Position numbers and translations under genes: made by a program
NCBI GenBank assembly: GCA_008632985.1
Contig: QPGO01000083.1
Location: 1 to 64,000 of the forward strand
Reading direction: 5' to 3'
DNA length: 64,000 bases
Origin: Psammoneis japonica
Lineage: Eukaryota
In this document: piece by piece, positions 1 through 64,000 of the stretch
Position numbering within the stretch: position 1 is the stretch's first letter
How the letters are laid out: each line of letters begins with the position of its first letter
The notes under the pieces: model-generated
Databases searched by the model: none
Told to the model about the DNA's origin: nothing
Seen by the model: the letters and a program-made list of their open reading frames with translations, nothing else

Positions 1-329
1 AGTCTGCTCTCAAAATAATAGGCACCGCATTGTGGCCGCGACACCGTGGCTGTTGCCCGCCTGGGCATGCCGTGCACGAGGCACGAGGCACATTGGCGCC
101 AGCTGCTGCGCGTTGCGACCAACCCTGAACAGCGCCACAGGGCCCAAACTTCAAAACTGCTAATCTCAATCTCAAAATCGGGTGGAGTGACCTGTGCAAA
201 AATGGGACATAAGCACTTAGATCGTAGAGATAGAGATTTTCTGTGTTGTGTAAAATTACAAGACTGCAGAATTTTACGCAGCCAGAGCACGTGTGTGCAC
301 GACAGCGGGACATTCGGGGGAGCTTGAGT

Positions 330-1990
330 CTTTGCTCGAAACCAGTCACACTCGGCACTGCACGCATCCTGCACAGACCCTTCACACAAGGTGAGTCACT
401 TGTGTCAGGGCCAGTTGCACTGGTCTCAGTCATGTGGAACTCCCGCAGCCCATCGTGGCACTCATGCCGGCAAGAGTCGCATTTTCCACTGCACGCACTT
501 CTGCGGGGTCAGCGTCACTGCTGACAGCCTGCAGATGCAGGAAAGCAGCATCATCTTTGGCTGCAGCAGGGATGCCTGCTGCAGGAGTGCCATGTGCCGT
601 GAGTGATCTGTGATCTTACAGTCAGTGCACACGAGAGAAGCAACAGCTTTGCTTTGCAGCACTGGCGCGAAAAAGAGTTTGTTGTGTTCTTTTGCGTGTG
701 TTGCACGGTGGACCATGCCGGGGGAGCGCTGACTTTGCCAGCAACAAAGGCAAAGAGCAAGCAAAGCATCTGTCTTGAGGGTGCATGCATTCTGTTTGGC
801 AATGGCTCTGATGTGGAAGCTTTTTGCAGGTGGGTGAAAGCTCCTCAAGGCAAGAACTTTTGCAAAGAAGTGGGCAAAGACCCCCCCCATCATCTGGAAG
901 AAAAGAAGAGCTGCAGCAAGTTTGGCACAATGAAGAAGATGACTGTGCCAGCTGCAGTTGTCAGAACATTGGTGCCAGAGGCAGTCTTTGCAGGACAGAG
1001 AGGCAATGTTGTTGATGCACACCCCATTTTTCCATGGGACGATTGTGCGTGGGATGCCGATGCAGTGTGAGACACACTGACAATTGCAAGCAATGTGGTG
1101 AACTCAGGTTTGTGGCTCGGGTTGCGGGAAGCTTGGGTGCAGCTGGCTGACTGTGAGTGCCAGAAGATTGGCCTTTTTTGCTGTGTGGAATTGTTCACTT
1201 TGACAAACACAAAAATGCTTTCAAGTGGAGCACTTTCTTGGTTGCAACAGAGCACACTGCAGCACACAAACACAGAGCACATCAAAAATCACCTCTGCTG
1301 GTCTCTCCAAGTGACAAGCTCTCACGCACGAGCCACCCTTGGTTTGCCTCAGCAACGCATCTGTGCAAATTTGCAGAGCTGAATTTCTCTCTGAGTCGCC
1401 CCCTTCACGCCATTGAGGCACAGTTGCAGAAATCATTTTTATTTGGTTGCAACAAGAGCCGGTTTGAGCACACACAAAAAATTCAGCAGGAGAGCCAGCC
1501 CTCTGTCATGAGCTGAAGAATCCATCTGCCAGCAGCATCTTGTCGTGCTGGGCCTTTTGGCAGGTCCCCGAGTGTGTGCCAAGGTGAGGAGGAGAGCAGT
1601 CTCACACAAAAATTGGTGCAAGTGCTGATGGCTTGTGGCAGTGCCACCAGAGCTGTGGTTTGCTCACAGCACTGCTGGTTGTGGCTGCTGCAGAGCTGAC
1701 AGCACCGGGGGGGCTTCTGATGAGCAGGCTGCTGTGTGCCTGGAGAAAAGAGTGGCACCCTCAGGGGGCATCCGGCATTGAATGGACAGCATTGAAACTG
1801 TCCAGGAAATGACTGGCTGTTGTGTTGTTGTTCTTCAGAAGAATGAGAGGTGAAACAGCACTCCGATGACCGTGTCGTCATGTTGCTCCCAATGAGCAGC
1901 GCAAGGTCCAGCACACCACAACTTTCAACAGAACAGAATGCGGAATCTCTTTTGAGGACTTTCGAGGTCAGCAGACTGCGGAGCACTGCC
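330..1990. mobile_element. Unclassified TpA-depleted (hypermutated) repeat-like domain
   Basis: Near absence of TA, excess TG/CA and many overlapping Cys/His-rich spurious ORFs. No recognisable protein motif; the TE origin is inferred only from composition shared with identified TEs. Confidence 0.35.
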
Positions 1991-2001
1991 CGCCGCGCTT
2001 G

Positions 2002-2065
2002 AGTAGCACACCGGCAGCTAGCTAGCTAGCTAGCTACTGTAGAGAGTACGGTAGGCCAGTAGCTG
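2002..2065. repeat. (AGCT)n/TAG-rich tract at the left border of the PLD gene island
   Basis: cagctagctagctagctagctactgtagagagtacggtaggccagtagc, directly after a TA-free domain. Confidence 0.8.
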
Positions 2066-2130
2066 CTGCCCGGTCCCCCGGTCCATCCAACGAGGGAGTG
2101 CTTGTTCCAAAGAGACAATAAGCACTCATC

Positions 2131-3649
2131 ATGAACTGCTGCAATAGCATTGAACAGAATATAGATTATGACTACCCAAGGCTAGAATCTCAGGCGCTGC
2201 AAAAACAAGATACCGCAGACACCGTTCTTGGAAAATTAGCGTCCGAAATGAGTGCCAACAAGCCCCTGAATCAATCCGGCTTTCGATTTCTCGTGGATGG
2301 AACAGACGCTCTTGCGACGAGACTATTGATGGCACAGAAGGCAGAAAAGAGCATCGATACACAGTATTATCTCATGAAGGATGATGTAGTTGGAGGTGCT
2401 TTTTTGTACCNNNNNNNNNNNNNNNNNNNNNNNNNNNNNNNNNNNNNNNNNNNNNNNNNNNNNNNNNNNNNNNNNNNNNNNNNNNNNNNNNNNNNNNNNN
2501 NNNNNNNNNNNNNNNNNNNNNNNNNNNNNNNNNNNNNNCCATTTCAACGCAGCATTCTTACCGAGCGATCCATTGCGGGGACCGCACGTGACTTTGATCG
2601 CATTAATCGAAGAATGCACAACAAAACCTTTACCGTGGACAATCAAATGACTGTGTTGGGAGGACGAAACATAGCAGACGAATACTTTGGTGTTAATGAG
2701 ACGGCCAAGTTTCACGATGATGATGTCGTGGCGGTCGGGCCCGTGGTTCAGGATGTGTCTGCCTCGTTTGATCGATATTGGAATCATGAGACAGCCTTGC
2801 CGGCACTTGCCTTTTGCAAAACGCTCAAAGATCCCAATGCCACGTACGAGACAATTCGAAGCAAACTTGAACATGGTATTGAAAAGTTTAAGGACTCAAA
2901 GTATGCCGAAGTGCTTCGTTCCAAAAAAAAGGACGATATCCTTTCTCAAGACTTTCGCTGGGCGCCATACCAACTTGTGGTGGATTCTCCAAACAAGGGC
3001 GTTCCGAGCCGTGCCCAGCGGCTGTCTGTTAAAATTACAGAGCCCTTGATTGTGTCATTGGAAAAGGCACGGAAGAGGCTCATTGTCGTTTCCGCGTACT
3101 TTGTGCCGACTGAAAAAGAAATACAAGAGTATTGTGAGTCCCAAGAGAGTGGAGTTGAAATTATTATAATTACAAATTCACTTGCGGCCAACAACATGTT
3201 TATGGTTCATGGGGGCTACGCACCCGTGCGAAAGCCACTGCTCAAGGCTGGTGTCAAGATTTATGAAGTCCGGGCAGATTCACAAGTTCCAGGATCAGAG
3301 CATGTCAATGCCAAGAAGAACGCAGTAACGACGCTTCACACCAAGGAATTCTTCGTGGACAGCACGGAACTCTTTATTGGATCGTTTAATTTTGATCCAC
3401 GTTCGGAGGAACTCAACACGGAATGCGGAGTGATTATTCGTGACTCCTACCTTACAGACAAGCTTTCCCAAGAGTTGCTGAAGCGTTACCGGCTCACACC
3501 TTTGAACTTTTCTGAACGACAAGGGTAGACTGCGATGGAGAGCAATGGAAAATGGTACTGAGACTGTCTATCGACGGGAGCCTCAAACATCCGTTCTTCA
3601 ACGTGTGCTTGGAAAGGCAGCCCGAATCGTGCCTGCTAGTCAGCTGTAA
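2131..3649 (+). CDS. Phospholipase D superfamily protein, bacterial cardiolipin synthase ClsC/YmdC-like
   Basis: Two HKD motifs (MHNKTFTVD...GGRNIADEYF; LHTKEFFVD...IGSFNFDPRS.ELNTECG). The ORF track ends at 3528, but the family-like C-terminus (LFLNDKGRLRW...REPQTSVLQRVLGKAARIVPASQL*) continues to TAA at 3647-3649 after two apparent 1-nt deletions in short runs (~3471, ~3510). Assembly gap at 2411-2538. Confidence 0.9.
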
Positions 3650-4038
3650 GATTGAGAAATTGCAACCAAGAGGAGAGAACAATGGCGCCGCCTGAAAGCA
3701 GTCATTGAAGTACCCTCGGCACTTCGGCTTCTATTGGAGGAGAGTGATCAAAGCAATTTTTTGATAATCTTATTATTCTTTTGTCCATATATTCAAATCC
3801 TTCACCGAAAACTCCGACAGCGCCTTCTCCTCCATACGAAAACACATCATGCCAAATCCTCTGCCAACACAACACCAGAATCATTACAAAGAGTCACACG
3901 CAAATCCCCAATCAAAACTGACACAAATGCCGACTTCTATTCCGCCTACCAGCGTCGATTCGCACTGAAGGAGAACCAAAGCCACTGTCCATGATCCCAA
4001 GAGTTGCCCAGCATCATTCCACGTTACAACCACGCACT

Positions 4039-4150
4039 CTAGCTAGAGAGCTAGAGTAGACCTCTACTAGAGAGAGAGTAGCTAGCTACAGCACTAGCTA
4101 GAGTAGCTACTTCTACTACATAGAGAGTAGAGTTGGTTATAGCATATATT
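4039..4150. repeat. CTAG/TAG-rich low-complexity tract toward the right border of the PLD gene island
   Basis: ctagctagagagctagagtagacctctactagagagagagtagctagctacagcactagctagagtagctacttctactacatagagagtagag. Confidence 0.8.
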
Positions 4151-6915
4151 TGGACAAAATATGCTATCAATATATGATATCCCAGTCCAAAACGCCACCA
4201 CTATTTTTCCAATCATCCCTAAATAAATGTTTTGCCGTTGACAGAACTTCGTTAAACATCGCGGGCATACGTAGGGGAGTATGAAATACATAAAGGAAAA
4301 GTCGCGTCGATTTGCAGTGGCATTTCAAGGCTTCTGAATACCGGTACATATGAAACGAGTTTGTCGCAGTCGGGGGCCACGAATAATCAATCGCCGGCAC
4401 GCTTTTTTCGGGGACATTTTATGACTAAGCGCGGGTTGGGGACATGCTCTATCTCGTAGAATCAGTGCGCTTGTCCCAGCCGTAGCCTCAAAACGCACCG
4501 CAGACAGAAAACAACATGCCATTTTGGCAAATGACACGAGAGACGACGATTTCAATTCCAACAAAGCCATTGCAATGCTCGTAACACCTTGCTTTACATG
4601 CACAATGTGCTCGCTTGTGCCAAATTTGAATCTTGAGATCCATGAATTGGCCACAAACGTGGGATGCGAAAATGGCCCATCACTTTCATCACAACCCTTT
4701 GACAAGCTTTCAACCACCGCATCATCTCGCATTTAATGCCTGTTGACATTTCATGTGATTGTCATTGTTGATTGTTTTGTGTTTTGTGGTGACACAAATC
4801 GACACAAAGATTGGTGATCTCGGTCTTTCATCGCGACAGCAGTTCTGGTGCTGCGATTGCAAAAAAAGCTCCTTGAAAGCTCCACACACAATGCAGCAAG
4901 CTTCTCTTGTGCAGAGAACAGAGAAGACATCCTGCAGCTCATCCACCCTGCATTCGCCATCGTTGCAGACCCGAATTTTTCAGGTGCCGTTTTTGAGTTT
5001 TTTCGCTTGAACCCTCCTTTTTCTCAACTGTCGCTTCAACTTCAAGACTCGGGCCACCATGACAAGGTCGTCCTTGTTGTGTTTCATGATTTTTTGAGGG
5101 TGGATTGTTGAGAGAGTCCCAGAGTTTGTAAAATGGCAGTCGCATCATCATCAAAGTCCCAAAATTTGCGCATTTTTGGGATGCGAGTGTTTGCATGCCA
5201 ACAAGGTGAAGAAGAAAATGTGTGGTCGGTGGCAAACAAAGAGCACAATTGTTGCAAGATGTTTTGAAGCATGGAGAACAACATTCTAATGTCACTTGAG
5301 GGCTGCAAAGGTTTTAGCAATTTAGTGAGGGGGGTCAAAAAACCACCTCAATTGAGGTTTTTACCTCAGTTGAGGTGCTTGGCAGACCAGACACTGGGCA
5401 GGACAGCAGAAAATCAACATTTACATTTGTTCAGAAACTTTTGGATTCAGCAAATGACTTGATTTTCACCGATGCACTTCTGGGTTTTTCCCAGTCTTTG
5501 CCGGGTTCATTCTGTTTTGGGCACCGATTTTGGGTGTTTTGCCATGGTGAAGCACAACGACAATGACGGTTGAAATGCACAGCAATGCAAGTGGGGCGGT
5601 CAAGCACCGACCATGGGAATCTCATCAACTTGGTGTTGTGTCACACGTTTCTGGTGTTGGCACTTGACAGCCCCATTTGCATTGTGATGAAATTGCCGAT
5701 GGCATGTTGTCGTGGCCGATTTTTTTTCTTCTGCTTCTGCATGGAATTCTGCAGCCTTTTTGCACTGAACCATCAACCAACATCCTTTTTTTCTCGTCTC
5801 TGTTGACGCAAGTGAGTTGTGAGTGCTTCCTTGTTGGTGATGAGGAAGCCATGATGGGATGGAATCATGCCCCTGAACAAATGTGTGCAAGAGTCACAAG
5901 GATTGTGACAAGATCACAGTGAATGGTGGCAGCACTCAGCTTGGCATTGTGGGGCATCAAGGTCTTCCAAAACAACTTTGCAGCTGGAGAGTTGCAGACA
6001 TTTCTAGTTAAAATGGGAGCAGCTGTTTACAGTCACAGCCAGAACAGTGTCTGGTGTTTTGTGCTTCTAAAAGCGATGGTCAAAGTGTGCCGCGTGAGCA
6101 TCAGAGACCAGAAGCTCATCAAAAGCCATGTCTCATCCTTTCGTGGGAGAGTCTGGTTGAAGTTTGTGCTTTGTGTCCTCATTCTGCAAGTTTTGCTGCA
6201 CACACACTTGAAAAACTCATCAAGTTCAGTGTGAATCACAGCATGAGTTGCAACATTCTCTTCCCAACCAAGCAGTGGCGGTTGCACTGGAGATCGCGTT
6301 GCGCCATTGCGCTCAACATTTCTTGGCAACCTTCCAACTCCTCCAAGTCTTGATCTTCTGTCTTTGCCTGAATCCAGAATGTTGCTGCACATGTTGTCAG
6401 CTTCATCACACATGTCCATGTTGGGGCTGTCCACAATGCCCAAGTGTGCAACAGTGCAGTGTTGAAGAGGGGCAGGGCGTTTGTTGCAACAACAAACACA
6501 ACAGCAACAACGTCGTGAAACTTTTTTCTTTTTTTTTGCTCTCTTTGCTCTCGTGTTGGAGGGAGAAAATTCCAACGGATGCTTGTCCGTGAATTTCTGC
6601 GTGACTCCTGCAGTGTTGTTTTACACAGCACATGCAACTGAGGAGCATGCAAATTGTGTTCATGCACAACAAACATGTGATGTCCGTGAAATCCGAGCAG
6701 TTGGAGCATGCAGTGTCTTGCCTGCACAGTTGAACATCTGAGCCTGTGGCCAGCAGCTCTGGCAGAGAGCTGCTGCAGAGCTCAGAGCTGCAGCAGCTGG
6801 CAGCAGCAGCAGCAGTGGTGTGCACCAGGCACTGGCCCGTCACAGCCAAAATTCCACCCAAGCAGCATTTTTCCACTGGAAAAGTGGAATTCTCATGTGG
6901 GGTCAGCACTTTCTA

Positions 6916-6976
6916 AAAAATTCTGCTGTACATCCACTGTTTGTTCCACTCAGGTGGAAGGCACAGCAGAATTTTT
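6916..6976. repeat. Inverted repeat / hairpin
   Basis: aaaaattctgctgt (6916-6929) and acagcagaattttt (6963-6976) are exact reverse complements; pairing extends imperfectly inward. Confidence 0.75.
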
Positions 6977-7499
6977 GGAGCCAAAAAATCTGCCCTGCGT
7001 GCCCCTTTTGTGTGATCTAAATCATCTGTCCTTGGTGAGGTCGGGTGCAACTGCGTGGACAAAAAAATGCTGAAAGTTCCACCGTCTCAATGCGGCATCT
7101 CAACCATGAGCTTTGCCACATGCAAACCCAGCAAATGTGCCAATGCCAGCTGCACATCTGGCGGCATGGCAAGCAGCACTCACAGGTGTCTTGAGTGCAG
7201 CAGAAACATTCATGCTCCTTGTGGGGAAAGCAGACGGATGACTTGCACCACTTTCCACTTTGACAAGCTCCAAAGCACCTGTTTGAGATCACTGTTGTGA
7301 GTTTTGTGTTTAAATTGCACTGAACAATTGCATTGGCTTAAAGAACAATCAGCACCTCATCGCACTTCCTCCAGCTTGACAAGAAAACAAGCTGCTCCAC
7401 AGCGCCAAAGACACGACCAAGGGTTGCCACCGTGGATCTTTCCAGACTTTTCCACATCCTGGGCTTGAGACGCATTTTGCAGCAACTGTTTGGTCCACA

Positions 7500-8270
7500 A
7501 TCATTGTGGTGCTTTTGCTGCAATGGGTGCCAAGTGGACCTGTGGGGGATGGCAAGACAGTGGAAGCAGCAAGGGAATGACTGTGCCACACTTGGGGAGC
7601 ATCAAATGCACAAAAGATGCAATGTGCAAAACAAACAAACATGCCCATCACATTTTCAACACTTTCATCAGCAAATTCTGTTGTTCACACCTTTGCAGCC
7701 CAAGTGCCAAGCTTGATTGTGAATGCTGCTGTGTCAGACTCGGCAGTCCTGTCAGCGCCTTCTCTGGGAGCAAAAGTCTTGAAACACCCAAGAGGTGAGG
7801 AGCAGCAATAAATCCACTGCAAGCATCATTTTTTTTCACAATCACATTCATCCACAACCGTGTTCATGCCATCGCTGCAATGGGTGCTGGGCAGACCTGT
7901 GAGTGATCACAAAACAAGAGCAAGAGTGAGAGAAAAACTGCGCAACAGAAAAAAACATCAAACGCCCAAAAGACAGGCTTTGCAATGAATGCAAACACAA
8001 CCATGAGTTTTTTAAAGCTCACTTTAGCAAGTGTTGGCATTCTCACCTTTGTCCTCAAATCACCGAGTGCCGTAGAAACATCAATGCTGCTGCCACCACC
8101 GCGCTGGCACCGTGTGTTTTTTCTCTTGCAGCGAAAGTCATCAAACACCCAAAAGCCCAAAAGGCAAGGGCAAGCAAAAAATCCAACAAAAGCATCGTTT
8201 TTTTTCACAATCGAGTTGGTCAATGTTGGCGTTCACACCTTTGCTGCAATGGGTGCTGAGTGGAACTGTG
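7500..8270. repeat. Degenerate tandem repeat, ~365-bp period
   Basis: gctgcaatgggtgc recurs at ~7517, ~7874 and ~8243. aagcatc.tttttttcacaatc precedes the second and third copies. Confidence 0.7.
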
Positions 8271-9934
8271 GGCATTCAAAGGCCATGGTCCAGGTGATGG
8301 CACAGTGTTTTTTTTAGCATCGCTCACTTCGTCTTGGAGTTTTTTTCGGCTTCAACTCCTCGTGTGGGTTTGCGCAGGTTGGTCACTGGCATGCAGCTCC
8401 TTTGCTGATTGCTGCAGGTTTGTCTTCTTCCCCGCAGGATGAGCACCACTCTCCACAGGGCAGAACTGAGGGCAGATTTTTTTTGGATGCATTGGCCCGG
8501 TGTTGTGCCAACTTCATCTGCATGCTCGTGCAAAAATGCAACCTGGCAACTGTCCATCATGTGCTGATTTGCAATGGGCACTCTCACCTGCACAGCACAA
8601 AAAAAAACACACCGCACCATGGTGTGCTAACTTTGGAGGCCTGCCACTGTCTAACCAGAATGATTTGACAACAAGCGATGCATTGCACAGTTGCCATTGA
8701 TGCCACAAAGCATGCGATCACAGGTTGAAATTTTGATTTGCGCCTGTCGCTCACTGTGAATTGTTCCACCAATGCATTGGATGATTTTCACATTGAATTG
8801 TCTGTCAGCCACACGATGGAACTTCAATTGAAGCTGCTGAAGCTCAATTTGAATGACACCAAGTCAACAGCAAAGGTTTGCCCTGACATGTCAAAGTTGG
8901 GGGCTTCTGTGGTGCTCTCGAGATCAGTCATTGGATGCTTCAGCAACTTCAGAATCGTGGACAGAATGATCACTGATTGCATTCCACTCAGGAAGCAGTG
9001 CCAACATTTCGAGCAGCAAAATTCTAGAATGCACAGCATTGGGAGAGGGAAGAACAAAAGAAAAAATGTGAAGAGTTTGATGGAGCAAAGAAACAGCTCT
9101 GAGTGAAAATGACAGTGTTGAGCAGCCAAAGATGCCATGCACCAATCAAATCCAGAGTGGACCCCTTCTGCACATTCTGTCATGCCTCCACACCCACCAA
9201 TTCCAGTTGCCCATCAACAGCGGAGCTCAACAAGATGCCATGGAAGCAGAAGGGAGCATCCCAGCTCTTGGTGACACCAGCTCAACCCCAGCAGCTGCAC
9301 CCACCGCTGGCAAGGAAAAGGACAGCACCAAGACACAAATTGCAAAGTTTGTTCGGGATCTCCTCGAGGCTTTTTTTGCAGATGACAGCACATGTGACAC
9401 AATCCAATTCAAATCAAGAAGTGCAACCCACGTCCCTCTTGACTGCTTCACATTGTGAATGAGAATGTGGGCCTTTTTCCAGCAAGAGGAAAAGCAATGA
9501 GAGCTTGTTGGTGGTGGGGGTGTCGAGCCGCAAAAGAAGAAGCACAAAAGCGGAGCCAGTGCACAGTTGGTTTGTCAACAAGTGGACAAACAACTGATGG
9601 AATGATGCATTCTTTTGTTCAAGCGAGTTGAAAAGTACATTGATGCAGCCCGGCATCCCAACCCATCAAATCAACAACCTGGCATCCATGTGGTGCATCT
9701 TGTGTTAAGTGAGTTGTGCCAAACAATCACCAACGGGGTGCAACCCACTTACAACCAGTCTCAAAAGCCATTTCTTCACCCTCTGGCATCATCAACAGAA
9801 GGAGCAAGAAAGTGCATGATGGCATGCTTGAATGCATTTCAGTCTTCTGATCGAGAAGAGAGAGAAAAGCACGTTCTCGCTGTTCTGTGTTCTTGCTGTT
9901 CCATTTGCAGGTGACAAGTTGAAGGACCCAGATG

Positions 9935-11580
9935 ACTCACACGCACGCACGAAACCGAAGCTAAAAAACTCGCACCATGGCACCGAAATGCTGTGGTGGC
10001 TCTGGCGGGAGGAAGAACTCCTCACCACGCAAAGGAGCCAACAAGAAAAGAGGCAAAGGCCAAAATGGCAGAGCAAATGAACCGATTGATCTAACCAACA
10101 ACGAAAACGAGAACGAAGAATTCACAACTGTAACGCACAAGAACTCCCGCACAAATTCTGCGCAAAAAACACAAATCAAGAACCCATTCGTCACTCCTCA
10201 GCAACATGAACATCACACCAGAAGCAAAGGGGTGACCTTCAAGGAAGATGACTCAGAAGATGACGAAAACATCAATGACAAAGATCACATGGAAAGTGAG
10301 GAAAGCAAAGAAAAGAGCAACCATGGGAAGATGGACCCACGAAAGATGCAACTGCCAAACCTCCAGGAACAGATGAAATTGACGACTCTGGAAATGGTAA
10401 AATCTCCAATCCCAATCCATCACTGACCAGCAAAAACCATCTCGACACTTCTGTTTTGGTGGACAACAAAGAAGAACAACAAGAAGAACAGGAGTCCTCC
10501 AGAGTTTCAAACAACCCTGCGGGGAAATTCCAACCAGCCAACATCACCAAGAACAAACAGACTCAGAAGAAGAAACCAAAGAAGAACAATCGGAAACTGA
10601 AGATGAAGATGAAGAGGAACAAGTTGAAGTTCCATGCGCTCCAATCAAGCACAACGTTTTTGTCACAAAGCCACTGAAAATGGCAGCGAAACTCACCCAA
10701 CAAGGCTTTGAAGTCATCCAACAAGTTCTGGGAAGCAATGCATTCATCGGCACGTGGGACCCCAAACTTGAAGAAACATTCAGAGTTTGGCTTGCTCCAG
10801 ATGACACACCAGAAGGAAAAGCTCAGGAAAGAGAGACACACTGAGCGTCTTTCTTGGAGTCAACTGCTTGAAACCTCGACCAAACCAAAAACACACAATG
10901 TGCTGCCAAGATCGGTTTCTCACCACCGGCAAAGGACTGGACCACATGACAGGTTGTGACTGTGGAGCAAAGTCATTGGGAGCATTTGAAGATGTCGAAG
11001 GGGGCAAGTTCGCCATTGGATGACATCCAATGCCTTGTCAATCTACAAGATCTGAATGCATCGGATGCTGTGCATGAGCACGAAGACCATGAACAAAAGG
11101 ACAATCTCCCACAAATTCTCCCAAGCCCTTGGCATGGAAAACAAAAGAGACTGTCTTGGCTTTCAATGGAGAGCAATCACTGAGCCAAGTGGGAAACGCC
11201 CGACTTTTGACATAGACAAACCTGACAAGAATCCAGAGAAGCGCTGCACATGATCGTGGAAGCACACCACACTCAAGTGAAACTCGCAGCAGAACGTCTG
11301 TGGAGAGTTGAAGCAACGAAGCTGGTTCTTGGATTGCATGTGAGACACATCCCTTGCCACTCATCTCCTGCAATGCAAAGTGCACCTGATGACATCCAAC
11401 ACGATGCAAACAAACTTGCACAACGTCAACACTTCTTTTGCAAACAGGTCATCTCCAAATGGAGTGTGGTCTCATTGCAAAATTAGACAACTGCCTGAGG
11501 CAGGAAACCAGTGCAAACACCTGTTGCACTGTGGCAGTGCATCATGCAGAAGCGTGTCCCAGATCCAGAAGACCCTGTGA
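9935..11580 (+). mobile_element. 3'-truncated ORF1 of a LINE related to the element at 12241-20390
   Basis: Shared 5' leader (aagctaaaaaa.tc.caccATGGC). N-terminus MAPKCCGGSGGRKNSSPRKG vs MAPAKCRNAGGKKNTSPRKG; AAERLWRV...QHFFCKQV vs AAERLWRV...QHFFCQKV; KRVPDPEDP vs KRIPDPTDP. Confidence 0.8.
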
Positions 11581-12240
11581 CACTCATTCCTTTTGACAGG
11601 ATTTGAACAAGATTTTAGTTTGTTGCACACAATTGTGTGTTTGCTCTTGGCTCCGCGCGCATGTGGTTTGCTTTCAAGCCACATGGCTCACAAGAATGAC
11701 AACAGCAGCACCAACATCATGACACCAGTTCTTCGGCTCCTGCAATGGTCTCTGCATGGAGACTCATCTGTTGTTTAGACAGCAGCAAGGAGCCATTGTT
11801 TTCTTCCACCCCAGTGATCTTCATTTTCTGTCAGATTGACAGTCTTGCTCATTTTCAGCCATTGAGCGTTCATCATCATCACCCGAAAAATTCGACAACG
11901 CACATTGTTGGCGGTGGAAGCATGCACCTGCCTTCTCCACTGCTGGATGTTGGATTAGATCTGTGCATTTGGATCTGTCCAACACCTCCCAGTGCTGCAC
12001 ACATTTGTTCAACGGACATTTGTTTGGTCAGGAATTCCCACATTCTCAGACATTTGGGATTCCGGATTCCTTGCAGTGGATTCCACCTTTTGCACAGCTT
12101 TTGCGCGAAAAGATCTTTTGCATGTCCGACCATCATGTTCAACTCAATTCAATCTTAAAATTTGCACCACTTCTTGCAGCGGCTGCCTGAGGCTTGGTCA
12201 CGCCTGATTTTTCCTTTCAATCCACAACCATGGAATGGAG

Positions 12241-15200
12241 TCAGAACGTCAATTTGCGTGACAAATGCAGCAACGCGTGGAGTTGTGGAGCGCTTCTTGA
12301 TTGGGACCATTGCTCTGAGCATTGGTCCATCAATGGACAGAGTGCAGTGCGTTTTCCTGTCCTCACTGCCTGCAGCCAGTGCCATTTAAAGTCAACGTCT
12401 TCTGCTTGCACTTCTTCCATTGTCCTTGTAAACCACCTGGCACACTGAGGTGAATCCAAGTGATGGTTGAAGAACAAATTGTGCTCTTCTTCAATCTCCC
12501 TGTCTAAGATGCTGTGTGCAGTGAGTTGCGATTCAGAGGCAGGGGATGCAGATGCTTGCATGCGTTGCTGCCACATGTCCCATGCTGTGTTCCACAACTG
12601 TTGCATCAAGCCTGCCACCCATCTTTTGCATGTGCACCTGCATCTGACAAAGTCACAATGAGCTTGTTGTGCTGCGGCCCATTCACTGGCCAAAAAACCT
12701 TGTGCAAATGAGCTCCCACCTGGGTTCTCTTGTGCTTTGAAGGCTTCCTGCATGTGTGGGTAATCCGAGCGTGGGTTGGGACTGGGAAGATCTTCGCACC
12801 AGGATGCAATGCTGCTGAGCACACCTTTCCAGATGTCGGGTTGTGTGAGGTTGTCAGTTGACCACTTTTCTGGGTTGGATGCCTTCTTCCTCCACAGTTC
12901 TTGAGCTGCAAATGCCTTGCATCACAGCACATGATCAATGTCTTTTTCATCCTTGCCGCATCTTGGACATGCTGGACTCTCCACCTTCTTCCAGCGGAAA
13001 AGCACGTTGTTTGCAGGTGCAAAACCGGTGTTCCATTTAGGTTGCCAGAGTTGTCTGAAGGTGGGGCAGCATTGCATCACTTTCCCAAGGGATTGCCAAT
13101 CAATTTTCAGTGGAGAGTGTTCCGTTCTCAGTTTCTTGTGCCAGCACTCTTCTGCCGGGGGTCCTCTTGTGTGATCCAGGACAGTTTGCTCTTGCCACAA
13201 AGTCAAGGTCTTACCTCGGAGCTGCACCAACCACATTGGTTGCTTGATTTTGCAGGGTGCTGTGTCGTCGTGTTGTTGGAGTGCTTCCCAGCACACCTTG
13301 GCTAGAAGATCCATTTTGACGTTCAGTTGTTCTAGGCAAGACAACTCTTGGAGAGGAGTGTTCTTGTCCTTGTGTCCTTCTGCCTCTGCCGCCTCCACAA
13401 CCACTGGCAGTTCTAGAGTCATTCCCCTGATTGGATGAATTAAGTCACAATTCATGAGCGATGGATCATCACATGAATTGCAGAAGCATGTCCGAAGTCC
13501 CACGTCACAGTCACAAGCCAATGACACTTTTCTGGAGCTGATGTTGCATTGTCTGCGCAGACGAAGGACAAACGCAACTGTGCCAAATGTGCCTCCCAAT
13601 TCTCCCCAGTGTGGTGTCAGATCATCCTCCACTCCAGGTGTTTGATTGGCTCCATGACATCTGTGTGTGTCTCCTTCACTTGGATCAAGAATCATTCCTG
13701 CGGTGGCCAAGCCGTCCTTGTGGGATCCGTCCATTGCACAAATCGCTGTGCCTGCTTCGATGCATCAAGCAAGAGCTTCCAAACTTGGGTGATGTCCGCA
13801 GGGAACAAAGGACCACTCAACATTGTCCAGAGGTCTCTCTGGGTCCCCTGTCCACAGCACCTCCAAAGTGGCTGTGGGGTTCATCTTAACACCTCTTCTT
13901 GTGACCTGAGTTGGCTTGGCATTGCGTGGCACAGTGTCCTCCATTCCATTTGATTGGCAACCCGCTCTTCTGTTGCTTCTTCGTTGGGGAGTTTTTGAGT
14001 GCATCTCCACACATCCATCCAGCTGACAGTGCAGTCTGTTGCAGCATTCCGAAAACCACCAATTCATTGTGGGTTTGCCTGTCCACTTCCCCAGAGGTCT
14101 TCTCAACAGCAGTTGTTCATTTCTGCCTGTTCTCAAGAAGCTTGCAGTTAGAGCTTCTTGCCACAGTCTCCAGCATGGTCTTGATGGGCACCCTGCTTTT
14201 GGCCAGCAGCACTTTGTCTGGCATTTTGTGGTGCTGTGCCAGCATTCAGGAAGAATCCTTTGCCCATCACCTGACACAACGTCCAACAGTCGCAATGAGT
14301 GCAGCCACATTCTGCAGATGTTGATCTTCTGCAGTTTCTCACCTTTGTGGCCATTTGCCTCCATCACTTCCATCAAGAATTGATCATTTTGCCACACTTT
14401 AGACACCACCCATGTGGGTGGTGTCAATTCAATGGAGTGCGCCAAGCAAAATTGCCACAGGGATTTCATCCAGGTTTTTGTTGCCAGGTTCCCAGCTTGT
14501 TGTAATCCAACAAGAAGACCAGGTTTTTGTTGCCAGGTTCCCAGCTTGTTGTAATCCAACAAGAAGACCTGATCTTCATGTCCCAGTTCCAGCACCATTG
14601 TCCAGTGCACCTGTTTGATCTCCATTCCTGTCATTGAAGCTGAGTCAATTTGTTGCAGAAATGCTGCCATTTTGGCAATGCCCTGCTTGACAAAGAATTC
14701 CGACAGACCCAGTCCGTTGAATTTCTTTGGTGCAAACAAATTTTTTCTTGGAAAGGAGCGTGGGCATCCCATTGCAGGCAGTGCCACCTCGCACAATGGT
14801 CTCTCCATTTGCACGCACTCTTTTTTTGTGAGCGAGGTGGCCGCCAGTGGGTGCTCTGACGATTTCATGATGCCACCTGCAAGAGAGAACCATGCTTCTG
14901 TTCCATTGAGGTGGCCGGAACACACTTGATCTGCCCATTTGACTGCCTTGGCCTCCATTGCTTCCACTTGCTCTGATGAATTCCATCCAAAGCAATGTGC
15001 ACCCCCAGTGACTCTCGTGCATCAGACACCTCAAGTCTTTCTGCTGCCACTTGGTTTCCTTTGTGATCCAGCAAGGCAATGTCTCCTGGGGTTTCCTCAA
15101 TGCTGTGGCACTCCCACCAGTCACTTTGCTGTTTGGAGGATGCAAGAGACCAGCAGCTCTTTTCTGGAGCTGAGGCTCCCCCGGCAGCACAAATTCCTCC

Positions 15201-18200
15201 TTCCCAGCAGTTTGACATGTCTTGAATTTCCTTCAATGCATCCTGGTGCATTGCATCATCACCTTTGGGAAAACATGGGAGGTCCGCATTGTCTGCAAAG
15301 GTGTGGCAAACACAGTGGTGTGCATGTTTTGAGACAGGAGCAACAGCTCGCATTCCATGTCCTTCCTCCTTGAGCATGTCAATGACTGGAATGCTGACAA
15401 CAAGCCACATTGCCGGAGCTGCTCCATGTCCTTGGAAGACACCTTGTGGTGGGATCTCAATGGCTCTGCATGGTTCCAAAGAGTCACCTTGCGCTGTTCT
15501 TACACAGTGCTTCATCTGCATGAGTGTTGCTTTCATCATAAACACCTCATCCTTGCCAGCTCCAAATCTCCGCATGCACAATGCCGCCGCTGCATGGAGA
15601 ATGCAACTGCAACACGATTTTGCGTCAGTGCTGTTTGTGGCACCCGGTCCATGTGATCAATGGAACATGTCACCTGTCAAAACCTTGTTCAGGGCGCAAA
15701 AAACAGCTTGGTGTCTTCTCCTGCTTCTGCATGCCTCCCAAGGGATCGCTCTGTGCATCTCTGCATTGTCAACCAGTGCTCTCGTGCAGTGCTTGTTCAT
15801 CTTGTTGTGCATTGCATTGAAGAGAACGATGATTTGCAGCTTCTTAACGTGTGTCGAGTCTGTCTTCTTTGGCATCATGACGTTGACAGCCTTTGTCCAG
15901 CATTTCGGCGTGCATCCATGTTTTGCTGGAATGGCTGGCATGCAAGTGTCCAACTCTGCTGTGGTCTCATCCTTGCAACCTGCTTCACAATCCAAGAAGG
16001 ATGGACCGAATGGACTGCTGGCTGCATGAGCCTTCATCTTCTTCCAGCCTTGTGCATGCTCCTTGGCAGTGCATTCCAACTTGAGATTTGGAAGTGGAGG
16101 GTCGGGTCTTTTCAGCTGTTTGATGTGCCTCACCGCGTGTTCATCTGCTTCTGGTGGAATCACACAGGTCCCATCTAGAACTCTTTGCTGCCAGAGCATC
16201 TGCATTGAAACCGAAGTCCTGCAGCAGGGGTTCCTTCACAAATGGAACTTTGCACTGGTCTGTGCTTGTTTGACCGCATCTTGATTGGCCTTCTCCTTTT
16301 CATGCTTCCTCCATGCCTGCCTTGGTCAAGAAAACCCTGTCCTTGCCATCTGGGCCTGGCACGGTCAATGTTTGTAGCGCCAATCGTGGTTTGCCCATCA
16401 TGCATTTAATGCATCTGAATGTCCTTTTCTGTCGGCAGCTGTGTCTGATCAGACGTTCTTCTTTCTCTCTGGAGGCACCGTGTGCTTCCGCTCTCTTTGC
16501 ACAATGGGTTTTGAACTCATCCTGCCTTGGTTTTGCTGCTTGGCATTTCAGCCTGTGACACCTTTTCATGGCTGGTTTGTGTTCTTGTTGGATTTGGTGA
16601 GGGCACAAATGCAGTGCGTCTTCTCTTCCTGTGTGTTTCATGTGCCGCTCTATGATCTTCATGCTGACTCATCGGAATTGGTGAAGCTTGGATGCCAGTC
16701 ACCACAGATGGATTTCCTTCCTTGCTTTGTCAATGACATTGCTTGATTCCACCTCATTCATGTGCAGTTTTCTGCATTTCTCCTTTGCTTCTTCTCCAAT
16801 CTGATGGTTGAGGTTGAAGATCATTTCATGTTCTTGTTGTTCTTCCAATCCAAACTCGTCCGCATTTTCCAGCCGGATGGCCCTTCTGAGGAGGTCATGT
16901 TTCTGGATCCCTTCCACTGCGAGTTTTGTGTGCTTCTTTATAACTTTCGGGTCTTTCAGCTTTGCTGCCAGTCAATCCGCCGCAGTGTCAGCCAACCTTG
17001 GTGGTGCACAGCCAAGGGCACTCGATTTTGATGCGTCAATCCATGACAAGCAATGATCGGAGGTGCAGTCGAATTCCCCGAAGCCAGTCATTCCTGCCTT
17101 CATCACTGTCAAAGAGGGTGAAACCAAGATTGCGTCCACCGGGACATTAGAGCGGTTCTTGTCACAGGTTGCTGCAGCGAGAAGGTCTGAATGGTGCTCT
17201 TTCACGGCATCAATCAGATTGAGAGACCTGTGCCATGCAATGAATTGGGTTCCTTGTACATTCTTGTTGAAGTCACCGCCCAGTGCAACAAGATCTCCAG
17301 CTTCTTGCCATTTCTTAATGCATTTGGCCAAGTCTTCTAGAACCCCCTAGAACCACTTGTCTTGGACATTGGAGATCATTGTTCAACACCAAGTGTGTTT
17401 CTTGCTGTGAGTGTGCTCTTCCCGGGTTTGCTTGGTTGTCTCGAACAGGTCGGCAAACCGTCATGATTCTTGTGTGAATCCCTGATTTTCCTCTCAACTG
17501 ATTCCAGATCCATCTTCCTGAGCCTAAGGGGTCTTCTCCACTTGATGCAAGGTGATGGTTCACCGATCTTGTCAATGGATGTCCCACGCCTCCATGCTGT
17601 TGCTTGGTTTCTGCCAAGCAGTGTTTGTTTGTTGCCACAAGGGAGCCACTGCGTGAGAGGTTCCTCCATCCATCTTTCCATTGGTCAAATTTGGGGATTC
17701 TCGCAAAGTTGAGGTTGATTTCCACTGGTCCCAGCACATCAGCATGATGATCATTGACCCAGTTCATGATCCCTTTGTGTTTGTCTTCTGCCAAAGGGGA
17801 GACCGGCAGACTGACCAGTGCCAAGGAGTTACGCTGTGAGGTTGAATCCTTTCTGTCCGGCACGGGCAGGTGCCGCAAGAGCCAAGAAGTTGCCGAGGAG
17901 TTCGCCGCCGCGCTCCAGGCTGAGCCCATCAAGACGCTCGGATGCGCCAAGCTCGCCCAACTGCAGATGAGGCTGGCTTGCTCCCTCATTGTTGTGCTTG
18001 ACAGCAGTTTTGTCACCCCAAGATTCGTCCAGGCGCTGACTGTCATTTTCCTCATTTACATCCTCCTTTGCAGTCATCAACATTCCCACTGAGGACGGCG
18101 GAGACTGGGGATCTTGACCCGCTCCCTCGGCCTGGGAGCTGGGAAGGTCTTCCAAGACATCATTTTGGATGTCTTCTGGGGCCGGACCACTGTTCGAATC

Positions 18201-20390
18201 TTTTGCTGCACACAGCATTTCTGGCTCTTGTGTCAATGCCTTGTTTTCTTCTTGTGCTTCTTTGAGTTTAGCTCTGGTCAACGGAGTGGTCTTGACAGAA
18301 GCGTCTTTGTCTTGTTCGCATTTGTGATGATCTTCCAGATTTTCCATGTTGAAGGTGACATTCTTGTTTGTGACTTTGGTGCATTGCACATCGTTGTCCT
18401 TGTTCCTGAGGTGACCAACCAATTCTACGTCTGCCGCTTGAGCCAGTTTTTTGGCTGCTTGTTGAGCAGCTGTGGGGGGTGCTTTTGAATTTCCCTCCAT
18501 TGGATTTCCTTCATGTTTGGCACTCGGCTCCAGTTTGTCTCCTTCTTTCAAGGATTCTTGTTTGTTGTCGTTCATTGTGTGTTGTTTCTTGGCTGTCCAA
18601 AGGGCTTCCACACCCCAAGGATCTTCGATGATCATGTCCGACAGGGTCTCACTGTCCTTTGATGACGTTTGTCCGGTTTCAGGGTCATGTTCTGCATCTG
18701 CATGCATGGCGATTCCAGAGGCAGTGAACCAGGGTTCTGCATTGGCTCCAAAGATGTGAAGGCACTCAGGAACAACATTGTTTGCCATCTGAGACACTTG
18801 ATCAACAGATTTTTGCGGAAATGCAATGACATGATCCGTTGGCCTGTTCCACTTGACGTTGATGTGATGAATGAGTGGTGTGATTTTTCCTGGGTCAGTT
18901 GGATCCGGGATCCTCTTGCGCATGAGGTGTTGGCACAGGGAGATTTCACCTCCAGTGGTCTTGATCCTGGTGTCTGGTTTGTCAAAAAAGCTGCAATCCA
19001 TCTGTCCGACAACTTTCTGGCAGAAGAAGTGCTGACATTTTTGCAGTTTGTTGATGTTCTGCTTGGCTTCATTTGATGCATGCCAAGTGGTGGAGTTAGA
19101 GCAGCAGGGTGCAAAGCTCAACTCCAATCCCAATGCTTTCTTCCTTGCTCCAACTCTCCACAGTCGTTCTGCCGCCATTTTGACTTCACGCGCTTTGCTG
19201 GTCTTGACGACAACATGAAGAGCTTCTGGGTGTTTGTCTTGTTCTTTCCTGTTGAATGTCGGGCGTCTTCCATCTCATCCCGCAACAGCTCTCCATTGGA
19301 TGCCAAGACTGTCACAGTCTTGTCCCAAACCAAGAGCATTGCAAAACTGTTGGTGAAGAGTTTTTTCACTCATGGTTTTGGCGCTTTGATGCAGCCAGCC
19401 AATGGCTTCAAAACAAGTTGATTGGCAGGGCATGAGATTCCTGCCCACGGAGAATTTTCCTTGTTCCATGTCATCAAAGACTCCTGTCAGCTGCAGTCCG
19501 CATTTTGCCATGGTTCTGCAGCTGCAATCTTCTGACACTTGAAGAAGCTGCAGTTGGCAGCAGATCATGTGCTCATTGTTTGCCTTTGGGTTGAGACAGT
19601 CAACTCCTGGAAAGGCACTGAGAATCTCTCTTTCTTTGGCAAGTCCTTCAGGAATGTCATCTGGAGTGTTTGATTCTCCAAATGTCTCTTCTAGATCAGG
19701 ATCCCAAGTTCCAATACAAACTTCCTTGCCTGGCATCTCCTGTGCAATGGCAAAAGCCTCTTTTGGCACAGAGGCAACCGTTTTTAGCAGCTTTGCTGAG
19801 GGCGGAATGGTGAGAAAGGCGTTGCATCTCATTTGGCACCAGGGAGTGTGGTCAGCAATTTCCGGTTCTTGTGAGGTTTCTTGAGATTCTTTGGATTCAT
19901 TCAGATTCTGACTGTTCTCTTCATTGGAGGATGCAGTGTGATTCTTGCTCGTCAGTTGCTGGAGGGCGTCCTCTTCTGATGCTTCTTCTTCCATGTGATC
20001 TTCTTCTGCAGTTGAGAGGTTTGCTGGAGCAACAGTCTTGGCAGTGCTTCCTTCTCGGGTTTTTCTTCCTTGAGTGAATGGTTTGTCATTGTCTGGAGTG
20101 ACGTTTCCTTCTGTCACAGTCTTTCCTTGGTGCACGTGTTGTGCGCAGAATTTGCACCAGAACTCTTGTTTTTTGCCAGCTTCCATTTGTCCCTTTCGTT
20201 TGTGTCTTCCTCCTGTTGAATCATTTCTGCACTTTCATTGTTGTTTCCTTTACCTTTTTTTCTTTTTGTCTCCTTTGCGTGGGGATGTGTTTTTCTTGCC
20301 GCCGGCGTTGCGGCATTTGGCAGGTGCCATGGTGTGATTTTTTTAGCTTGGTGTTTGTGCGCACGTGCGAGTTGTCCGACCATCGGCTCA
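12241..20390 (-). mobile_element. Near full-length non-LTR retrotransposon (ORF1 + APE-RT-RNase H-CCHC ORF2), Ambal-like, inactivated
   Basis: ORF1 ~20331-18070. APE (DVLGPVEIN; SGRW; LGGDFN; VDAI; SDH) ~17780-17040. RT (QGVFQGHGAAP; FADNADL from FVDDTDL) ~16100-14900. RNase H (DGSHKDG; GELGG; CDC; GHKD; NVKMDLLAK) ~13735-13290. C-terminal CPRCGKDE.DIDHVL ~12970-12925. Multiple frameshifts. The clade is assigned from domain order only. Confidence 0.88.
14470..14569. repeat. Perfect 49-bp tandem duplication inside LINE ORF2
   Basis: ccaggtttttgttgccaggttcccagcttgttgtaatccaacaagaaga at 14470-14518 and 14519-14567. Confidence 0.92.
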
Positions 20391-20399
20391 TGGTCCAAC

Positions 20400-21728
20400 C
20401 CATGCTCCTCCCTCTCCCTTTACCGTGTCTTCCATCATTGCACTCCCATTCTCCTCTGCTTCGACTCCTCTTCCTTCGTGTCCCTCAAGCATGCCATCGA
20501 ACACCATGACCTGCACGGCCTTGCCCAATGCCTTCACCTTCATCACCACAAAACCAACACTCTTCCTCAGATCCTTGCCAATCCTTCCATGCAACCAGCC
20601 CTTCCATCCCTTCCATCTCCTCTGACAAGCCTTTGCCCACATTCCCTCTCCCAATCCTCCGCCTCCAATCAACTTCCCTCACACCTTTTCACACTGCTCC
20701 TCCTCCGCAAGCTGCGCCTCCCTGCAATTCCTGCCGCCTTGCTCCAACACGACTGTCCATGCAGTCACACCCGCCCCAACCCCTTTGGTGATCATGCCTT
20801 TGCATGCTCCAAAATGCATGAAAGCCTGCTGTCCAACCACATCCGCGACACCATCTGCACCATCATCGACACCCTGGGTCCTCTTTGCGGCCTGTGCCTC
20901 TCCCGACAACAAGCACATCTTGAACCACCCGGCCTTCTCGCTGACCACCCCCTTGAATGCCCCGCCGATGTTGGCACTCAACTTGCTCCCAGCTCCACAC
21001 CACCCAACGCCCCATCCACTCATCACTTCTTGGCCATCGACATCACTGTGCCACCAGCTCCCCCGGTTCCTGCACCTGGCTTGCCTGTCCCTGAAAACCC
21101 ATTGAACAAGGTTCACCTCAGCAGTGCACGGGACAAGCTTGTTGGTCACTCTACCCAATCTATTGCCAACTCTGATGTCATTGATGCCATCAGCCAAGCA
21201 GGCCTCTTCCTTTTCCCTTTCACCTTCGACCACCCAGCAGGCGGCATCGGACGCCATTTTCATGTCTTCTTCTTCGGATCCTCCTCTTCTGCATCCGCCT
21301 CTGTCCTGCCCCTCCCACCCAAACCACCCTGGACAAGCCCATCACCCTTCTCCAACTCTCAAGCATCCTTCTCTGCCTTCACCAACTCACTGCTTGCCCC
21401 TTCTGACCTCCTCAGCCACTCCAAAACGGCCTGGAAAAACTGCTGTCCCCGGACCGCTTCGGCTCTTCCCATCACACTGCCACACCTCAACTCTGGGCTT
21501 CCCAAATCCTCAGCCTCAACTTTGGCTGTGCTCTCTCCCACCACCTCTCTTCACACCGTGATCAATTACTTCATCACCCGCCCAACGGTGCCTCTGTTGC
21601 CATCCAACTCTTCGCCTCAACCGTCTGTCCGCACTTTAGGCCCTCCCTTTTTTTCTCCATCCCCAAGCGCGCTTCGCGCACCTCTCCCGCCACACATGCA
21701 CAGCAACCATCTAGTGCCGGTATCTTGA
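20400..21728 (+). mobile_element. 5'-truncated RLE-type (CRE-like) non-LTR retrotransposon, C-terminal zinc finger + restriction-like endonuclease
   Basis: RKLRLP...CPC...NPFGDHAFAC...SNHIRD...LEPPGL...CPADV (from RPADV)...LAIDITV...LFPFTFDH; pyrimidine-rich coding strand. Confidence 0.75.
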
Positions 21729-21848
21729 AGTCGCTCCTCTCCTGAAACAAACCTCGAAAATAGACAACCATGAGATTGCTGTTGCTATCCGTGTTCTCGT
21801 CTTTCCTTTTGGACGGCGCTTTTGGGGTGAGGGTCGCTGTCATCATTT

Positions 21849-21852
<4 letters not shown>

Positions 21853-21898
<46 letters not shown>
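21853..21898. repeat. (CA)23 microsatellite
   Basis: Perfect CA run downstream of the RLE element. Confidence 0.95.
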
Positions 21899-21899
<1 letters not shown>

Positions 21900-23445
21900 G
21901 GTCTTGGGCAAGGTGACACTCTTTCTGGCAACACGCGTCCATTGAATGTCGAGTGGAAGCAGGTTGCGTCGTGAACACAACGGAAATTTTCATAAGACTT
22001 TCTTTTGGCTCGCGAGTGGCACTGTCCAAGGATGGAACCACATTTGGCCTTCAGAAATTGATCAAGCGGTCTCTCCAGGGCATGTCGCCTTGAGGGCTCT
22101 GAGCAGAGTGCTTCAGAAAAAGATTGGGGTCAAGCGGGCCAGCGCTGATGCACTCAACAACATGCGAACAATTGCGCCGAAAAGGGACCTGAAATTGAAC
22201 GGCAACTTCATCACACTGGTGGTTGGTAGCACAGAGAAAACAAAAGCGTGTACGAATGTAGGCAGGAAGCCTGGAAACAGTTCGTTTTTAGTCAAGGGTG
22301 GCATTTCATTAGTCTATCCCTGAAGTGACGAGGGCCAGGTTTACGAAAGGGGCTTGTGTTTTTGCCAGTGTGTACAACAAATGCAAGTTCATGGATACTT
22401 GTGGGCTGTGGAATTGCATCATTTCTACCACCACCAATAGTCATGGATTTGACTCAGCCAATACTCGACAACTTCAGAGATACTGTACGACATTTACGGG
22501 TTCAGCCATTAGCTTGAGTGGTTCTGGAGCGAATATTGGAGTTAGGTCTCGCAAGGAAATGATATTCCAACATGGATGACCTCGTTGGGGCAGTGCAGTT
22601 TATTCGTGCCAGTACGAGTTCTTCCGTGTCAAAATGGTCTCTAATGGGAGACGCCACACGAGACTACGCGTTGGATTTCTTGGACTCTGAACCCTCTTGT
22701 CTTTTCAATTGCTGCAGTCTAGTCGTAGCTGCGGGCACCGACAGTAATGCATTGCGGTATGTATTCGTTTGATAATTTTACGTATACTTGGAAGGAACGG
22801 TCAGCGTCTTCCTGCCATTGAAAGCGGCCAAGAAGTGCCGTGCTGTTGACTACGATTTGTCGCTGATCACTGAGCGAAAACGACCAAGTTGTATGAGCAT
22901 CGCTGTTTCGTCTTTGGGATACCAAGAAGATCAAGGTACTGTACTGGTGGTTGAAGCAATCTATATATGAAGGCGCGGGTGATAGCTATTCAATATATTA
23001 TGATGATAAGCTCAAGTTGGATCCATCTAGGCCAGGATCTTGGGTGCCGAGTACTTTCAGAGCAATTTGGCACGTCCATTCAGCTGTCGGCCAACGGAGC
23101 AGCGCTTGCTATTCCAGGCAGTGGAAACGTTGATCCGGGTTGTTGAACCATTGGGCCGCATTGGGACGGTGCGTTTTCACTCATTCAATCTTGAGCCTGG
23201 CGCGGGTAATAATGTGGTTCGTGGTTCGCGATGTACCCTGTCCTCATTTAGTGCCTAGTAGAGCATGTCAGCCTTTGTGGACCCAGGAGATATTGGTCAA
23301 AAAGCACTATTAAACGTTATGAACTTTCGTTTTTGCAAGAGCCCGCTCTGGCTTCATGACACCATACAAGTAAGGATGTATATCAGAGTCGTTGTTGCTT
23401 TCTTTGACGCCACTCGTTGATCTGTCACGCTCTCTATTTCTCTCG

Positions 23446-23496
23446 AACGAACGAACGAACGAATCGGCACACACACACACTCTCTCTCTCTCTCTC
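23446..23496. repeat. Compound microsatellite (CGAA)n-(CA)n-(CT)n
   Basis: gaacgaacgaacgaacgaa...cacacacacacactctctctctctctctc. Confidence 0.85.
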
Positions 23497-23918
23497 CGGA
23501 CAGGTTATTGCTATGGCACCAATGTGAACAATATTTGCGAATGAGCGAAAAGTATCACAGTGCTTCACATGAGAATTCGTACCCCAGAATGCAGTACATT
23601 GAATACATGGCCTGACTCGCACCATACCTAATATGCAAAAAAGATGCCGACAGATTTCCGAAAATACTCGTTATGATGCTGTCTGGAGAGTAAATCAGGC
23701 GTAGTGTGCCGTGTGCTAGTAGAGATGATCGCGATATAGTGTATTGTAAAACAGGAATGTATTTTAGGTATCGAAGACAAATATTGTTTATACATTATTC
23801 CTCCGTACAACACTTCTTGCGGTGTACTCAAATAGCAGGTATGATGTTTTTTAATATAAACACTTTACACTACTTGTTGTTTGTCACATGAACAAGAGAA
23901 GGCAGTTTGTCCATGCTT

Positions 23919-25013
23919 TTAAGCACGACGACGGAGCTGCTGGTTGTTCGCGGCGTGCTCGTCATCAACAAGTTCACGAGATCCGTGAGCGTAAAGATCG
24001 TCATTCATGTTGTCGGCCTGGGACCTCATGTCCATGCACATCTTGTCAAAGCTCGAGGCTGAAATGAGATGGCACTTGCGGTCAACCTGCCAGGTGATGG
24101 GAGCAAACGGGGAGCACATCTCGTTGTCACGGGAGGTGCCGGTGGTGGAACCAGTGTACTTCGCAACATCAGTTCCCTTGTCACCATCGACAATCATACC
24201 TCGGAATAAGTCGGGGTAGTGGTAGTTCTCATCATTGACAATGGTAAAGACTTGGGACTGAACACCAATCTGCTGAGCAGTGTTGGTGATAACGTCGTCG
24301 CGGCAAAAAACACCATCGTAAAAGGGAGTCTGGTACTGGAAGGGCGTACCACAGGCACCAGCAGCAGAGTGGGGCCAGTGAACTTCGTAGGTTTGGCCAA
24401 CCATCATACCAATACAGTGCTGCCAGTCAAAGGGAGTGGTGAACTTGGGGTCGTTTTCATCATAGTACTTGCAACGGAATCCCTGACGGCCTTCGTGGAA
24501 ATCAAGGGGACCGGTGCCGTTCTCGTCAAACTCACCAGCGGAGTAGTGCTCGGCACCAAGATGCCAGTGTACATTGACGGGGCACAAGCCGGCCTCAAAG
24601 TATGAGGTGGTGATGGGTTCAGCGTCGGTGTCCCTATCGCCATTGTAGCCCTTGGTGACGTTCGAACCGGATTGCTCGCCGGTTTGGGTCATCTCGTCAA
24701 TCACACAAGCAACATTGGGCAACTCGGGACGCTTGCCCTGGCAAGGGTTGGGTCCTTCAACGGTGGCGACCTCCACCTTCTTCTTGTTCTTGTTCCTTTC
24801 GTTGTCGCGATCAACAGCGAGGTAGATGGTAGAGATGAGGAGACCAATGGTACACGCCCCAAGGAAAGCCATGAGAAGCTTCATCCTCTTGAGCTGAACC
24901 TTTGCCACCATCACCGTTGCGCCAGAAGACGAAGCACGACTAGCATCATCTTGGTGGCCAGTCTTCTCAATGGTGGAGGCGCCGGTCTCGATTTCGGTGG
25001 TTTCCTTGCACAT
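23919..25013 (-). CDS. Delta-class carbonic anhydrase with N-terminal membrane anchor
   Basis: Intact 364-aa ORF. Motifs LCPVNVHWHLGAEHYS, YEVHWPHSAAGAC, YTGSTTG, CS...PITWQVDRKCHLISASSFDKMC. Hydrophobic segment LLMAFLGACTIGLLISTIYLAV. Confidence 0.93.
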   Translation of the reverse strand: MCKETTEIETGASTIEKTGHQDDASRASSSGATVMVAKVQLKRMKLLMAFLGACTIGLLISTIYLAVDRDNERNKNKKKVEVATVEGPNPCQGKRPELPNVACVIDEMTQTGEQSGSNVTKGYNGDRDTDAEPITTSYFEAGLCPVNVHWHLGAEHYSAGEFDENGTGPLDFHEGRQGFRCKYYDENDPKFTTPFDWQHCIGMMVGQTYEVHWPHSAAGACGTPFQYQTPFYDGVFCRDDVITNTAQQIGVQSQVFTIVNDENYHYPDLFRGMIVDGDKGTDVAKYTGSTTGTSRDNEMCSPFAPITWQVDRKCHLISASSFDKMCMDMRSQADNMNDDLYAHGSRELVDDEHAANNQQLRRRA

Positions 25014-25188
25014 GGTGTGTGTTCTTTCAGATCTTTCAGATGCAACGATGAATCATCCACGGATTTTGTGAGAAGTGTTTGGTGTTTGTGAGCGAGCAGT
25101 GAGAAGCGCGGAAGAAGGATGTACTCGGATTGGCGTGCTGGCGTATCGAGTATCGCTCGAGAATTCACAGCTTCAACATTTCTTGCCA

Positions 25189-25206
25189 CCACGTCATTCC
25201 ACGTCA
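25189..25206 (-). promoter_or_regulatory. Tandem TGACGT(GG) bZIP sites (CCRE-like) upstream of delta-CA
   Basis: ccacgtca at 25189-25196 and 25199-25206 (TGACGTGG on the gene strand), 10 bp apart, ~180 bp upstream of the ATG. Confidence 0.55.
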
Positions 25207-27929
25207 GCAGAAATTGTGAATACACCAATCAGAACTGACCACCTCATCATGAAAAGAACCACATGTTAAATTCTTCGATATCGCATGCATAAATTAATTA
25301 ATACTTAGTTACTGCCGGAAAGTTCTTTCGGCAATGTCGGATAATGGGTCATAACAATACAATGACATAAAAGATATATAACCATGAGGAAGTTATCGAC
25401 ATCAGCGAACAGCCCCTGTCGATTGAATCAATCGACTGTAAAACTCGAATGGAGCTTAAAGCTCTCTGTCTAATCTCTCTCCGTTTGGCTGTTGAGATCG
25501 ATCCGTGCAACGCTCCTCACAAATGGAAACCACTCCATAACTCAAGCACAACATGAGAATCCTTTAGTCTTTATCAGTCCAAATGTTCTCATGAAGGTTG
25601 TCAACCAGTGTGGAAGAGAAGAAGGTTGAGTCGTCAAAGCCACCTTCAGCAGCCGAGAGCCGACCGCCGGCCAAGAAGCAAGGCACAAAAAAGCAAACCT
25701 CAGCACCAGCAAAAAACAACCACAGAAGGCATCAAAGTGAAACCAAGAATCTTGACAAGCATGTCTCTGCAGGCTCCAAGGTCTCGTCGAAAGACACAAC
25801 CTCCTTTGTCGCAACTTCCAAGGTGCAAAAGACAAGCTCGTGCATCTTGCCACACACGCATGCACAGCAAGCATGGTGAAAGAAGTGGCATGAATGTCCT
25901 GACAAACTGGTCAACCTCGTGATGAGGGAGTGCAAAAAATGGAAAAAGAGTGCACACCACCCCTTGAGGAAGGAAAAACTTGGCTGACGGCGGGAAAGAA
26001 ATTGCCTTGAGAGGCAAGAAATCTGAATCCAAGGAAAAGAGGAAAATCCAAGGGTCAAAACAAAGGGGGAACACATGTCCAAAAACATGCACAGATGGAA
26101 AATGAAAGAGAGGCCAACAAACAACAAGTCTCGCAAACCTTGTTGCTGGAACAAGCAGGGGGGGTCACACTCAGGCACTCTGTCGCCAGAAAGAGCAGAG
26201 GAAAGTGCAGCAAATCTGATTGCAAAGGAGAGGTTTTTGTCACTGAAAAGCTTCAAGCCAGGCACTGTTGGAACATCTGGATCACAGGAAATGCAGAGTG
26301 GACCAATGGTCTCTCACCCACACAGGAGCTGTGGTTGTGAAGCCAAAATGGTGGGGGCTTTTTGATGGAAGAGATCCAACTCATGTGCACAACAGAGTGC
26401 ACATTGACCAACACTTGTGCTTCAGCTGTGTGCACTGTCAGAAGACAACAAGCATGGAGGATGCATGCAAGGGCAAAAGTGGTTTCAAGTTGATGGCATG
26501 AAATTGCAGAGTCAAAACAGTTGCTTGCCATGCCAAAAAATGCAAGACATTCACGATCAAAGACAAGGTTGGATGCTTGCGTGCATCAACATGTGCTGCA
26601 CAATGCAGGCATTGATGGCCCTCAAGTGTTGCTGCAAGCTTGTGGCCACACACCTTTTACAAAGCAAACAATGCAGTGAATGAAGAGCCCGGCTTTCAGA
26701 GTCCCAAGCACTGTGCACCAAAAAATTCCACACACAACAAATGTCTTGAGTGACGCCCAAGCACTGGCTCTCATTTGGGTGTGTGGAGTGTGTGATGGAT
26801 GACCAGCTTCAAACCAACCACCATGCAATAAATGTGGCCCAGCATCTGAGGTGTGACATCAATCCTCTTCTTGCATGCAAACCTTCTGACAAAATCCCAA
26901 AACCACCTGCATCATTGAAGGGTGGTGGTTTCACACACAAGCAGCCATGCTTGAGCATGTGATGCTCACCAATTGCCTGCATGCCCACCTGTGGTTTGTC
27001 AAAATGTTGTCTGCAGATTTAGAAACACTTCATTGCAGCAGACTGACACCAGTGTGTGAAAAAGGACCTCCACACCATCCTCCTCTTCAACAATGACAAA
27101 ATGCAAAGTGTTGACATTGACCCCTCTTCAATGGAATGAAAGATGACATCAAATGATGTGTCCAACATGATGACAGCAATGGCAGGTGAGGCATGCCAGC
27201 AGCAAAACCAGCAGCCAACACTCATGTTCCCCACAAAGATGACTCAGAAGATGACAAAGGAGCAGGCAGTGGGTGCATTGCTCTCTTTGAGGCAAAGCTC
27301 TTTTTTTGTTCTTTGTTTTTTTCTCTGACTGCCCAGCTCCATGGCTGTCTTGACAAGTTGCTTGGCATTTTCTTCAGGAAACAACAAAACTTTGTCAGGG
27401 GTTGACCCAGACACCCCTGTGCCAAGCATCATGAGTGTGCTTTGCGGTGTTGCCAACCCTGCTTCTGTGGCAGCACACTTTGGTCACAGCAGCAAATGCA
27501 GGCTGAAGCAGAGCAGCAGAGATGATCATTGACAATGAAGAGTTTGAGCATGAAATGACTTCAGCTGTGTTCAAAGAATGTGTTGGTGAGACCTTGGACA
27601 GCTGCAGCAGATTTTTTGCAGAGACATGGGATTTGCCAGAGACATCAAAGCAAAAATCAAGCAGCACAGCCCAAAGAGCATTGCCAATCCTCACAGACAA
27701 CAGAGACAACAAGAACTTGCAGACTTCTCTGCACAGCAACAGCTGCAAATGGGTGGCAAAGCCAAGCAGAGCCATCAGTGGCTGTCTTGTGCATGTGTGA
27801 CATTGATGAAAAGAAAGAGCACAGTTTCCCACCCTGTTCAGCACCACCTGCATGACAGCCAAACCGTTCAAGACAATGGCACCACATCACAGCAAGCACT
27901 CTCAAACCAACGCTGTGCATGCCGCATGC

Positions 27930-30900
27930 ATGGCAAAGCCAAAGGAAAGCATCTTCCCTCATGGGGCGGTGCTGCTGCAGAAACGTTGTCTGTGACACTT
28001 CGTGCACAAGCCCGCTGAAGTTTCCACTCATGACTGTGTCGTGAGGGCTGTTGAAATTAATGGCCATGTCTCTCAGTTTTTGCCTGTGATGCAGGGAGGA
28101 GCAACACCGGTGTCATCACCCAATGACGAACTCTGTGACTTGATTGAGTGCAGAGTGCCAAATGCGTGGCAGAAGATCATGATGCTACAGAATTTTGACC
28201 CGTTGGCTCACACCATGTTCGAGTTTTTCCAATTCTGCAAGCGGGTTGAGCAGGTCGAGTCTGCCGAAGGTAACCAGGACCAACATGTTAAGGTCCCACG
28301 CAAGCGGGGCCACAGAACGGACAATTCTGAGTTGTTGATCATGAATCAGAAGAACACCCAGAAGTCGTGCATGCTCCACGGGACCAACTGTGGACATCAC
28401 ACTGACGATTGCTTCTCAAACACTTCAACTGATCCCAATGGGCGGCTCCATCATTTGTCATGCCAAAGAAAGACTCAACGGTGTGGTTCATCAATGACTT
28501 CAGGGAGCTGAACAAATGGATCAAGCGATCACCTTGTCCGATCCCTCATGTCCAAGATGTGCCACCAAAGCTCAAAGGCTTTGTGTGGGCTGCATCATTG
28601 GATCTTAATGTGGGTCATCATCACATTCGTTTGGACACTGACAGCAAGAAGCTCTGTGCACTCATCTTCCCGTGGGGCAAGCATGAGATGCAAGCATTGC
28701 CCATGGGGTTATGCAATTTGCCAGACATCTTCCAAGAGTGCATGTCAGGCTTGTTTGAAGATCTGTCATTTGTTCAAACATGCTCAGATGACCTTCTTGT
28801 CATGACAAAAGGCACCTGTGAAGATCACCTCAAGAAACTTGAAGAAGTGCTGTTGAGGGTCCAGAAAGCATGACTTGAAGTTAACGCAACTAAGTCGCAC
28901 TTCTGCCAAACCCAATTAGAGCACTTGGGTCATCTTGTCAACCGTGACAGCAGGCGGCTAACACCTGCAAAAGTTGACACCATTGAACGCATTGCAAAGC
29001 CTGCAAATGAGCGTGACCTGCACTCATTTGTGGGTTTGGCAAACTGCTGTGCCGCGACATGTGGATCAGACGTTCTGAAGTCTTGGCTCCACCAACACAA
29101 CTCGTTAGCAAGACTGTCAAGTGGGAATGGACGTCCGTTGAAGACAAGGCATTTGAAACCGTCAAGCGGACACTGTCAGAAGATGTGTTGTTGACACATC
29201 CTGATTTTAACAAACCCTTTGTGATGTGTGCCGATGCCTCTAAACGTCAATTGGGAGCAGCCACATCCCAGGACAATGAACCAATCACATTTCATGGCAG
29301 AAAGCTTGACAGCACGCAATTAAATCACACAACAATGGAGAGAGAATTGCCCACCATTGTGGAGATGTTGAAAGAATTTCGAACGACACTCCTTGGTCAT
29401 CGTGTGGTCACACACACTGATCATAAAAATCTCACATGTGAAGCATTCAATGCCGAATGCATGATGCGCTGGTGGTCAACATGTGAAGAATGTAGTCCCG
29501 AATTACAACATGTCAATGGTGCCCACAACCCAGTCGCTGACGCTCTTGGTTGCCTTCGGCTGGCACCACCTTTGCCTTCCAAATCCAATCCGGATGCAGA
29601 GGACACTCCATCGAGTTGTCCCTTGCATGAAGCTTTCAATGCAGACGTGCCAGACGCCTCACCTGCACCTGTTGGCTTCAAGCGCATCCAAAAAGAGCAA
29701 CAACAGGACAAGCGCCTGCTGTCACAAGCTGAGGACTTGTCTGACTGCTCCATTTGCGCATGTTGTGGGGGAGGGTCATCACGACAGTCAATGTGTCACA
29801 AGGACAAAATTGCAGTGCCACAGTCATTGCAGGTTCCGTTAACTGAATGGCACCACGAAACACTGTGTCATCTGGGTGAGACACATGCGGAAACATCTGT
29901 TGCCCAGCACTTCTGCTGGCCCAGTGTGAGGTCTATGGTGCATTCTACATGCATTGAGTGCAAACGATGCCAGAGGACAAAATGCCAAATGCAGCATCAT
30001 GGGAAGCTGCCAGAAAAGGTCGCTGAGACAATTCCATGGGAGACTCCATGCACAGACATGACAGGGCCCTGTAAAATCCAAAGATGCGGAAAGGACACCT
30101 TGCAATTGTGGGCGGTCACTGTGATCAATCCAGCAACCAGATGGTTCGAGATCAAGGAAGTGTCTGCAAAATGCGCAGATGCAGTGGCAAACGTCGTGGA
30201 ACAAACCTGGCTGTGCAGATGTCCGTGGCCAACCCAGACAGTGTGTGACCGTGGGACAGAATTCATGGCAGAATTTAGCCAAATGATCAAAAATGACTGT
30301 GGGATTCTGAAGAAACCCACAAGCAAATGCAATCCACAGGCGAGTGCCACAGTCGAATGTGCACACCAGACACTTGGCAATGTGGTGCGTTCATTTTCAG
30401 CACATGACATGGAAGTGGACGAGGATGACCCATGGAGTGGCATTCCATCTGCTGCAGCCTTTGCCACAAGAGCTGCGGCACATGCAACCACATGTGCAAG
30501 CCCCGCGCAATTGGTCTTTGGACGCGATGCGGTTTTGTCCATTGCCCATCGTGCCAAGTGGAAGCACATGGAAACCAGAAAGCAGAAGCTTGTCCACTTG
30601 AACAACGAGCATGAAAATCAGAAATGCAAGGAGTGCCAACACACCGTTGGACAATTGGCACTTGTGAAACAAGAACAATCTTCTAAGTGCGGTTCTGACT
30701 GCTGTGCAGGACCTGCCAGAGTTGTCTGTGTGTGTGACAATGGCACATTGTGCACCCAGAACGGAGCACTGACAGATGCGTGCAATCTGTGGCAGATTGT
30801 GCCCCATCACCAGTGAGACATTCTGTCACTCAACGGCCCTGATCATGGGGGAGTGTGCAGCATGCCTCAGTGCTGGACAACACGGCGCAACCATGCACAG

Positions 30901-31080
30901 CCTCTTGTGCGTGGCAATGCAGTGTTGTCAGCACACACCTGGGAAGCATGACCACAGGAGGGCGTGGCTCTGTGTCTCAGGCAAACTAGAAGGATGCCAA
31001 GAGAGCACCCGTGTGAAGCACACCAACCTGTTGTCTGGCCCACAACAGTGGTGTGATTCCACACAATGACATCACTCACA
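27930..31080 (+). mobile_element. Ty3/Gypsy LTR retrotransposon, 5'-truncated, internally deleted, hypermutated
   Basis: gag (IFP..AVLLQKRCL; VPNAWQK; CMLHG..CGHHTDDC) is joined at ~28420 directly to RT (WAAPSF.MPKKD; DFRELN; LDLNVGHHH; PMGL; CSDD), then RNase H (DASKRQLG; ERELP; TDHKNL; NPVADAL) and integrase (HHETLCH...CKRC; DRGTEF; NPQAS.TVE). PPT catgggggagtg at ~30844-30855 is followed by a probable 3' LTR from 30856 (end uncertain). Confidence 0.92.
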
Positions 31081-31939
31081 CATGGCGCGTGATGGCATGA
31101 TTCGCACGATCCACAATGCGAGTGCACGATCGACTGGTGCGATCCAAAATGCGAACGAATGGCTGATTTGACAAGATTCCCCATTTGCACGATTCCATTT
31201 CTCTGCACATGAACTGGCTCATAATTTTCACATCGATGCAGTTGAAACACATCCACATCATTGACCACTCAGTGGTTGGCAATTGCAGACTTTTTTGTGT
31301 CGGCCCCGCAGTCGGGGGGTCGGGCAGTCCGGCAGTCCGGCTGAATTTGAAAGTGTGTCCCTCGGATTTTGGAATGGGATGGGTTGTTTAGCACAGATGA
31401 ATTCTTCGAATTCGTGGAATGATCATTGAGGACATGAGAGGTCCTGGGGACATCCTAAAAAATCAACAAATTCCCTGTGACGGGTGTGTGGAACGGTTTT
31501 TCAGGAGAGCTCGAAAGTTCTGAAAAATTGGGATTGCCGGCGTGGCATGTTGAAAAATGCATGCAGTTGCAAACAAAGACAATTTATCGTGAATTCTACA
31601 CAAAACAGTCACATTGGGGAAAACATGTTGAACAACAAGTGAGTTTGTGCAATGCGCCATTATGGCGATAAATTGGAAAAAAAGAGTGTCCGTGCACATT
31701 GCTGCAGCCCCAAAAATGGCATGAGACATCAAATGCAATGGTCATCCACGTCACCGGTGCGGTGGCCATGCCACTCAGCCGCCACAACTAACACCGGCCC
31801 CGGCAGCAGGGCCCTGCGCACGTGCAGGCAATGCAGCATGCAACGGCACACACCCACACCCACAAAGAAAGACAAGTGCTCAATGCTCCCTGCAGGCCTG
31901 GTTTTTGTCACCCGTTGCATGCACAGGGCACAAAAGAAA

Positions 31940-32600
31940 CTCACCTGCTCTCATGCACACCATCACAAGGTGACAGCACCTTGGCATCTGGGTGGCTCTG
32001 CACAAGTCAAACTTTGACAAAGTCAAAGATCCCACATGCAGCTGGTGACAGCACGCAACTTTGCTGAGATCATGATCCAAGCTTAGAGCCAGTCCTGCAG
32101 TCAGTGGTTCCTGGGAACAACCAACATCATTGTTGATTTCTCATCAAGAGATGGCAACCCATCAGATCATCAACTTGCCCTTTCGTTTCTCCCCACTGAA
32201 TTGCTGAGCAGATTCCTTGTGGTTCTCAAATCTCACCACTGCCCAACAATGTCATTTTGCAGTTGATCTCATTGGAGCTAAAATTGCTTGTCAAGAAGCA
32301 AATGCTGAAGACACCAACAAGAAGCAAGGCGCAGCATTCTCATGCTGTGAGACGTGTTTTGGTGAAGTTGAACTCAGAGACAACCCTTTCCTTGATGGAC
32401 TTGCCATCACCCAGCCTTGCTAAACCCTTGGAGCTTTTGATGTGGCTGTGTGTGATGGTTGGCACTCAGCAGACAGATTTGATGGACTGCTGGAAGGGGC
32501 CATCATTGGAGCCACAATGGACAATGTGGCATTGACCTTCAGTGCCAACAACAGGAAGGATTCACAACTTGTCAAGCAATGTCATTTGGGATCTGGGGAC
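31940..32600 (+). mobile_element. Fragment of a tyrosine-recombinase (DIRS/Ngaro-like) retrotransposon: RNase H and start of the YR ORF
   Basis: GDSTLASGWL.KSNF...ARNFAEIMI...SQWF.G..NIIVDFSSRD, then overlapping ETCFGEVELRDNPFLDGL...LLGAF...TMDNVALTF. Recognised from memory of the family. Confidence 0.6.
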
Positions 32601-33099
32601 ACACCTCACATCCAGGAATGAAAATTCCCCCTCCAACTGCTGCAATGATGTTTGCAGTTGTGCTCAGGACTGGAGCTTGTTGCTGATGTGGAGAGCTGGT
32701 TTTGATGGGCCATTGGCTTGAAGCATTCATGGACAACAAGCAACAGGGATGCATGGTGCAGAGTCCAGTGTTGGTCAAATGGGGTGGACGTGCAGATTGG
32801 CCATGTCAAAGTTGACCCAGCGAACAATGAATCTGGATGGTGCGGTCTGTTCCTGATCAGAGGGTAGATGCACTCATTGTGTTGCACATTCTCTTCCACA
32901 ATCTAAGTGCATTTGGGTTTTCAGTGACAGTGCTGCTGTTTTGAAATGGGGCTTGAGGAGGCACTGTGCTTGCTCTTGTGTTGCATTGGGATTCACTCAC
33001 TTTGTTTGAGCTGCTGGCAAAAATGCTGATCAAAAGGACATGAGATGCACAACTCCCTTGTGAGTGGCTGTCACATTGTGTTTGATTGCAGTGTCACCA

Positions 33100-33310
33100 C
33101 TTTGCTCCATTGCATCAACCAGTGTCATGTGATGGACTGTTTGGCAAAAGAAACCAAGGCAGTGCTGTGCAGGATCTCTTCCAAACTGACCAACAAATGG
33201 CAAAAGCCACATTCAGAGGTGTGCAGCAATGTCAATGCAAGAATGAGTGTCAGTGGTGTGGGCAACTCACCATTGCCTCAGGGAATCATGCATCCCTTTG
33301 TCCCAGATCA
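33100..33310 (+). mobile_element. Extreme 3' end of an RLE-type non-LTR retrotransposon
   Basis: DGLFGK/ETKAVLCRISSKLTNKWQKPHSEVCSNVNARMS.VVWATHHCLRESCIP matches the C-terminal KW..PYS.V...VRARMS...RATH.CLRGSR.P motif. Confidence 0.7.
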
Positions 33311-35479
33311 GCTCCAGATGGTGCCAGTGGGAAGATGGCAACGGTCCATCCCTGTGCAAGCACCAAATGACCCTGCTTGGGCCAGACTGTGCCACTGCCA
33401 AGAACAGATGCCAAACACCAGCTTGCAGATGACCTCTGCACACAGCCCCAAGACAGCCAAAACACCATCACAAATGTGGCAAATGGTGCCAGATCTCTTT
33501 TAAACTTTGTGTGCAGATGATGGAAACCATGCACAAAATCCATCTCTTGTTTGCATGGCTGCGTTAGCCACATGACACCCATTTTCTAAAAAAAAAAACT
33601 TCACAAATGCGCGTGTGACAGGTCAAATTTTGAATTGCCTCAGTCATTTTTGGGTTGAGATGCCATTGACTCCTCCTGGCCAACCAATTGGCCAGTCTGT
33701 TGATTTTCCATTTAGAGGTCATTGGTCACAAATGTTTCAATGCCAGCTGCTTTTGTCTTTCAATTCTTCACCCAAGTCTTTGAATGCTGCATGACATTGC
33801 ACTTCTTTTCTGTTGAGAGATCGATTTTTGAATCTTGTGCTTTTTGTGCAAACAATCACTTTCAAACTGTGGGTCATGAGCAAAACAACTCACCCCCTTT
33901 TTTCTGTGCCTGAAAAGGACAATCACACGATGCAAGCCCAGATTGTTGCCACATTGTTTTAAAAATCAATGTCTGGTGATTTCAATCTTTGGCTGGTCAT
34001 TTTTGCAGCAAGAGCCTGAGAGCCTTCTTGGAGCCCCTTCTTGTGTGCCTCAAGCACCTGAGGAACTCATTCAATGCCAAAGACATGCCCTTCATTTTCC
34101 TGCCTTTCAAGCTTCTTCCTGAAGACAAAGTCTCTTTCTTGTGGTCACTCTGGACAGAACCACACAAACCCATCAGTTGTCTTTCTGCAGTCAAAATTTT
34201 GTCAACAATCAAGCTCTCAATTGACCTCCCCTAGAGCTTGTGTGCAGTTGTTGCATTGTTGCAGAAAAAAACCTGGGAACTCCATCACACCATTGTCCTC
34301 ATTGCCCTTTGGTGTTCTGTCAGGTTGTGGCCTTGCGCTGTGCCGCTGAACTCTGCACCATGCTTTCTGTTTCGATTCATTTGTTTTGTGAGCTGATCAA
34401 GCAAGCCTCATCTCTTGTTCCCAAAAGGATGTTTTTCTCTCATTCCTGGCATTTTTCACACTCGTAGAAACACACCGGATTTCCACGTGTGCATGACCAA
34501 AAATGTTTTCTCCAAGTCCAGCCATGGTGTCTCCTGACCCTGCAAAGGCTGCTCCCACATCCATTGCAGAGATCTGTCACACACTCCAAGCACATGACAC
34601 TCCACCACATGTCCACAAGTCCCTGAGCATGCTGTGTGCGGATTCCATGCTTGATCTGGATCCATTCTTTGAAGACCCAGATCACACTTGGCCTGAGAAG
34701 AACTTTGTGGACTCATTCCATGAGTTTCTTGTCAACCAAGCATTTCCACCTTGCACGGTGGATCCTGCGGACATGCTGTCCATCAAGACAATTGTGGATG
34801 AAGCCCTTTTTTTGTTTGGGCCCTGCTGAGCCTCACATGATTCATTTGACAATTGAAGGTCTCTCATCCATGATCAAGTTTAATCTTCAGCAACACAAGC
34901 ATGCTGCACATGTTCTCATGTCAACACAGCACATGCATGCACTCGATCCTGACATGCAATGAAATTGTGGAGATTGGAAAGAGTTTTCGCTTTCTCTGCA
35001 TGCATCCAAACAAGCACCTGCAGCTCCACCGCTGTCAACCATGAATCCTTCATTGATCTGCATGGACCATTTTGCAATGGCTTTGCATGACGTTGCGTCA
35101 TGTTGTGCACAACCACATGTTGCACCCCAGTGTCAACCTCCACAAGAACATCTGCCTCATCCAGCAACAAATGTGAGTTTCTTGTTGATTGGCACACTCA
35201 ATCTTGTCAAGGCCTGGCACAGTCCTTCATCAGTGACTGCGCCACTCCACACGAATGCAGCCATGCATCCTGGAGGTGGCTGCTGCAACGCATGTCACAT
35301 CCAACAATGAATGCACCACCCACCTCAGTTGGCATTCACGACCTTGTCATGGCATTGTGTGGTTCCTCATTGCAGTCCACATTGCTTGTTGTGACTGCCA
35401 ACTTGTCTCATGGAGACTCTGCCATGCCTGTCATGTCTGTGGATCACCATGCAACTCCTGACACCAAGGCCACTGGGGA

Positions 35480-35700
35480 GATTGAAAATGGCTCACATGT
35501 TTGAGTCAGAGAACCCAATTGCAATTGCTCCAAGTTGCACCCCATGTCCAAGAAGGGCATTTTCCTTGGGTGTTCATCTGATGCCAACAAGCACCTCCTG
35601 TGGCGGGATCCTGAAACCTCTCAGATCAACAGGGGCATGTGTGTGCACTTTGACGAGGACCCCCCTTGTACAAAGGATCAATGCAATCCAGACCCTTTGC
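35480..35700 (+). mobile_element. Copia-type post-integrase fragment
   Basis: KKGIFLGCSS...WRDPETSQINRGMCVHFDE (from GIFLGY...V.FDE). Confidence 0.6.
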
Positions 35701-37703
35701 CTTCTGGTGACCGTGATGGATGTGAAAAAGCTTCATGCTCTCTTCCTCACCTCAGGCCTTGTCTTGTTGGAGCAATCATGCATCATTTGAAGATTCCAAG
35801 ATGGATGCTGCCACACTGAGTCTGCCAGCCACAATCATGCAGATGTGACTCACAATGAAGATGCAATTTTAACAGGTGCTTGGATTGATCCCATGAGCAC
35901 CACTGTGCAGCACATCAAGTCTCCTGCATCTGTTGTGGTTCCTGTGAGTGAGCCATCTGCAGTGGTTGCTGCTGGTTCTCTGGCATTGCATGATGAATTT
36001 TGGAACTTCCCCATGACATCAAGGATGTTTTGCTTCAGCCCCCAAGCACTCATTGTGACATTTTGATTGTTTTGTGCCATGGTGGCATTGTGCACAAGAC
36101 AGAAGGATCATTCTCTCTTTCCAAGATTGAACCAATGCTGTCACAAACTCCTGCAATGCTGTCATTTGACAAGGACAGTTGTCATCACCACATGAACAGT
36201 CACCCAGTTCCCTTGACTTTGGATTTTTGGCTTGGCCGTTGTCAATTTCAGATCTGCACCACTGCCAATGCTCACATTGTCAAAACAAGACTGACAGCAA
36301 CAGGGTGACTGTGAAAGAGGGCCATCATGTTTTGTTGTTGTCCGCCATTCCACCTCCTCCATCTGATGGGCTGGTCGCAAGTTGCAATCAACGCCACTTG
36401 TGTGAGTCTGACAGCTCTGGTCATGTCTCCCCTTGCAGATGACAATCCAAGCCCACCTCTTTAGATGACATCAAAACACAGTGCCAAGCATGTGCAAATG
36501 AGTCAGTGCAGCACACAATTGACTGCAATGACATGTCCATGATGGGTGCCCCTTTGCACGGCATTTCAGCTCAAATGTCACTCACCGTGCATCCATTTTC
36601 TTCCAAGGTGGACGTAACTTGTGGTTCTGTTCCCTCTTTTCATTCCAGGTTCCAGGTTGGATCAAGGTGTGTTGCATCCATTGGTTTGGCTGGTGTGTTG
36701 CACATGTTGTTTTTGACCCTTTCCACCATCATGGTGACACTCGCGTTTCACAGTTTGTGCCATTGCTTTCAAGCAATTGTTCTGCAAGACATGTCCAAGA
36801 CTCACCAAAGTGACAAATGCCTTTGTTCATTGCAGGGCTGCATTCACTGTCACTGTCATCCAAAGACCACATTGCCAACTGCAACCACCCCCCAAGCCTT
36901 TTGATGACTTCAATCACAAACCACAATCAACCGACCAATTCCTTTTACCTTTTTTTAGAAGAACCTTTGTCATCAACAATTTTTTGTCCAATGACATCCA
37001 CTGCAGTCACTGTTGAGCCTCCCAACCATCTGAAAGAGACTCGCGTGACACTCGCGTGCATTGATTGGGATTTTCTCCCAATTTTAGAGTGTTTGCTGAA
37101 TGGAATTGCTCCTCTGCCCCTCAAGAACACTGCATTGGTGACAGATCTCCAATTTGCATCTGACCCAATCAATCCCAAAACTGTTGGCATTCCCAATGTG
37201 GCACCGGTTTGGCTGTTTCTTTTAGCACCAGCTGCTCCAGCATGCATTGACTTTCTTGGAGAACTGACAACAACACGTGGTGACAATGCACTTGATGTGG
37301 ATGCTAGAACAGATCCCATGAATGGAACTTTGCTGGACATCAAGTCTGCCAAGTCTGATGTGATCCCCAGCAGCAAGCCATCCACAGTGAATGGAGCTGG
37401 TTTCCCAGTGCTGTCTGCAAGATTGGTGGCATTTTCTGCAAACGTCAATGCCAGTCTTCTTCAGACCCCTCAGTTTTTGGCTCTGACAATTCCAGTGTCA
37501 CATGCAATGGCGGCCATGCTCCTCTAAAGGATGGAACATGCTCCATTGCCAAGGTTGCACATGAGCTGCTTGCCGCCTGTGCAATGCCATTGGATGACAC
37601 TTGTGGACGCTGCAAGAAATCAGTTGATTGTCAAACTGGTTTGGCCGTTGTTAATTTTGGATGTGGGATGCTGTCATTCCTTCTCTCATCTGAGCCCGAC
37701 CAG

Positions 37704-38295
37704 TGAAAGTGGGGCAACCAAGAAAGAGGGCCACCAAGCATTGTTGCCTTCCACTGTGCGACCTCTTCCCTCCACCATCCAGAACGTTGGCCTGTTGCAT
37801 TGCATTTTTCATGGTGCTCCCAACCTGTCCACCATTGCTGATGATGACCCTGCATTTCAAGATTGGGGGAGGCATTGCTGCAGTGCAGAGGAAGCAAACA
37901 AGGCTTTTCAGCATTTGAGATTCAATCAAGATGCCACATTGGGTGATCAAGATTTGCACGTCGCTCACCCACCCAGCATCCACCTTCTTTCCACATCGAG
38001 TTGTGTCCTCTTGCAGCAAAGAGGAAGCCTGCAAGTTCCATGAAAGTGGGGCAACCCTGCAAGAGGGCCACCAAGTCATGTTGCCTTCCACCACAACACC
38101 TGTTTTGTTTGCTGACAAGACCGTCATGGTGTCAAACAGCATTTTTTCCTGTGGACCATCACTGACGATGACCCTGCATGCTTTAAACAGGGGAGGGATC
38201 ACCACAGTGCAGTGCAAGCATGCAAGGCTGTTGAGCAATGAAGATTCTTTTAAGACACCACATTTGACAACCAAGACTTGCATGCCCTGCCATCC
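37704..38295 (+). repeat. Diverged tandem duplication, ~337-bp period
   Basis: tgaaagtggggcaacc...aagagggccaccaag...tgttgccttccac at ~37704 and 38041. gatgaccctgcat, caaggct and caaga.ttgca blocks are colinear. Confidence 0.8.
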
Positions 38296-38567
38296 TTGCC
38301 TGTCATGCGAACACATTTTTCCAATGTTGATGACTTTTATGATGCACTCTCTTTGTCCAAAGTTTTTTTTTTCAAGGGCAAAACAAAATGTGACAGAGAG
38401 GCACTGCTTTGTCCAGTGGGTTGCTTCTGCTTTGTTTTTGCTGCATCATGCACCATGGTGAATTTCAATCCAGCCCCATTTTTGCCAGATGAGATGCAGC
38501 AACATTGCAACTTGCCAGAAAGTCCTTTTGCATTTGATTGTTTGTTGATTGACAAAATTTTTCTTGC

Positions 38568-38757
38568 ACTCAAGACTTGGTTGACATGCAAGATTTGTTG
38601 GAAGCTGCCTTTGACTTTTTTGTTGAACACTCCAATGGATCAACACACTCACCCTGAATTTATTTCTTTGGTGCAAGACTCGATTCATCTTCAAGATTTG
38701 TTGGAAACTGCCTTTGATGTTTTTGTCGAAGACTCCGTTGGATCAGCACATGCGCCC
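38568..38757 (+). repeat. Diverged tandem duplication, ~103-bp period
   Basis: caagatttgttggaa.ctgcctttga.....tgt.gaa.actcc..tggatca.caca occurs twice (QDLLEAAFDFFVE / QDLLETAFDVFVE). Confidence 0.8.
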
Positions 38758-39747
38758 AGCTGCCTTTGGAGACTTTTTGGAGATGTCACTGCCCTGTGCT
38801 GTGTGGCTCCTTTATGATTGCGAGCTGAGCCTGGACACTTTGTCTTGTCATCCATTCTGTTCTCATGCATCATCCCCATTCTTTGAGTTGATCTGCATTG
38901 TCTTCAATTTTTAGACGTTGCAGATCAGGGGAGGGTGTCAGCCCATCTGTCCTGCAATGGACAGACTGCACACGGATGACAACCAGACCATTTGGACAGA
39001 TGAGTGGATTTCTCTGAGATCTGCCTCTGACTTCTTTCTGCCAGTGGTCATGTTGTCACAGTCCTGGTGCATTCTTGGAGTTCTCTTGAGCCCCGCCAAG
39101 CAGAGCCCCCGCTTGCCTTTTCTTCATGCCTCCAGATGGCAGGCTCAACTTGTGAAACACAGGAGGCCAACCTCACCCAGCAATTTCCAGTCCTTGTCAA
39201 CTCCAAATCATCAAAAAAGCTGATGACAGTGCCCCGCTTGCTGGCCTGCTTTTTGTCCGCATTCTCATTGAGGCTCATTGGCACTGCAGAGGGTGTGTTC
39301 ATGTGGCAAAGCAAGCTCAAGAAATGGCTTCACATGCCTTGATTCATTCCCAGCTTGCTTGACAGCATGAGCAGCTGGACAAGCTGCAAACAAAATGTTC
39401 TCGGACAGCTCATCTTGAAAATTCACATGTGTGCTTGTGCTTGGTTGTTCTCTGCTTTTTCCACTTGAAGTTGCTGGCATGGACCACAAGAATGCTGTGG
39501 GTTGGAGGCAGATGTGCAAGAGGTTTTGGCTGTGTTCCCTCTCCGGCACCTTCTTGAAAATGCTGCTGTTGACAGCGTTCCTGTCAAGATTGGTGGCAAC
39601 AGCATGGGTTGCATGTGTCTTGCTTTCTCCATTGGTCCAGCATTGTCACCACCAGCCCCAGATGCAATCGCGCACTTGTTGATTTCCATCAAATCATCTG
39701 CAGCTGGCCCTTGACTTGTTGTTCAAAAGTGTGAAAGAATCTCTCAC

Positions 39748-40377
39748 CTCAAGACTTTCGTTGGGCGCCACACCAACTTGTGGTGGATTCTCCAAGCAAG
39801 GGCGTTCCAAGCCATGCGAAGCGTTGTCTGTCAAAATTACAGAGCCCTTGATTGTGTCATTGTAAAAGGCACGAAAGAGGCTCATTGTCGTTTCCGCGTA
39901 CTTTGTGCCGACTGAAAAAGTAATATAAGCGCATTGTGACTTCCAAGAGAGTGAAGTTGAAATTATTATGATTGCAAATTCACTTGCGGCCAACAACATG
40001 TCTGCTCAAGGCTGGTGTCAAGATTTATGAAGTCTGGGCCGATTCACAAGTTCCAGGATCCGAGCATGTAAATGCCAAGAAGAACGCAGTAACGACGCTT
40101 CACACCAAGGAGTTCTTTGTGGATAGCACGGAACTCTTTATTGAGTCTTTCAATTTTGATCCGCGTTCGGAGGAACTCAACACGGAATGCGGAGTGATCA
40201 TTCGTGACTCCTACCTTACAGACAAGCTTTCCGTGCCAGCTAGTCAGCTGTAAGATTGAGAAATTGCAACCAAGAGGAGAGAACAATGGCACCGCCTGAA
40301 AGCAATCATTGCATTACCCTCGGCACTACGGCTTCTATTGGATGAGAGTGATCAAAGCAATTTTTTGATAATCTTAT
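39748..40377 (+). pseudogene. Partial duplicate of the PLD gene 3' half and 3' flank (2945-3773)
   Basis: High nucleotide identity to 2945-3773 with ~40-bp and ~160-bp deletions, a frameshift, and TA->CA/TG and CG->CA/TG substitutions. Confidence 0.93.
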
Positions 40378-40841
40378 CGCCCTGTTGTCTTTTCAATTGC
40401 TGCAGTCTAGTCGTAGCTGCGGGCACCGAGAGAGGATGCGAAACAATAACGGAGAAAGCAACGGACGCTGATGCTCACTGCGACAAAATGACGGAACCAC
40501 GAGTGCACATGCATGGCACTATTCGCAGCTAAACTATTGACTTGAATACTACATGCTTTTGAAACACGGAGCGAAACTTTTTGTCGTTCAAATGAATAAG
40601 CTGAACAACAGTCGTCCTAGTCCTCTTCCGCTGCGACGTACAAGTCGTTCGCTCAAACTATATACAAGAAAATCTGCTAACAAATATGCACAATAATGAA
40701 AGGAGCTGTCATCCGAAGGCCCAATGAGCTTCCTGGCGGTAACGGGCGATCACTGGATCAAGAAGTTGGATCCTCGCTGCGCGACTCGTTCTGGCTAAAT
40801 GAACATGCAAAATGAAGATCATGCCGCTCTTCGCTCTTGGC

Positions 40842-42143
40842 CTAAATAGGCTCTTCGGTGGTCACAGTACTAATCTGGGATCCGTCTGGATAGAAAACCG
40901 TTTCGGTGGCCTTTCGGCTGCCGTCCGGATACACGTTGGTAACAGTTTCCGTGTAGCTGGCACCTTCCACTTCCTCGAAGCTGTCACTACGTGGCTGAGG
41001 GGCATGGAACTGCGAAGGGTGCATTTCGGGGGGCGGGGTGACACGGTCTTCCTTTTCCGCTGTGTCGCTCGTTATTTTTCCCGCTTCGCTATCTGTAGGC
41101 CCTTCGTCACGTCTGGTCGTAGAATTCTTCTTCTTTTTAAAGTGCTTACACTTCAAGTAGATGTCGAAAGCTAGTGAGCTCAAGAGATCTATCCAGGACA
41201 CCAAATTGGTTAGGGACAAGACGGGCAAATCAAAGTTGAATTCGATGGTTGGATCGAAGTTAGCCAGCCACAACACAAACGTGATGAGTACGTTCATGAT
41301 GATCAGGTAACGGAACAACCTGAAATAGGTCCCCGGCCTTTTCCAACACGAGTCATTATTATTGTTACTGCCACAACAGTTGTCGCAGGTGACGACCCAC
41401 AAACAGACAAAAAGCATGATGAGACTCCATCCGCCGATGTAAAAAAGCGCCATGAGGTTCTGACCATAGTCTTCATCTTTCCCGACTTCTTCAGTTTTGT
41501 CAGCGAAGGTACTGAGGGTGTAGGCCATTCTACCACCTGGTGTGGCAAACGTCGAAAGGAAGAGTCGTCGATTGGAAAAAACGCATTAATTATAAAACGC
41601 CGTTCAGTACTTACATAGATCCCTGCAGGCTATGCTGGAGAATGTCTTGGCGTTGCACATGATCGTAAAGGCACACGACAGTTTTATAGGCACAATGGTG
41701 CCAGTGCCATCTCTGCTTTCTACGAACTTGACAAGTAACAACAGCTGGTTGAACAAACCCGAGAACAGCTTGTATACGATAAAGATAGAAAATAAGACAA
41801 CAGAAGCGCCCAAATAGAAGCTAATTCCGAATGTGAACACAATGTTGTTACTGTTGTAAACAACATTGTCCACATCAAGGATAGGACCAGCTTCGTTCAG
41901 GTAGTAGGTTGTATCCGAACACTCAAATGACTCATCGTTCGTCAGGACTGCTTCAAGGTACACTTCTACCGTGGGCGTGTAATAGCTTGATCCGGATTCG
42001 CTATTCGTATCCAGTGGCCATTCGTAGTATCCCTTCATTTCACTGAAGCTGATGCCATAGATGATGGCGTAGGCGATGACAAGGAGTAGCTGAACCACCA
42101 TATACCAGTTGAACTTGTCCTTCCATCCCCTCCTGCCAACCAT
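40842..42143 (-). CDS. Multi-pass membrane protein of unknown function, 2 exons (start may lie upstream, ~42249)
   Basis: ORFs 41604-42143 and 40842-41528 join in frame (…RDL-C-GRMAY…) across a 78-nt GTAAGT…CAG intron at 41614-41537. Several TM helices; C-terminal T.T..YPDGS repeats. Confidence 0.72.
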
Positions 42144-42985
42144 TGTGTCGAGCTAGCTCGTTGATGCGCCACGACAAGCACTCGTCGCTCAGCTCTGATA
42201 GATCTGGTGGGTCTTCTACATCCTCATGTTCCACACAACCTGCAAACATCGTTCTCTCATAAGTATCTTTCTGATTATTGATGATGGTTCTCGTTCAATT
42301 TTTTGTGAGTGTTGCGTGGGTACCACAGGGAATTGCTTGCTTTTTTGGTCGACCCTCTACTCTAGACTAACCTCCTCCTGGTTCTCGTTGTAGCGGGGTC
42401 ACCCGGAACATCCGACGATTGGAGGGGACCTCGACATCGAGGTTCGCATCGCACATGACCTTCAGACGCAGCAAGCAGCAACGATGATGAAAGCCTTAAC
42501 GGCAACAGCACCAACGGGGTTTACTCCCCAGTCCAGTGGCGCCTCGCTGCATCTTCCGAAGTGACCTTCCCGATCCCCGCCGTGCCTCGGGCCATTTTTC
42601 TTGCGGCAATTGCTCCCGCGTCATCTCGGTTTTCACCATTTTCCTCATCATTTCCAACCCCAGCACAGCACCGACAACCCTCTTAACTTCACTCTCTGTT
42701 CCTTTGAGCACCAACCCTTTGCCCTTCTTTCCTTCTTCAACTCCTCTCAAACAATGGTGCAGCCCCACACACATCATCCTTTCTCCTTTTTGACTGTGCA
42801 TGATCACTTTTCTGTGGCCACCCTGCACTTCCTGACACCACCAACAGCCCCTCCCAAATTCCTCCATTCCATGACCTCCCCCCAACACCCTCTGCTGCCA
42901 TCACTGCTTCATCCTTTCTCTGACCCAGCCACACACCAACACCATCAGCAATTGTGCTGGTTGCCGACTGCATCACTCTGCTGGA

Positions 42986-44620
42986 TTGAAAGCCAGCAGC
43001 TCTCCCACCACAACAACACAATTTCTGACCAGACACCCACCAGCACTCTTTGCTGACTGTTCCTTTGGCATGGACAAGTTCTCATTTGACCTGGACCCAT
43101 TTGATGACCGTTCGGATGACTCCTGCATTTCTTCCGATGTCTTTTGCAATTCATCCTCCCCTGACAACGATCTGCACTCCGGCCATCACAGCTGGATCAC
43201 CAACCCAGCGGCACTCTTCCTTCTTTCCTCAGTCAACAACAACACAGCCACATGCTCTGATGCCCCAACCTTTGAATCCCAAACTTGGTGTCAACAAGAC
43301 TCCCCAAATCTGACCCCTCTTCCTCTGCTGCATCGATCCCATTCCGATGCGGGCTTGCCAGATGTCACTTGCTGTGACACTGCTCTCCCTCCAATCACCT
43401 CCCGTCTAGCTCCTCTCCCTGCTTCCCATCTTTCTCTGTTTGCAATCCTTCCATTGCCACCCCATTTCACCCAGTTTCTCTTTGATCCTTCAGCCCCTCC
43501 CCACTCCATCCCCGAGCTTCCACCCTGTCGCTGCCCTCCTCAAGTCCGCCGCTTCCTCCATCAACTTAGCATGACCTCTGATCTGTCATTCTTTCCTCTC
43601 CTGGTGCTTGGCTGTGCCGTGAACCCCCACATTTGTGCACCATCACCAGATCTTGCCCTTCTCATTTGCGAGTGCTTGTGCAGCCATGCAGCTGATGGTG
43701 AGCCTCGTCCCATCCCCATCATTTGTCAAGTTCCCACATCTCTTCTTCCCTTTGAAAACTTCCTTCTGCACATCAATGACTGCCTTGGTTCCAGCAAGGC
43801 TGTCGCCCACCCTTTTTCACCCAGGAACCTCGCAAAAAGCCTTGCAAGAAACCTTGCAAGGAGCCTCCCACCCCACCCATCGTTGTGCCTGACCGTTTCC
43901 AACACCATGGACTCTCTAATTGTCAAACAGCACATTTGCCCATCCCGATTCAAGAGCAACATTGTTGAAGGAGACTGCACGGATCGGAAGCCACAATGGC
44001 ATCAGAGTGATCAGAAGAATTTTCCTGCTGGGATTCTGTTGTTTGCTGTGCCACAAGATGTGACAACAAGTCTGTTCCTGCTGCCAGGCACTGTGAGATT
44101 GAGGGTGCCATGATTTGCGCTGCACAGCGGTGGAAACCCAGCTGTGTCAGTGCCAAGTTGAAATGCATGGATTGCAAGAATTGGCAAACATGTGCACCAA
44201 CAATTTGATGTCAGAAGAGGCCACCAACTTGCTCCTGTTTTGGACATGTTGGGGCGCGGAGCTCGGGCTGCCTCCACATGGTGCAAGCAAGTGCAATGAA
44301 TGCGGGCGGCAATGTTGCAGCAATGGCAGGTGGCTCTTGAACTCTTTGCCATTGCACCTGCAGATGGCTTGCCCAGTTGATGCAAGGCATGTGACAGGAA
44401 ATGAAAAGAGGAGTTGGCAGCAAGAAGCAAGAAAACAGTGGCTCCTTGCAGGTGTGTCCAAGTGGCAGATGTGAGTGCAGGAGCCAAAAAACATGTCATA
44501 AAATTGGCACTGCTGTTGTCATTCTTGCAAACCAGCTGGCTTAAGAGCAAAACTGTGCCATGTGACAGTGCACAGAACTGAGATCACACATGCCTGTGCA
44601 CAACAAAACCAACTGCAGCA
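42986..44620 (+). pseudogene. Degenerate long ORF of an unidentified repeated element/gene family
   Basis: 375-aa + 119-aa Tyr-free ORFs. The 3' part is homologous at DNA level to 11600-12150 (minus). Confidence 0.45.
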
Positions 44621-47600
44621 TGCTGCAAATTGTGTGCAACCAAAAAATCCTGTTCAAATTCTGTCACTCCTCACTTCACTGGAGGGAGCCACAGGACTGA
44701 CTCAACATCAGACAAACCAAAGGCTTCTGAGTGCCAGTCCCAAAACATGAGGGGATGAAGGAGATTCCAAATCTGAGAGCACAACCCCATTCACAATTCT
44801 TGCTGAGAATGTCAGCGATGCTGCAGTGGAGAGCCTTTGATGAAGTGAAGCTCAAGGGAGGCAAAAGCAATTGCTTTGTGTTGCAAACATGGTAAAATGA
44901 CAGAGCAGTGTGGTGCTTGTGTGGCTTGAACTCCAGGATGGCAGCTCTGTCCACAGCTGACTTGTCATTTTCTTCCAAACATGCAACCAACATTGTGGGT
45001 GTTTTGCTTCTTGGAGAATCACAAATCAGCCAGGAGAAACTTGTTGAGAAAACAAATGATGTTCTGAGCCCTGAAAAGACAGCCATGATCTTTGTGCATC
45101 ATGGTGGAGCTGACAAAACAATTGATTGCTTTGGTCTTGTTGGTGTGTCAAAACATTCGTGAATGAACGAAGACATGTTTTTCTGCTTGACAAAGTGGTT
45201 GTGCTGCAAGTTGGTGACCCCATGCAAAAATCATGGAAATGTCTTTTCTTGAATGCACACATTCATGTGCAACTGGAACATGTCCAGTTTGCATTTCACA
45301 AGCCACAGTTGGTCGCCTTGTCAATGCAGACAGCAACAGCAGCAACCTGGTCAGGATTGGGAGATTTCACATGCATGGCCCTGCCTGGTTTTTCATGGCA
45401 TTTAGTTGGCATTCTGAGAACTGTCAGAGATGCATCAATGGAAAGGTGTTTGATTTCCTTTTTGTGGCATGGTTTTGGTGCTTTTTGCATCTCTTGGTTG
45501 CTGGGCTTGTTGGTCACACCACATTTGGAGCAAATGATCACAGATGCCTTGTTCTTCCACAGGTCAACTCCCTTCATGAAATCTGGGCCCTCATGGGATG
45601 ATTGTAGAAGTTGAATCCATTCTCAGGGAACTTGCTGCATCCCTTGTGTCAGAAGCATCATGATGACAATAGAGTGGAGCTCTCTTGCTAAAAAGAAGAG
45701 TTGTCTTGCAATTTGCAAGTCAAGGCAGGAGTCCAATGTCAGGAAGAGGAGCATTAAATTTCATTGTGAAAAGGACAAGGAGGAACACAAATTTCAAATG
45801 TTCTCAATGAGCCCCCCAGGAGGTGTGTGACAAAACCCAGAAAAATCACAGCTGCAACATTGTCTTGTTGAGGACACTCAGAACACAGTGCTTGGGCAAC
45901 TGCCAAGTGACACTGCAGGCAACAAGCTACAATGTGGTGGAAACACTGCTCAGTTGATGAACCTGATTCTCACCAGAGAGCAAGTTCAAACCATGACAAC
46001 AAAGCAGCTGTTTCCTGATGCAACATTCTTTTGTTTTTGCAGGGTCCATTGCTGGGCTGTGGAAGGCCAAGCCCGCACGCCCATTGATGACACCCACAAG
46101 AGAGCTTGGGCCTTGAAAGTCACCAAAGCATTGCCATGAAATTGAGGCATCAATGGGTGGGACATGTTGTGTGCACTTTGCATCACAATTTTGATGGGTG
46201 CATTTGTCATTCCCATTTTTGAGGATTCTGCTGGGTTGTGCTGACAAAAGGCATTGCCATCTAAGAATGGGCAGACCAGTGTGGCACTGTGCCAAAAAAT
46301 CAAAATTTGTAAGAGTTTGGACAGCATCTCTTGGCTGCAAGAACATGTTTCTGACAGAATGGATTTCACTGTGTCTTAACCTTGCTTGTCTTGTTGCATG
46401 AAAGGACTGGCTTCAACATTGTGACTGACTTGAATGTGGAAGAATGTGAAAGGAACATTGCTGCCAATCCAAAGTCTGTTCAAGCATGTCATTTGCAACA
46501 AATGACAAAAGCAAGTGGAGTCAAGGAACAAGCAATGGTCCATGTGCTGCTTCACAACCACCAAGAATCCACTCATCATGCTTGTTTGCATGCACTCAGC
46601 CTCAACTCCTTCCAACTGCCACCACTGAGCTCTGCAGTGACAGCACGCTTGCACTGGTTTTGCTTGCACACCAACAAATGCTTTTTGGCAATCTTCATGA
46701 TTGGCACAATCACTCAGTGTTGGTTTCATTTTAACTCAAATGTGAAAGTGTGCCAGCCCTGCCTGCAGTGTGCAAGTGCATGCTGCAGCCACACCAATGA
46801 TGTCAAACCATTTTTAAATGTGGCTGAGCAGATTTTTTTGAGAGACCTCAGCCATGAGAGATGTGGTGGCCACCATGGCCCACAGTCATCATCATCATCA
46901 GTGGCTGCAGCACACCACCCAGATTGCACCACACCTTGCATCCTTGTCACCACCACCAAGGTGATGCTGCAGCTCCTTGACAGAGTCAATTTCCTGGCTG
47001 GCATTGAGCACTGCTGCAGCTGCAGTGTTGGCAAAGCCAAGCAAGCAATGAGCAGCATGCACAGCTGCAATGGCCACTGCAGGGTTGTTGGAAAGGTGTG
47101 TGGTGTGTGAAAAAGAGCTGATGTCAAAAGTTTTGTGCCGCGATTGGAAAAGAGTGGCTGCATGAACAAAAAGCAAGTGGCTGCAGCAGCTTTGAGCTGC
47201 TGTTTTCATGTTTTTGGTTGTCATCACATGTCATCACACCATGCATGGCTCAAGTGGACACTGTGGTCATGTTGTTGTCACAATGAGGGCACCAATGACA
47301 CAGTTGTGTGATCTTTGTGCCCTCCTCTTGCAAGCTGTTTTGTGACTTCATGTGGTGCTGTCACATTCCTGTGATCAACCTGGTTGACAGCAAGCACTGA
47401 ACACAACACAAAGGGGATTGTGCAGCATGATCACATTCAAATCACATGATGTTCTCACTCAGCAATTTCACAATTGCTCACATGCACTTGCCTCTGAGAC
47501 AAACACACCCCAGCTTCACATGAATGTTGCTCTGTGCTCATGACACAGCATTTTCCTGCCTGCCATGGCTTCCCAACCCTTGAGGGCTGCATTCTTCAAA

Positions 47601-48984
47601 CAAAACATCTGGCTGTGAATCCATCACAGTCACCACCCCAGCCATCATCTGGTGCAATGTGTTCAGATGTGATGGGCAGGCACTGAAATTGGAAACAGAG
47701 CTCACCCCCAGCAGCTCAAGCATGCCTTGTGACACCAATGGAATGCAGCCAGCTGCCTTGCATTGATGAAGGTGGCACACCTTTTGTGGTGCCCACAAGC
47801 AATCAAAAGAAGGGGAGGGCTTTTGGAAATGACAGAATGTGCTTAAAATCAGAAAAGGACCTGAGAAAGAAGCACATTTTGGGACAGATGAGTGTGCTGC
47901 ACAGTTGACAGTTGCTGCCCAAGCATGTTCCAACACCACCCAAGGCTCTGTGCTGAAAAGAACTGCGCTGACCCATCATGGACAGAAGCTGAAATGGTTG
48001 AGGCAATTGAAGAATTCATGATTCATGCCAACTTGGAAATTGTTTGTCTGCCCAGAAATCTTCAACACAGAGAGGAGCTGCCGGCACAAAGAGAAAGACA
48101 GATTCAAGAGTGTTGGAGACAGGCACATGAGCACAGTGCTCATTCACACATTGGGGCAAGCTGTTGTGCCTGCTTAGATGCATTGCTCAGACACAGTCTT
48201 TTCAGAAGTTTTGAACACAGAGTTGACTTGCTCTGCATCTGGGTGCTTCTGCGCACGAAGCAAAAGAGGGGGCAGAAAAGAACACAAGTGCACAAGTCCC
48301 AAGAATTGTTGCACAACATGCTTGGAAGAAATCTCCAGAGCAAGCATCCAGAGAGTGTGCAAAACTGGCAGCATCAAGAGCACACCTGTTGAGAGCTCTT
48401 TCTTGATGACAAACATTCCAAACAGGCACGGCACCTTGCCCCTTGCCCTCAATCTCTGGTGGATGGCCTTCCCCCTTTTGGATTTGTGTGGAGCAGCCAC
48501 TGAGTCTTGCTCTCAGCTCATGTGGAGGGACTGTTGCAGAGAGCATGTTGTTCCAAACCAAAAGTGGCTGGCCTGAAAGTGCAGAAAGCTGCAGATGAGT
48601 TGTGGCATTGACTCCAAAATGTGCGCCATCTCGACTCTGACTCCTTCCTTCTCTCTTTTCTCCTTTCTTTTCTCCTCCTCTCTTCCTCTCCCACTTTAAC
48701 ATGATTGAGGGCCTTTTACATAACGTCATTTATTTAGCCCACACTTGGGCAAACTCAATCATGTTGGTGTTTTCCCTTTGAGTGCTTCGGACTCATTGAG
48801 ACTGCCATTTTCGCACGACTGGTCTCCGATTTTCCGGGTCCTTCTGTTCACTGGCGCGACGGGCCCGCGCGTGCTTGCTGAGCAACACATCATTCGGCAT
48901 CGCCGACCAATGCCAATGGCGTTCTTGTTCATTGCTCCTTCTTTTGAGTTAGCATTTCCCAAGCCCACGAACAAACACACAAAA

Positions 48985-50687
48985 ATGAGGATCACACAGC
49001 TGCTTTGCATCCTTGAATTTGCCCTGGCAACTGCGGTTGTGAACGCATCTTACTCGGATCGGCAGGAACAAATGCGTGACATTGTGCTGCGCTCAGGCAG
49101 CACGCACACTCCTGTTGTTGAGTCGTTTCAGAACGTTTCCATCAGTGAAGGCCTGGTGAATAAAGTTCTAGTGGATCTAGATCAAGACCAAGACGCGGCG
49201 TTTGATATTGTCATTTTGATTCGAATTTTGGGTTTTGGCGGCTTTGCGATTGACAGTCCCGCGAAACAAAACATTTTGGACACGCTCGTTCCGATACCTT
49301 TTTGGTTGGAACCAAACGAAGACACTCGTGTGTATTGGACAGAAAATCAAATGATCATGTGGATGTCTTCTGAATGGTTGCTGCAAGAAAACTATCCCAC
49401 CCTGAAGCAATATAGCTCCAACCTGCGAGACCGGTTGATTCACTACCTGCAGATGAAGATTGATTGGGGCTTTTCTGAGTTCTTTTCTTCCATTTACTTT
49501 CCTTTCACGCTTTCTGGATTGTTGAATCTAGTCGATTTCTGCAAGGATACCAATATTCAAGCGCTGGCGGAGCAAGTTTCACAAGAGCTGCTCCGTTTGA
49601 TTCTCCTGGTTTCGAACGATCAAGGACAGTTCCTGGCTGCCTCGGCGCGCAACAACGCAGGCTATTACACTGGAGAACCAGCCGTTGAACATATCATTTG
49701 GTTGCTACGTGGATTGGGCCCCACCCCAGGCTATGCTCATCAATCTACAGCATTTCTCTGCACGTCTTCGTTGCCAGTCTCCTCCGATGTGATTGGTTGG
49801 TACACGGACGGTGGTTTCCAAGGTTCCGTCAGGACAGGTCCATCCCTCTCTGAAAGCAAAACCTACAATTCTGGCCTTACCCGAGAAGAACGAACCATAT
49901 TTCAGTGGAGCATGGGGGCTATTTTGCTGCGGATGTGATCGCGGATACCCAGCATTTGGTGGATACATATAATTTGGGAAATCACGGCGGGCTCCAAGGG
50001 TTGTCGGTGTTTGAATCTATCCCCCCATTCTTTGCAAACATGGGGACGCAGCTTCTTTCCTCCGTATCGGAGAGCTCAGTCATTTCAGGTTTTGACATTG
50101 ACATTTTTCGTAACGGACCCTCCGTGCTTAGCTCGGCAAAGCAGTTTTGGCCGGGACGAATGGGTTTCCAATCCTTTCCTTGGATGGCAACAACAGGCAC
50201 CTTGCCGGTGTGGACACAAAGTGGCACAGTCGATGCGGGCTGGTCAAAGCGCAGTCCTTCCAACACTCATCTTCCTCTTGTGATTCAAGATTCAAATGTC
50301 GCGTTGATCATGTACAATCGAAAAAACGACCTTTCGCTTGTGGGCGATGCTCTTGACTTTGAGGTGTCGCTCTATTGGCCGCAGTTTTACGAGGAAAGAC
50401 AAACTGGAGGATGGAGAATCGGCCACGAGCAGCAATCCGGGGGTTACATTGCCGTTCGCCCGCACTGTGCGGATTTAGTCAATGGTGTTCTGGCGTGTAA
50501 AGTCGAGCATCAAACGTGGGCAGTTGTGGTGGGTAATCCACAATCTCATGGCACGTTTCAAGAGTTTGTCGAAAAGGTTCAACTAGCCACCTACGAACAT
50601 AGTTATAAATGGAGTTGGCGCAGATTCCGCAACGTTTTTAAAGGAAAAGTGGAGTTTGGTGGTATTCTAATCGAGCACGAGTGGTGA
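48985..50687 (+). CDS. Secreted protein of unknown function (signal peptide; apparent 1-nt frameshift at ~49915)
   Basis: MRITQLLCILEFALATAVVNAS signal. Conserved-looking blocks YWTENQMIM and GFSEFFSSIYFPFTLSGLLNLVDF. Adding one G to the G run in catgggggct fuses the two ORFs (WSMGGYFAADV). Normal TA/CG content. Confidence 0.8.
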
Positions 50688-51231
50688 AAGGCGCTGGATG
50701 TCGCATGAACTACGTAGTTAAATGGAGTTCGACGTGCCTTTAATGCACCGATGTAAGAATCAGTGTAATGGAAACAGTGCCTACGATGGGCAAATGTAGT
50801 AGCTGCCGGTAGAAGAGTCGCGGCACGGTGAGGCAAAAAAGCCCTCTCGACAGTCGCAGCTTGCTTGCTTTAGAGGCACAATAAAGTCGGGCGAACAAAG
50901 CAAGGATGCTCATTCACTCAGCCATTGTCACAGCCAGTTCTGCTGTATCGTTGTCTACATTTTCGCTGTCAATGAACACATCACCAGCTGGAACAATGGG
51001 GAAGGGAGGAAACACAGTTTGTCCGTGGTGGCAGCTGTCAAAACACGCATCTGCTGTGTTTGCCTCCCACAATTTGTGAAGGGAGGAAAAGCGTGAATGG
51101 ACAAGGAAACAAAATAAAGTTCAAGTGAAGGCTGGTGGTTGCATTTTTTGATGCATTTGGGCACTGCACCAAACTCTGCTGGAGCTGCACAACCAGCAGC
51201 TTGTCACAAAGTGCTGCCATCGCTCACCTTC

Positions 51232-51278
51232 TGACAGAGATCCCTGCATCTAAGCAGGAATGACACGATCCACTAAGA
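51232..51278 (-). repeat. 3' LTR (47 bp)
   Basis: tgacagagatccctgcatctaagcaggaatgacacgatccactaaga; 44/47 identical to 55437-55483. Confidence 0.9.
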
Positions 51279-54200
51279 CCCCCACACACTGGGAGAATCG
51301 TGACCCCTGTGAGTCTGGGTGCACTGTTCTTCTAGTGAACAGTGCAGTGGTGTGTCATTGCTGCCATCTAGCACGTGGGAGGGATGGTGATGTCCACTCC
51401 CAAATGTCGGAAGAACAGGATGCGTGCCACATTTTTGGTGAGCATGTTGCTGCAATTGGCTGATGTGTCAATGCGATCCAGTTGAACTAAGTCGTGTTCG
51501 ACCCAGTCTTGAAGAGCAAAATGGCGAATGTCAATGTGGCGGGTGCGGCGGGTGGGTTTGCTTGTGGTGGCCATCTTGCAGGGATGCATCATTGTCTTCG
51601 TACACCAACGCAGCTTGCATCTGGGGGACTGACAGTTCATCCATGACAGACCGGAGACACAGTGCCATCTTGCCTGCATTCAATGCAGCGACAAACTCAG
51701 CTTCCGATGAAGAGGTTGATGCAGTCAGTTGCACTCTGGTCTTCCATGCTGTTGCGGCTCCCGTGAGGAGAAATGCAATGCCGGCAATCGAGCGGCGGTG
51801 TCGGATGTCGGCAGCCCAATCAGAGTCCTTGTAACCTGTGAGTTCGGCAGGAGATGATGCCTGAGGGGGCAAAGGCACACGGTCATGGGGCACAGTCATC
51901 GGAGGTGGAGGAGGAACATGGGGGAGCGTCAGGTTGGATTGTTGATGCCAGCGTGCAAGGCCAAAGTCGGGGTGATGCTTGAGGCACCGGAGAGAGTTCT
52001 TCACACCTTCACAGTGCAGTTGTCCAGGATTAGAGCCGAGTTGGCTCAGCTTGGTGATTGAGTGGCTGAGATCCACGTGGGTGGCAACCATGGCCCACAT
52101 CAATTTGCCAACGGCCTTCCAACAAGAGAAACCCTGTTGTTGTTGAAGGGTTTTAGATGCCTTGGAGTCGGCTGGAGTGGGAGCCTCATCAAGGGATTTG
52201 GAGCAGGAGGTGTCGCCGGGCATCGGGATGGCGGGAGGCGGGCTGAGTTTGTCATCGGCCAGGAAAGCACAGTCAGCCAAGATCCTCTTGATGCTTGAGG
52301 TGCTGTGCAACCGGATGTGGTCTTTGGTCTGTTCAACATCATAACCCAGAAACAGGGTGAGCAAGCCCTGACGTTTGATCTCATCACCGGTGAGATGTTC
52401 ATCCACAATGTCGCATGTGCGTTGACATGTTGCGTCCGAGTCCACAGCAACAGCAAAATCATCGACTTGCCGCAGAAATGGCGCCTCTTTGCTGTTCACG
52501 GTGCCACTGTAGATGCATGGTTCATGGGTGGTTGGGGCAAGATGCAGGTGTTCACGGACAATCTCATCCACATGCATGCTCCACAAGCGGGGAGATTCTG
52601 GATGGCCTTGGAGAGCTCAGAGCACAGGCAGTGCGCAGCCCTCAAGGATGGGAGGGCGACCCAGGTGTTTGGTCCACCAGTTTTGAAAAACTTCATCCAC
52701 TCTCATGTGGAAACATTGCTTGGGAGGAGGAGCCTCAGCGAAGGCGTCACTGACATCCGCACCACACCCGTTTGTTCTTGGGTGCTGCCAAAGCAAAGAA
52801 CAGGCGAATGCTGGGTTGCTCAACAGACGCTGCGCATGTCTGTGCCATTGTCTGGACAAATCCAGCTCTGGGGCTGCCATTGCATGCTCCATGGGCCTTC
52901 TTGGCACGGGCCAGATTGTTCTTAACCAAGTGGGACCACACCCATGGGAACACTGCGGCTCCCGGAGGGGCAGGAATGGGGTCCCCAAACATGCCTTGGC
53001 TGTTGTACATGTCAAGCTGTTTGAATTCACCCAATTCCCAGTCCGGCCAGTCTTCCTGCATCTGGAGTTTCCGGCGTGTGAGCTTGTACAATGAAGGGAG
53101 AGCAGGGTCATGTGGGGAGTCTAGCTGATGGCGGACATGGTTGATCTGGTCCAAAAACAGTTGTGGCAATCCTGCAGCATCCAAGGTCGGTGACCGGCAG
53201 TCATGGGCAAAGCGGAGAACAATGTCCTGAGTGTCTGGATTGATGTCTTCTAACACACGGTCGAGGTCAGTAAAATCATGGACAGGCCGAGTGTTGACTG
53301 CGATGAGGCATGAGCGTTTGAGTTCGGATCGCCATCATGGTGTTCTTGCCGCCTGTGATCCAGGGCAACAGTGACGGAGTCGCAGTCGATGGCGGCGGGG
53401 GTCACAGTCAAACTCAAAACCCAATCTTGGTTTTCTAGACCCGCGGCTGGGCAAAGGTACATCAAAAGAGTCGTCACACGGATCGAAGGACATCGCAACA
53501 TTGGCAACGGATTCGGGGGTGACGGGGTCCTTGGATGCAAAAGCAGCAGCCATCGCGTGACATTGGGCATTGGGAAACAACGTGTTTTCACCAAGCGGCA
53601 AACCCTGGATCAGGCTCATCAGGGGGGGGGGTGGAGACAAGCCTTTGTGAGCACAAGGGGGGGATGTGGTGCTGGGGTCGCTGGCTGGGGTGGAGGCGGG
53701 GATGGAGGTGCAACCTGTTGGATTCCGAGATCGAATGAGAGCTGTGGACCAGGAGGTCCAATCGGTTGAGAGAAGTGTGCCTCGTCATGCGTGGCATGCG
53801 GAGTAGACTTCTCTCATCTGGACGTGGCATTCACATGGTGCACATTGCCGTCCATAGCCGAGTGTCCAATGAAGACACCGTGGAAGGCATGTTTGTCCAA
53901 TTTAGCAGCCGGTTTGCCAGGACGCCAAGCACACATGCAAGATCCAAACGCTCGGAGATGTGACAAGTCAGGAACCTCACCCGTCCATGCCTGGTGTGGA
54001 GTCACATCTGTGGCAGAGTGCCACAGCCGGTTCTTGAGGTGCACCACGTGGGTGAGTGCATCGGCCCAGTGTGTGGCCGGGAGACCCGATGAGCACAGCA
54101 GAGCTCAAACCATTGCTCCAAAGGTCCGATTCAAAATCTCGACCCTGCCATTCTGCCACGGGGCGTCCACGCCGGCAGGCTCCACGACACAGTCGTGTTT

Positions 54201-55436
54201 CAGGCAGACCTTCCGGAATTCCTCAGAGTGAGCCAATTCACCACCTTGATCTGCCCTGACCGCGCAGGTGCCATTGGTGTGCTTGTGCCAAGCTGGGAAG
54301 GCATCCACCAGTTCAATCGGTGGGTCCTCACTCGGGGTGAGGAACACCCACGTATGCTGAGTCTTGGCATCCATGACGAGCAGATGCGAATTGTGCCCAT
54401 CACGTGATTGCACAATGCGCTCAATGCCTTCCTTGTCGCACTGTTTCTTGAGCGTGGTTTCATGTCTGGCCCAGAAGCACGCATGCACCCGCAGTCCATC
54501 TGGAATTGCACCGCTGGCTCCAAGTCCGCATCGTCCTGTTGGGATCCCATGGGGGCGCGCCCATGCCAGGCATCATTGCATGCAGAGCATGATCGATGGG
54601 GATGAGGTGTGGCATCAGCGGACGACGGGACACCTGCAGCATGTCGGCACAGGTGCGACAGTTGGTGCATGCCAGGGTGACCCAGGCGATGGTGCCACAG
54701 TTTGCTGGTGGCGATGCATTGAAGGGAGGACAGTTGTGGTTCTGGATCATCGGACGGGCCCTCACTGTGGCTGGGATGCTCGGGGACAGGGTCCATGGGT
54801 GCAGGGGATGATGGGACATCCGAGTCAAGTTGTTCGTATTTGCTGGGAGGATCAGGCACATCGAACTCACATCCAAGGTCTCTCGATGTCAGTGGATGCA
54901 TCTGCAACGTTCGCATTGCACCCTCCAGTTCCGTGCAACCGTCAGTCAGGGGTGCATCAGGGCAGAGGCGCGGGACAAACCATGAGCCGTTTGCGCGTAC
55001 CATGGGAAAAGACCGGACAAGTGAACGGTCACAATTGGTCACTGTTGACATTCCATGTCCAGAATCCTGAAAATGCGAAGCATGGCATTGGTTGCACTGC
55101 TCTAGCAGGCACCATGGTGATCGACAATGAAAATAAAAATCGATGTCATTGCACCATGCAGGGGCAGTGTGGATCGGATCTCTGTGGCATGGACCCAAGG
55201 AGATCGTGATGTGCGTAGAAGGCACACTGATGCCCATGCAAGCAGCCGCAAAAACAAACGGCAATGGCGTGAATCAGTGTCCAACAAGTGGACGTCATTG
55301 TCATTGACAGAGCGGCAAAGTTTACGATGCAAACGCTCTCTGCCGGTGTCGTCGATGATGAAACGAGAGGAAAATGTGTTGTCAGCAGTGGTGGAGGAGC
55401 CTTGCTTGCACGTCTGTGTAAGCGTTGCTCACAACC

Positions 55437-55483
55437 TGACAGAGATCTCTGCATCCAAGCAGGAATGACACGATCCACTGAGA
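55437..55483 (-). repeat. 5' LTR (47 bp)
   Basis: tgacagagatctctgcatccaagcaggaatgacacgatccactgaga; bounded by the TSD and the PBS. Confidence 0.9.
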
Positions 55484-55488
55484 CCTTC

Positions 55489-56060
55489 CACTGTTTTGTG
55501 GTGCCAAAGTCAGAGTTGTCTCTTTGTTGAGTCTCATTGTGCTTGTACATGAAGAGAAGTCTGGGGAGTTTCAGCAACTCAAGTGGATCATCCCCAATGC
55601 TGGGGACAACTGGGGCTGCCCTGCACTCTCTGCTTCATTTGCTTGGTGCAACAGCCATCTAAAATCTTGGTGAATGCAGCTGTCTTGTTCTCTTTGAACT
55701 GCTTTGCTTTGTCACAGCAGTCAGGCATTGTTGCTGTGGACACTTTTAAGGTGGGCTTTTTGAAATCAAAATCATTGCATTTTACATCTTCAAAAGACCT
55801 TGCCACAGGTGTGCCTTGCTCACACACCTTTTGAGTGCAACAGATGATCTTCTTGTCCTTGACATCTTCCTGTGTGGCATTGCATGCTTTGCTGTTCAGT
55901 GATGAAGGACAAAAGTTTATCACAGGCTGAAAGCTCTTCTTGGTGTTGGTCTTCTTTTTCAGATTGGAGCACCTGTGACTCTTGCCACCTCTGCCACCAT
56001 GACTGCAACTTTGGCCTTGGCTGCTTGTTCTGGTTGTGGGGGTTTAAAGTGCTCAATTGG
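55489..56060 (-). mobile_element. Older gag-like remnant into which the Copia inserted (probably continues at ~51226-50950)
   Basis: KQFKENKTAAFTKILDGCCTKQMKQRV...LLKL..LF pattern resembles LTR gag. TA- and CG-depleted on both sides of the TSD. Confidence 0.4.
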
Positions 56061-56809
56061 CTGCATGCAGGTCATTGACCATTGCATCAGAGAGGTGTGT
56101 GGGTGGACAATGTAATGAAAGAGCAGGAGCAGGAAAATGCTGCAAGCAGAAGCTTGCTCTCAACTGACATCAACCTGAAGTGCAGTGTTTGCACTTCTTG
56201 AGTTACAGCAGCCACCATTGCTGTGCAACTCAGGGCCCCTGCACTGTGTGCNNNNNNNNNNNNNNNNNNNNNNNNNNNNNNNNNNNNNNNNNNNNNNNNN
56301 NNNNNNNNNNNNNNNNNNNNNNNNNNNNNNNNNNNNNNNNNNNNNNNNNNGCAATTTGTGGGACAGGCATCCTGTTTGTGGTGCTTGGCATGCAGTGCAT
56401 TTGTGTGCAGATTGCTCGGCCAGAGACAGACCATTGAGAGGCAGTGGTCTGTGCCCCTGATGCATGAGTGGGGGGTTGTTTTCACAACATGCTTCACTCC
56501 TTGACACTGGTCATGTTGCAGAAGCAGCATGCGACAAGCCTGTGAGTGCTGAGTGGAGCTGCAGCAAGCTTGCTCCTCACACAACCCCCTGTTCACAAAC
56601 CACAAGTGCGTCATGGCAGAGAGTGGAGCACACACATTGCAACTCAAAGCAATGGAACAATTGGTCAAATCTGCCTGCTTGGGTGCCAGTGTTTTGCCAC
56701 ACTTGCTTTGACATGATTGTTCTTCAACGAACTCCACTTCTCACAATTCTCAAATTGCACAACAAGAGCAACCCAGGATGACCAAACAACAAGAACAAAA
56801 GCTTGCCCC

Positions 56810-57870
56810 ATGTGCAGCATCAAGACCAGCGACAAGGACAAGGAGGCCCCTCAAGGTGTTGCCATGACTTTTGTCAGAAGCAACAAACTCAAGCAGATGA
56901 AGTGTCTTCTTACCTTCCTTGGAGCCTGTGCATTGGGCTTCTCATTTCCACCATTTGCCTTGCCATCAATTGCAACAATTGTGATGATGACACCAAGGAG
57001 ATTTGGAGATGTAAGTTCCATTGCTGTCTGAAGGACCCAACCCATGTGCTGGCAAGAACCCAAGTCTGCAAAATGTGCCTTGCAGCATGACAAAAGAACA
57101 GGCCAGCACCATTGTGACTGAGGGATGTCATGGCAAGTTCAAAATGACCACAGTCCCCATCACCACCTCACATGCTGAGGCTGGCTTGTGCCTGTCAGTG
57201 TCCACTGGCACACTGGTGCAAAGCACCTCTCAGCAGGTGAGTGTGATGAGCAAGGCAAAAGCCTGTGCCATGACAATGGTCATCATGAACTTGCCAAATG
57301 CGCACGCCATGGTTTCAAGTGGTGTCATGTCTTTGACAAGAGGAACCCCAAATTCACCACTCCATTCAACTGTCAGCACTGCATTGGTTTGGAGGTTGGT
57401 GAGATCTGCAAAGTGCACTGGCCCAATTCAGTTGCCCGAAAATGTGGAACGGCCTGTCAGCGCCACAGACTGACTTTTACAATGGAGTCTTTTGCACCGA
57501 TGTCATTGCCAAGATTGGTGCTCAGGCCCAAGTCTTTGTCATTGTCAATGATGAAAAATGCTGTGACTCTGACCTCTTGCATGGCATGATTGTTGACGGT
57601 GACAAGGGTGCAAACGTTGCTGTCTGTGCGGGTTCCATCACAGGCATGTCACACAACAAAAGCATTTGTTCTCAATGCTCACCCATGGTGTGGCAGGCAG
57701 ACCACAAATGTCATTTGATTTCTGCCTTGAGCTTTGACAAGCTCTGCCAAGACATGAGAGGTTGCAGTGTAATGACATGCATGATGACGCGCATCCTCAC
57801 GGTTCTCAAGAGCTCATGGTGGACGAGCATGCCACCAACAACCACCAGACCATGCCTCGTCGTTGTGCTG
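56810..57870 (+). pseudogene. Hypermutated delta-carbonic anhydrase pseudogene (diverged paralogue of 23919-25013)
   Basis: Frameshifted segments KLKQMKCLLTFLGAC; EGPNPC.GK; PITTSH.EAGLC/PVSVHWHTGAKH; PKFTTPF.CQHCIG; VHWPNS; GMIVDGDKG; WQADHKCHLISA.SFDKLC; HPHGSQEL.VDEHA.NN. Confidence 0.93.
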
Positions 57871-58588
57871 GCTCTTTGTGCTTCAATGTTTGTTGCAGCA
57901 CAAAAGGAGTGTCCACATGTGTTTCATCAGTGTGTTGTTCTGTTTCTTCATGAGCATTGGCCTTCGGGGGGCAGCAGAGTGGTCTGTTCATTCCTTGTTT
58001 TTGCCAAGTCAATGGCATTGTGTTTCCACCCCAAGCTTCATCTCTCCATTTCTTCAGGGTTTTCCAAGAGATTCACAAGGCCCTGTTGGTTTCATGTGTC
58101 CCAAGCATGCACACAAGACCTCCTCTTTTCATTGCGCGCTTTCCCATTTGCTCAACGAATCATTGCGAGCAAGCCATTTCATCAAGAAGTTCGTTGAGTT
58201 GCATGTGCCTCCTACATAAATCTTGGCACAAGCTTCGTTATGAGAGCAGCATCTCAAGGGCGTAACTCTCCTCTCATCAAGCTTGATCCATCGAAATCCT
58301 CTCTAGTATTTCTTCCATGGAGCTGCAGAACGTTTCGAGCGCACTGCGGCAGCCACCATCCATTGTTCTTTCCACATCCAGGAACTCTCAAGCTGTGTCC
58401 ATCATGTTGTGTATAACACATAAATAGTCTTGCACACACGTCTCTGTCACTCTTTGTATTGTGCAGCCTTGGCTCGCTGTGCTTTGAACGAAAAAGAAAG
58501 AACGTCACTTTTGCATCTCCCATCAAGGGTGATCTTTTGTACGACTACAGTATGAAAAGTCGAAAAGTGCAAAAAGTGATTTATTGAG

Positions 58589-59854
58589 CTACTGCTGAGC
58601 TACCCCATCGAAAAGAATGAAGCTCTCTTCTGTGTCACGGCAGCCCACAACGCCCAACATGTTGCAATCGATTCGCACATCACCACAATCTCGAACAGGG
58701 CAGCACCAACAATCAGTGCTATTCCAGCTGGAATTGACGCAGCACCGGTTGTCAGGGCCCCAATCGTCATGCTTTGTCAGATAAAAAACGTCTTTTTCTT
58801 TTCGGAGGTATTCAAGGATCTGGTCGTTGCAACTCCCCCAATTAACATACGGGATCTGCTTTACCGCAATATCCTTTCGGTGATGTTTCATCACCCATGC
58901 CATGTAAATTTCCCATTCTGACAAAAAATTCCCTAAACTGCTCAAGACATGCCAAGCCATTTGGTCACCATGAATGCGCTCAATGAACTGCAGCATTTCG
59001 GTCACGTACACACCATCCATAATCATTTGATGGGTAATGACAGTGAATTTTTGATCGCCCACGTCAGGAAAGGCTTTGGGTATTTTGTCTTTGAACAATT
59101 CTTGGACAACTGCTGCTGCACCCACTGCATCATTTTCAAACGCGCCGGTTGCATCTGAAGCAATGTTGTAAATGGGTCGCCTTGGCGAGCCTCTGCTCGT
59201 GCCACTGGAAGTGAGAAGGGGCATGGGTCGGACAACGACCGTGTCAGAATCCATGACCAGATAGAGCCGCTTGATTTGAGGAATTCCACGGGAAACGCTG
59301 GAGGAAAGAACTCTGTATGCGTATATTTTCAACAGTTGCTGATACGCCCACGTTGGCTTGGCCTCCCAAAGATTTTTTGCGAGTTTTTGTGTTTGATTCA
59401 AAGTGAATGGAAACAAAGACTCTGGAACAGGAATGACGTTGTCTGTTATTGAGCCGTTTGCCTTGGCATTGACGATCGTTTCGTACGCTCGCGGAGAGGC
59501 AATGCAAAAAATGCGTGAAGCCTTGCCGGCAAATGGGAGCAGCCAAGACACCCAGGACTTCACACCATGCTGTAGCCACACGTCCATGTCGTCATGATGA
59601 ACTAACGTGACAATGTCATACCCACTCCTGTACAGGGTGTCGTTGCGTTTGTTTTCGGATTCTCTACCTTCGGACACTGTCCGACTCTGGAAGATATCCA
59701 AGAAAACGTTCGCAGTGGTATTCAATGCATTCCACTTTCGAAGGAGAAAGAATTGCGAAAGAAAGGACGCAATCGTCCAGAGCAAGATGCAGGACAGCAT
59801 GATCCAATGAAAAGATGATCGCGACCGACATCCTTCCATGTTGATGCTTTGCAT
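58589..59854 (-). CDS. Putative GT-A fold glycosyltransferase, type II membrane protein
   Basis: Intact 421-aa ORF; N-terminal TM; WAYQQLLKIYA; LYLVMDSDTVVVRP (DxD); THQMI; SEWEIY. Confidence 0.78.
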   Translation of the reverse strand: MQSINMEGCRSRSSFHWIMLSCILLWTIASFLSQFFLLRKWNALNTTANVFLDIFQSRTVSEGRESENKRNDTLYRSGYDIVTLVHHDDMDVWLQHGVKSWVSWLLPFAGKASRIFCIASPRAYETIVNAKANGSITDNVIPVPESLFPFTLNQTQKLAKNLWEAKPTWAYQQLLKIYAYRVLSSSVSRGIPQIKRLYLVMDSDTVVVRPMPLLTSSGTSRGSPRRPIYNIASDATGAFENDAVGAAAVVQELFKDKIPKAFPDVGDQKFTVITHQMIMDGVYVTEMLQFIERIHGDQMAWHVLSSLGNFLSEWEIYMAWVMKHHRKDIAVKQIPYVNWGSCNDQILEYLRKEKDVFYLTKHDDWGPDNRCCVNSSWNSTDCWCCPVRDCGDVRIDCNMLGVVGCRDTEESFILFDGVAQQ

Positions 59855-60029
59855 GATGTAGTAGAGTCAATCCTGCTGTGCAAACAGCAAACAGCATCGC
59901 AGCAGCGCAAGCTGTCGCTCAAAAGCTAAGCGGCACATTATGAACATGAAAGCCGTGCACTGACCGTCGTCCGGTGATTTGTCGATGGGCACTTTCACTC
60001 TTGTCACCAAAAAAACGACAATCGCTCGT

Positions 60030-61260
60030 GACGACGGTGATTCTTGCCCTCTGTCGCTCGCCACCTTCTCTTCTCTTGTGACCATTGTTGAACTCCACGA
60101 GCAACCTGACCTTGAGCTGGAGTGGTCATCTGTGGTGGGAGGGATGCGTGAATCGGAGGCAAAGCTCCAACAAGCAGAGAGCCACCACCCGATGGGAGGA
60201 AAATGCTGTGCAAAAGAAGGAGAAGAAGAGAGAGAGAGAAGAGTCAAGAAAGGGCAGAACATGTGCGTCAGAGTGAAAGGTGCTGCCAAGCAGTGGCTGC
60301 GGAGATGAAGCTCCTGCTGCTGCAAGAAAAGAGCCACGGGGGTGGCTGCAGGTGCTGGTGGTGTGGGCAGCAACAAGCAAGCTCGCTCTTTGTTCATCAA
60401 CACGCAGCATGAAATCAATGAAAAGAAAAACTGGGCTTGCAGTGGCTCATCATGGGTTGCTTGCAGAGCACTGCTTCCATGTGCAGTCATCTGCCATGAA
60501 AGCAGCTCCTCGAAAGTGAGCCCCCCCCCTGTGTGAGCAGGAGGGAGGTGCGGGCTGCTCTCTCCTGTGTTGGTTGGTCTCCTGTTTGCAACAAACAATC
60601 TCATGATGATTGCCCTCCATTGCTTCCCACCTTGTCTTCTCTCATGGCCAGTGCACTCCCTGCTGAGCTCTCTGGTTGGTTGTGGTGTGAGCCATGAGAA
60701 ACCAAACCCTGAGGTGGAGCGGTCATCTGCGGGGGCCCTGGAGACAAAGCTCCTGTGCAAGAGAGCCACAGGGGTGGTTGGTGCAAACATCAAGCAAACT
60801 TGCTCTCTGATCATCAACACATGACATGACATTGATGAAAAGAAAGAGTGGGCTTGCAGCAGCTCATTTTGGTGGGTTGCTCGCAGTGCTGAGGATGCTG
60901 CTTCCAGGCACAGAGTTGTCCACCACCAAAGCAGCTCCCAAGTGAACCCCCCTGTGAGCAAGCAGGAGAGGGAGGCACAGACTGATCTTTCCTGTTGGTC
61001 TCCAATCTGCACCAAATAATCACATGATGATTGCCCTCTGCCGCTTGCCACCTTCTCTTCTCTCATGGCCAGTGCACTCCCTGCAGAGCTCTCTGGTTGG
61101 CTGGGGCATGAGCCATGAGAAACCAGCACCTGCAAGAGAGCTGCCACACAGGAAAAGAAGAAAAAGAAAAAAAAAAGAGACAGCTGGAGAAGGGACAGAA
61201 CATGTGCATCAGAGTGAAGGGGGCAGCCAGTGGCTGTGGTTGAGGCACTGTGCCAAGGAC
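60030..61260. repeat. Degenerate modular internal repeats (~420-bp period) in a TA-depleted domain
   Basis: catgatgattgccctc...tcttctctcatggccagtgcactccctgc.gagctctctggttgg...gagccatgagaaacca at ~60602 and ~61023. gagccac.ggggtgg...catcaacac...tgggcttgcag at ~60331 and ~60763. cagaacatgtgc.tcagagtgaa at ~60255 and ~61196. Confidence 0.8.
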
Positions 61261-62157
61261 TCATGAGAGAGGAAAAGAAGACACAGGGGGAGCTGCAGCT
61301 GTGTCAGACAGAGCCAGCAGACCAGCACAGAGAGAGCAAACAAGGGCAAACTCAACTAGATGGCTCACAAGGCAGGGAGCACACCGACCAAGCAAAGTTG
61401 CACACCTCTGGGAGGGTGCCTGGAATGCAGTTGATTTTTGCTCCTGCATTGCGCAGAGCAACTGCAGCAGTGATGTGGCCAGAATGCAAAACCAGGCAGA
61501 AGATGTGCTTGTGCAAGCAGTGCACCAGGTCCAGACGTGCTTCATTGCAGGAGGTCTGAAGAAGATCGATGATGTGCTTGCCACAATGGAAATTGCAGCA
61601 GCCCAAGGCGTCCACCCAGCATGCTCCCAATGGCTCATGTGAGGGGATGCTGAGGCAACAAGCACACCAAATGATTGCCTGCATGGCCTCAACAGGGCAG
61701 AGGAAGCCCTCCTGATGATGACAGCGATGAACAGAGAAATTTTCTTTGCTCTTGTCACAGTGGAAACGCACGTGCACTTCATTGGCGTCAGCCACCAGGA
61801 CGTGTTGAGGGTCAATGGGAGTGCACATCCAAAGCACTAAATGTGAAATCCTCTTCGATTAAGGCCGGAGGCATGCCGGCCCAGTCTCCTGCTTCTGGCG
61901 CAGATGGCTCAGACCGTTGCCTCTTTGATTTGTTTACGATTGAGTTAGCATGACACTGTAGCCAGTTTTCTACCCGCTGGGTGCCAGCTAGGGAGTCCAC
62001 GGAGTAGACAAACATTTGCCTCATTGACCGACGACACTGTTGCATCTATCTGGGGCAAAAATTACTAGACTATGGGAACAGACAGATGTTATATGAATAG
62101 CGTTGTGCTAACTTTGTTACTCGAGCCACATCATGGACTGAGAACGACCCACAGTTC

Positions 62158-63999
62158 TCAATTCTGATTAAAGACATTACAGTACCCATCCGAATTTACG
62201 TTCTCGTACCATCTCGGGTCTCTGTTAGGAGAGCCTACAGAAGGAGTGGAGTAGTATGCATTCGGGCTGTTGTAGGGATTTGGGTGTTGCGATGGTTGTC
62301 TGCCAGTAATGCTTCGCGAGAAGGAGTTTCTTGCCCTTCCATTGTAGTACGGGCTTCGGTTCTGAGCGGACCCTGCTGCACCTCCAGCGGCGTAGATGCC
62401 CATGCCACTGCTCGTCGAAGGACGACTCTGAGAAGATTCGGCAGCTTGGGCTATATCTGCCTCCTTGGCATTAGAGTTGGAAAGATTCTGAGGGGATCTT
62501 CTGTCTAGAGAAGCGGATGGGTCTCTACCTTTGACATTTGAAGGATTCCGGCTTGATCCTGTTACTTGAGATGCGTAGGAGGTCCCATAAGGCGGCGTCC
62601 TGCCACCGTAATGCGAATTTTGGTATCGAGTCCCTTGAGCAGCATATGCACTGCTGCCACCGAGATACGGAGGTGTCCTGCCACCATAGTAAGAGTTTTC
62701 ATATCGATTGTATCCACCCATCATGCTTGAAGAATACCAGTCATGGTATCGAGCTGGTTCTTTGCCTTGTGAAGCATATGGTCCCCTTCCAGTGTAAAAC
62801 GAGCTATCGTTCTGAGGATACCCAATACCTTGAGAAGCGTACGGTCCTCTGCCGCTGAAGTAAGAGTTTTGGCTCCGAGAGAATCCCCCACCTTGAGACG
62901 TGTATGGGCCGCTGCGATCGGGATATGGCGGGTTCTCGTGCACAGGGGGGCGCTGGCTGCTGACACCAGCACCGATGGGTTGCAAACTGGCTTTGATTGG
63001 ATAGGTAATAGGCCCGACATTTCTGATGGCAATTGTGCTTCCTGACATCCCCGTGAATTCATAGCCGGGTGTTTCAATCATTGTAGTAAAGGGACTCTCA
63101 CGCCCATCGTCCACGTAGACCTCGGCCACTTGTTGAACATTTGAAGGACCTTGCCAGAGCTCGAGGATGGCCATGAGAGGAAGACCGTCGGTTTCAAGGT
63201 GAACTCGTACACGATCAACTGAATGGTCAAATTGAAATGTTTTAAGAGCACCACCATCAATAGTTTCTTTCTGGAGATGCATTGCTTCCTCTCTTTTCGC
63301 TGGATCAGTATCCTCCACAGTAGCCACAGCAGGGAACTCCATGGTGCCCAAATTACGAACCTGCATTGTGCCAGGATATCCTCCATATCGGCTTGAGCTC
63401 TCAAACTCGGCCTGAAAAGGACGAAGCCATCCGTCCATGCTCCATGTCCTAACACGTTGCGGGGTGTTCCCCGGTCCTTGCCACAATTCGACTTCAGCTT
63501 CAACAGGACTGTGCGGTCTTCCACTTCCCAAGTTTACCAATGTTCGCTCGGGGCTTGCTTCAAAGTGCTCTCGAGATCCGGCTCCTTGAATTGGCTTGGT
63601 AAAGGAATAAAACGGTACATAGCCATCATCACCACCGAACTCCGGCCCAAGCATCATTCCATCCGGTTCTTCCATTCGCTCGGGTCCAAACACTGTCTCT
63701 GGGCCGCTACTACTCGGATCGTAACGGTATCCCGTTTTCTGGCCGGCACCACTACTCGTTGCTTTTGATTCAGAAGGTCGCGCTTTCTCAGGGGCATACA
63801 GGCTTCCCGCTGGCTTGGCGATTCCTGGTGGAGCACTTGACACGGAAGGCTTTGCAATGCCCGGAGGCGCCGCGGCAGAATCCAGTTGCATGGTACGACA
63901 TGCTTTGTAGACTAGGCTGGTTGGAGCAACAAAGCCAGTTGCAGTCCAAGCGCACTCCGACAAGGCACTTAGCGCAAGCACTGTACTGAATCTCCTCAT
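62158..63999 (-). CDS. Diatom-type uncharacterised protein with duplicated ELWQGP domain, probable plastid presequence and Y/G/S/P/R-rich tail
   Basis: 613-aa intact ORF; signal peptide ending ATG-FVAP; two repeats (EVELWQGPGNTPQ / ILELWQGPSNVQQ, each followed by .RN.G...P); tail repeats GRGPYASQG and Y.NS.YGGRTPPY. Confidence 0.82.
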   Translation of the reverse strand: MRRFSTVLALSALSECAWTATGFVAPTSLVYKACRTMQLDSAAAPPGIAKPSVSSAPPGIAKPAGSLYAPEKARPSESKATSSGAGQKTGYRYDPSSSGPETVFGPERMEEPDGMMLGPEFGGDDGYVPFYSFTKPIQGAGSREHFEASPERTLVNLGSGRPHSPVEAEVELWQGPGNTPQRVRTWSMDGWLRPFQAEFESSSRYGGYPGTMQVRNLGTMEFPAVATVEDTDPAKREEAMHLQKETIDGGALKTFQFDHSVDRVRVHLETDGLPLMAILELWQGPSNVQQVAEVYVDDGRESPFTTMIETPGYEFTGMSGSTIAIRNVGPITYPIKASLQPIGAGVSSQRPPVHENPPYPDRSGPYTSQGGGFSRSQNSYFSGRGPYASQGIGYPQNDSSFYTGRGPYASQGKEPARYHDWYSSSMMGGYNRYENSYYGGRTPPYLGGSSAYAAQGTRYQNSHYGGRTPPYGTSYASQVTGSSRNPSNVKGRDPSASLDRRSPQNLSNSNAKEADIAQAAESSQSRPSTSSGMGIYAAGGAAGSAQNRSPYYNGRARNSFSRSITGRQPSQHPNPYNSPNAYYSTPSVGSPNRDPRWYENVNSDGYCNVFNQN

Positions 64000-64000
64000 T

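Follow-up and report, generated by a model that had tools for sequence, protein, structure and literature searches.

A probable TpA-specific A:T→G:C mutator, with separate CpG decay, in dead-transposon nests of a diatom nuclear genome

Genes, transposon remnants and TA-poor domains

The window, i.e. the whole 64-kb stretch of DNA analysed here, was partitioned into six TA-poor domains, which make up 48,010 bp or three quarters of its length, and six normal segments, or gene islands (14,800 bp). The main features are as follows:

301..2000: TA-poor domain 1, with 2 TA per 1,700 bp
2122..3528, + strand: intact PLD-like gene (Pfam PLDc_2), TA normal (12 TA in 2641-3060); reference for the fragment at 39748
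4501..21600: TA-poor domain 2, degenerate repeats, TA observed/expected ratio (O/E) 0.02-0.14 across 17 one-kb blocks
23919..25052, - strand: intact delta-carbonic-anhydrase (delta-CA) gene (Pfam CA_like, E 7e-49), TA normal; unmutated reference paralog
25601..39780: TA-poor domain 3, with the Gypsy remnant, a Copia SH3-like bit (35505-35816, +) and tandem repeats (37704-38282)
28433..30816, + strand: Gypsy pol remnant, with reverse transcriptase (RT) in 28433-28870 and RNaseH-integrase in 29017-30816 (Pfam RVT_1, RT_RNaseH_2, Integrase_H2C2)
39748..40377, + strand: duplicated PLD 3′ fragment adjoining domain 3, 94% identical to 2945-3773 and partly mutated
42651..48650: TA-poor domain 4, with the strongest CpG depletion (TA O/E 0.03-0.09, CG O/E 0.03-0.32)
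50951..58180: TA-poor domain 5, with Copia remnants and the delta-CA pseudo-copy (TA O/E 0.05-0.20)
53817-54104 and 54203-55273, - strand: Copia remnants (Pfam SH3_retrovirus and gag_pre-integrs)
57156..58194, + strand: degenerate delta-CA copy in the transposon nest of domain 5, with CA_like in two frames
60001..61800: TA-poor domain 6, with 2 TA per 1,800 bp and a tandem duplication (60301-60704 / 60740-61125)
62161..63999, - strand: diatom pyrenoid shell protein gene (PF25192 DiatomPyrShell, E 6.7e-50), TA normal; assigns the window to a diatom

Across the whole window, O/E is 0.20 for TA, 0.47 for CG, 1.63 for CA and 1.59 for TG. The six poor domains hold 218 TpA against 3,048 predicted from base composition (O/E 0.07), and the gene islands 595 against 977 (O/E 0.60). 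The near absence of TA from the transposon nests, first pointed out in an earlier note on this DNA, is thus borne out, and the four hand counts per 420 bp given there (2, 1, 2 and 12 TA) were matched exactly on recount. In every one of the 48 one-kb blocks into which the poor domains divide, TA O/E is at most 0.20, whatever the block contains. The domains are sharply bounded, with step-like edges no wider than 100 bp; the 2 TA within 301-2000, for instance, are followed by 10 TA in the adjoining 100 bp. CpG in the poor domains numbers 992 against 2,925 expected (pooled O/E 0.34), compared with 763 against 844 in the normal segments, and TpG/CpA O/E rises to 1.73. The four YpR dinucleotides summed stay constant (241.1 vs 241.8 per kb), which means that transitions have turned TA and CG into TG/CA.

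Transposable element (TE) matches in a Pfam scan of 274 stop-to-stop open reading frames (ORFs) of at least 90 aa (E <= 0.001) comprised the Gypsy and Copia remnants only. Domain 2 (4501-21600) gave no Pfam match at E <= 0.001, and no relative was found at E <= 0.001 for a candidate LINE ORF at 13768-15021 (-). A laxer scan returned zf-RVT at E 0.4, RVT_2 at E 0.078 and nothing more. The TA→TG and TA→CA changes described earlier for several named families are seen in Gypsy and the host-gene copies; the LINE and DIRS-like identities were not upheld by Pfam.

The integrase core (rve) of the Gypsy remnant scores under its Pfam cut-off, and the pol frame owes its openness solely to the loss of TAA and TAG. 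LTR pairs for Gypsy were not found in the window; the Copia flanks share a 59-bp match only. Summed contig depth over 27.5-32.2 kb is 1,700-16,800 against ~50 in unique DNA, which suggests that related Gypsy copies number in the hundreds. The term “transposon nest” is partly interpretive, since no TE domain can be recognised in much of the TA-poor DNA and the depth over 25.5-27.5 kb is close to that of single-copy DNA.

TpA is changed to TpG and CpA on both strands of DNA

The direction of change, TA to TG or CA as originally proposed, is polarised by conserved Tyr codons and by host-gene copies compared with intact paralogs. The Gypsy RNaseH-integrase ORF (29017-30816, stop to stop, 599 aa) contains, as had been noticed, no Tyr, against 3.9% in 120 homologs. 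At the 33 Tyr positions of Gypsy pol, the window has His at 15, Cys at 15, Tyr at none and other residues at 3. Where Tyr is at least 70% conserved among the 120 homologs, 14 of 14 columns are replaced (His 9, Cys 5); in the same alignment 13 of 13 conserved Trp are retained, and conserved Arg has become Cys (5), Trp (2) or His (1). The motif changes named before (in GYYH, Y.DD, GKY and WYHE) can be read directly in the window against the family consensus: LNVGHHHI for GYYH, TCSDDLL for YIDD, PWGKHEMQ for GKYEY and WHHE for WYH. The 39 columns conserved between Copia and 37 weak relatives include no Tyr.

The intact delta-CA gene still has Tyr at 11 of 14 conserved Tyr columns. At its 18 TA sites, the pseudo-copy has CA at 5, TG at 4, TA at 1 and something else at 8; at its 35 CG sites, the copy has TG at 8, CA at 8, CG at 5 and something else at 14. 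In the PLD fragment TA has become CA/TG at 7 of 23 sites, five of these seven within 230 bp of the nest, and the opposite change (CA/TG to TA) is seen at 2 of 91 sites. Mutation has leaked a few hundred bp past the domain edge into the host flank. Both intact genes keep TA and their copies in or beside the nests lose it, a comparison to be read with the caveat that functional copies are under selection.

It is scarcely credible that the elements were natively TA-poor as a result of codon usage, horizontal origin or selection against a TA-cutting activity. The hundreds of related Gypsy copies indicated by depth would make a TA-poor master element possible for some sites. However, every conserved Tyr is replaced, including those of the RT YxDD and integrase motifs, the integrase core has fallen below its Pfam cut-off, the host-gene pseudo-copies show the same loss, and TA O/E is at least 0.59, i.e. 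normal, in 75 of 77 metagenomic Gypsy relatives. Native TA poverty is already refuted for Gypsy and for the host-gene copies.

Five repeat pairs within the window (2,868 aligned columns), two of which are tandem duplications, were compared with each other. Adjacent double-transition differences are CA↔TG in 73 of 109 cases, compared with 4-9 for each of six other classes. The inverted pair 9935-11489 / 18971-20372 in domain 2 has 21 CA↔TG double differences, and the tandem units of domain 6 (60301-60704 vs 60740-61125) have CA↔TG in 10 of 14. Such a predominance of CA↔TG means that the copies acquired their mutations independently once they had separated, and on DNA, which sustains the earlier claim that the process acts on genomic DNA. 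Ancestral TA and ancestral CG are indistinguishable between repeats, so repeat pairs by themselves cannot prove loss of TA after separation; such loss is shown by the host-gene copies, though at few sites (9 + 7). Both products arise on one strand, as also claimed: one ORF carries His 15 and Cys 15, and TG (5,127) balances CA (5,240) overall.

These observations make it very unlikely that retroelement RNA (by A-to-I editing) or single-stranded cDNA (by adenine deamination) was hyperedited and then integrated. The recognisable elements are indeed retrotransposons (Gypsy and Copia), and ADAR-type enzymes preferentially edit an A that follows U (Mettrop et al., bioRxiv 10.64898/2026.01.13.699255). 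Nevertheless, the footprint also lies on host-gene fragments and tandem DNA duplications, with CA↔TG divergence arising after separation; the sense strand of a single ORF yields His and Cys equally often; and all 48 blocks are depleted alike whatever their content, with edges that leak into host flank. ADARs are, to our knowledge, known from animals only. Animal deaminase editing (ADAR on repeat RNA, APOBEC on cDNA) likewise produces clustered transitions in mobile elements, but its substrates are RNA or single-stranded cDNA and its strand-asymmetric footprint is fixed at integration, whereas here both strands are hit equally, after separation, and non-retroelement DNA is included. ADAR-type RNA hyperediting of one strand, fixed before integration, was rejected on the near-equal TG and CA counts and on the CA↔TG divergence of the tandem duplicates.

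As far as could be tested, the sequence is reproducible in reads. One contig built from run X1 (1,807 bp, word depth 58, gene-like) spans the TA-poor stretch 26176-27983 with 6 letters differing; X1 is one sample with its platform unrecorded, and may be the assembly's own source. Two unrelated metagenome contigs, L069 and L056, carry the TA-poor signature, one of them without CpG loss. L069 (TA O/E 0.20, CG 0.80) has His at 10, Cys at 4 and Tyr at 1 of 24 Tyr positions, and an edge at which 7 TA over 2,000 bp of the pol part give way to 20 TA in the final 417 bp; L056 has a TA O/E of 0.34. Among 3,626 contigs aligned at 80% likeness there are 1,780 differing places, with transitions at 300-350 per class and transversions at 39-63.

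An artefact of sequencing, base calling or polishing, for example through modified heterochromatin bases that are misread in unpolished repeats, is accordingly highly improbable. The effect is limited to repeats, the weakest place for polishing, and the supporting run is the single sample just described. On the other hand, the independent word-based contig matches a TA-poor unique stretch at normal depth, the same Tyr→His/Cys replacement, TA loss and sharp edge recur in metagenome contigs of separate records, and Illumina mutation-accumulation data show the process to be real in another alga (10.64898/2026.01.13.699255).

Run X2 covers the genic ends only and, one bin apart, has no cover over 25.5-39.5 kb, which has no bearing on expression.

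CpG decay, sequence context and candidate chemistry

CpG decay runs parallel to TA loss and is separable from it. CG O/E in the domains ranges from 0.03 to 0.67, and 16 of 35 CG have become TG/CA in the delta-CA copy. TA and CG depletion are correlated from block to block (48 blocks; Spearman 0.53, p 1e-4), yet the Copia part of domain 5 retains a CG O/E of 0.46-0.67 despite a TA O/E of 0.05-0.20. The two losses are separable because L069 has lost TA and kept CG, and other Gypsy relatives have done the reverse (CG 0.12-0.29, TA 0.62-0.90). Cytosine methylation is known from diatom TEs. Decay of 5-methylcytosine (5mC) shares with the present footprint the loss of CpG to TpG/CpA, but cannot act on TpA, where the loss is faster and more uniform.

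The TpA changes could be imagined as a by-product of 5mC deamination, the T:G mismatches recruiting error-prone patch repair of Pol-eta type that makes A→G at WA. Pol eta prefers WA→WG, and the block-wise correlation between TA and CG depletion is in keeping with such a coupling. However, ApA/TpT is not depleted (76.2 vs 75.5 per kb), which makes the motif TA instead of WA; TA loss has reached saturation even in Copia, where CpG depletion is only mild (CG O/E 0.62-0.67); and the opposite profiles of L069 and the other relatives separate the two. We therefore regard this coupling as very improbable. The Pol-eta signature, which would include A→G at ApA as well as at TpA, was rejected on the unchanged ApA/TpT, and the Pol-eta-type candidate of the earlier note is disfavoured with it.

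Leftover TA in the poor domains is found in Y-TA-R (TTAA 74, CTAA/TTAG 64, ATAT 0), and the gain of RCAR/YTGY is twice that of RTGR/YCAY. This excess and the residual contexts would fit A→G at T-A-Y; alternatively, the residual contexts may come from TA regenerated by C→T at CpA. Flank preferences disagree among data sets: Tyr codons of the window preceded by a pyrimidine became His and Cys equally (7 each), whereas in L069 and L056 the His is preceded by a purine in 16 of 16 cases.

Taken together, it is likely that dead-transposon nests of this diatom nuclear genome have been hit by a TpA-specific A:T→G:C mutator, with separate CpG decay. Gene islands would alternate with nests of dead transposons in which two processes act on chromosomal DNA. 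The first is a transition at TpA on either strand (TA→TG or TA→CA), driven near saturation, which has erased the codons for Tyr along with the stops TAA and TAG; the second would be ordinary CpG→TpG/CpA decay of methylated repeats, slower and more variable. For the first, the data demonstrate its direction, its specificity for TpA, its use of both strands, its action on copies already separated and its confinement to sharply bounded domains. The TA-poor domains may correspond to silenced chromatin, the target then being the domain and not sequence homology. The TpA process would inactivate mobile DNA irreversibly, and may in that sense serve as a defence. Mutation is seen here as a footprint and not in progress.

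Since TpA is self-complementary, A→G after T and T→C before A are inseparable by sequence. Enzymatic deamination of adenine after T by a candidate ADAT/TadA-type deaminase is a serious, if tentative, possibility. The main alternative chemistry, which we consider unlikely, is enzymatic oxidation of the thymine of TpA (TET/JBP-type, to 5hmU or 5fU), which would mispair with G and yield T→C. 5-Formyluracil does mispair with G, and TpA is where 5hmU occurs in dinoflagellates and base J in the telomeres of kinetoplastids. The residual TA suggests an R-TA-Y preference, whose palindromic form would suit an enzyme acting on double-stranded DNA. However, a modified base is purely hypothetical here. tRNA adenosine deaminases target A34, which is always preceded by U33, a substrate that offers a ready reason for TpA specificity. 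Moreover, ADAT2 has been proposed, unproven, as the candidate enzyme for a similar process in the preprint discussed below (10.64898/2026.01.13.699255).

Relation to known hypermutation systems

A full-text search of largely open-access literature found no report of TpA hypermutation in a diatom. The earlier remark that no description in diatoms was known holds to that extent, but the kind of process is no longer undescribed, since the same TpA-only spectrum was measured in Bigelowiella natans in a 2026 preprint. According to its main text, Mettrop et al. (bioRxiv 10.64898/2026.01.13.699255) describe A:T>G:C hypermutation of integrated viruses that is confined to TpA: in mutation-accumulation lines, two regions of integrated viral DNA gained 231 mutations, of which 230 were A→G or T→C, reportedly on TpA, the de novo rate was up ~1000-fold in some lines, and 324 TpA-depleted coding sequences (CDS) were enriched for RT and DDE domains. 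The words “CpG,” “trinucleotide,” “flanking” and “diatom” are absent from that main text.

The likeness, as far as the preprint describes it, lies in TpA as the mutated dinucleotide with TpG and CpA as products, in restriction to certain regions of foreign or mobile DNA, and in long-term TpA depletion with CpA+TpG enrichment, there also in RT/DDE CDS. The window shows changes on TpA to TpG/CpA (in Tyr codons and host-gene copies, with ApA unchanged) within delimited mobile DNA (TA O/E 0.07 vs 0.60), the domains being only partly recognisable as TEs. Unlike B. natans, a chlorarachniophyte and thus a rhizarian, the host here is a stramenopile, and the targets are retrotransposon nests and embedded host-gene fragments instead of the giant-virus and virophage inserts reported there. 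The extent also differs, from an O/E of 0.07, saturated, over 75% of the 64-kb window to a Rho of 0.45 given for the B. natans NCLDV region. CpG decay accompanies the process here, and what is a measured rate in the B. natans report is here a footprint alone. By analogy, both are probably the same kind of process.

RIP of ascomycete fungi is likewise an irreversible, dinucleotide-specific transition hypermutation of repeated or mobile DNA, with sharp edges, leakage into flanks and destroyed reading frames. Its sense is opposite: RIP turns CpA into TpA and creates stops, whereas here TpA is destroyed, CpA/TpG are made and stops are removed. Fungal RIP as a C:G→T:A, TpA-enriching process was rejected on the 14-fold depletion of TpA relative to expectation and the TA→CA/TG polarity. 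Its duplication trigger, by which both copies are mutated, was rejected on the sparing of the intact delta-CA and PLD genes, with the same caveat of selection on functional copies. As these intact paralogs are spared, pairwise homology is seemingly not the trigger, and targeting would be by domain, unlike homology-induced RIP.

It is conceivable, though doubtful, that an ancient SAR mutator common to diatoms and chlorarachniophytes reads silenced chromatin and erases TpA on double-stranded DNA. Such a mutator would parallel CpG methylation and decay on the adenine/thymine side, possibly via a symmetric TpA base modification, which would explain the R-TA-Y preference and equal strand use. Mobile elements would be killed permanently, with removal of every Tyr codon and two of the three stop codons.

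A drive toward G:C at one dinucleotide opposes the usual G:C→A:T bias and has so far been measured in one protist. A saturated footprint in a diatom, a member of a major group of ocean primary producers, together with stray metagenome contigs, suggests a widespread and overlooked process. Mechanistically, a natural enzyme with TpA-editing activity on chromosomal DNA is indicated, which is relevant to base editing and to the silencing of invaders in protists. In such genomes, divergence-based dating of TE copies would be badly inflated. Long false ORFs abound in the TE domains because TAA and TAG are gone, and standard profile searches miss these elements, whose codons for Tyr, Ile, Leu, Val and Arg have shifted; the domains can nonetheless be found from TpA O/E alone.

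Dinucleotide composition and sequence content of the domains

Over the 64 kb, observed/expected (O/E) ratios are 0.47 for CG, 0.20 for TA, 1.59 for TG and 1.63 for CA, and the composition is bimodal. In 300-bp bins, TA density is about 4 per kb in six TA-poor domains (301–2000, 4501–21600, 25601–39780, 42651–48650, 50951–58180 and 60001–61800) versus about 27–46 per kb in the segments between them. Four TA counts per 420 bp, made by hand in an earlier note, were reproduced exactly on recounting. In the TA-poor domains (48,010 bp), TA occurs 218 times against 3,048 expected from base composition (O/E 0.07) and CG 992 times against 2,925 (O/E 0.34), with an O/E of 1.73 for TG and CA; in the six normal segments (14,800 bp), O/E is 1.21 for CA/TG, 0.90 for CG and 0.60 for TA. 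The sum of the four pyrimidine-purine (YpR) dinucleotides is the same in both (241.1 per kb in TA-poor and 241.8 per kb in normal DNA), so that the gain of TG and CA equals the loss of TA and CG, as expected from transitions within the YpR step. ApA/TpT is unchanged (76.2 versus 75.5 per kb), in support of the TpA specificity proposed in the earlier note. All 48 one-kb blocks of the TA-poor domains have a TA O/E of at most 0.20, while their CG O/E ranges from 0.03 to 0.67, and TA is saturated even where CG O/E is still 0.62–0.67. The TpA process is faster and more uniform than the accompanying CpG decay. Domain edges are steps of at most 100 bp; for example, TA occurs twice in 301–2000 and 10 times in the 100 bp after it, and is absent from 39400–39799, with 3–5 in each following bin.

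The following genes and elements were recognized:

Normal segment: PLD-like gene, intact
Normal segment: delta carbonic anhydrase (delta-CA) gene, intact
Normal segment: diatom pyrenoid shell protein gene (Pfam PF25192, E 6.7e-50)
28433–28870, TA-poor domain: Gypsy pol reverse transcriptase (Pfam)
29017–30816, TA-poor domain: Gypsy pol RNaseH-integrase (Pfam)
35505–35816, 53817–54104 and 54203–55273, TA-poor domains: Copia remnants (Pfam)

Further ORFs in the normal segments resemble genuine proteins. Among named proteins, the carbonic anhydrase is most similar to those of diatoms (54–61% identity), and metagenome proteins reach 77%; the organism is therefore a diatom that lacks a close relative in the protein collection. 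One gene-island ORF, 49854–50687 (+), resembles HEPN/RES N-terminal domain 1 weakly and below threshold (E 5e-4, 20.8 bits versus a cut-off of 27.4). For the TA-poor domains, a Pfam scan of 274 ORFs gave nothing beyond Gypsy and Copia at E ≤ 0.001, and the earlier note's assignments to LINE and DIRS-like elements were not confirmed.

The many long ORFs in the TA-poor domains are a by-product of the mutation. Stop codons per kb per strand number 2.1 versus 8.1 for TAA, 1.3 versus 9.1 for TAG and 23.7 versus 19.1 for TGA (TA-poor versus normal), and the near loss of TAA and TAG makes dead DNA rich in long false ORFs. The window contains 30 stop-to-stop frames of at least 200 aa, mostly without any family match, and gene finders would over-call in such domains. 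Two TA-poor blocks, 20501–21500 (C 423 and G 144 per kb) and 42651–43650 (C 392 and G 136 per kb), have an extreme excess of C over G on the plus strand (GC skew about −0.35 in both) and underlie the long open frames 20220–21728 (+) and 42875–44113 (+), both without a Pfam match. They may be copies of one unrecognized family or reflect a strand-biased process.

Direction of change in Gypsy pol and host-gene copies

The direction TA to TG/CA, claimed from motifs that are indeed present in the Gypsy sequence, is borne out by conserved tyrosines and by copies of host genes. When the RNaseH-integrase ORF is aligned to 120 metagenomic homologs (42–51% identity), the 14 columns in which Tyr is at least 70% conserved read His in nine cases, Cys in five and Tyr in none. 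Overall, Tyr makes up 0.0% of the ORF versus 3.9% of the homologs, Cys 6.7% versus 1.4%, and Ile 2.8% versus 7.2%. Replacements of Ile by Thr, Val or Met, of Leu by Pro or Ser, and of Val by Ala are those expected from ATA, CTA, TTA and GTA codons; Arg is changed to Cys, Trp or His, the expected outcome for CGN, and all 13 conserved Trp are retained. Across the whole pol, 33 positions with Tyr in at least three of five references are Cys (15), His (15) or another residue (3), never Tyr. On a single sense strand, TAY has therefore changed to CAY and to TGY with equal frequency. Two of the 120 homologs carry a partial signature at the 14 Tyr columns (P0186, 2 His and 3 Cys; P0212, 4 His and 2 Cys), a possible sign that other sources, too, contain copies mutated in part.

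Two host-gene copies give the same polarity without a protein argument. In a degenerate delta-CA copy within a nest (57156–57848), the 18 TA of the intact gene have become CA (5), TG (4) or other dinucleotides (8), with one TA remaining, and its 35 CG are now CA (8), TG (8), CG (5) or other (14); TG and CA are unchanged at 43/52 and 40/62 sites, respectively. A PLD gene fragment that is 94% identical and adjoins a nest at 39748 shows TA to CA/TG changes at 7 of 23 sites, of which five lie no more than 230 bp from that nest, and the reverse change at 2 of 91 CA/TG sites. Both PLD and delta-CA thus have a mutated copy in the window, yet the intact genes retain TA. RIP, in contrast, is triggered by pairwise homology. 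The sparing of intact paralogs suggests that the trigger here is a domain, probably of silenced chromatin, with selection on working copies as a caveat.

Substrate, timing and occurrence elsewhere

Five repeat pairs within the window (one inverted, two tandem duplications and two dispersed; 2,868 aligned columns) differ by 109 adjacent double transitions, 73 of which oppose CA to TG; the six other possible classes have 4–9 each. This excess is expected if an ancestral TA or CG, each a palindrome, was resolved independently to TG in one copy and to CA in the other, so that the changes postdate separation of the copies and, in the tandem duplications, took place on DNA, as the earlier note had proposed. 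Editing of RNA or cDNA before integration and an element TA-poor by nature are both argued against by overall strand symmetry (CA 5,240 and TG 5,127), by the footprint on host-gene fragments, by the uniform depletion of unrelated elements and by leakage across the edge into the PLD fragment. TpA-specific A:T to G:C transitions have affected both strands of chromosomal DNA, and only in sharply bounded domains.

Native TA poverty is further contradicted by 77 metagenomic Gypsy relatives, 75 of which have a TA O/E of at least 0.59; TA poverty is therefore no inherent property of the family. The two depleted relatives, contigs L069 (0.20) and L056 (0.34), carry the footprint outside this assembly. 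L069 has a sharp edge (7 TA in a 2,000-bp pol part versus 20 in the final 417 bp), and its 24 Tyr positions include 10 His, 4 Cys and 1 Tyr. Its CG O/E is 0.80 despite the TA loss, whereas other Gypsy relatives have lost CG (0.12–0.29) and kept TA (0.62–0.90); TA loss and CG loss are consequently separate processes. Both depleted contigs (L069 1–2417 and L056 1–4761), which carry relatives of the Gypsy pol, share the TA loss and the Tyr to His/Cys change with the window.

The only public run found to contain the stretch (70% of sampled words) is of one sample, possibly the assembly's own source, and has no platform on record. Its word-based contigs, at genic depth, differ at 6 of 1,807 letters over TA-poor unique DNA (26176–27983) and span the TA-poor edge at 25.5 kb. 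Together with the depleted metagenome contigs, this agreement speaks against a sequencing or base-calling artefact. Summed word depth is 1,700–16,800 over 27.5–32.2 kb versus about 50 in unique DNA, placing the Gypsy family at hundreds of copies; 25.5–27.5 kb is near single-copy by depth, yet TA-poor. A second run of the same sample, listed as DNA by guess, covers only the genic ends of 22201–42200, with one bin over the TE nest, and reaches a depth of 170–269 over the delta-CA gene versus about 10, a pattern that would fit a transcriptome.

Candidate chemistry and precedent

An enzyme acting on silenced chromatin could account for these changes, and the chemistry we tentatively prefer is deamination of adenine following T. 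The tRNA adenosine deaminases act on A34, always after U33. DNA deamination has been reported for relatives of these enzymes (PMC10354150). As TpA is self-complementary, sequence does not distinguish adenine deamination from oxidation of the TpA thymine, which then mispairs with G. Patch repair by Pol-eta, a polymerase type considered in the earlier note, is disfavoured on two counts: ApA stays intact, and TA is lost without CG loss.

The 218 surviving TA lie almost exclusively in Y-TA-R context (both strands counted, TTAA 74, CTAA/TTAG 64, ATAC/GTAT 3 and ATAT 0), the reverse of the ranking in normal DNA. This could reflect an R-TA-Y preference or regeneration of TA by C to T change at CpA; product tests of flank preference are mutually inconsistent. 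Small clusters of 4–5 surviving TA occur within TA-poor domains at 5287–5422, 6005–6068, 17257–17348, 28882–28959 and 51251–51369; nearly all of these TA have T or C on the 5' side and A or G on the 3' side.

A precedent exists in Bigelowiella natans (bioRxiv 10.64898/2026.01.13.699255, Mettrop et al.), in whose mutation-accumulation lines 231 of 302 nuclear point mutations are reported from two integrated viral regions, 230 of the 231 being A to G or T to C on TpA. The rate there is given as about 6e-7 per site per generation, with only some lines affected; reverse transcriptase and DDE domains are described as over-represented among 324 CDS nearly without TpA, and an ADAT2 homolog is the proposed enzyme. 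The words "diatom", "CpG", "trinucleotide" and "flanking" are absent from the main text of that preprint. This kind of process has thus already been described. For diatoms, in which the earlier note knew of no description, a full-text literature search, with most subscription journals outside its scope, found no counterpart, the B. natans preprint being the one relevant paper. We file the window as a probable further case of this very recently described TpA hypermutation, differing from B. natans in that it belongs to a different supergroup, is at saturation, extends across most of a gene-poor region and has CpG decay alongside.

Follow-up and report, generated by a model that had tools for sequence, protein, structure and literature searches.

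The 64-kb window of the diatom Psammoneis japonica analysed here (the whole stretch of 64,000 nucleotides) contains at 51232-55483 a long terminal repeat (LTR) element that has lost most of its TA dinucleotides while keeping much of its CG. This raises the question of whether TA and CpG are removed from such DNA by separate processes, and whether the two losses could, as an earlier note on this DNA proposed, serve as a two-phase clock for dating insertions. The counts with which the proposal began are exact: 23 CG and 1 TA at 54001-54420 in the element, against 1 CG and 2 TA at 46501-46920.

The element lies on the minus strand and is a degenerate retrotransposon of the Ty1/copia type, as judged by its Pfam matches and its homologues carrying PF07727 (301 at E <=0.001 among 6,578 candidates, best 4e-88). 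Remnants of the GAG-pre-integrase domain (54578-54718; PF13976, E 4e-07) and of the integrase C-terminal SH3-like domain (53859-53984; PF25597, E 3.9e-08) are situated on the same strand, 5' of an RT/RNase H open frame recognised by alignment to homologues (51534-52616, minus strand), giving the Ty1/copia order of gag/pre-integrase, integrase, RT and RNase H. The decayed frames gave no match to Pfam RVT_2 at E <=0.01. The element is bounded by LTR-like direct repeats of 47 nt, the 5' copy at 55437-55483 and the 3' copy at 51232-51278 (both minus strand), and by an intact 5-bp target-site duplication, CCTTC, at 51227-51231 and 55484-55488. Terminal repeats of this length are unusually short, and the similarity extends 10 nt into the putative primer binding site (PBS) and the flank (59 nt at 90%). 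The repeats are identical at 44 of 47 positions, as previously described; one mismatch is C/T, the other two TA/CA and TA/TG. Both of the TAs concerned are retained in the left copy (51232-51278), where each stands in the refractory CTAA context; the chance that at least two of three random mismatches would fall on the four TA positions is 0.016. In six contigs of a public sequencing run (X1) the match ends exactly at 51232 and is followed by mutually unlike sequences, which supports this position as a real element terminus common to other copies. The right junction is bridged by one X1 contig (record 5, 55441-55693). The putative PBS, GGTTGTGAGC, adjoins the 5' repeat at 55427-55436 on the minus strand. 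It had been argued that this is a mutated form, but the argument is unsupported. The motif proposed as the unmutated form was found in two of 80 related loci (L025 and L053), and in L025 it lies thousands of bases from the sole repeat pair; a repeat pair was sought in 10 related loci and none was found in eight of them. The description of the element as structurally the youngest also needs tempering: with six or more breaks in its reading frame it is not very young.

The element is one part of a far larger pattern. Across the window the observed/expected ratio (o/e) is 0.20 for TA, 0.47 for CG, 1.63 for CA and 1.59 for TG, and the distribution of TA is bimodal, with 93 of 125 bins of 500 bp falling below 0.2; chance cannot account for a depletion of this size. 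About 74% of the window is depleted of both TA (o/e 0.05-0.09) and CG (0.15-0.44). For the three classes of block, namely genes, depleted but CpG-richer, and depleted and CpG-poor, in that order, TA o/e is 0.58, 0.09 and 0.05, CG 0.88, 0.44 and 0.15, CA 1.26, 1.68 and 1.85, and TG 1.18, 1.62 and 1.90. Enrichment is seen in CA and TG only. The other 12 dinucleotides stay within 0.84-1.24 in all three classes, and AA, AT, TT, AC, AG, GA, GT, TC and CT shift by at most 0.2 between gene and depleted blocks, so that among the words containing A or T the loss is restricted to TpA. The gain of CA and TG approximately balances the loss of TA and CG, both overall and by flanking context. Both strands are affected: each depleted block, like the sense strand of each element, shows a similar rise in CA and in TG. 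The window also contains 78 open reading frames of at least 150 aa.

Depleted sequences include three types of retroelement, tandem repeats, a host pseudogene and other DNA outside these classes, and so are not confined to foreign DNA. Besides the copia element these comprise a large RVT_1 retroelement at 12310-17809 (minus strand; about 1,875 aa in four frame segments aligned to relatives of 1,800-1,900 aa), a Ty3/gypsy RT, RNase H and integrase remnant at 28433-30813 (plus strand; TA o/e 0.13, CG o/e 0.47) with a 599-aa frame that has no Tyr codon, and a second copia integrase SH3 remnant at 35505-35816 (plus strand), which falls in the class poorest in CpG; the 1.3 kb around it has a TA o/e of 0.02 and a CG o/e of 0.15. 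The copia element itself sits in a depleted domain at 50957-58212 that was delimited by TA positions, flank composition and the domain map. This domain has sharp edges, is flanked by two TA-normal ORFs that converge on it with their 3' ends and contains old CpG-free DNA, the copia element and a carbonic anhydrase pseudogene. It is barely credible that the pattern stems from an error of sequencing or assembly, for instance from modified bases at TA being read as G or C. There are two N gaps in the window, but accurate-read X1 contigs (word depth about 55-60) agree with it, with 0-4 differences per 0.6-1.5 kb, and at 56351-57890 they repeat the TA-poor sequence with four other letters in 1,541 nt. 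This excludes base-calling as the origin of the TA-poverty; X1 is possibly the assembly's own sample, however, and hence not independent support. The depleted sequences also bear frameshifts, deletions and CpG decay.

Evidence for the direction of change came from residues that are conserved in relatives. Columns of conserved tyrosine, which is encoded by TAY, were examined in two retroelements, in the host delta carbonic anhydrase pseudogene (57029-58194, plus strand), identified by Pfam PF10563 in two frames and by alignment to its paralogue, and in the functional, TA-normal delta carbonic anhydrase gene (23922-25052, minus strand) as a control. Tyrosine is kept in one of nine columns of the copia RT/RNase H (four have become Cys and one each His, Arg, Trp and Ser; 60 of the 120 homologues listed), in one of 23 of the RVT_1 element (10 Cys, eight His; 13 of 14 homologues) and in one of 12 of the pseudogene (60 of the 120 listed), but in 11 of 13 of the functional gene. 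Pooled, the three decayed sequences keep 3/44 (Fisher p 1e-7 against the functional paralogue), Cys having replaced Tyr in 19 columns and His in 11, while about 69% of the other conserved columns (718/1043) are kept in the same comparisons; in all of these the ancestral state is proxied by the paralogue or by homologues at 32-47% identity. A direct alignment of the pseudogene to its paralogue gives a similar picture. One of the paralogue's 20 TAs is kept, six are TG and four CA (10 of the 19 changed), and of its 49 CGs seven are kept and 24 of the 42 changed are CA (12) or TG (12). Tyrosine columns, pseudogene TAs, LTR mismatches and a duplicated gene described below all show the direction TpA to TpG or CpA, and on these alignments the loss of TA is mutational. 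They also argue against selection on RNA or DNA words, in which low UpA and CpG would evade sensors or nucleases, or TATA-like or stop signals would be avoided. UpA and CpG are suppressed together in many viruses, according to the available text of PMC3829696. The changes seen here, however, destroy tyrosines conserved in catalytic domains, accompany frameshifts and affect both strands as well as a dead host gene, and relatives of the copia element elsewhere are TA-normal; selection on words has next to no likelihood.

The relatives concerned are 80 metagenomic copia sequences from other samples, in which TA o/e is 0.46-1.06 (median 0.79). None of the 80 shows the TA-depletion signature and, judged by them, TA-poverty is not a trait of the copia family. 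Copies of the same sequence also differ from one another at the sites concerned. Between copies of tandem repeats, adjacent double differences of CA versus TG occur at 9/336, 6/146, 13/318 and 0/95 aligned bases, and other copia copies, in X1 contigs, differ from the present one by 180 transitions and 35 transversions, with CA/TG doubles among the differences in the alignment rows listed. As judged by these comparisons and by the two LTR mismatches that fall on TA, the dinucleotide was lost in place, after insertion or duplication. Editing during retrotransposition, in which an adenosine deaminase would act on RNA or cDNA and the edited copies would integrate, as known from ADAR and APOBEC marks in animal retroelements, could account for the fact that three of the depleted units are retroelements and that, at the sites sampled, TA is scarce in each of several nearly identical copia copies. 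It is nevertheless a very improbable explanation, for depletion is just as strong in the host pseudogene, the tandem repeats and the flanking DNA outside the element, sense strands gain CA and TG to the same extent (with Tyr becoming Cys in 19 and His in 11 cases), the LTRs of a single insertion differ at TA sites, and copies differ by CA/TG doubles.

The loss of TA is also regional, as demonstrated locally, since one 64-kb window was examined. Within it the genes, their synonymous junctions and the non-coding DNA adjacent to them are TA-normal and the edges of the depleted domains are sharp. These observations bear on a simpler explanation, that a genome-wide neutral bias acts against TA, that purifying selection alone retains TA in genes and that nothing is targeted. 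In its favour, all recognisably non-functional DNA in the window is depleted, including the host pseudogene, and the gene blocks themselves are mildly TA-poor (0.58). Yet the largely synonymous codon 3-1 junctions of eight TA-normal ORFs retain 111 TAs of 216 expected, against 0-10 of 19-37 expected in the ORFs of decayed elements. Gene-adjacent non-coding pieces have a TA o/e of 0.40-1.24, save for 4400-5000 at 0.18, which extends into a depleted block; the non-coding DNA at 22742-23921, for instance, contains 76 TAs in 1,180 bp. There is also a partial, deleted duplicate of a PLD-like gene (2945-3773) that straddles the edge of a depleted domain (39748-40429, plus strand). In this neutral sequence of about 680 nt, seven of 25 TAs have become CA or TG, with two changes in the reverse direction, and the seven lie in its left two thirds, clustered at the domain edge where 39001-39837 is wholly free of TA. 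The right part of the duplicate retains its TAs, although some 26 other differences have accumulated. Together with the abrupt domain edges this makes a purely neutral bias improbable.

Survival of TA in depleted DNA depends strongly on the flanking bases (chi-square p 2e-33). Relative to the gene blocks it is highest in CTAA/TTAG (0.58) and TTAA (0.51) and lowest in ATAC/GTAT (0.015) and ATAT (0/49), a more than 30-fold range. The loss appears to prefer a pyrimidine after TA, in the order T > C > G > A; this preference is provisional, as the surviving TAs may include newly created ones.

With direction, timing and confinement in hand, the earlier proposals can be weighed. TA is indeed lost faster than CpG: the copia element, with 30 TAs (o/e 0.14; 211.7 expected from base composition) and 195 CGs (o/e 0.61), is nested between flanks with a CG o/e of 0.31 (left) and 0.00 (right). 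With the medians of its relatives as the starting point its decay (-ln) amounts to 1.73 for TA and 0.30 for CG, although a single nested insertion and a single LTR pair of 47 nt carry the argument from relative age. Nor is TA loss a by-product of methyl-CpG deamination, given a chemically distinct TpA to CpA/TpG change that postdates insertion. The claim that the two losses are uncoupled did not survive. They occupy the same domains, and their o/e values are correlated across the 125 bins (rho 0.75) and within the 97 depleted bins (rho 0.50); none of the 125 bins combines low CG with normal TA, and three combine TA below 0.2 with CG of at least 0.7. A joint scaling of the two depletions, which had been named as the observation that would count against the proposal, is seen in part, TA o/e declining from 0.09 to 0.05 toward the CpG-poor blocks. 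Because the depletions correlate, a common cause is possible, such as a single enzyme with both A and C as its targets. A two-phase clock, in which TA erasure would be uniform, fast and saturating soon after insertion and CpG would tick independently and slowly, draws support from the composition of the copia element and its surroundings, from its decay values and from the lack of bins with low CG and normal TA. We consider it unlikely, in view of the correlation that persists within depleted bins, the PLD-like duplicate with its gradient from the domain edge and the context effect. Depending on locus and on sequence context as it does, TA loss is a poor clock. The process measured in the alga Bigelowiella natans, active in 11 of 15 lines and on only some viral inserts according to the accessible part of the report (Mettrop et al., bioRxiv 10.64898/2026.01.13.699255), is likewise episodic and locus-specific.

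In B. natans, as far as the available text of that preprint goes, integrated NCLDV and virophage DNA undergoes hypermutation restricted to TpA: two viral regions acquired 231 new mutations, of which 230 were A>G or T>C and lay without exception at TpA, at a rate about 1000-fold over background that was measured in real time and was episodic among lines. Windows poor in TpA and rich in CpA and TpG cluster in the genome and are enriched in RT and DDE domains, and the process was read as a deaminase-type defence; the same text is silent on diatoms and on flanking context (Mettrop et al., bioRxiv 10.64898/2026.01.13.699255). The present locus shares with this account the change of TpA to TpG/CpA on both strands, the confinement to particular regions and the clustered TpA-poor, CpA- and TpG-rich footprint. 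The match of footprints suggests that the process is probably of the same kind. There are also differences. The host here is a diatom, as protein similarity also indicates, hence a stramenopile and not a chlorarachniophyte rhizarian; in place of viral inserts, the process has struck retroelements with and without LTRs, tandem repeats and a host pseudogene; and the depletion is far deeper (o/e 0.05-0.09 over about 74% of the window, against the Rho of 0.45 given for the NCLDV region). CpG decay coincides with it here, and a flanking-base preference is visible. Mutations were measured directly in B. natans, whereas here the process is known from its sequence footprint. No report of a TpA to CpA/TpG signature in a diatom was found in the literature searched, and by this search a footprint of TA-targeted mutation has so far been reported only in one unrelated alga.

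Better known systems resemble the present one in part. [quoted passage not shown] Its dinucleotide-specific transitions ruin transposons and duplicated genes, leave a regional o/e signature and leak into neighbouring DNA. Dinucleotide-specific transition hypermutation with a regional o/e signature is also what is seen here. Fungal RIP itself was rejected: the direction is opposite (TA 0.05-0.09, CA/TG 1.6-1.9), and the functional carbonic anhydrase and PLD-like genes keep their TAs while only their copies lose them. Furthermore, depletion extends to sequence that occurs a single time at 90% identity. Methyl-CpG deamination decays silenced transposons in vertebrates and plants, and diatom transposons are CpG-methylated. 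The change of CG to TG/CA in the depleted domains, exemplified by the 24 of 42 changed CGs of the pseudogene, and the fall of CpG o/e with relative age both resemble such decay; cytosine deamination, however, cannot remove TpA, whose loss is a separate A:T-to-G:C reaction that runs ahead of CpG. Clusters of deaminase-type transitions in the mobile elements of animals are also left by ADAR hyper-editing (A-to-I) and by APOBEC3 (G-to-A). These enzymes act on RNA or single-stranded cDNA, so that their marks are strand-asymmetric and become fixed only via reinsertion, and ADAR favours a G after the edited A. Here both strands, and non-retro DNA, were changed in place, and the favoured base following the A appears to be T or C. 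A preference of ADAR for U before the edited A is cited in the available text of the Bigelowiella preprint (bioRxiv 10.64898/2026.01.13.699255).

The locus is thus probably best explained as a dead copia element in a silenced block, in which TpA-targeted hypermutation and a slower decay of CpG share the same domains. A Ty1/copia element would have inserted, duplicating 5 bp of its target, into a block of repeats and pseudogenes that was older and already silenced. One process would then make A:T-to-G:C transitions at TpA on either strand, giving TG or CA, and a second, slower process would turn CG into TG or CA, as expected of methylated CpG. TA is lost in place after insertion or duplication, active genes and adjacent non-coding DNA being spared, and the loss levels off at a TA o/e of about 0.05. 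The sequence itself shows which way the mutations run, that they are specific to the dinucleotide, equal on the two strands and confined to regions, and that they arose in place. As to the cause, we infer an enzyme directed to silenced chromatin. If so, deamination of DNA adenine (A to inosine, read as G) is somewhat favoured as the reaction, the main alternative being a modified thymine that mis-pairs. No ADAT2-like DNA adenine deaminase is encoded within the 64-kb window. The TpA process would act as genome defence and may possibly be extinct by now.

A wider reading, to which we give slightly less than an even chance, is that this lineage, or diatoms in general, would run an 'inverse RIP', an enzyme system that acts on silenced chromatin, probably marked by 5mC, and alters, on either strand, the A (or T) of TpA, with a preference for a following pyrimidine. 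Such a system would reach some hundreds of bases into neighbouring DNA, and transposons and dead genes would lose nearly all tyrosine codons and TAA/TAG stops in a short evolutionary time. Taken together with Bigelowiella, TpA editing could then be a widespread genome defence of SAR-clade algae.

Some consequences are practical. DNA free of TA has TGA as its sole stop codon, which leads to long spurious ORFs in all six frames, and searches with protein profiles overlook decayed elements because their Tyr, Ile and Arg codons have been rewritten. Without masking of TA and CG sites, dating by LTR divergence would be inflated in such genomes. The order of preference after TA may provide a fingerprint against which candidate deaminases and the list of Bigelowiella mutations can be compared. 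Provided that the process is real and is targeted, a second, distant and ecologically dominant algal group would use TpA-specific DNA editing on mobile and dead DNA, and the Bigelowiella phenomenon would become general. It would also be tractable, since several diatoms are transformable and have methylome and chromatin maps, and the enzyme and its targeting signal could be sought by knockout.

TA loss in the window is mutational, and its direction is from TA to TG or CA. Gene blocks (approximately 15 kb) have observed/expected (o/e) ratios of 0.58 for TA and 0.88 for CG, compared with 0.09 and 0.44 in depleted blocks that keep some CpG (approximately 28 kb) and 0.05 and 0.15 in depleted blocks nearly without CpG (approximately 17 kb); depleted DNA makes up about 47.6 of the 64 kb. 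TA and CG are the only dinucleotides to fall and CA (to 1.85) and TG (to 1.90) the only ones to rise, the remaining twelve staying between 0.84 and 1.24 in all three classes. The loss of TA plus CG is close to the gain of CA plus TG, both overall and within each flanking context. Contigs built from accurate reads repeat the TA-poor sequence, which makes an artefact unlikely.

Tyrosine is encoded by TAY codons only and conserved tyrosines are therefore a built-in record of TA loss. Columns with tyrosine in at least 60% of homologues were scored. The reverse transcriptase (RT)/RNase H frame of the degenerate Ty1/copia-type element at 51232-55483 (minus strand) keeps one of 9 such tyrosines, the main replacements being four cysteines and one histidine. 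An RVT_1 retroelement at 12310-17809 (minus strand) keeps one of 23 (10 cysteines, 8 histidines) and a carbonic anhydrase pseudogene at 57029-58194 (plus strand) one of 12 (5 cysteines, 2 histidines). The control, the functional delta carbonic anhydrase at 23922-25052 (minus strand), keeps 11 of 13 tyrosines and 206 of 219 conserved columns overall. Tyrosine retention thus stands at 3/44 in the decayed sequences against 11/13 in the control (Fisher's test, p = 1e-7), and the three decayed sequences keep approximately 69% of their other conserved columns. A gypsy frame of 599 aa has no tyrosine codons at all. Arginine codons, changing to cysteine, histidine, glutamine, tryptophan or stop, provide the CpG counterpart. 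When the pseudogene was aligned with its functional paralogue (874 columns, 64.5% identity), one of the 20 TAs of the paralogue was found to be kept, with six now TG and four CA; seven of its 49 CGs are kept, with 12 now CA and 12 TG.

The loss of TAA and TAG from the depleted blocks leaves TGA as the remaining stop codon, so that long frames stay open in all six frames. There are 78 stop-to-stop frames of at least 150 aa in the window, most without a family match, and gene finders would over-call in these blocks. When all 218 stop-to-stop frames of at least 100 aa were scanned against Pfam, few exceeded the curated score and most of the depleted DNA was left without a family assignment. The RVT_1 element is near full-length (5.5 kb, four frame segments), and its relatives are proteins of 1,800-1,900 aa encoded in environmental assemblies (best E = 7e-57). 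Inside it, 14470-14567 is a perfect tandem duplication of 49 bp (100% identical), either a very recent event or an assembly slip. Runs of N lie at 2411-2538 (128 nt, inside a PLD-like gene) and 56252-56350 (99 nt, in the depleted domain, on the right-hand side of the copia element). Two C-rich, strongly strand-skewed blocks, 20001-22000 (GC skew -0.36) and 42001-44000 (-0.34), border one gene block each; compared at the protein level, the C-rich stretches at approximately 20-22 kb and 42.9-44.1 kb are unrelated.

The copia element offers a view of TA loss after integration. The earlier note had described an intact target site duplication and a loss of TA with CpG retained, and a recount gives exactly its figures of 23 CG and one TA in 54001-54420 and one CG and two TA in 46501-46920. 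The whole element has 195 CG (o/e 0.61) and 30 TA (o/e 0.14) at 55% G+C. Its 47-nt direct repeats (51232-51278 and 55437-55483) are identical at 44 positions, as claimed, and lie within an intact 5-bp target site duplication, CCTTC. On the minus strand the domains follow the copia order, first a GAG-pre-integrase motif (PF13976, E = 4e-07), then an SH3-like domain of integrase (PF25597, E = 4e-08) and last the RT/RNase H frame of 361 aa. This frame has strong homologues, 301 proteins at E of 0.001 or less among 6,578 candidates, the best at E = 4e-88 and 46% identity, and relatives carry PF07727. Six contigs of a public run match up to exactly 51232 and then continue in mutually dissimilar sequence, and one contig spans the right junction, indicating that the terminus is real and that further copies exist elsewhere in the genome. 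These six divergent ends are the evidence used for other copies; summed contig depth, higher over the element than over its flanks, was dropped because depth is not a copy number. The two ends remain similar for a further 10 nt outside the repeats, in the supposed primer-binding site (PBS) at one end and in the flank at the other, where GCTCAC precedes both repeats at equal distance (51222-51231 and 55427-55436), making the repeat similarity 59 nt (90%) rather than 47. This coincidence could reflect chance, an insertion-site preference or recombination history.

The argument that the PBS of this element is a mutated form of a proposed PBS word is unsupported. That word was found in two of 80 related metagenomic loci, L025 and L053. 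In L025 it lies at 5551-5560 and the repeats at 1-229 and 7574-7802. The pattern GGTTRTGAGC has one match in the window and 34 of 100 shuffles match equally, which is chance level. Terminal repeats were found in two of ten related metagenomic loci searched, the rest being cut by contig ends or by the flank limit.

Both TA sites in the repeats differ between the two copies, as TA/CA and TA/TG, in agreement with the earlier note. Since the repeats were identical at integration, TA was lost in place. The tandem repeats of the depleted DNA (7500-8300, 37700-38200, 38560-38757 and 60000-61230; units of approximately 100-420 bp, copies 68-82% identical) were also compared. Adjacent CA-versus-TG doubles, the expected outcome when copies independently lose the same ancestral TA or CG, number 9 in 336, 6 in 146 and 13 in 318 aligned bases in three copy pairs and none in 95 bases in a fourth. 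Other genomic copies of the copia element differ from the studied copy by transitions at 180 places and by transversions at 35; the 40 listed of approximately 250 rows of differences include four CA/TG doubles, about six single CG and two single TA differences, which is suggestive. CA and TG are raised equally, and tyrosine has been replaced by both cysteine and histidine, so both strands are affected. Editing of sense-strand RNA before integration is excluded by these observations, and likewise by the finding that a host pseudogene and flanking DNA outside the element are depleted too.

It was proposed in the earlier note that TA loss is faster than CpG decay, uncoupled from it, and usable with it as a two-phase clock. 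The first part stands. Among 500-bp bins none has low CG with normal TA, and three have TA below 0.2 with CG of at least 0.7, an asymmetry that supports the faster loss of TA. The element has a CG o/e of 0.61 against 0.31 in the adjoining 275 bp on the left, and the 763 bp to its right contain no CG against 42 expected; being richer in CG than the DNA it interrupts, it is a younger insertion. Its polyprotein is split into at least seven frames, which marks the copy as dead and argues against a particularly young age. Most of its TA has already gone and most of its CpG is still present: with the medians of its relatives as the starting point, decay amounts to 1.73 log units for TA and 0.30 for CG. 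Other LTR pairs were searched for in the window and none was found, leaving this nested element as the sole age comparison.

The two losses are not independent. They occupy the same domains, with a correlation of rho = 0.75 over 125 bins and 0.50 over the 97 depleted bins, and TA drops further, from 0.09 to 0.05, between the two depleted classes. Neither is TA a reliable clock, as its loss varies with position relative to the depleted domain, as in the PLD-like duplicate described below, and strongly with the flanking bases (chi-square, p = 2e-33). Relative to gene blocks, TA survival is 0.58 in CTAA/TTAG, 0.51 in TTAA, 0.19 in CTAG, 0.16 in GTAA, 0.09 in ATAA, 0.07 in GTAC, 0.055 in CTAC, 0.04 in ATAG and 0.015 in ATAC, with 0 of 49 surviving in ATAT. 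These values are described fairly well by an additive model in which the base following the target A has an effect (T > C > G > A). In the left repeat both TAs lie in CTAA, the most refractory context, which accounts for their survival in an otherwise TA-stripped element.

Within the 64-kb window TA loss is regional rather than general. At the codon 3-1 junction, where changes are mostly synonymous, eight TA-normal open reading frames (ORFs) have 111 TA against 216 expected, compared with 0-10 against 19-37 expected in the frames of decayed elements. Non-coding DNA beside genes has a TA o/e of 0.40-1.24, as at 22742-23921, where 1,180 bp contain 76 TAs; the exception is 4400-5000 (0.18), which reaches into a depleted block. 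Edges are abrupt: TAs are spaced 20-60 bp apart as far as 50956 and from 58213 onwards, yet number only about 40 in the intervening 7.2 kb, and 39001-39837 has none, with TAs dense beyond. Close to the first of these edges lies a TA-normal ORF (49854-50684, plus strand) with a weak match, below threshold, to HEPN/RES N-terminal domain 1 (E = 5e-04; 20.8 bits, cut-off 27.4). Over the gene region 50136-50876 a contig of one public run (X2) differs at 35 letters and shows 26 gaps over 751 nt and may represent a second haplotype or a paralogue; another run (X1) matches closely.

The edge at approximately 39837 runs through a partial duplicate (39748-40429, plus strand) of the PLD-like gene at 2945-3773. 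In the duplicate, 5 of the 10 TAs within the first 255 nt are lost, then 2 of 7 over the following 231 nt and none of 8 thereafter, a gradient that looks like leakage from the neighbouring depleted block. An origin as a spliced retrocopy was rejected, as the segments missing from it are not bounded by GT..AG and belong to the coding sequence of the parent gene. The copy fuses sequence of 2945-3773 directly to a 50-bp piece now at 22692-22741, which suggests that the approximately 19 kb of transposon-rich DNA now separating the two either entered once the duplication had taken place or was lost from the copy by deletion. The carbonic anhydrase pseudogene and the intact gene are 32 kb apart and inverted relative to each other. 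The pseudogene adjoins a gene (62161-63999) for a pyrenoid-shell protein of diatoms (PF25192, E = 7e-50); with the delta carbonic anhydrase, this may form a carbon-concentrating gene neighbourhood. The best named relatives of the carbonic anhydrase are from Corethron, Seminavis, Thalassiosira and Nitzschia (53-61% identity), and the protein-atlas clusters closest to the window's proteins are mostly from Bacillariophyta. Together with the presence of the pyrenoid-shell protein and the carbonic anhydrase, these relationships make a diatom the most probable source. Judged from the 80 metagenomic copia relatives, which are distant (31-47% identity) and have a TA o/e of 0.46-1.06 (median 0.79; CG median 0.83), TA depletion is not inherent to copia elements.

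The window thus carries the footprint of a TpA-specific, regionally confined A:T-to-G:C process acting in place and on two strands, with ordinary CpG decay superimposed in the same domains. Fungal RIP is the obvious analogue, yet its chemical direction is opposite to the change from TA to TG or CA. RIP mutates both copies of a duplicate, whereas the functional carbonic anhydrase here keeps its tyrosines. An enzyme directed to silenced chromatin may be responsible for the TpA changes, in a process either past or present. Within this enzymatic reading adenine deamination is the preferred chemistry, held with modest confidence; the main alternative is a mis-pairing modified thymine such as 5-hydroxymethyluracil, and A and C may both be targets of a single enzyme.

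The literature searched yielded no account of TpA being depleted or hypermutated in diatoms, and a single paper, a 2026 preprint on the chlorarachniophyte Bigelowiella natans, describes this signature (bioRxiv 10.64898/2026.01.13.699255). In that study, two integrated viral regions mutated in mutation-accumulation lines at approximately 6e-7 per site per generation, with 230 of 231 changes being A>G or T>C and all at TpA, in just 11 of 15 lines. The study also reports 124 clusters of TpA-poor, CpA- and TpG-rich 1-kb windows enriched in RT and DDE domains and proposes an ADAT2-like deaminase; diatoms and flanking context are not mentioned in its text. From the numbers it provides (211 mutations, 6,169 TpA, 3,132 line-generations) we calculate approximately 1e-5 per TpA per generation, a half-life of approximately 63,000 generations. 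At such a rate TA loss would be near-instant on an evolutionary time scale, which is compatible with the pattern in the window. The window is probably a further case of TpA hypermutation of the B. natans type, at saturating intensity and in a lineage of a new eukaryotic supergroup, and the process may serve as a genome defence.
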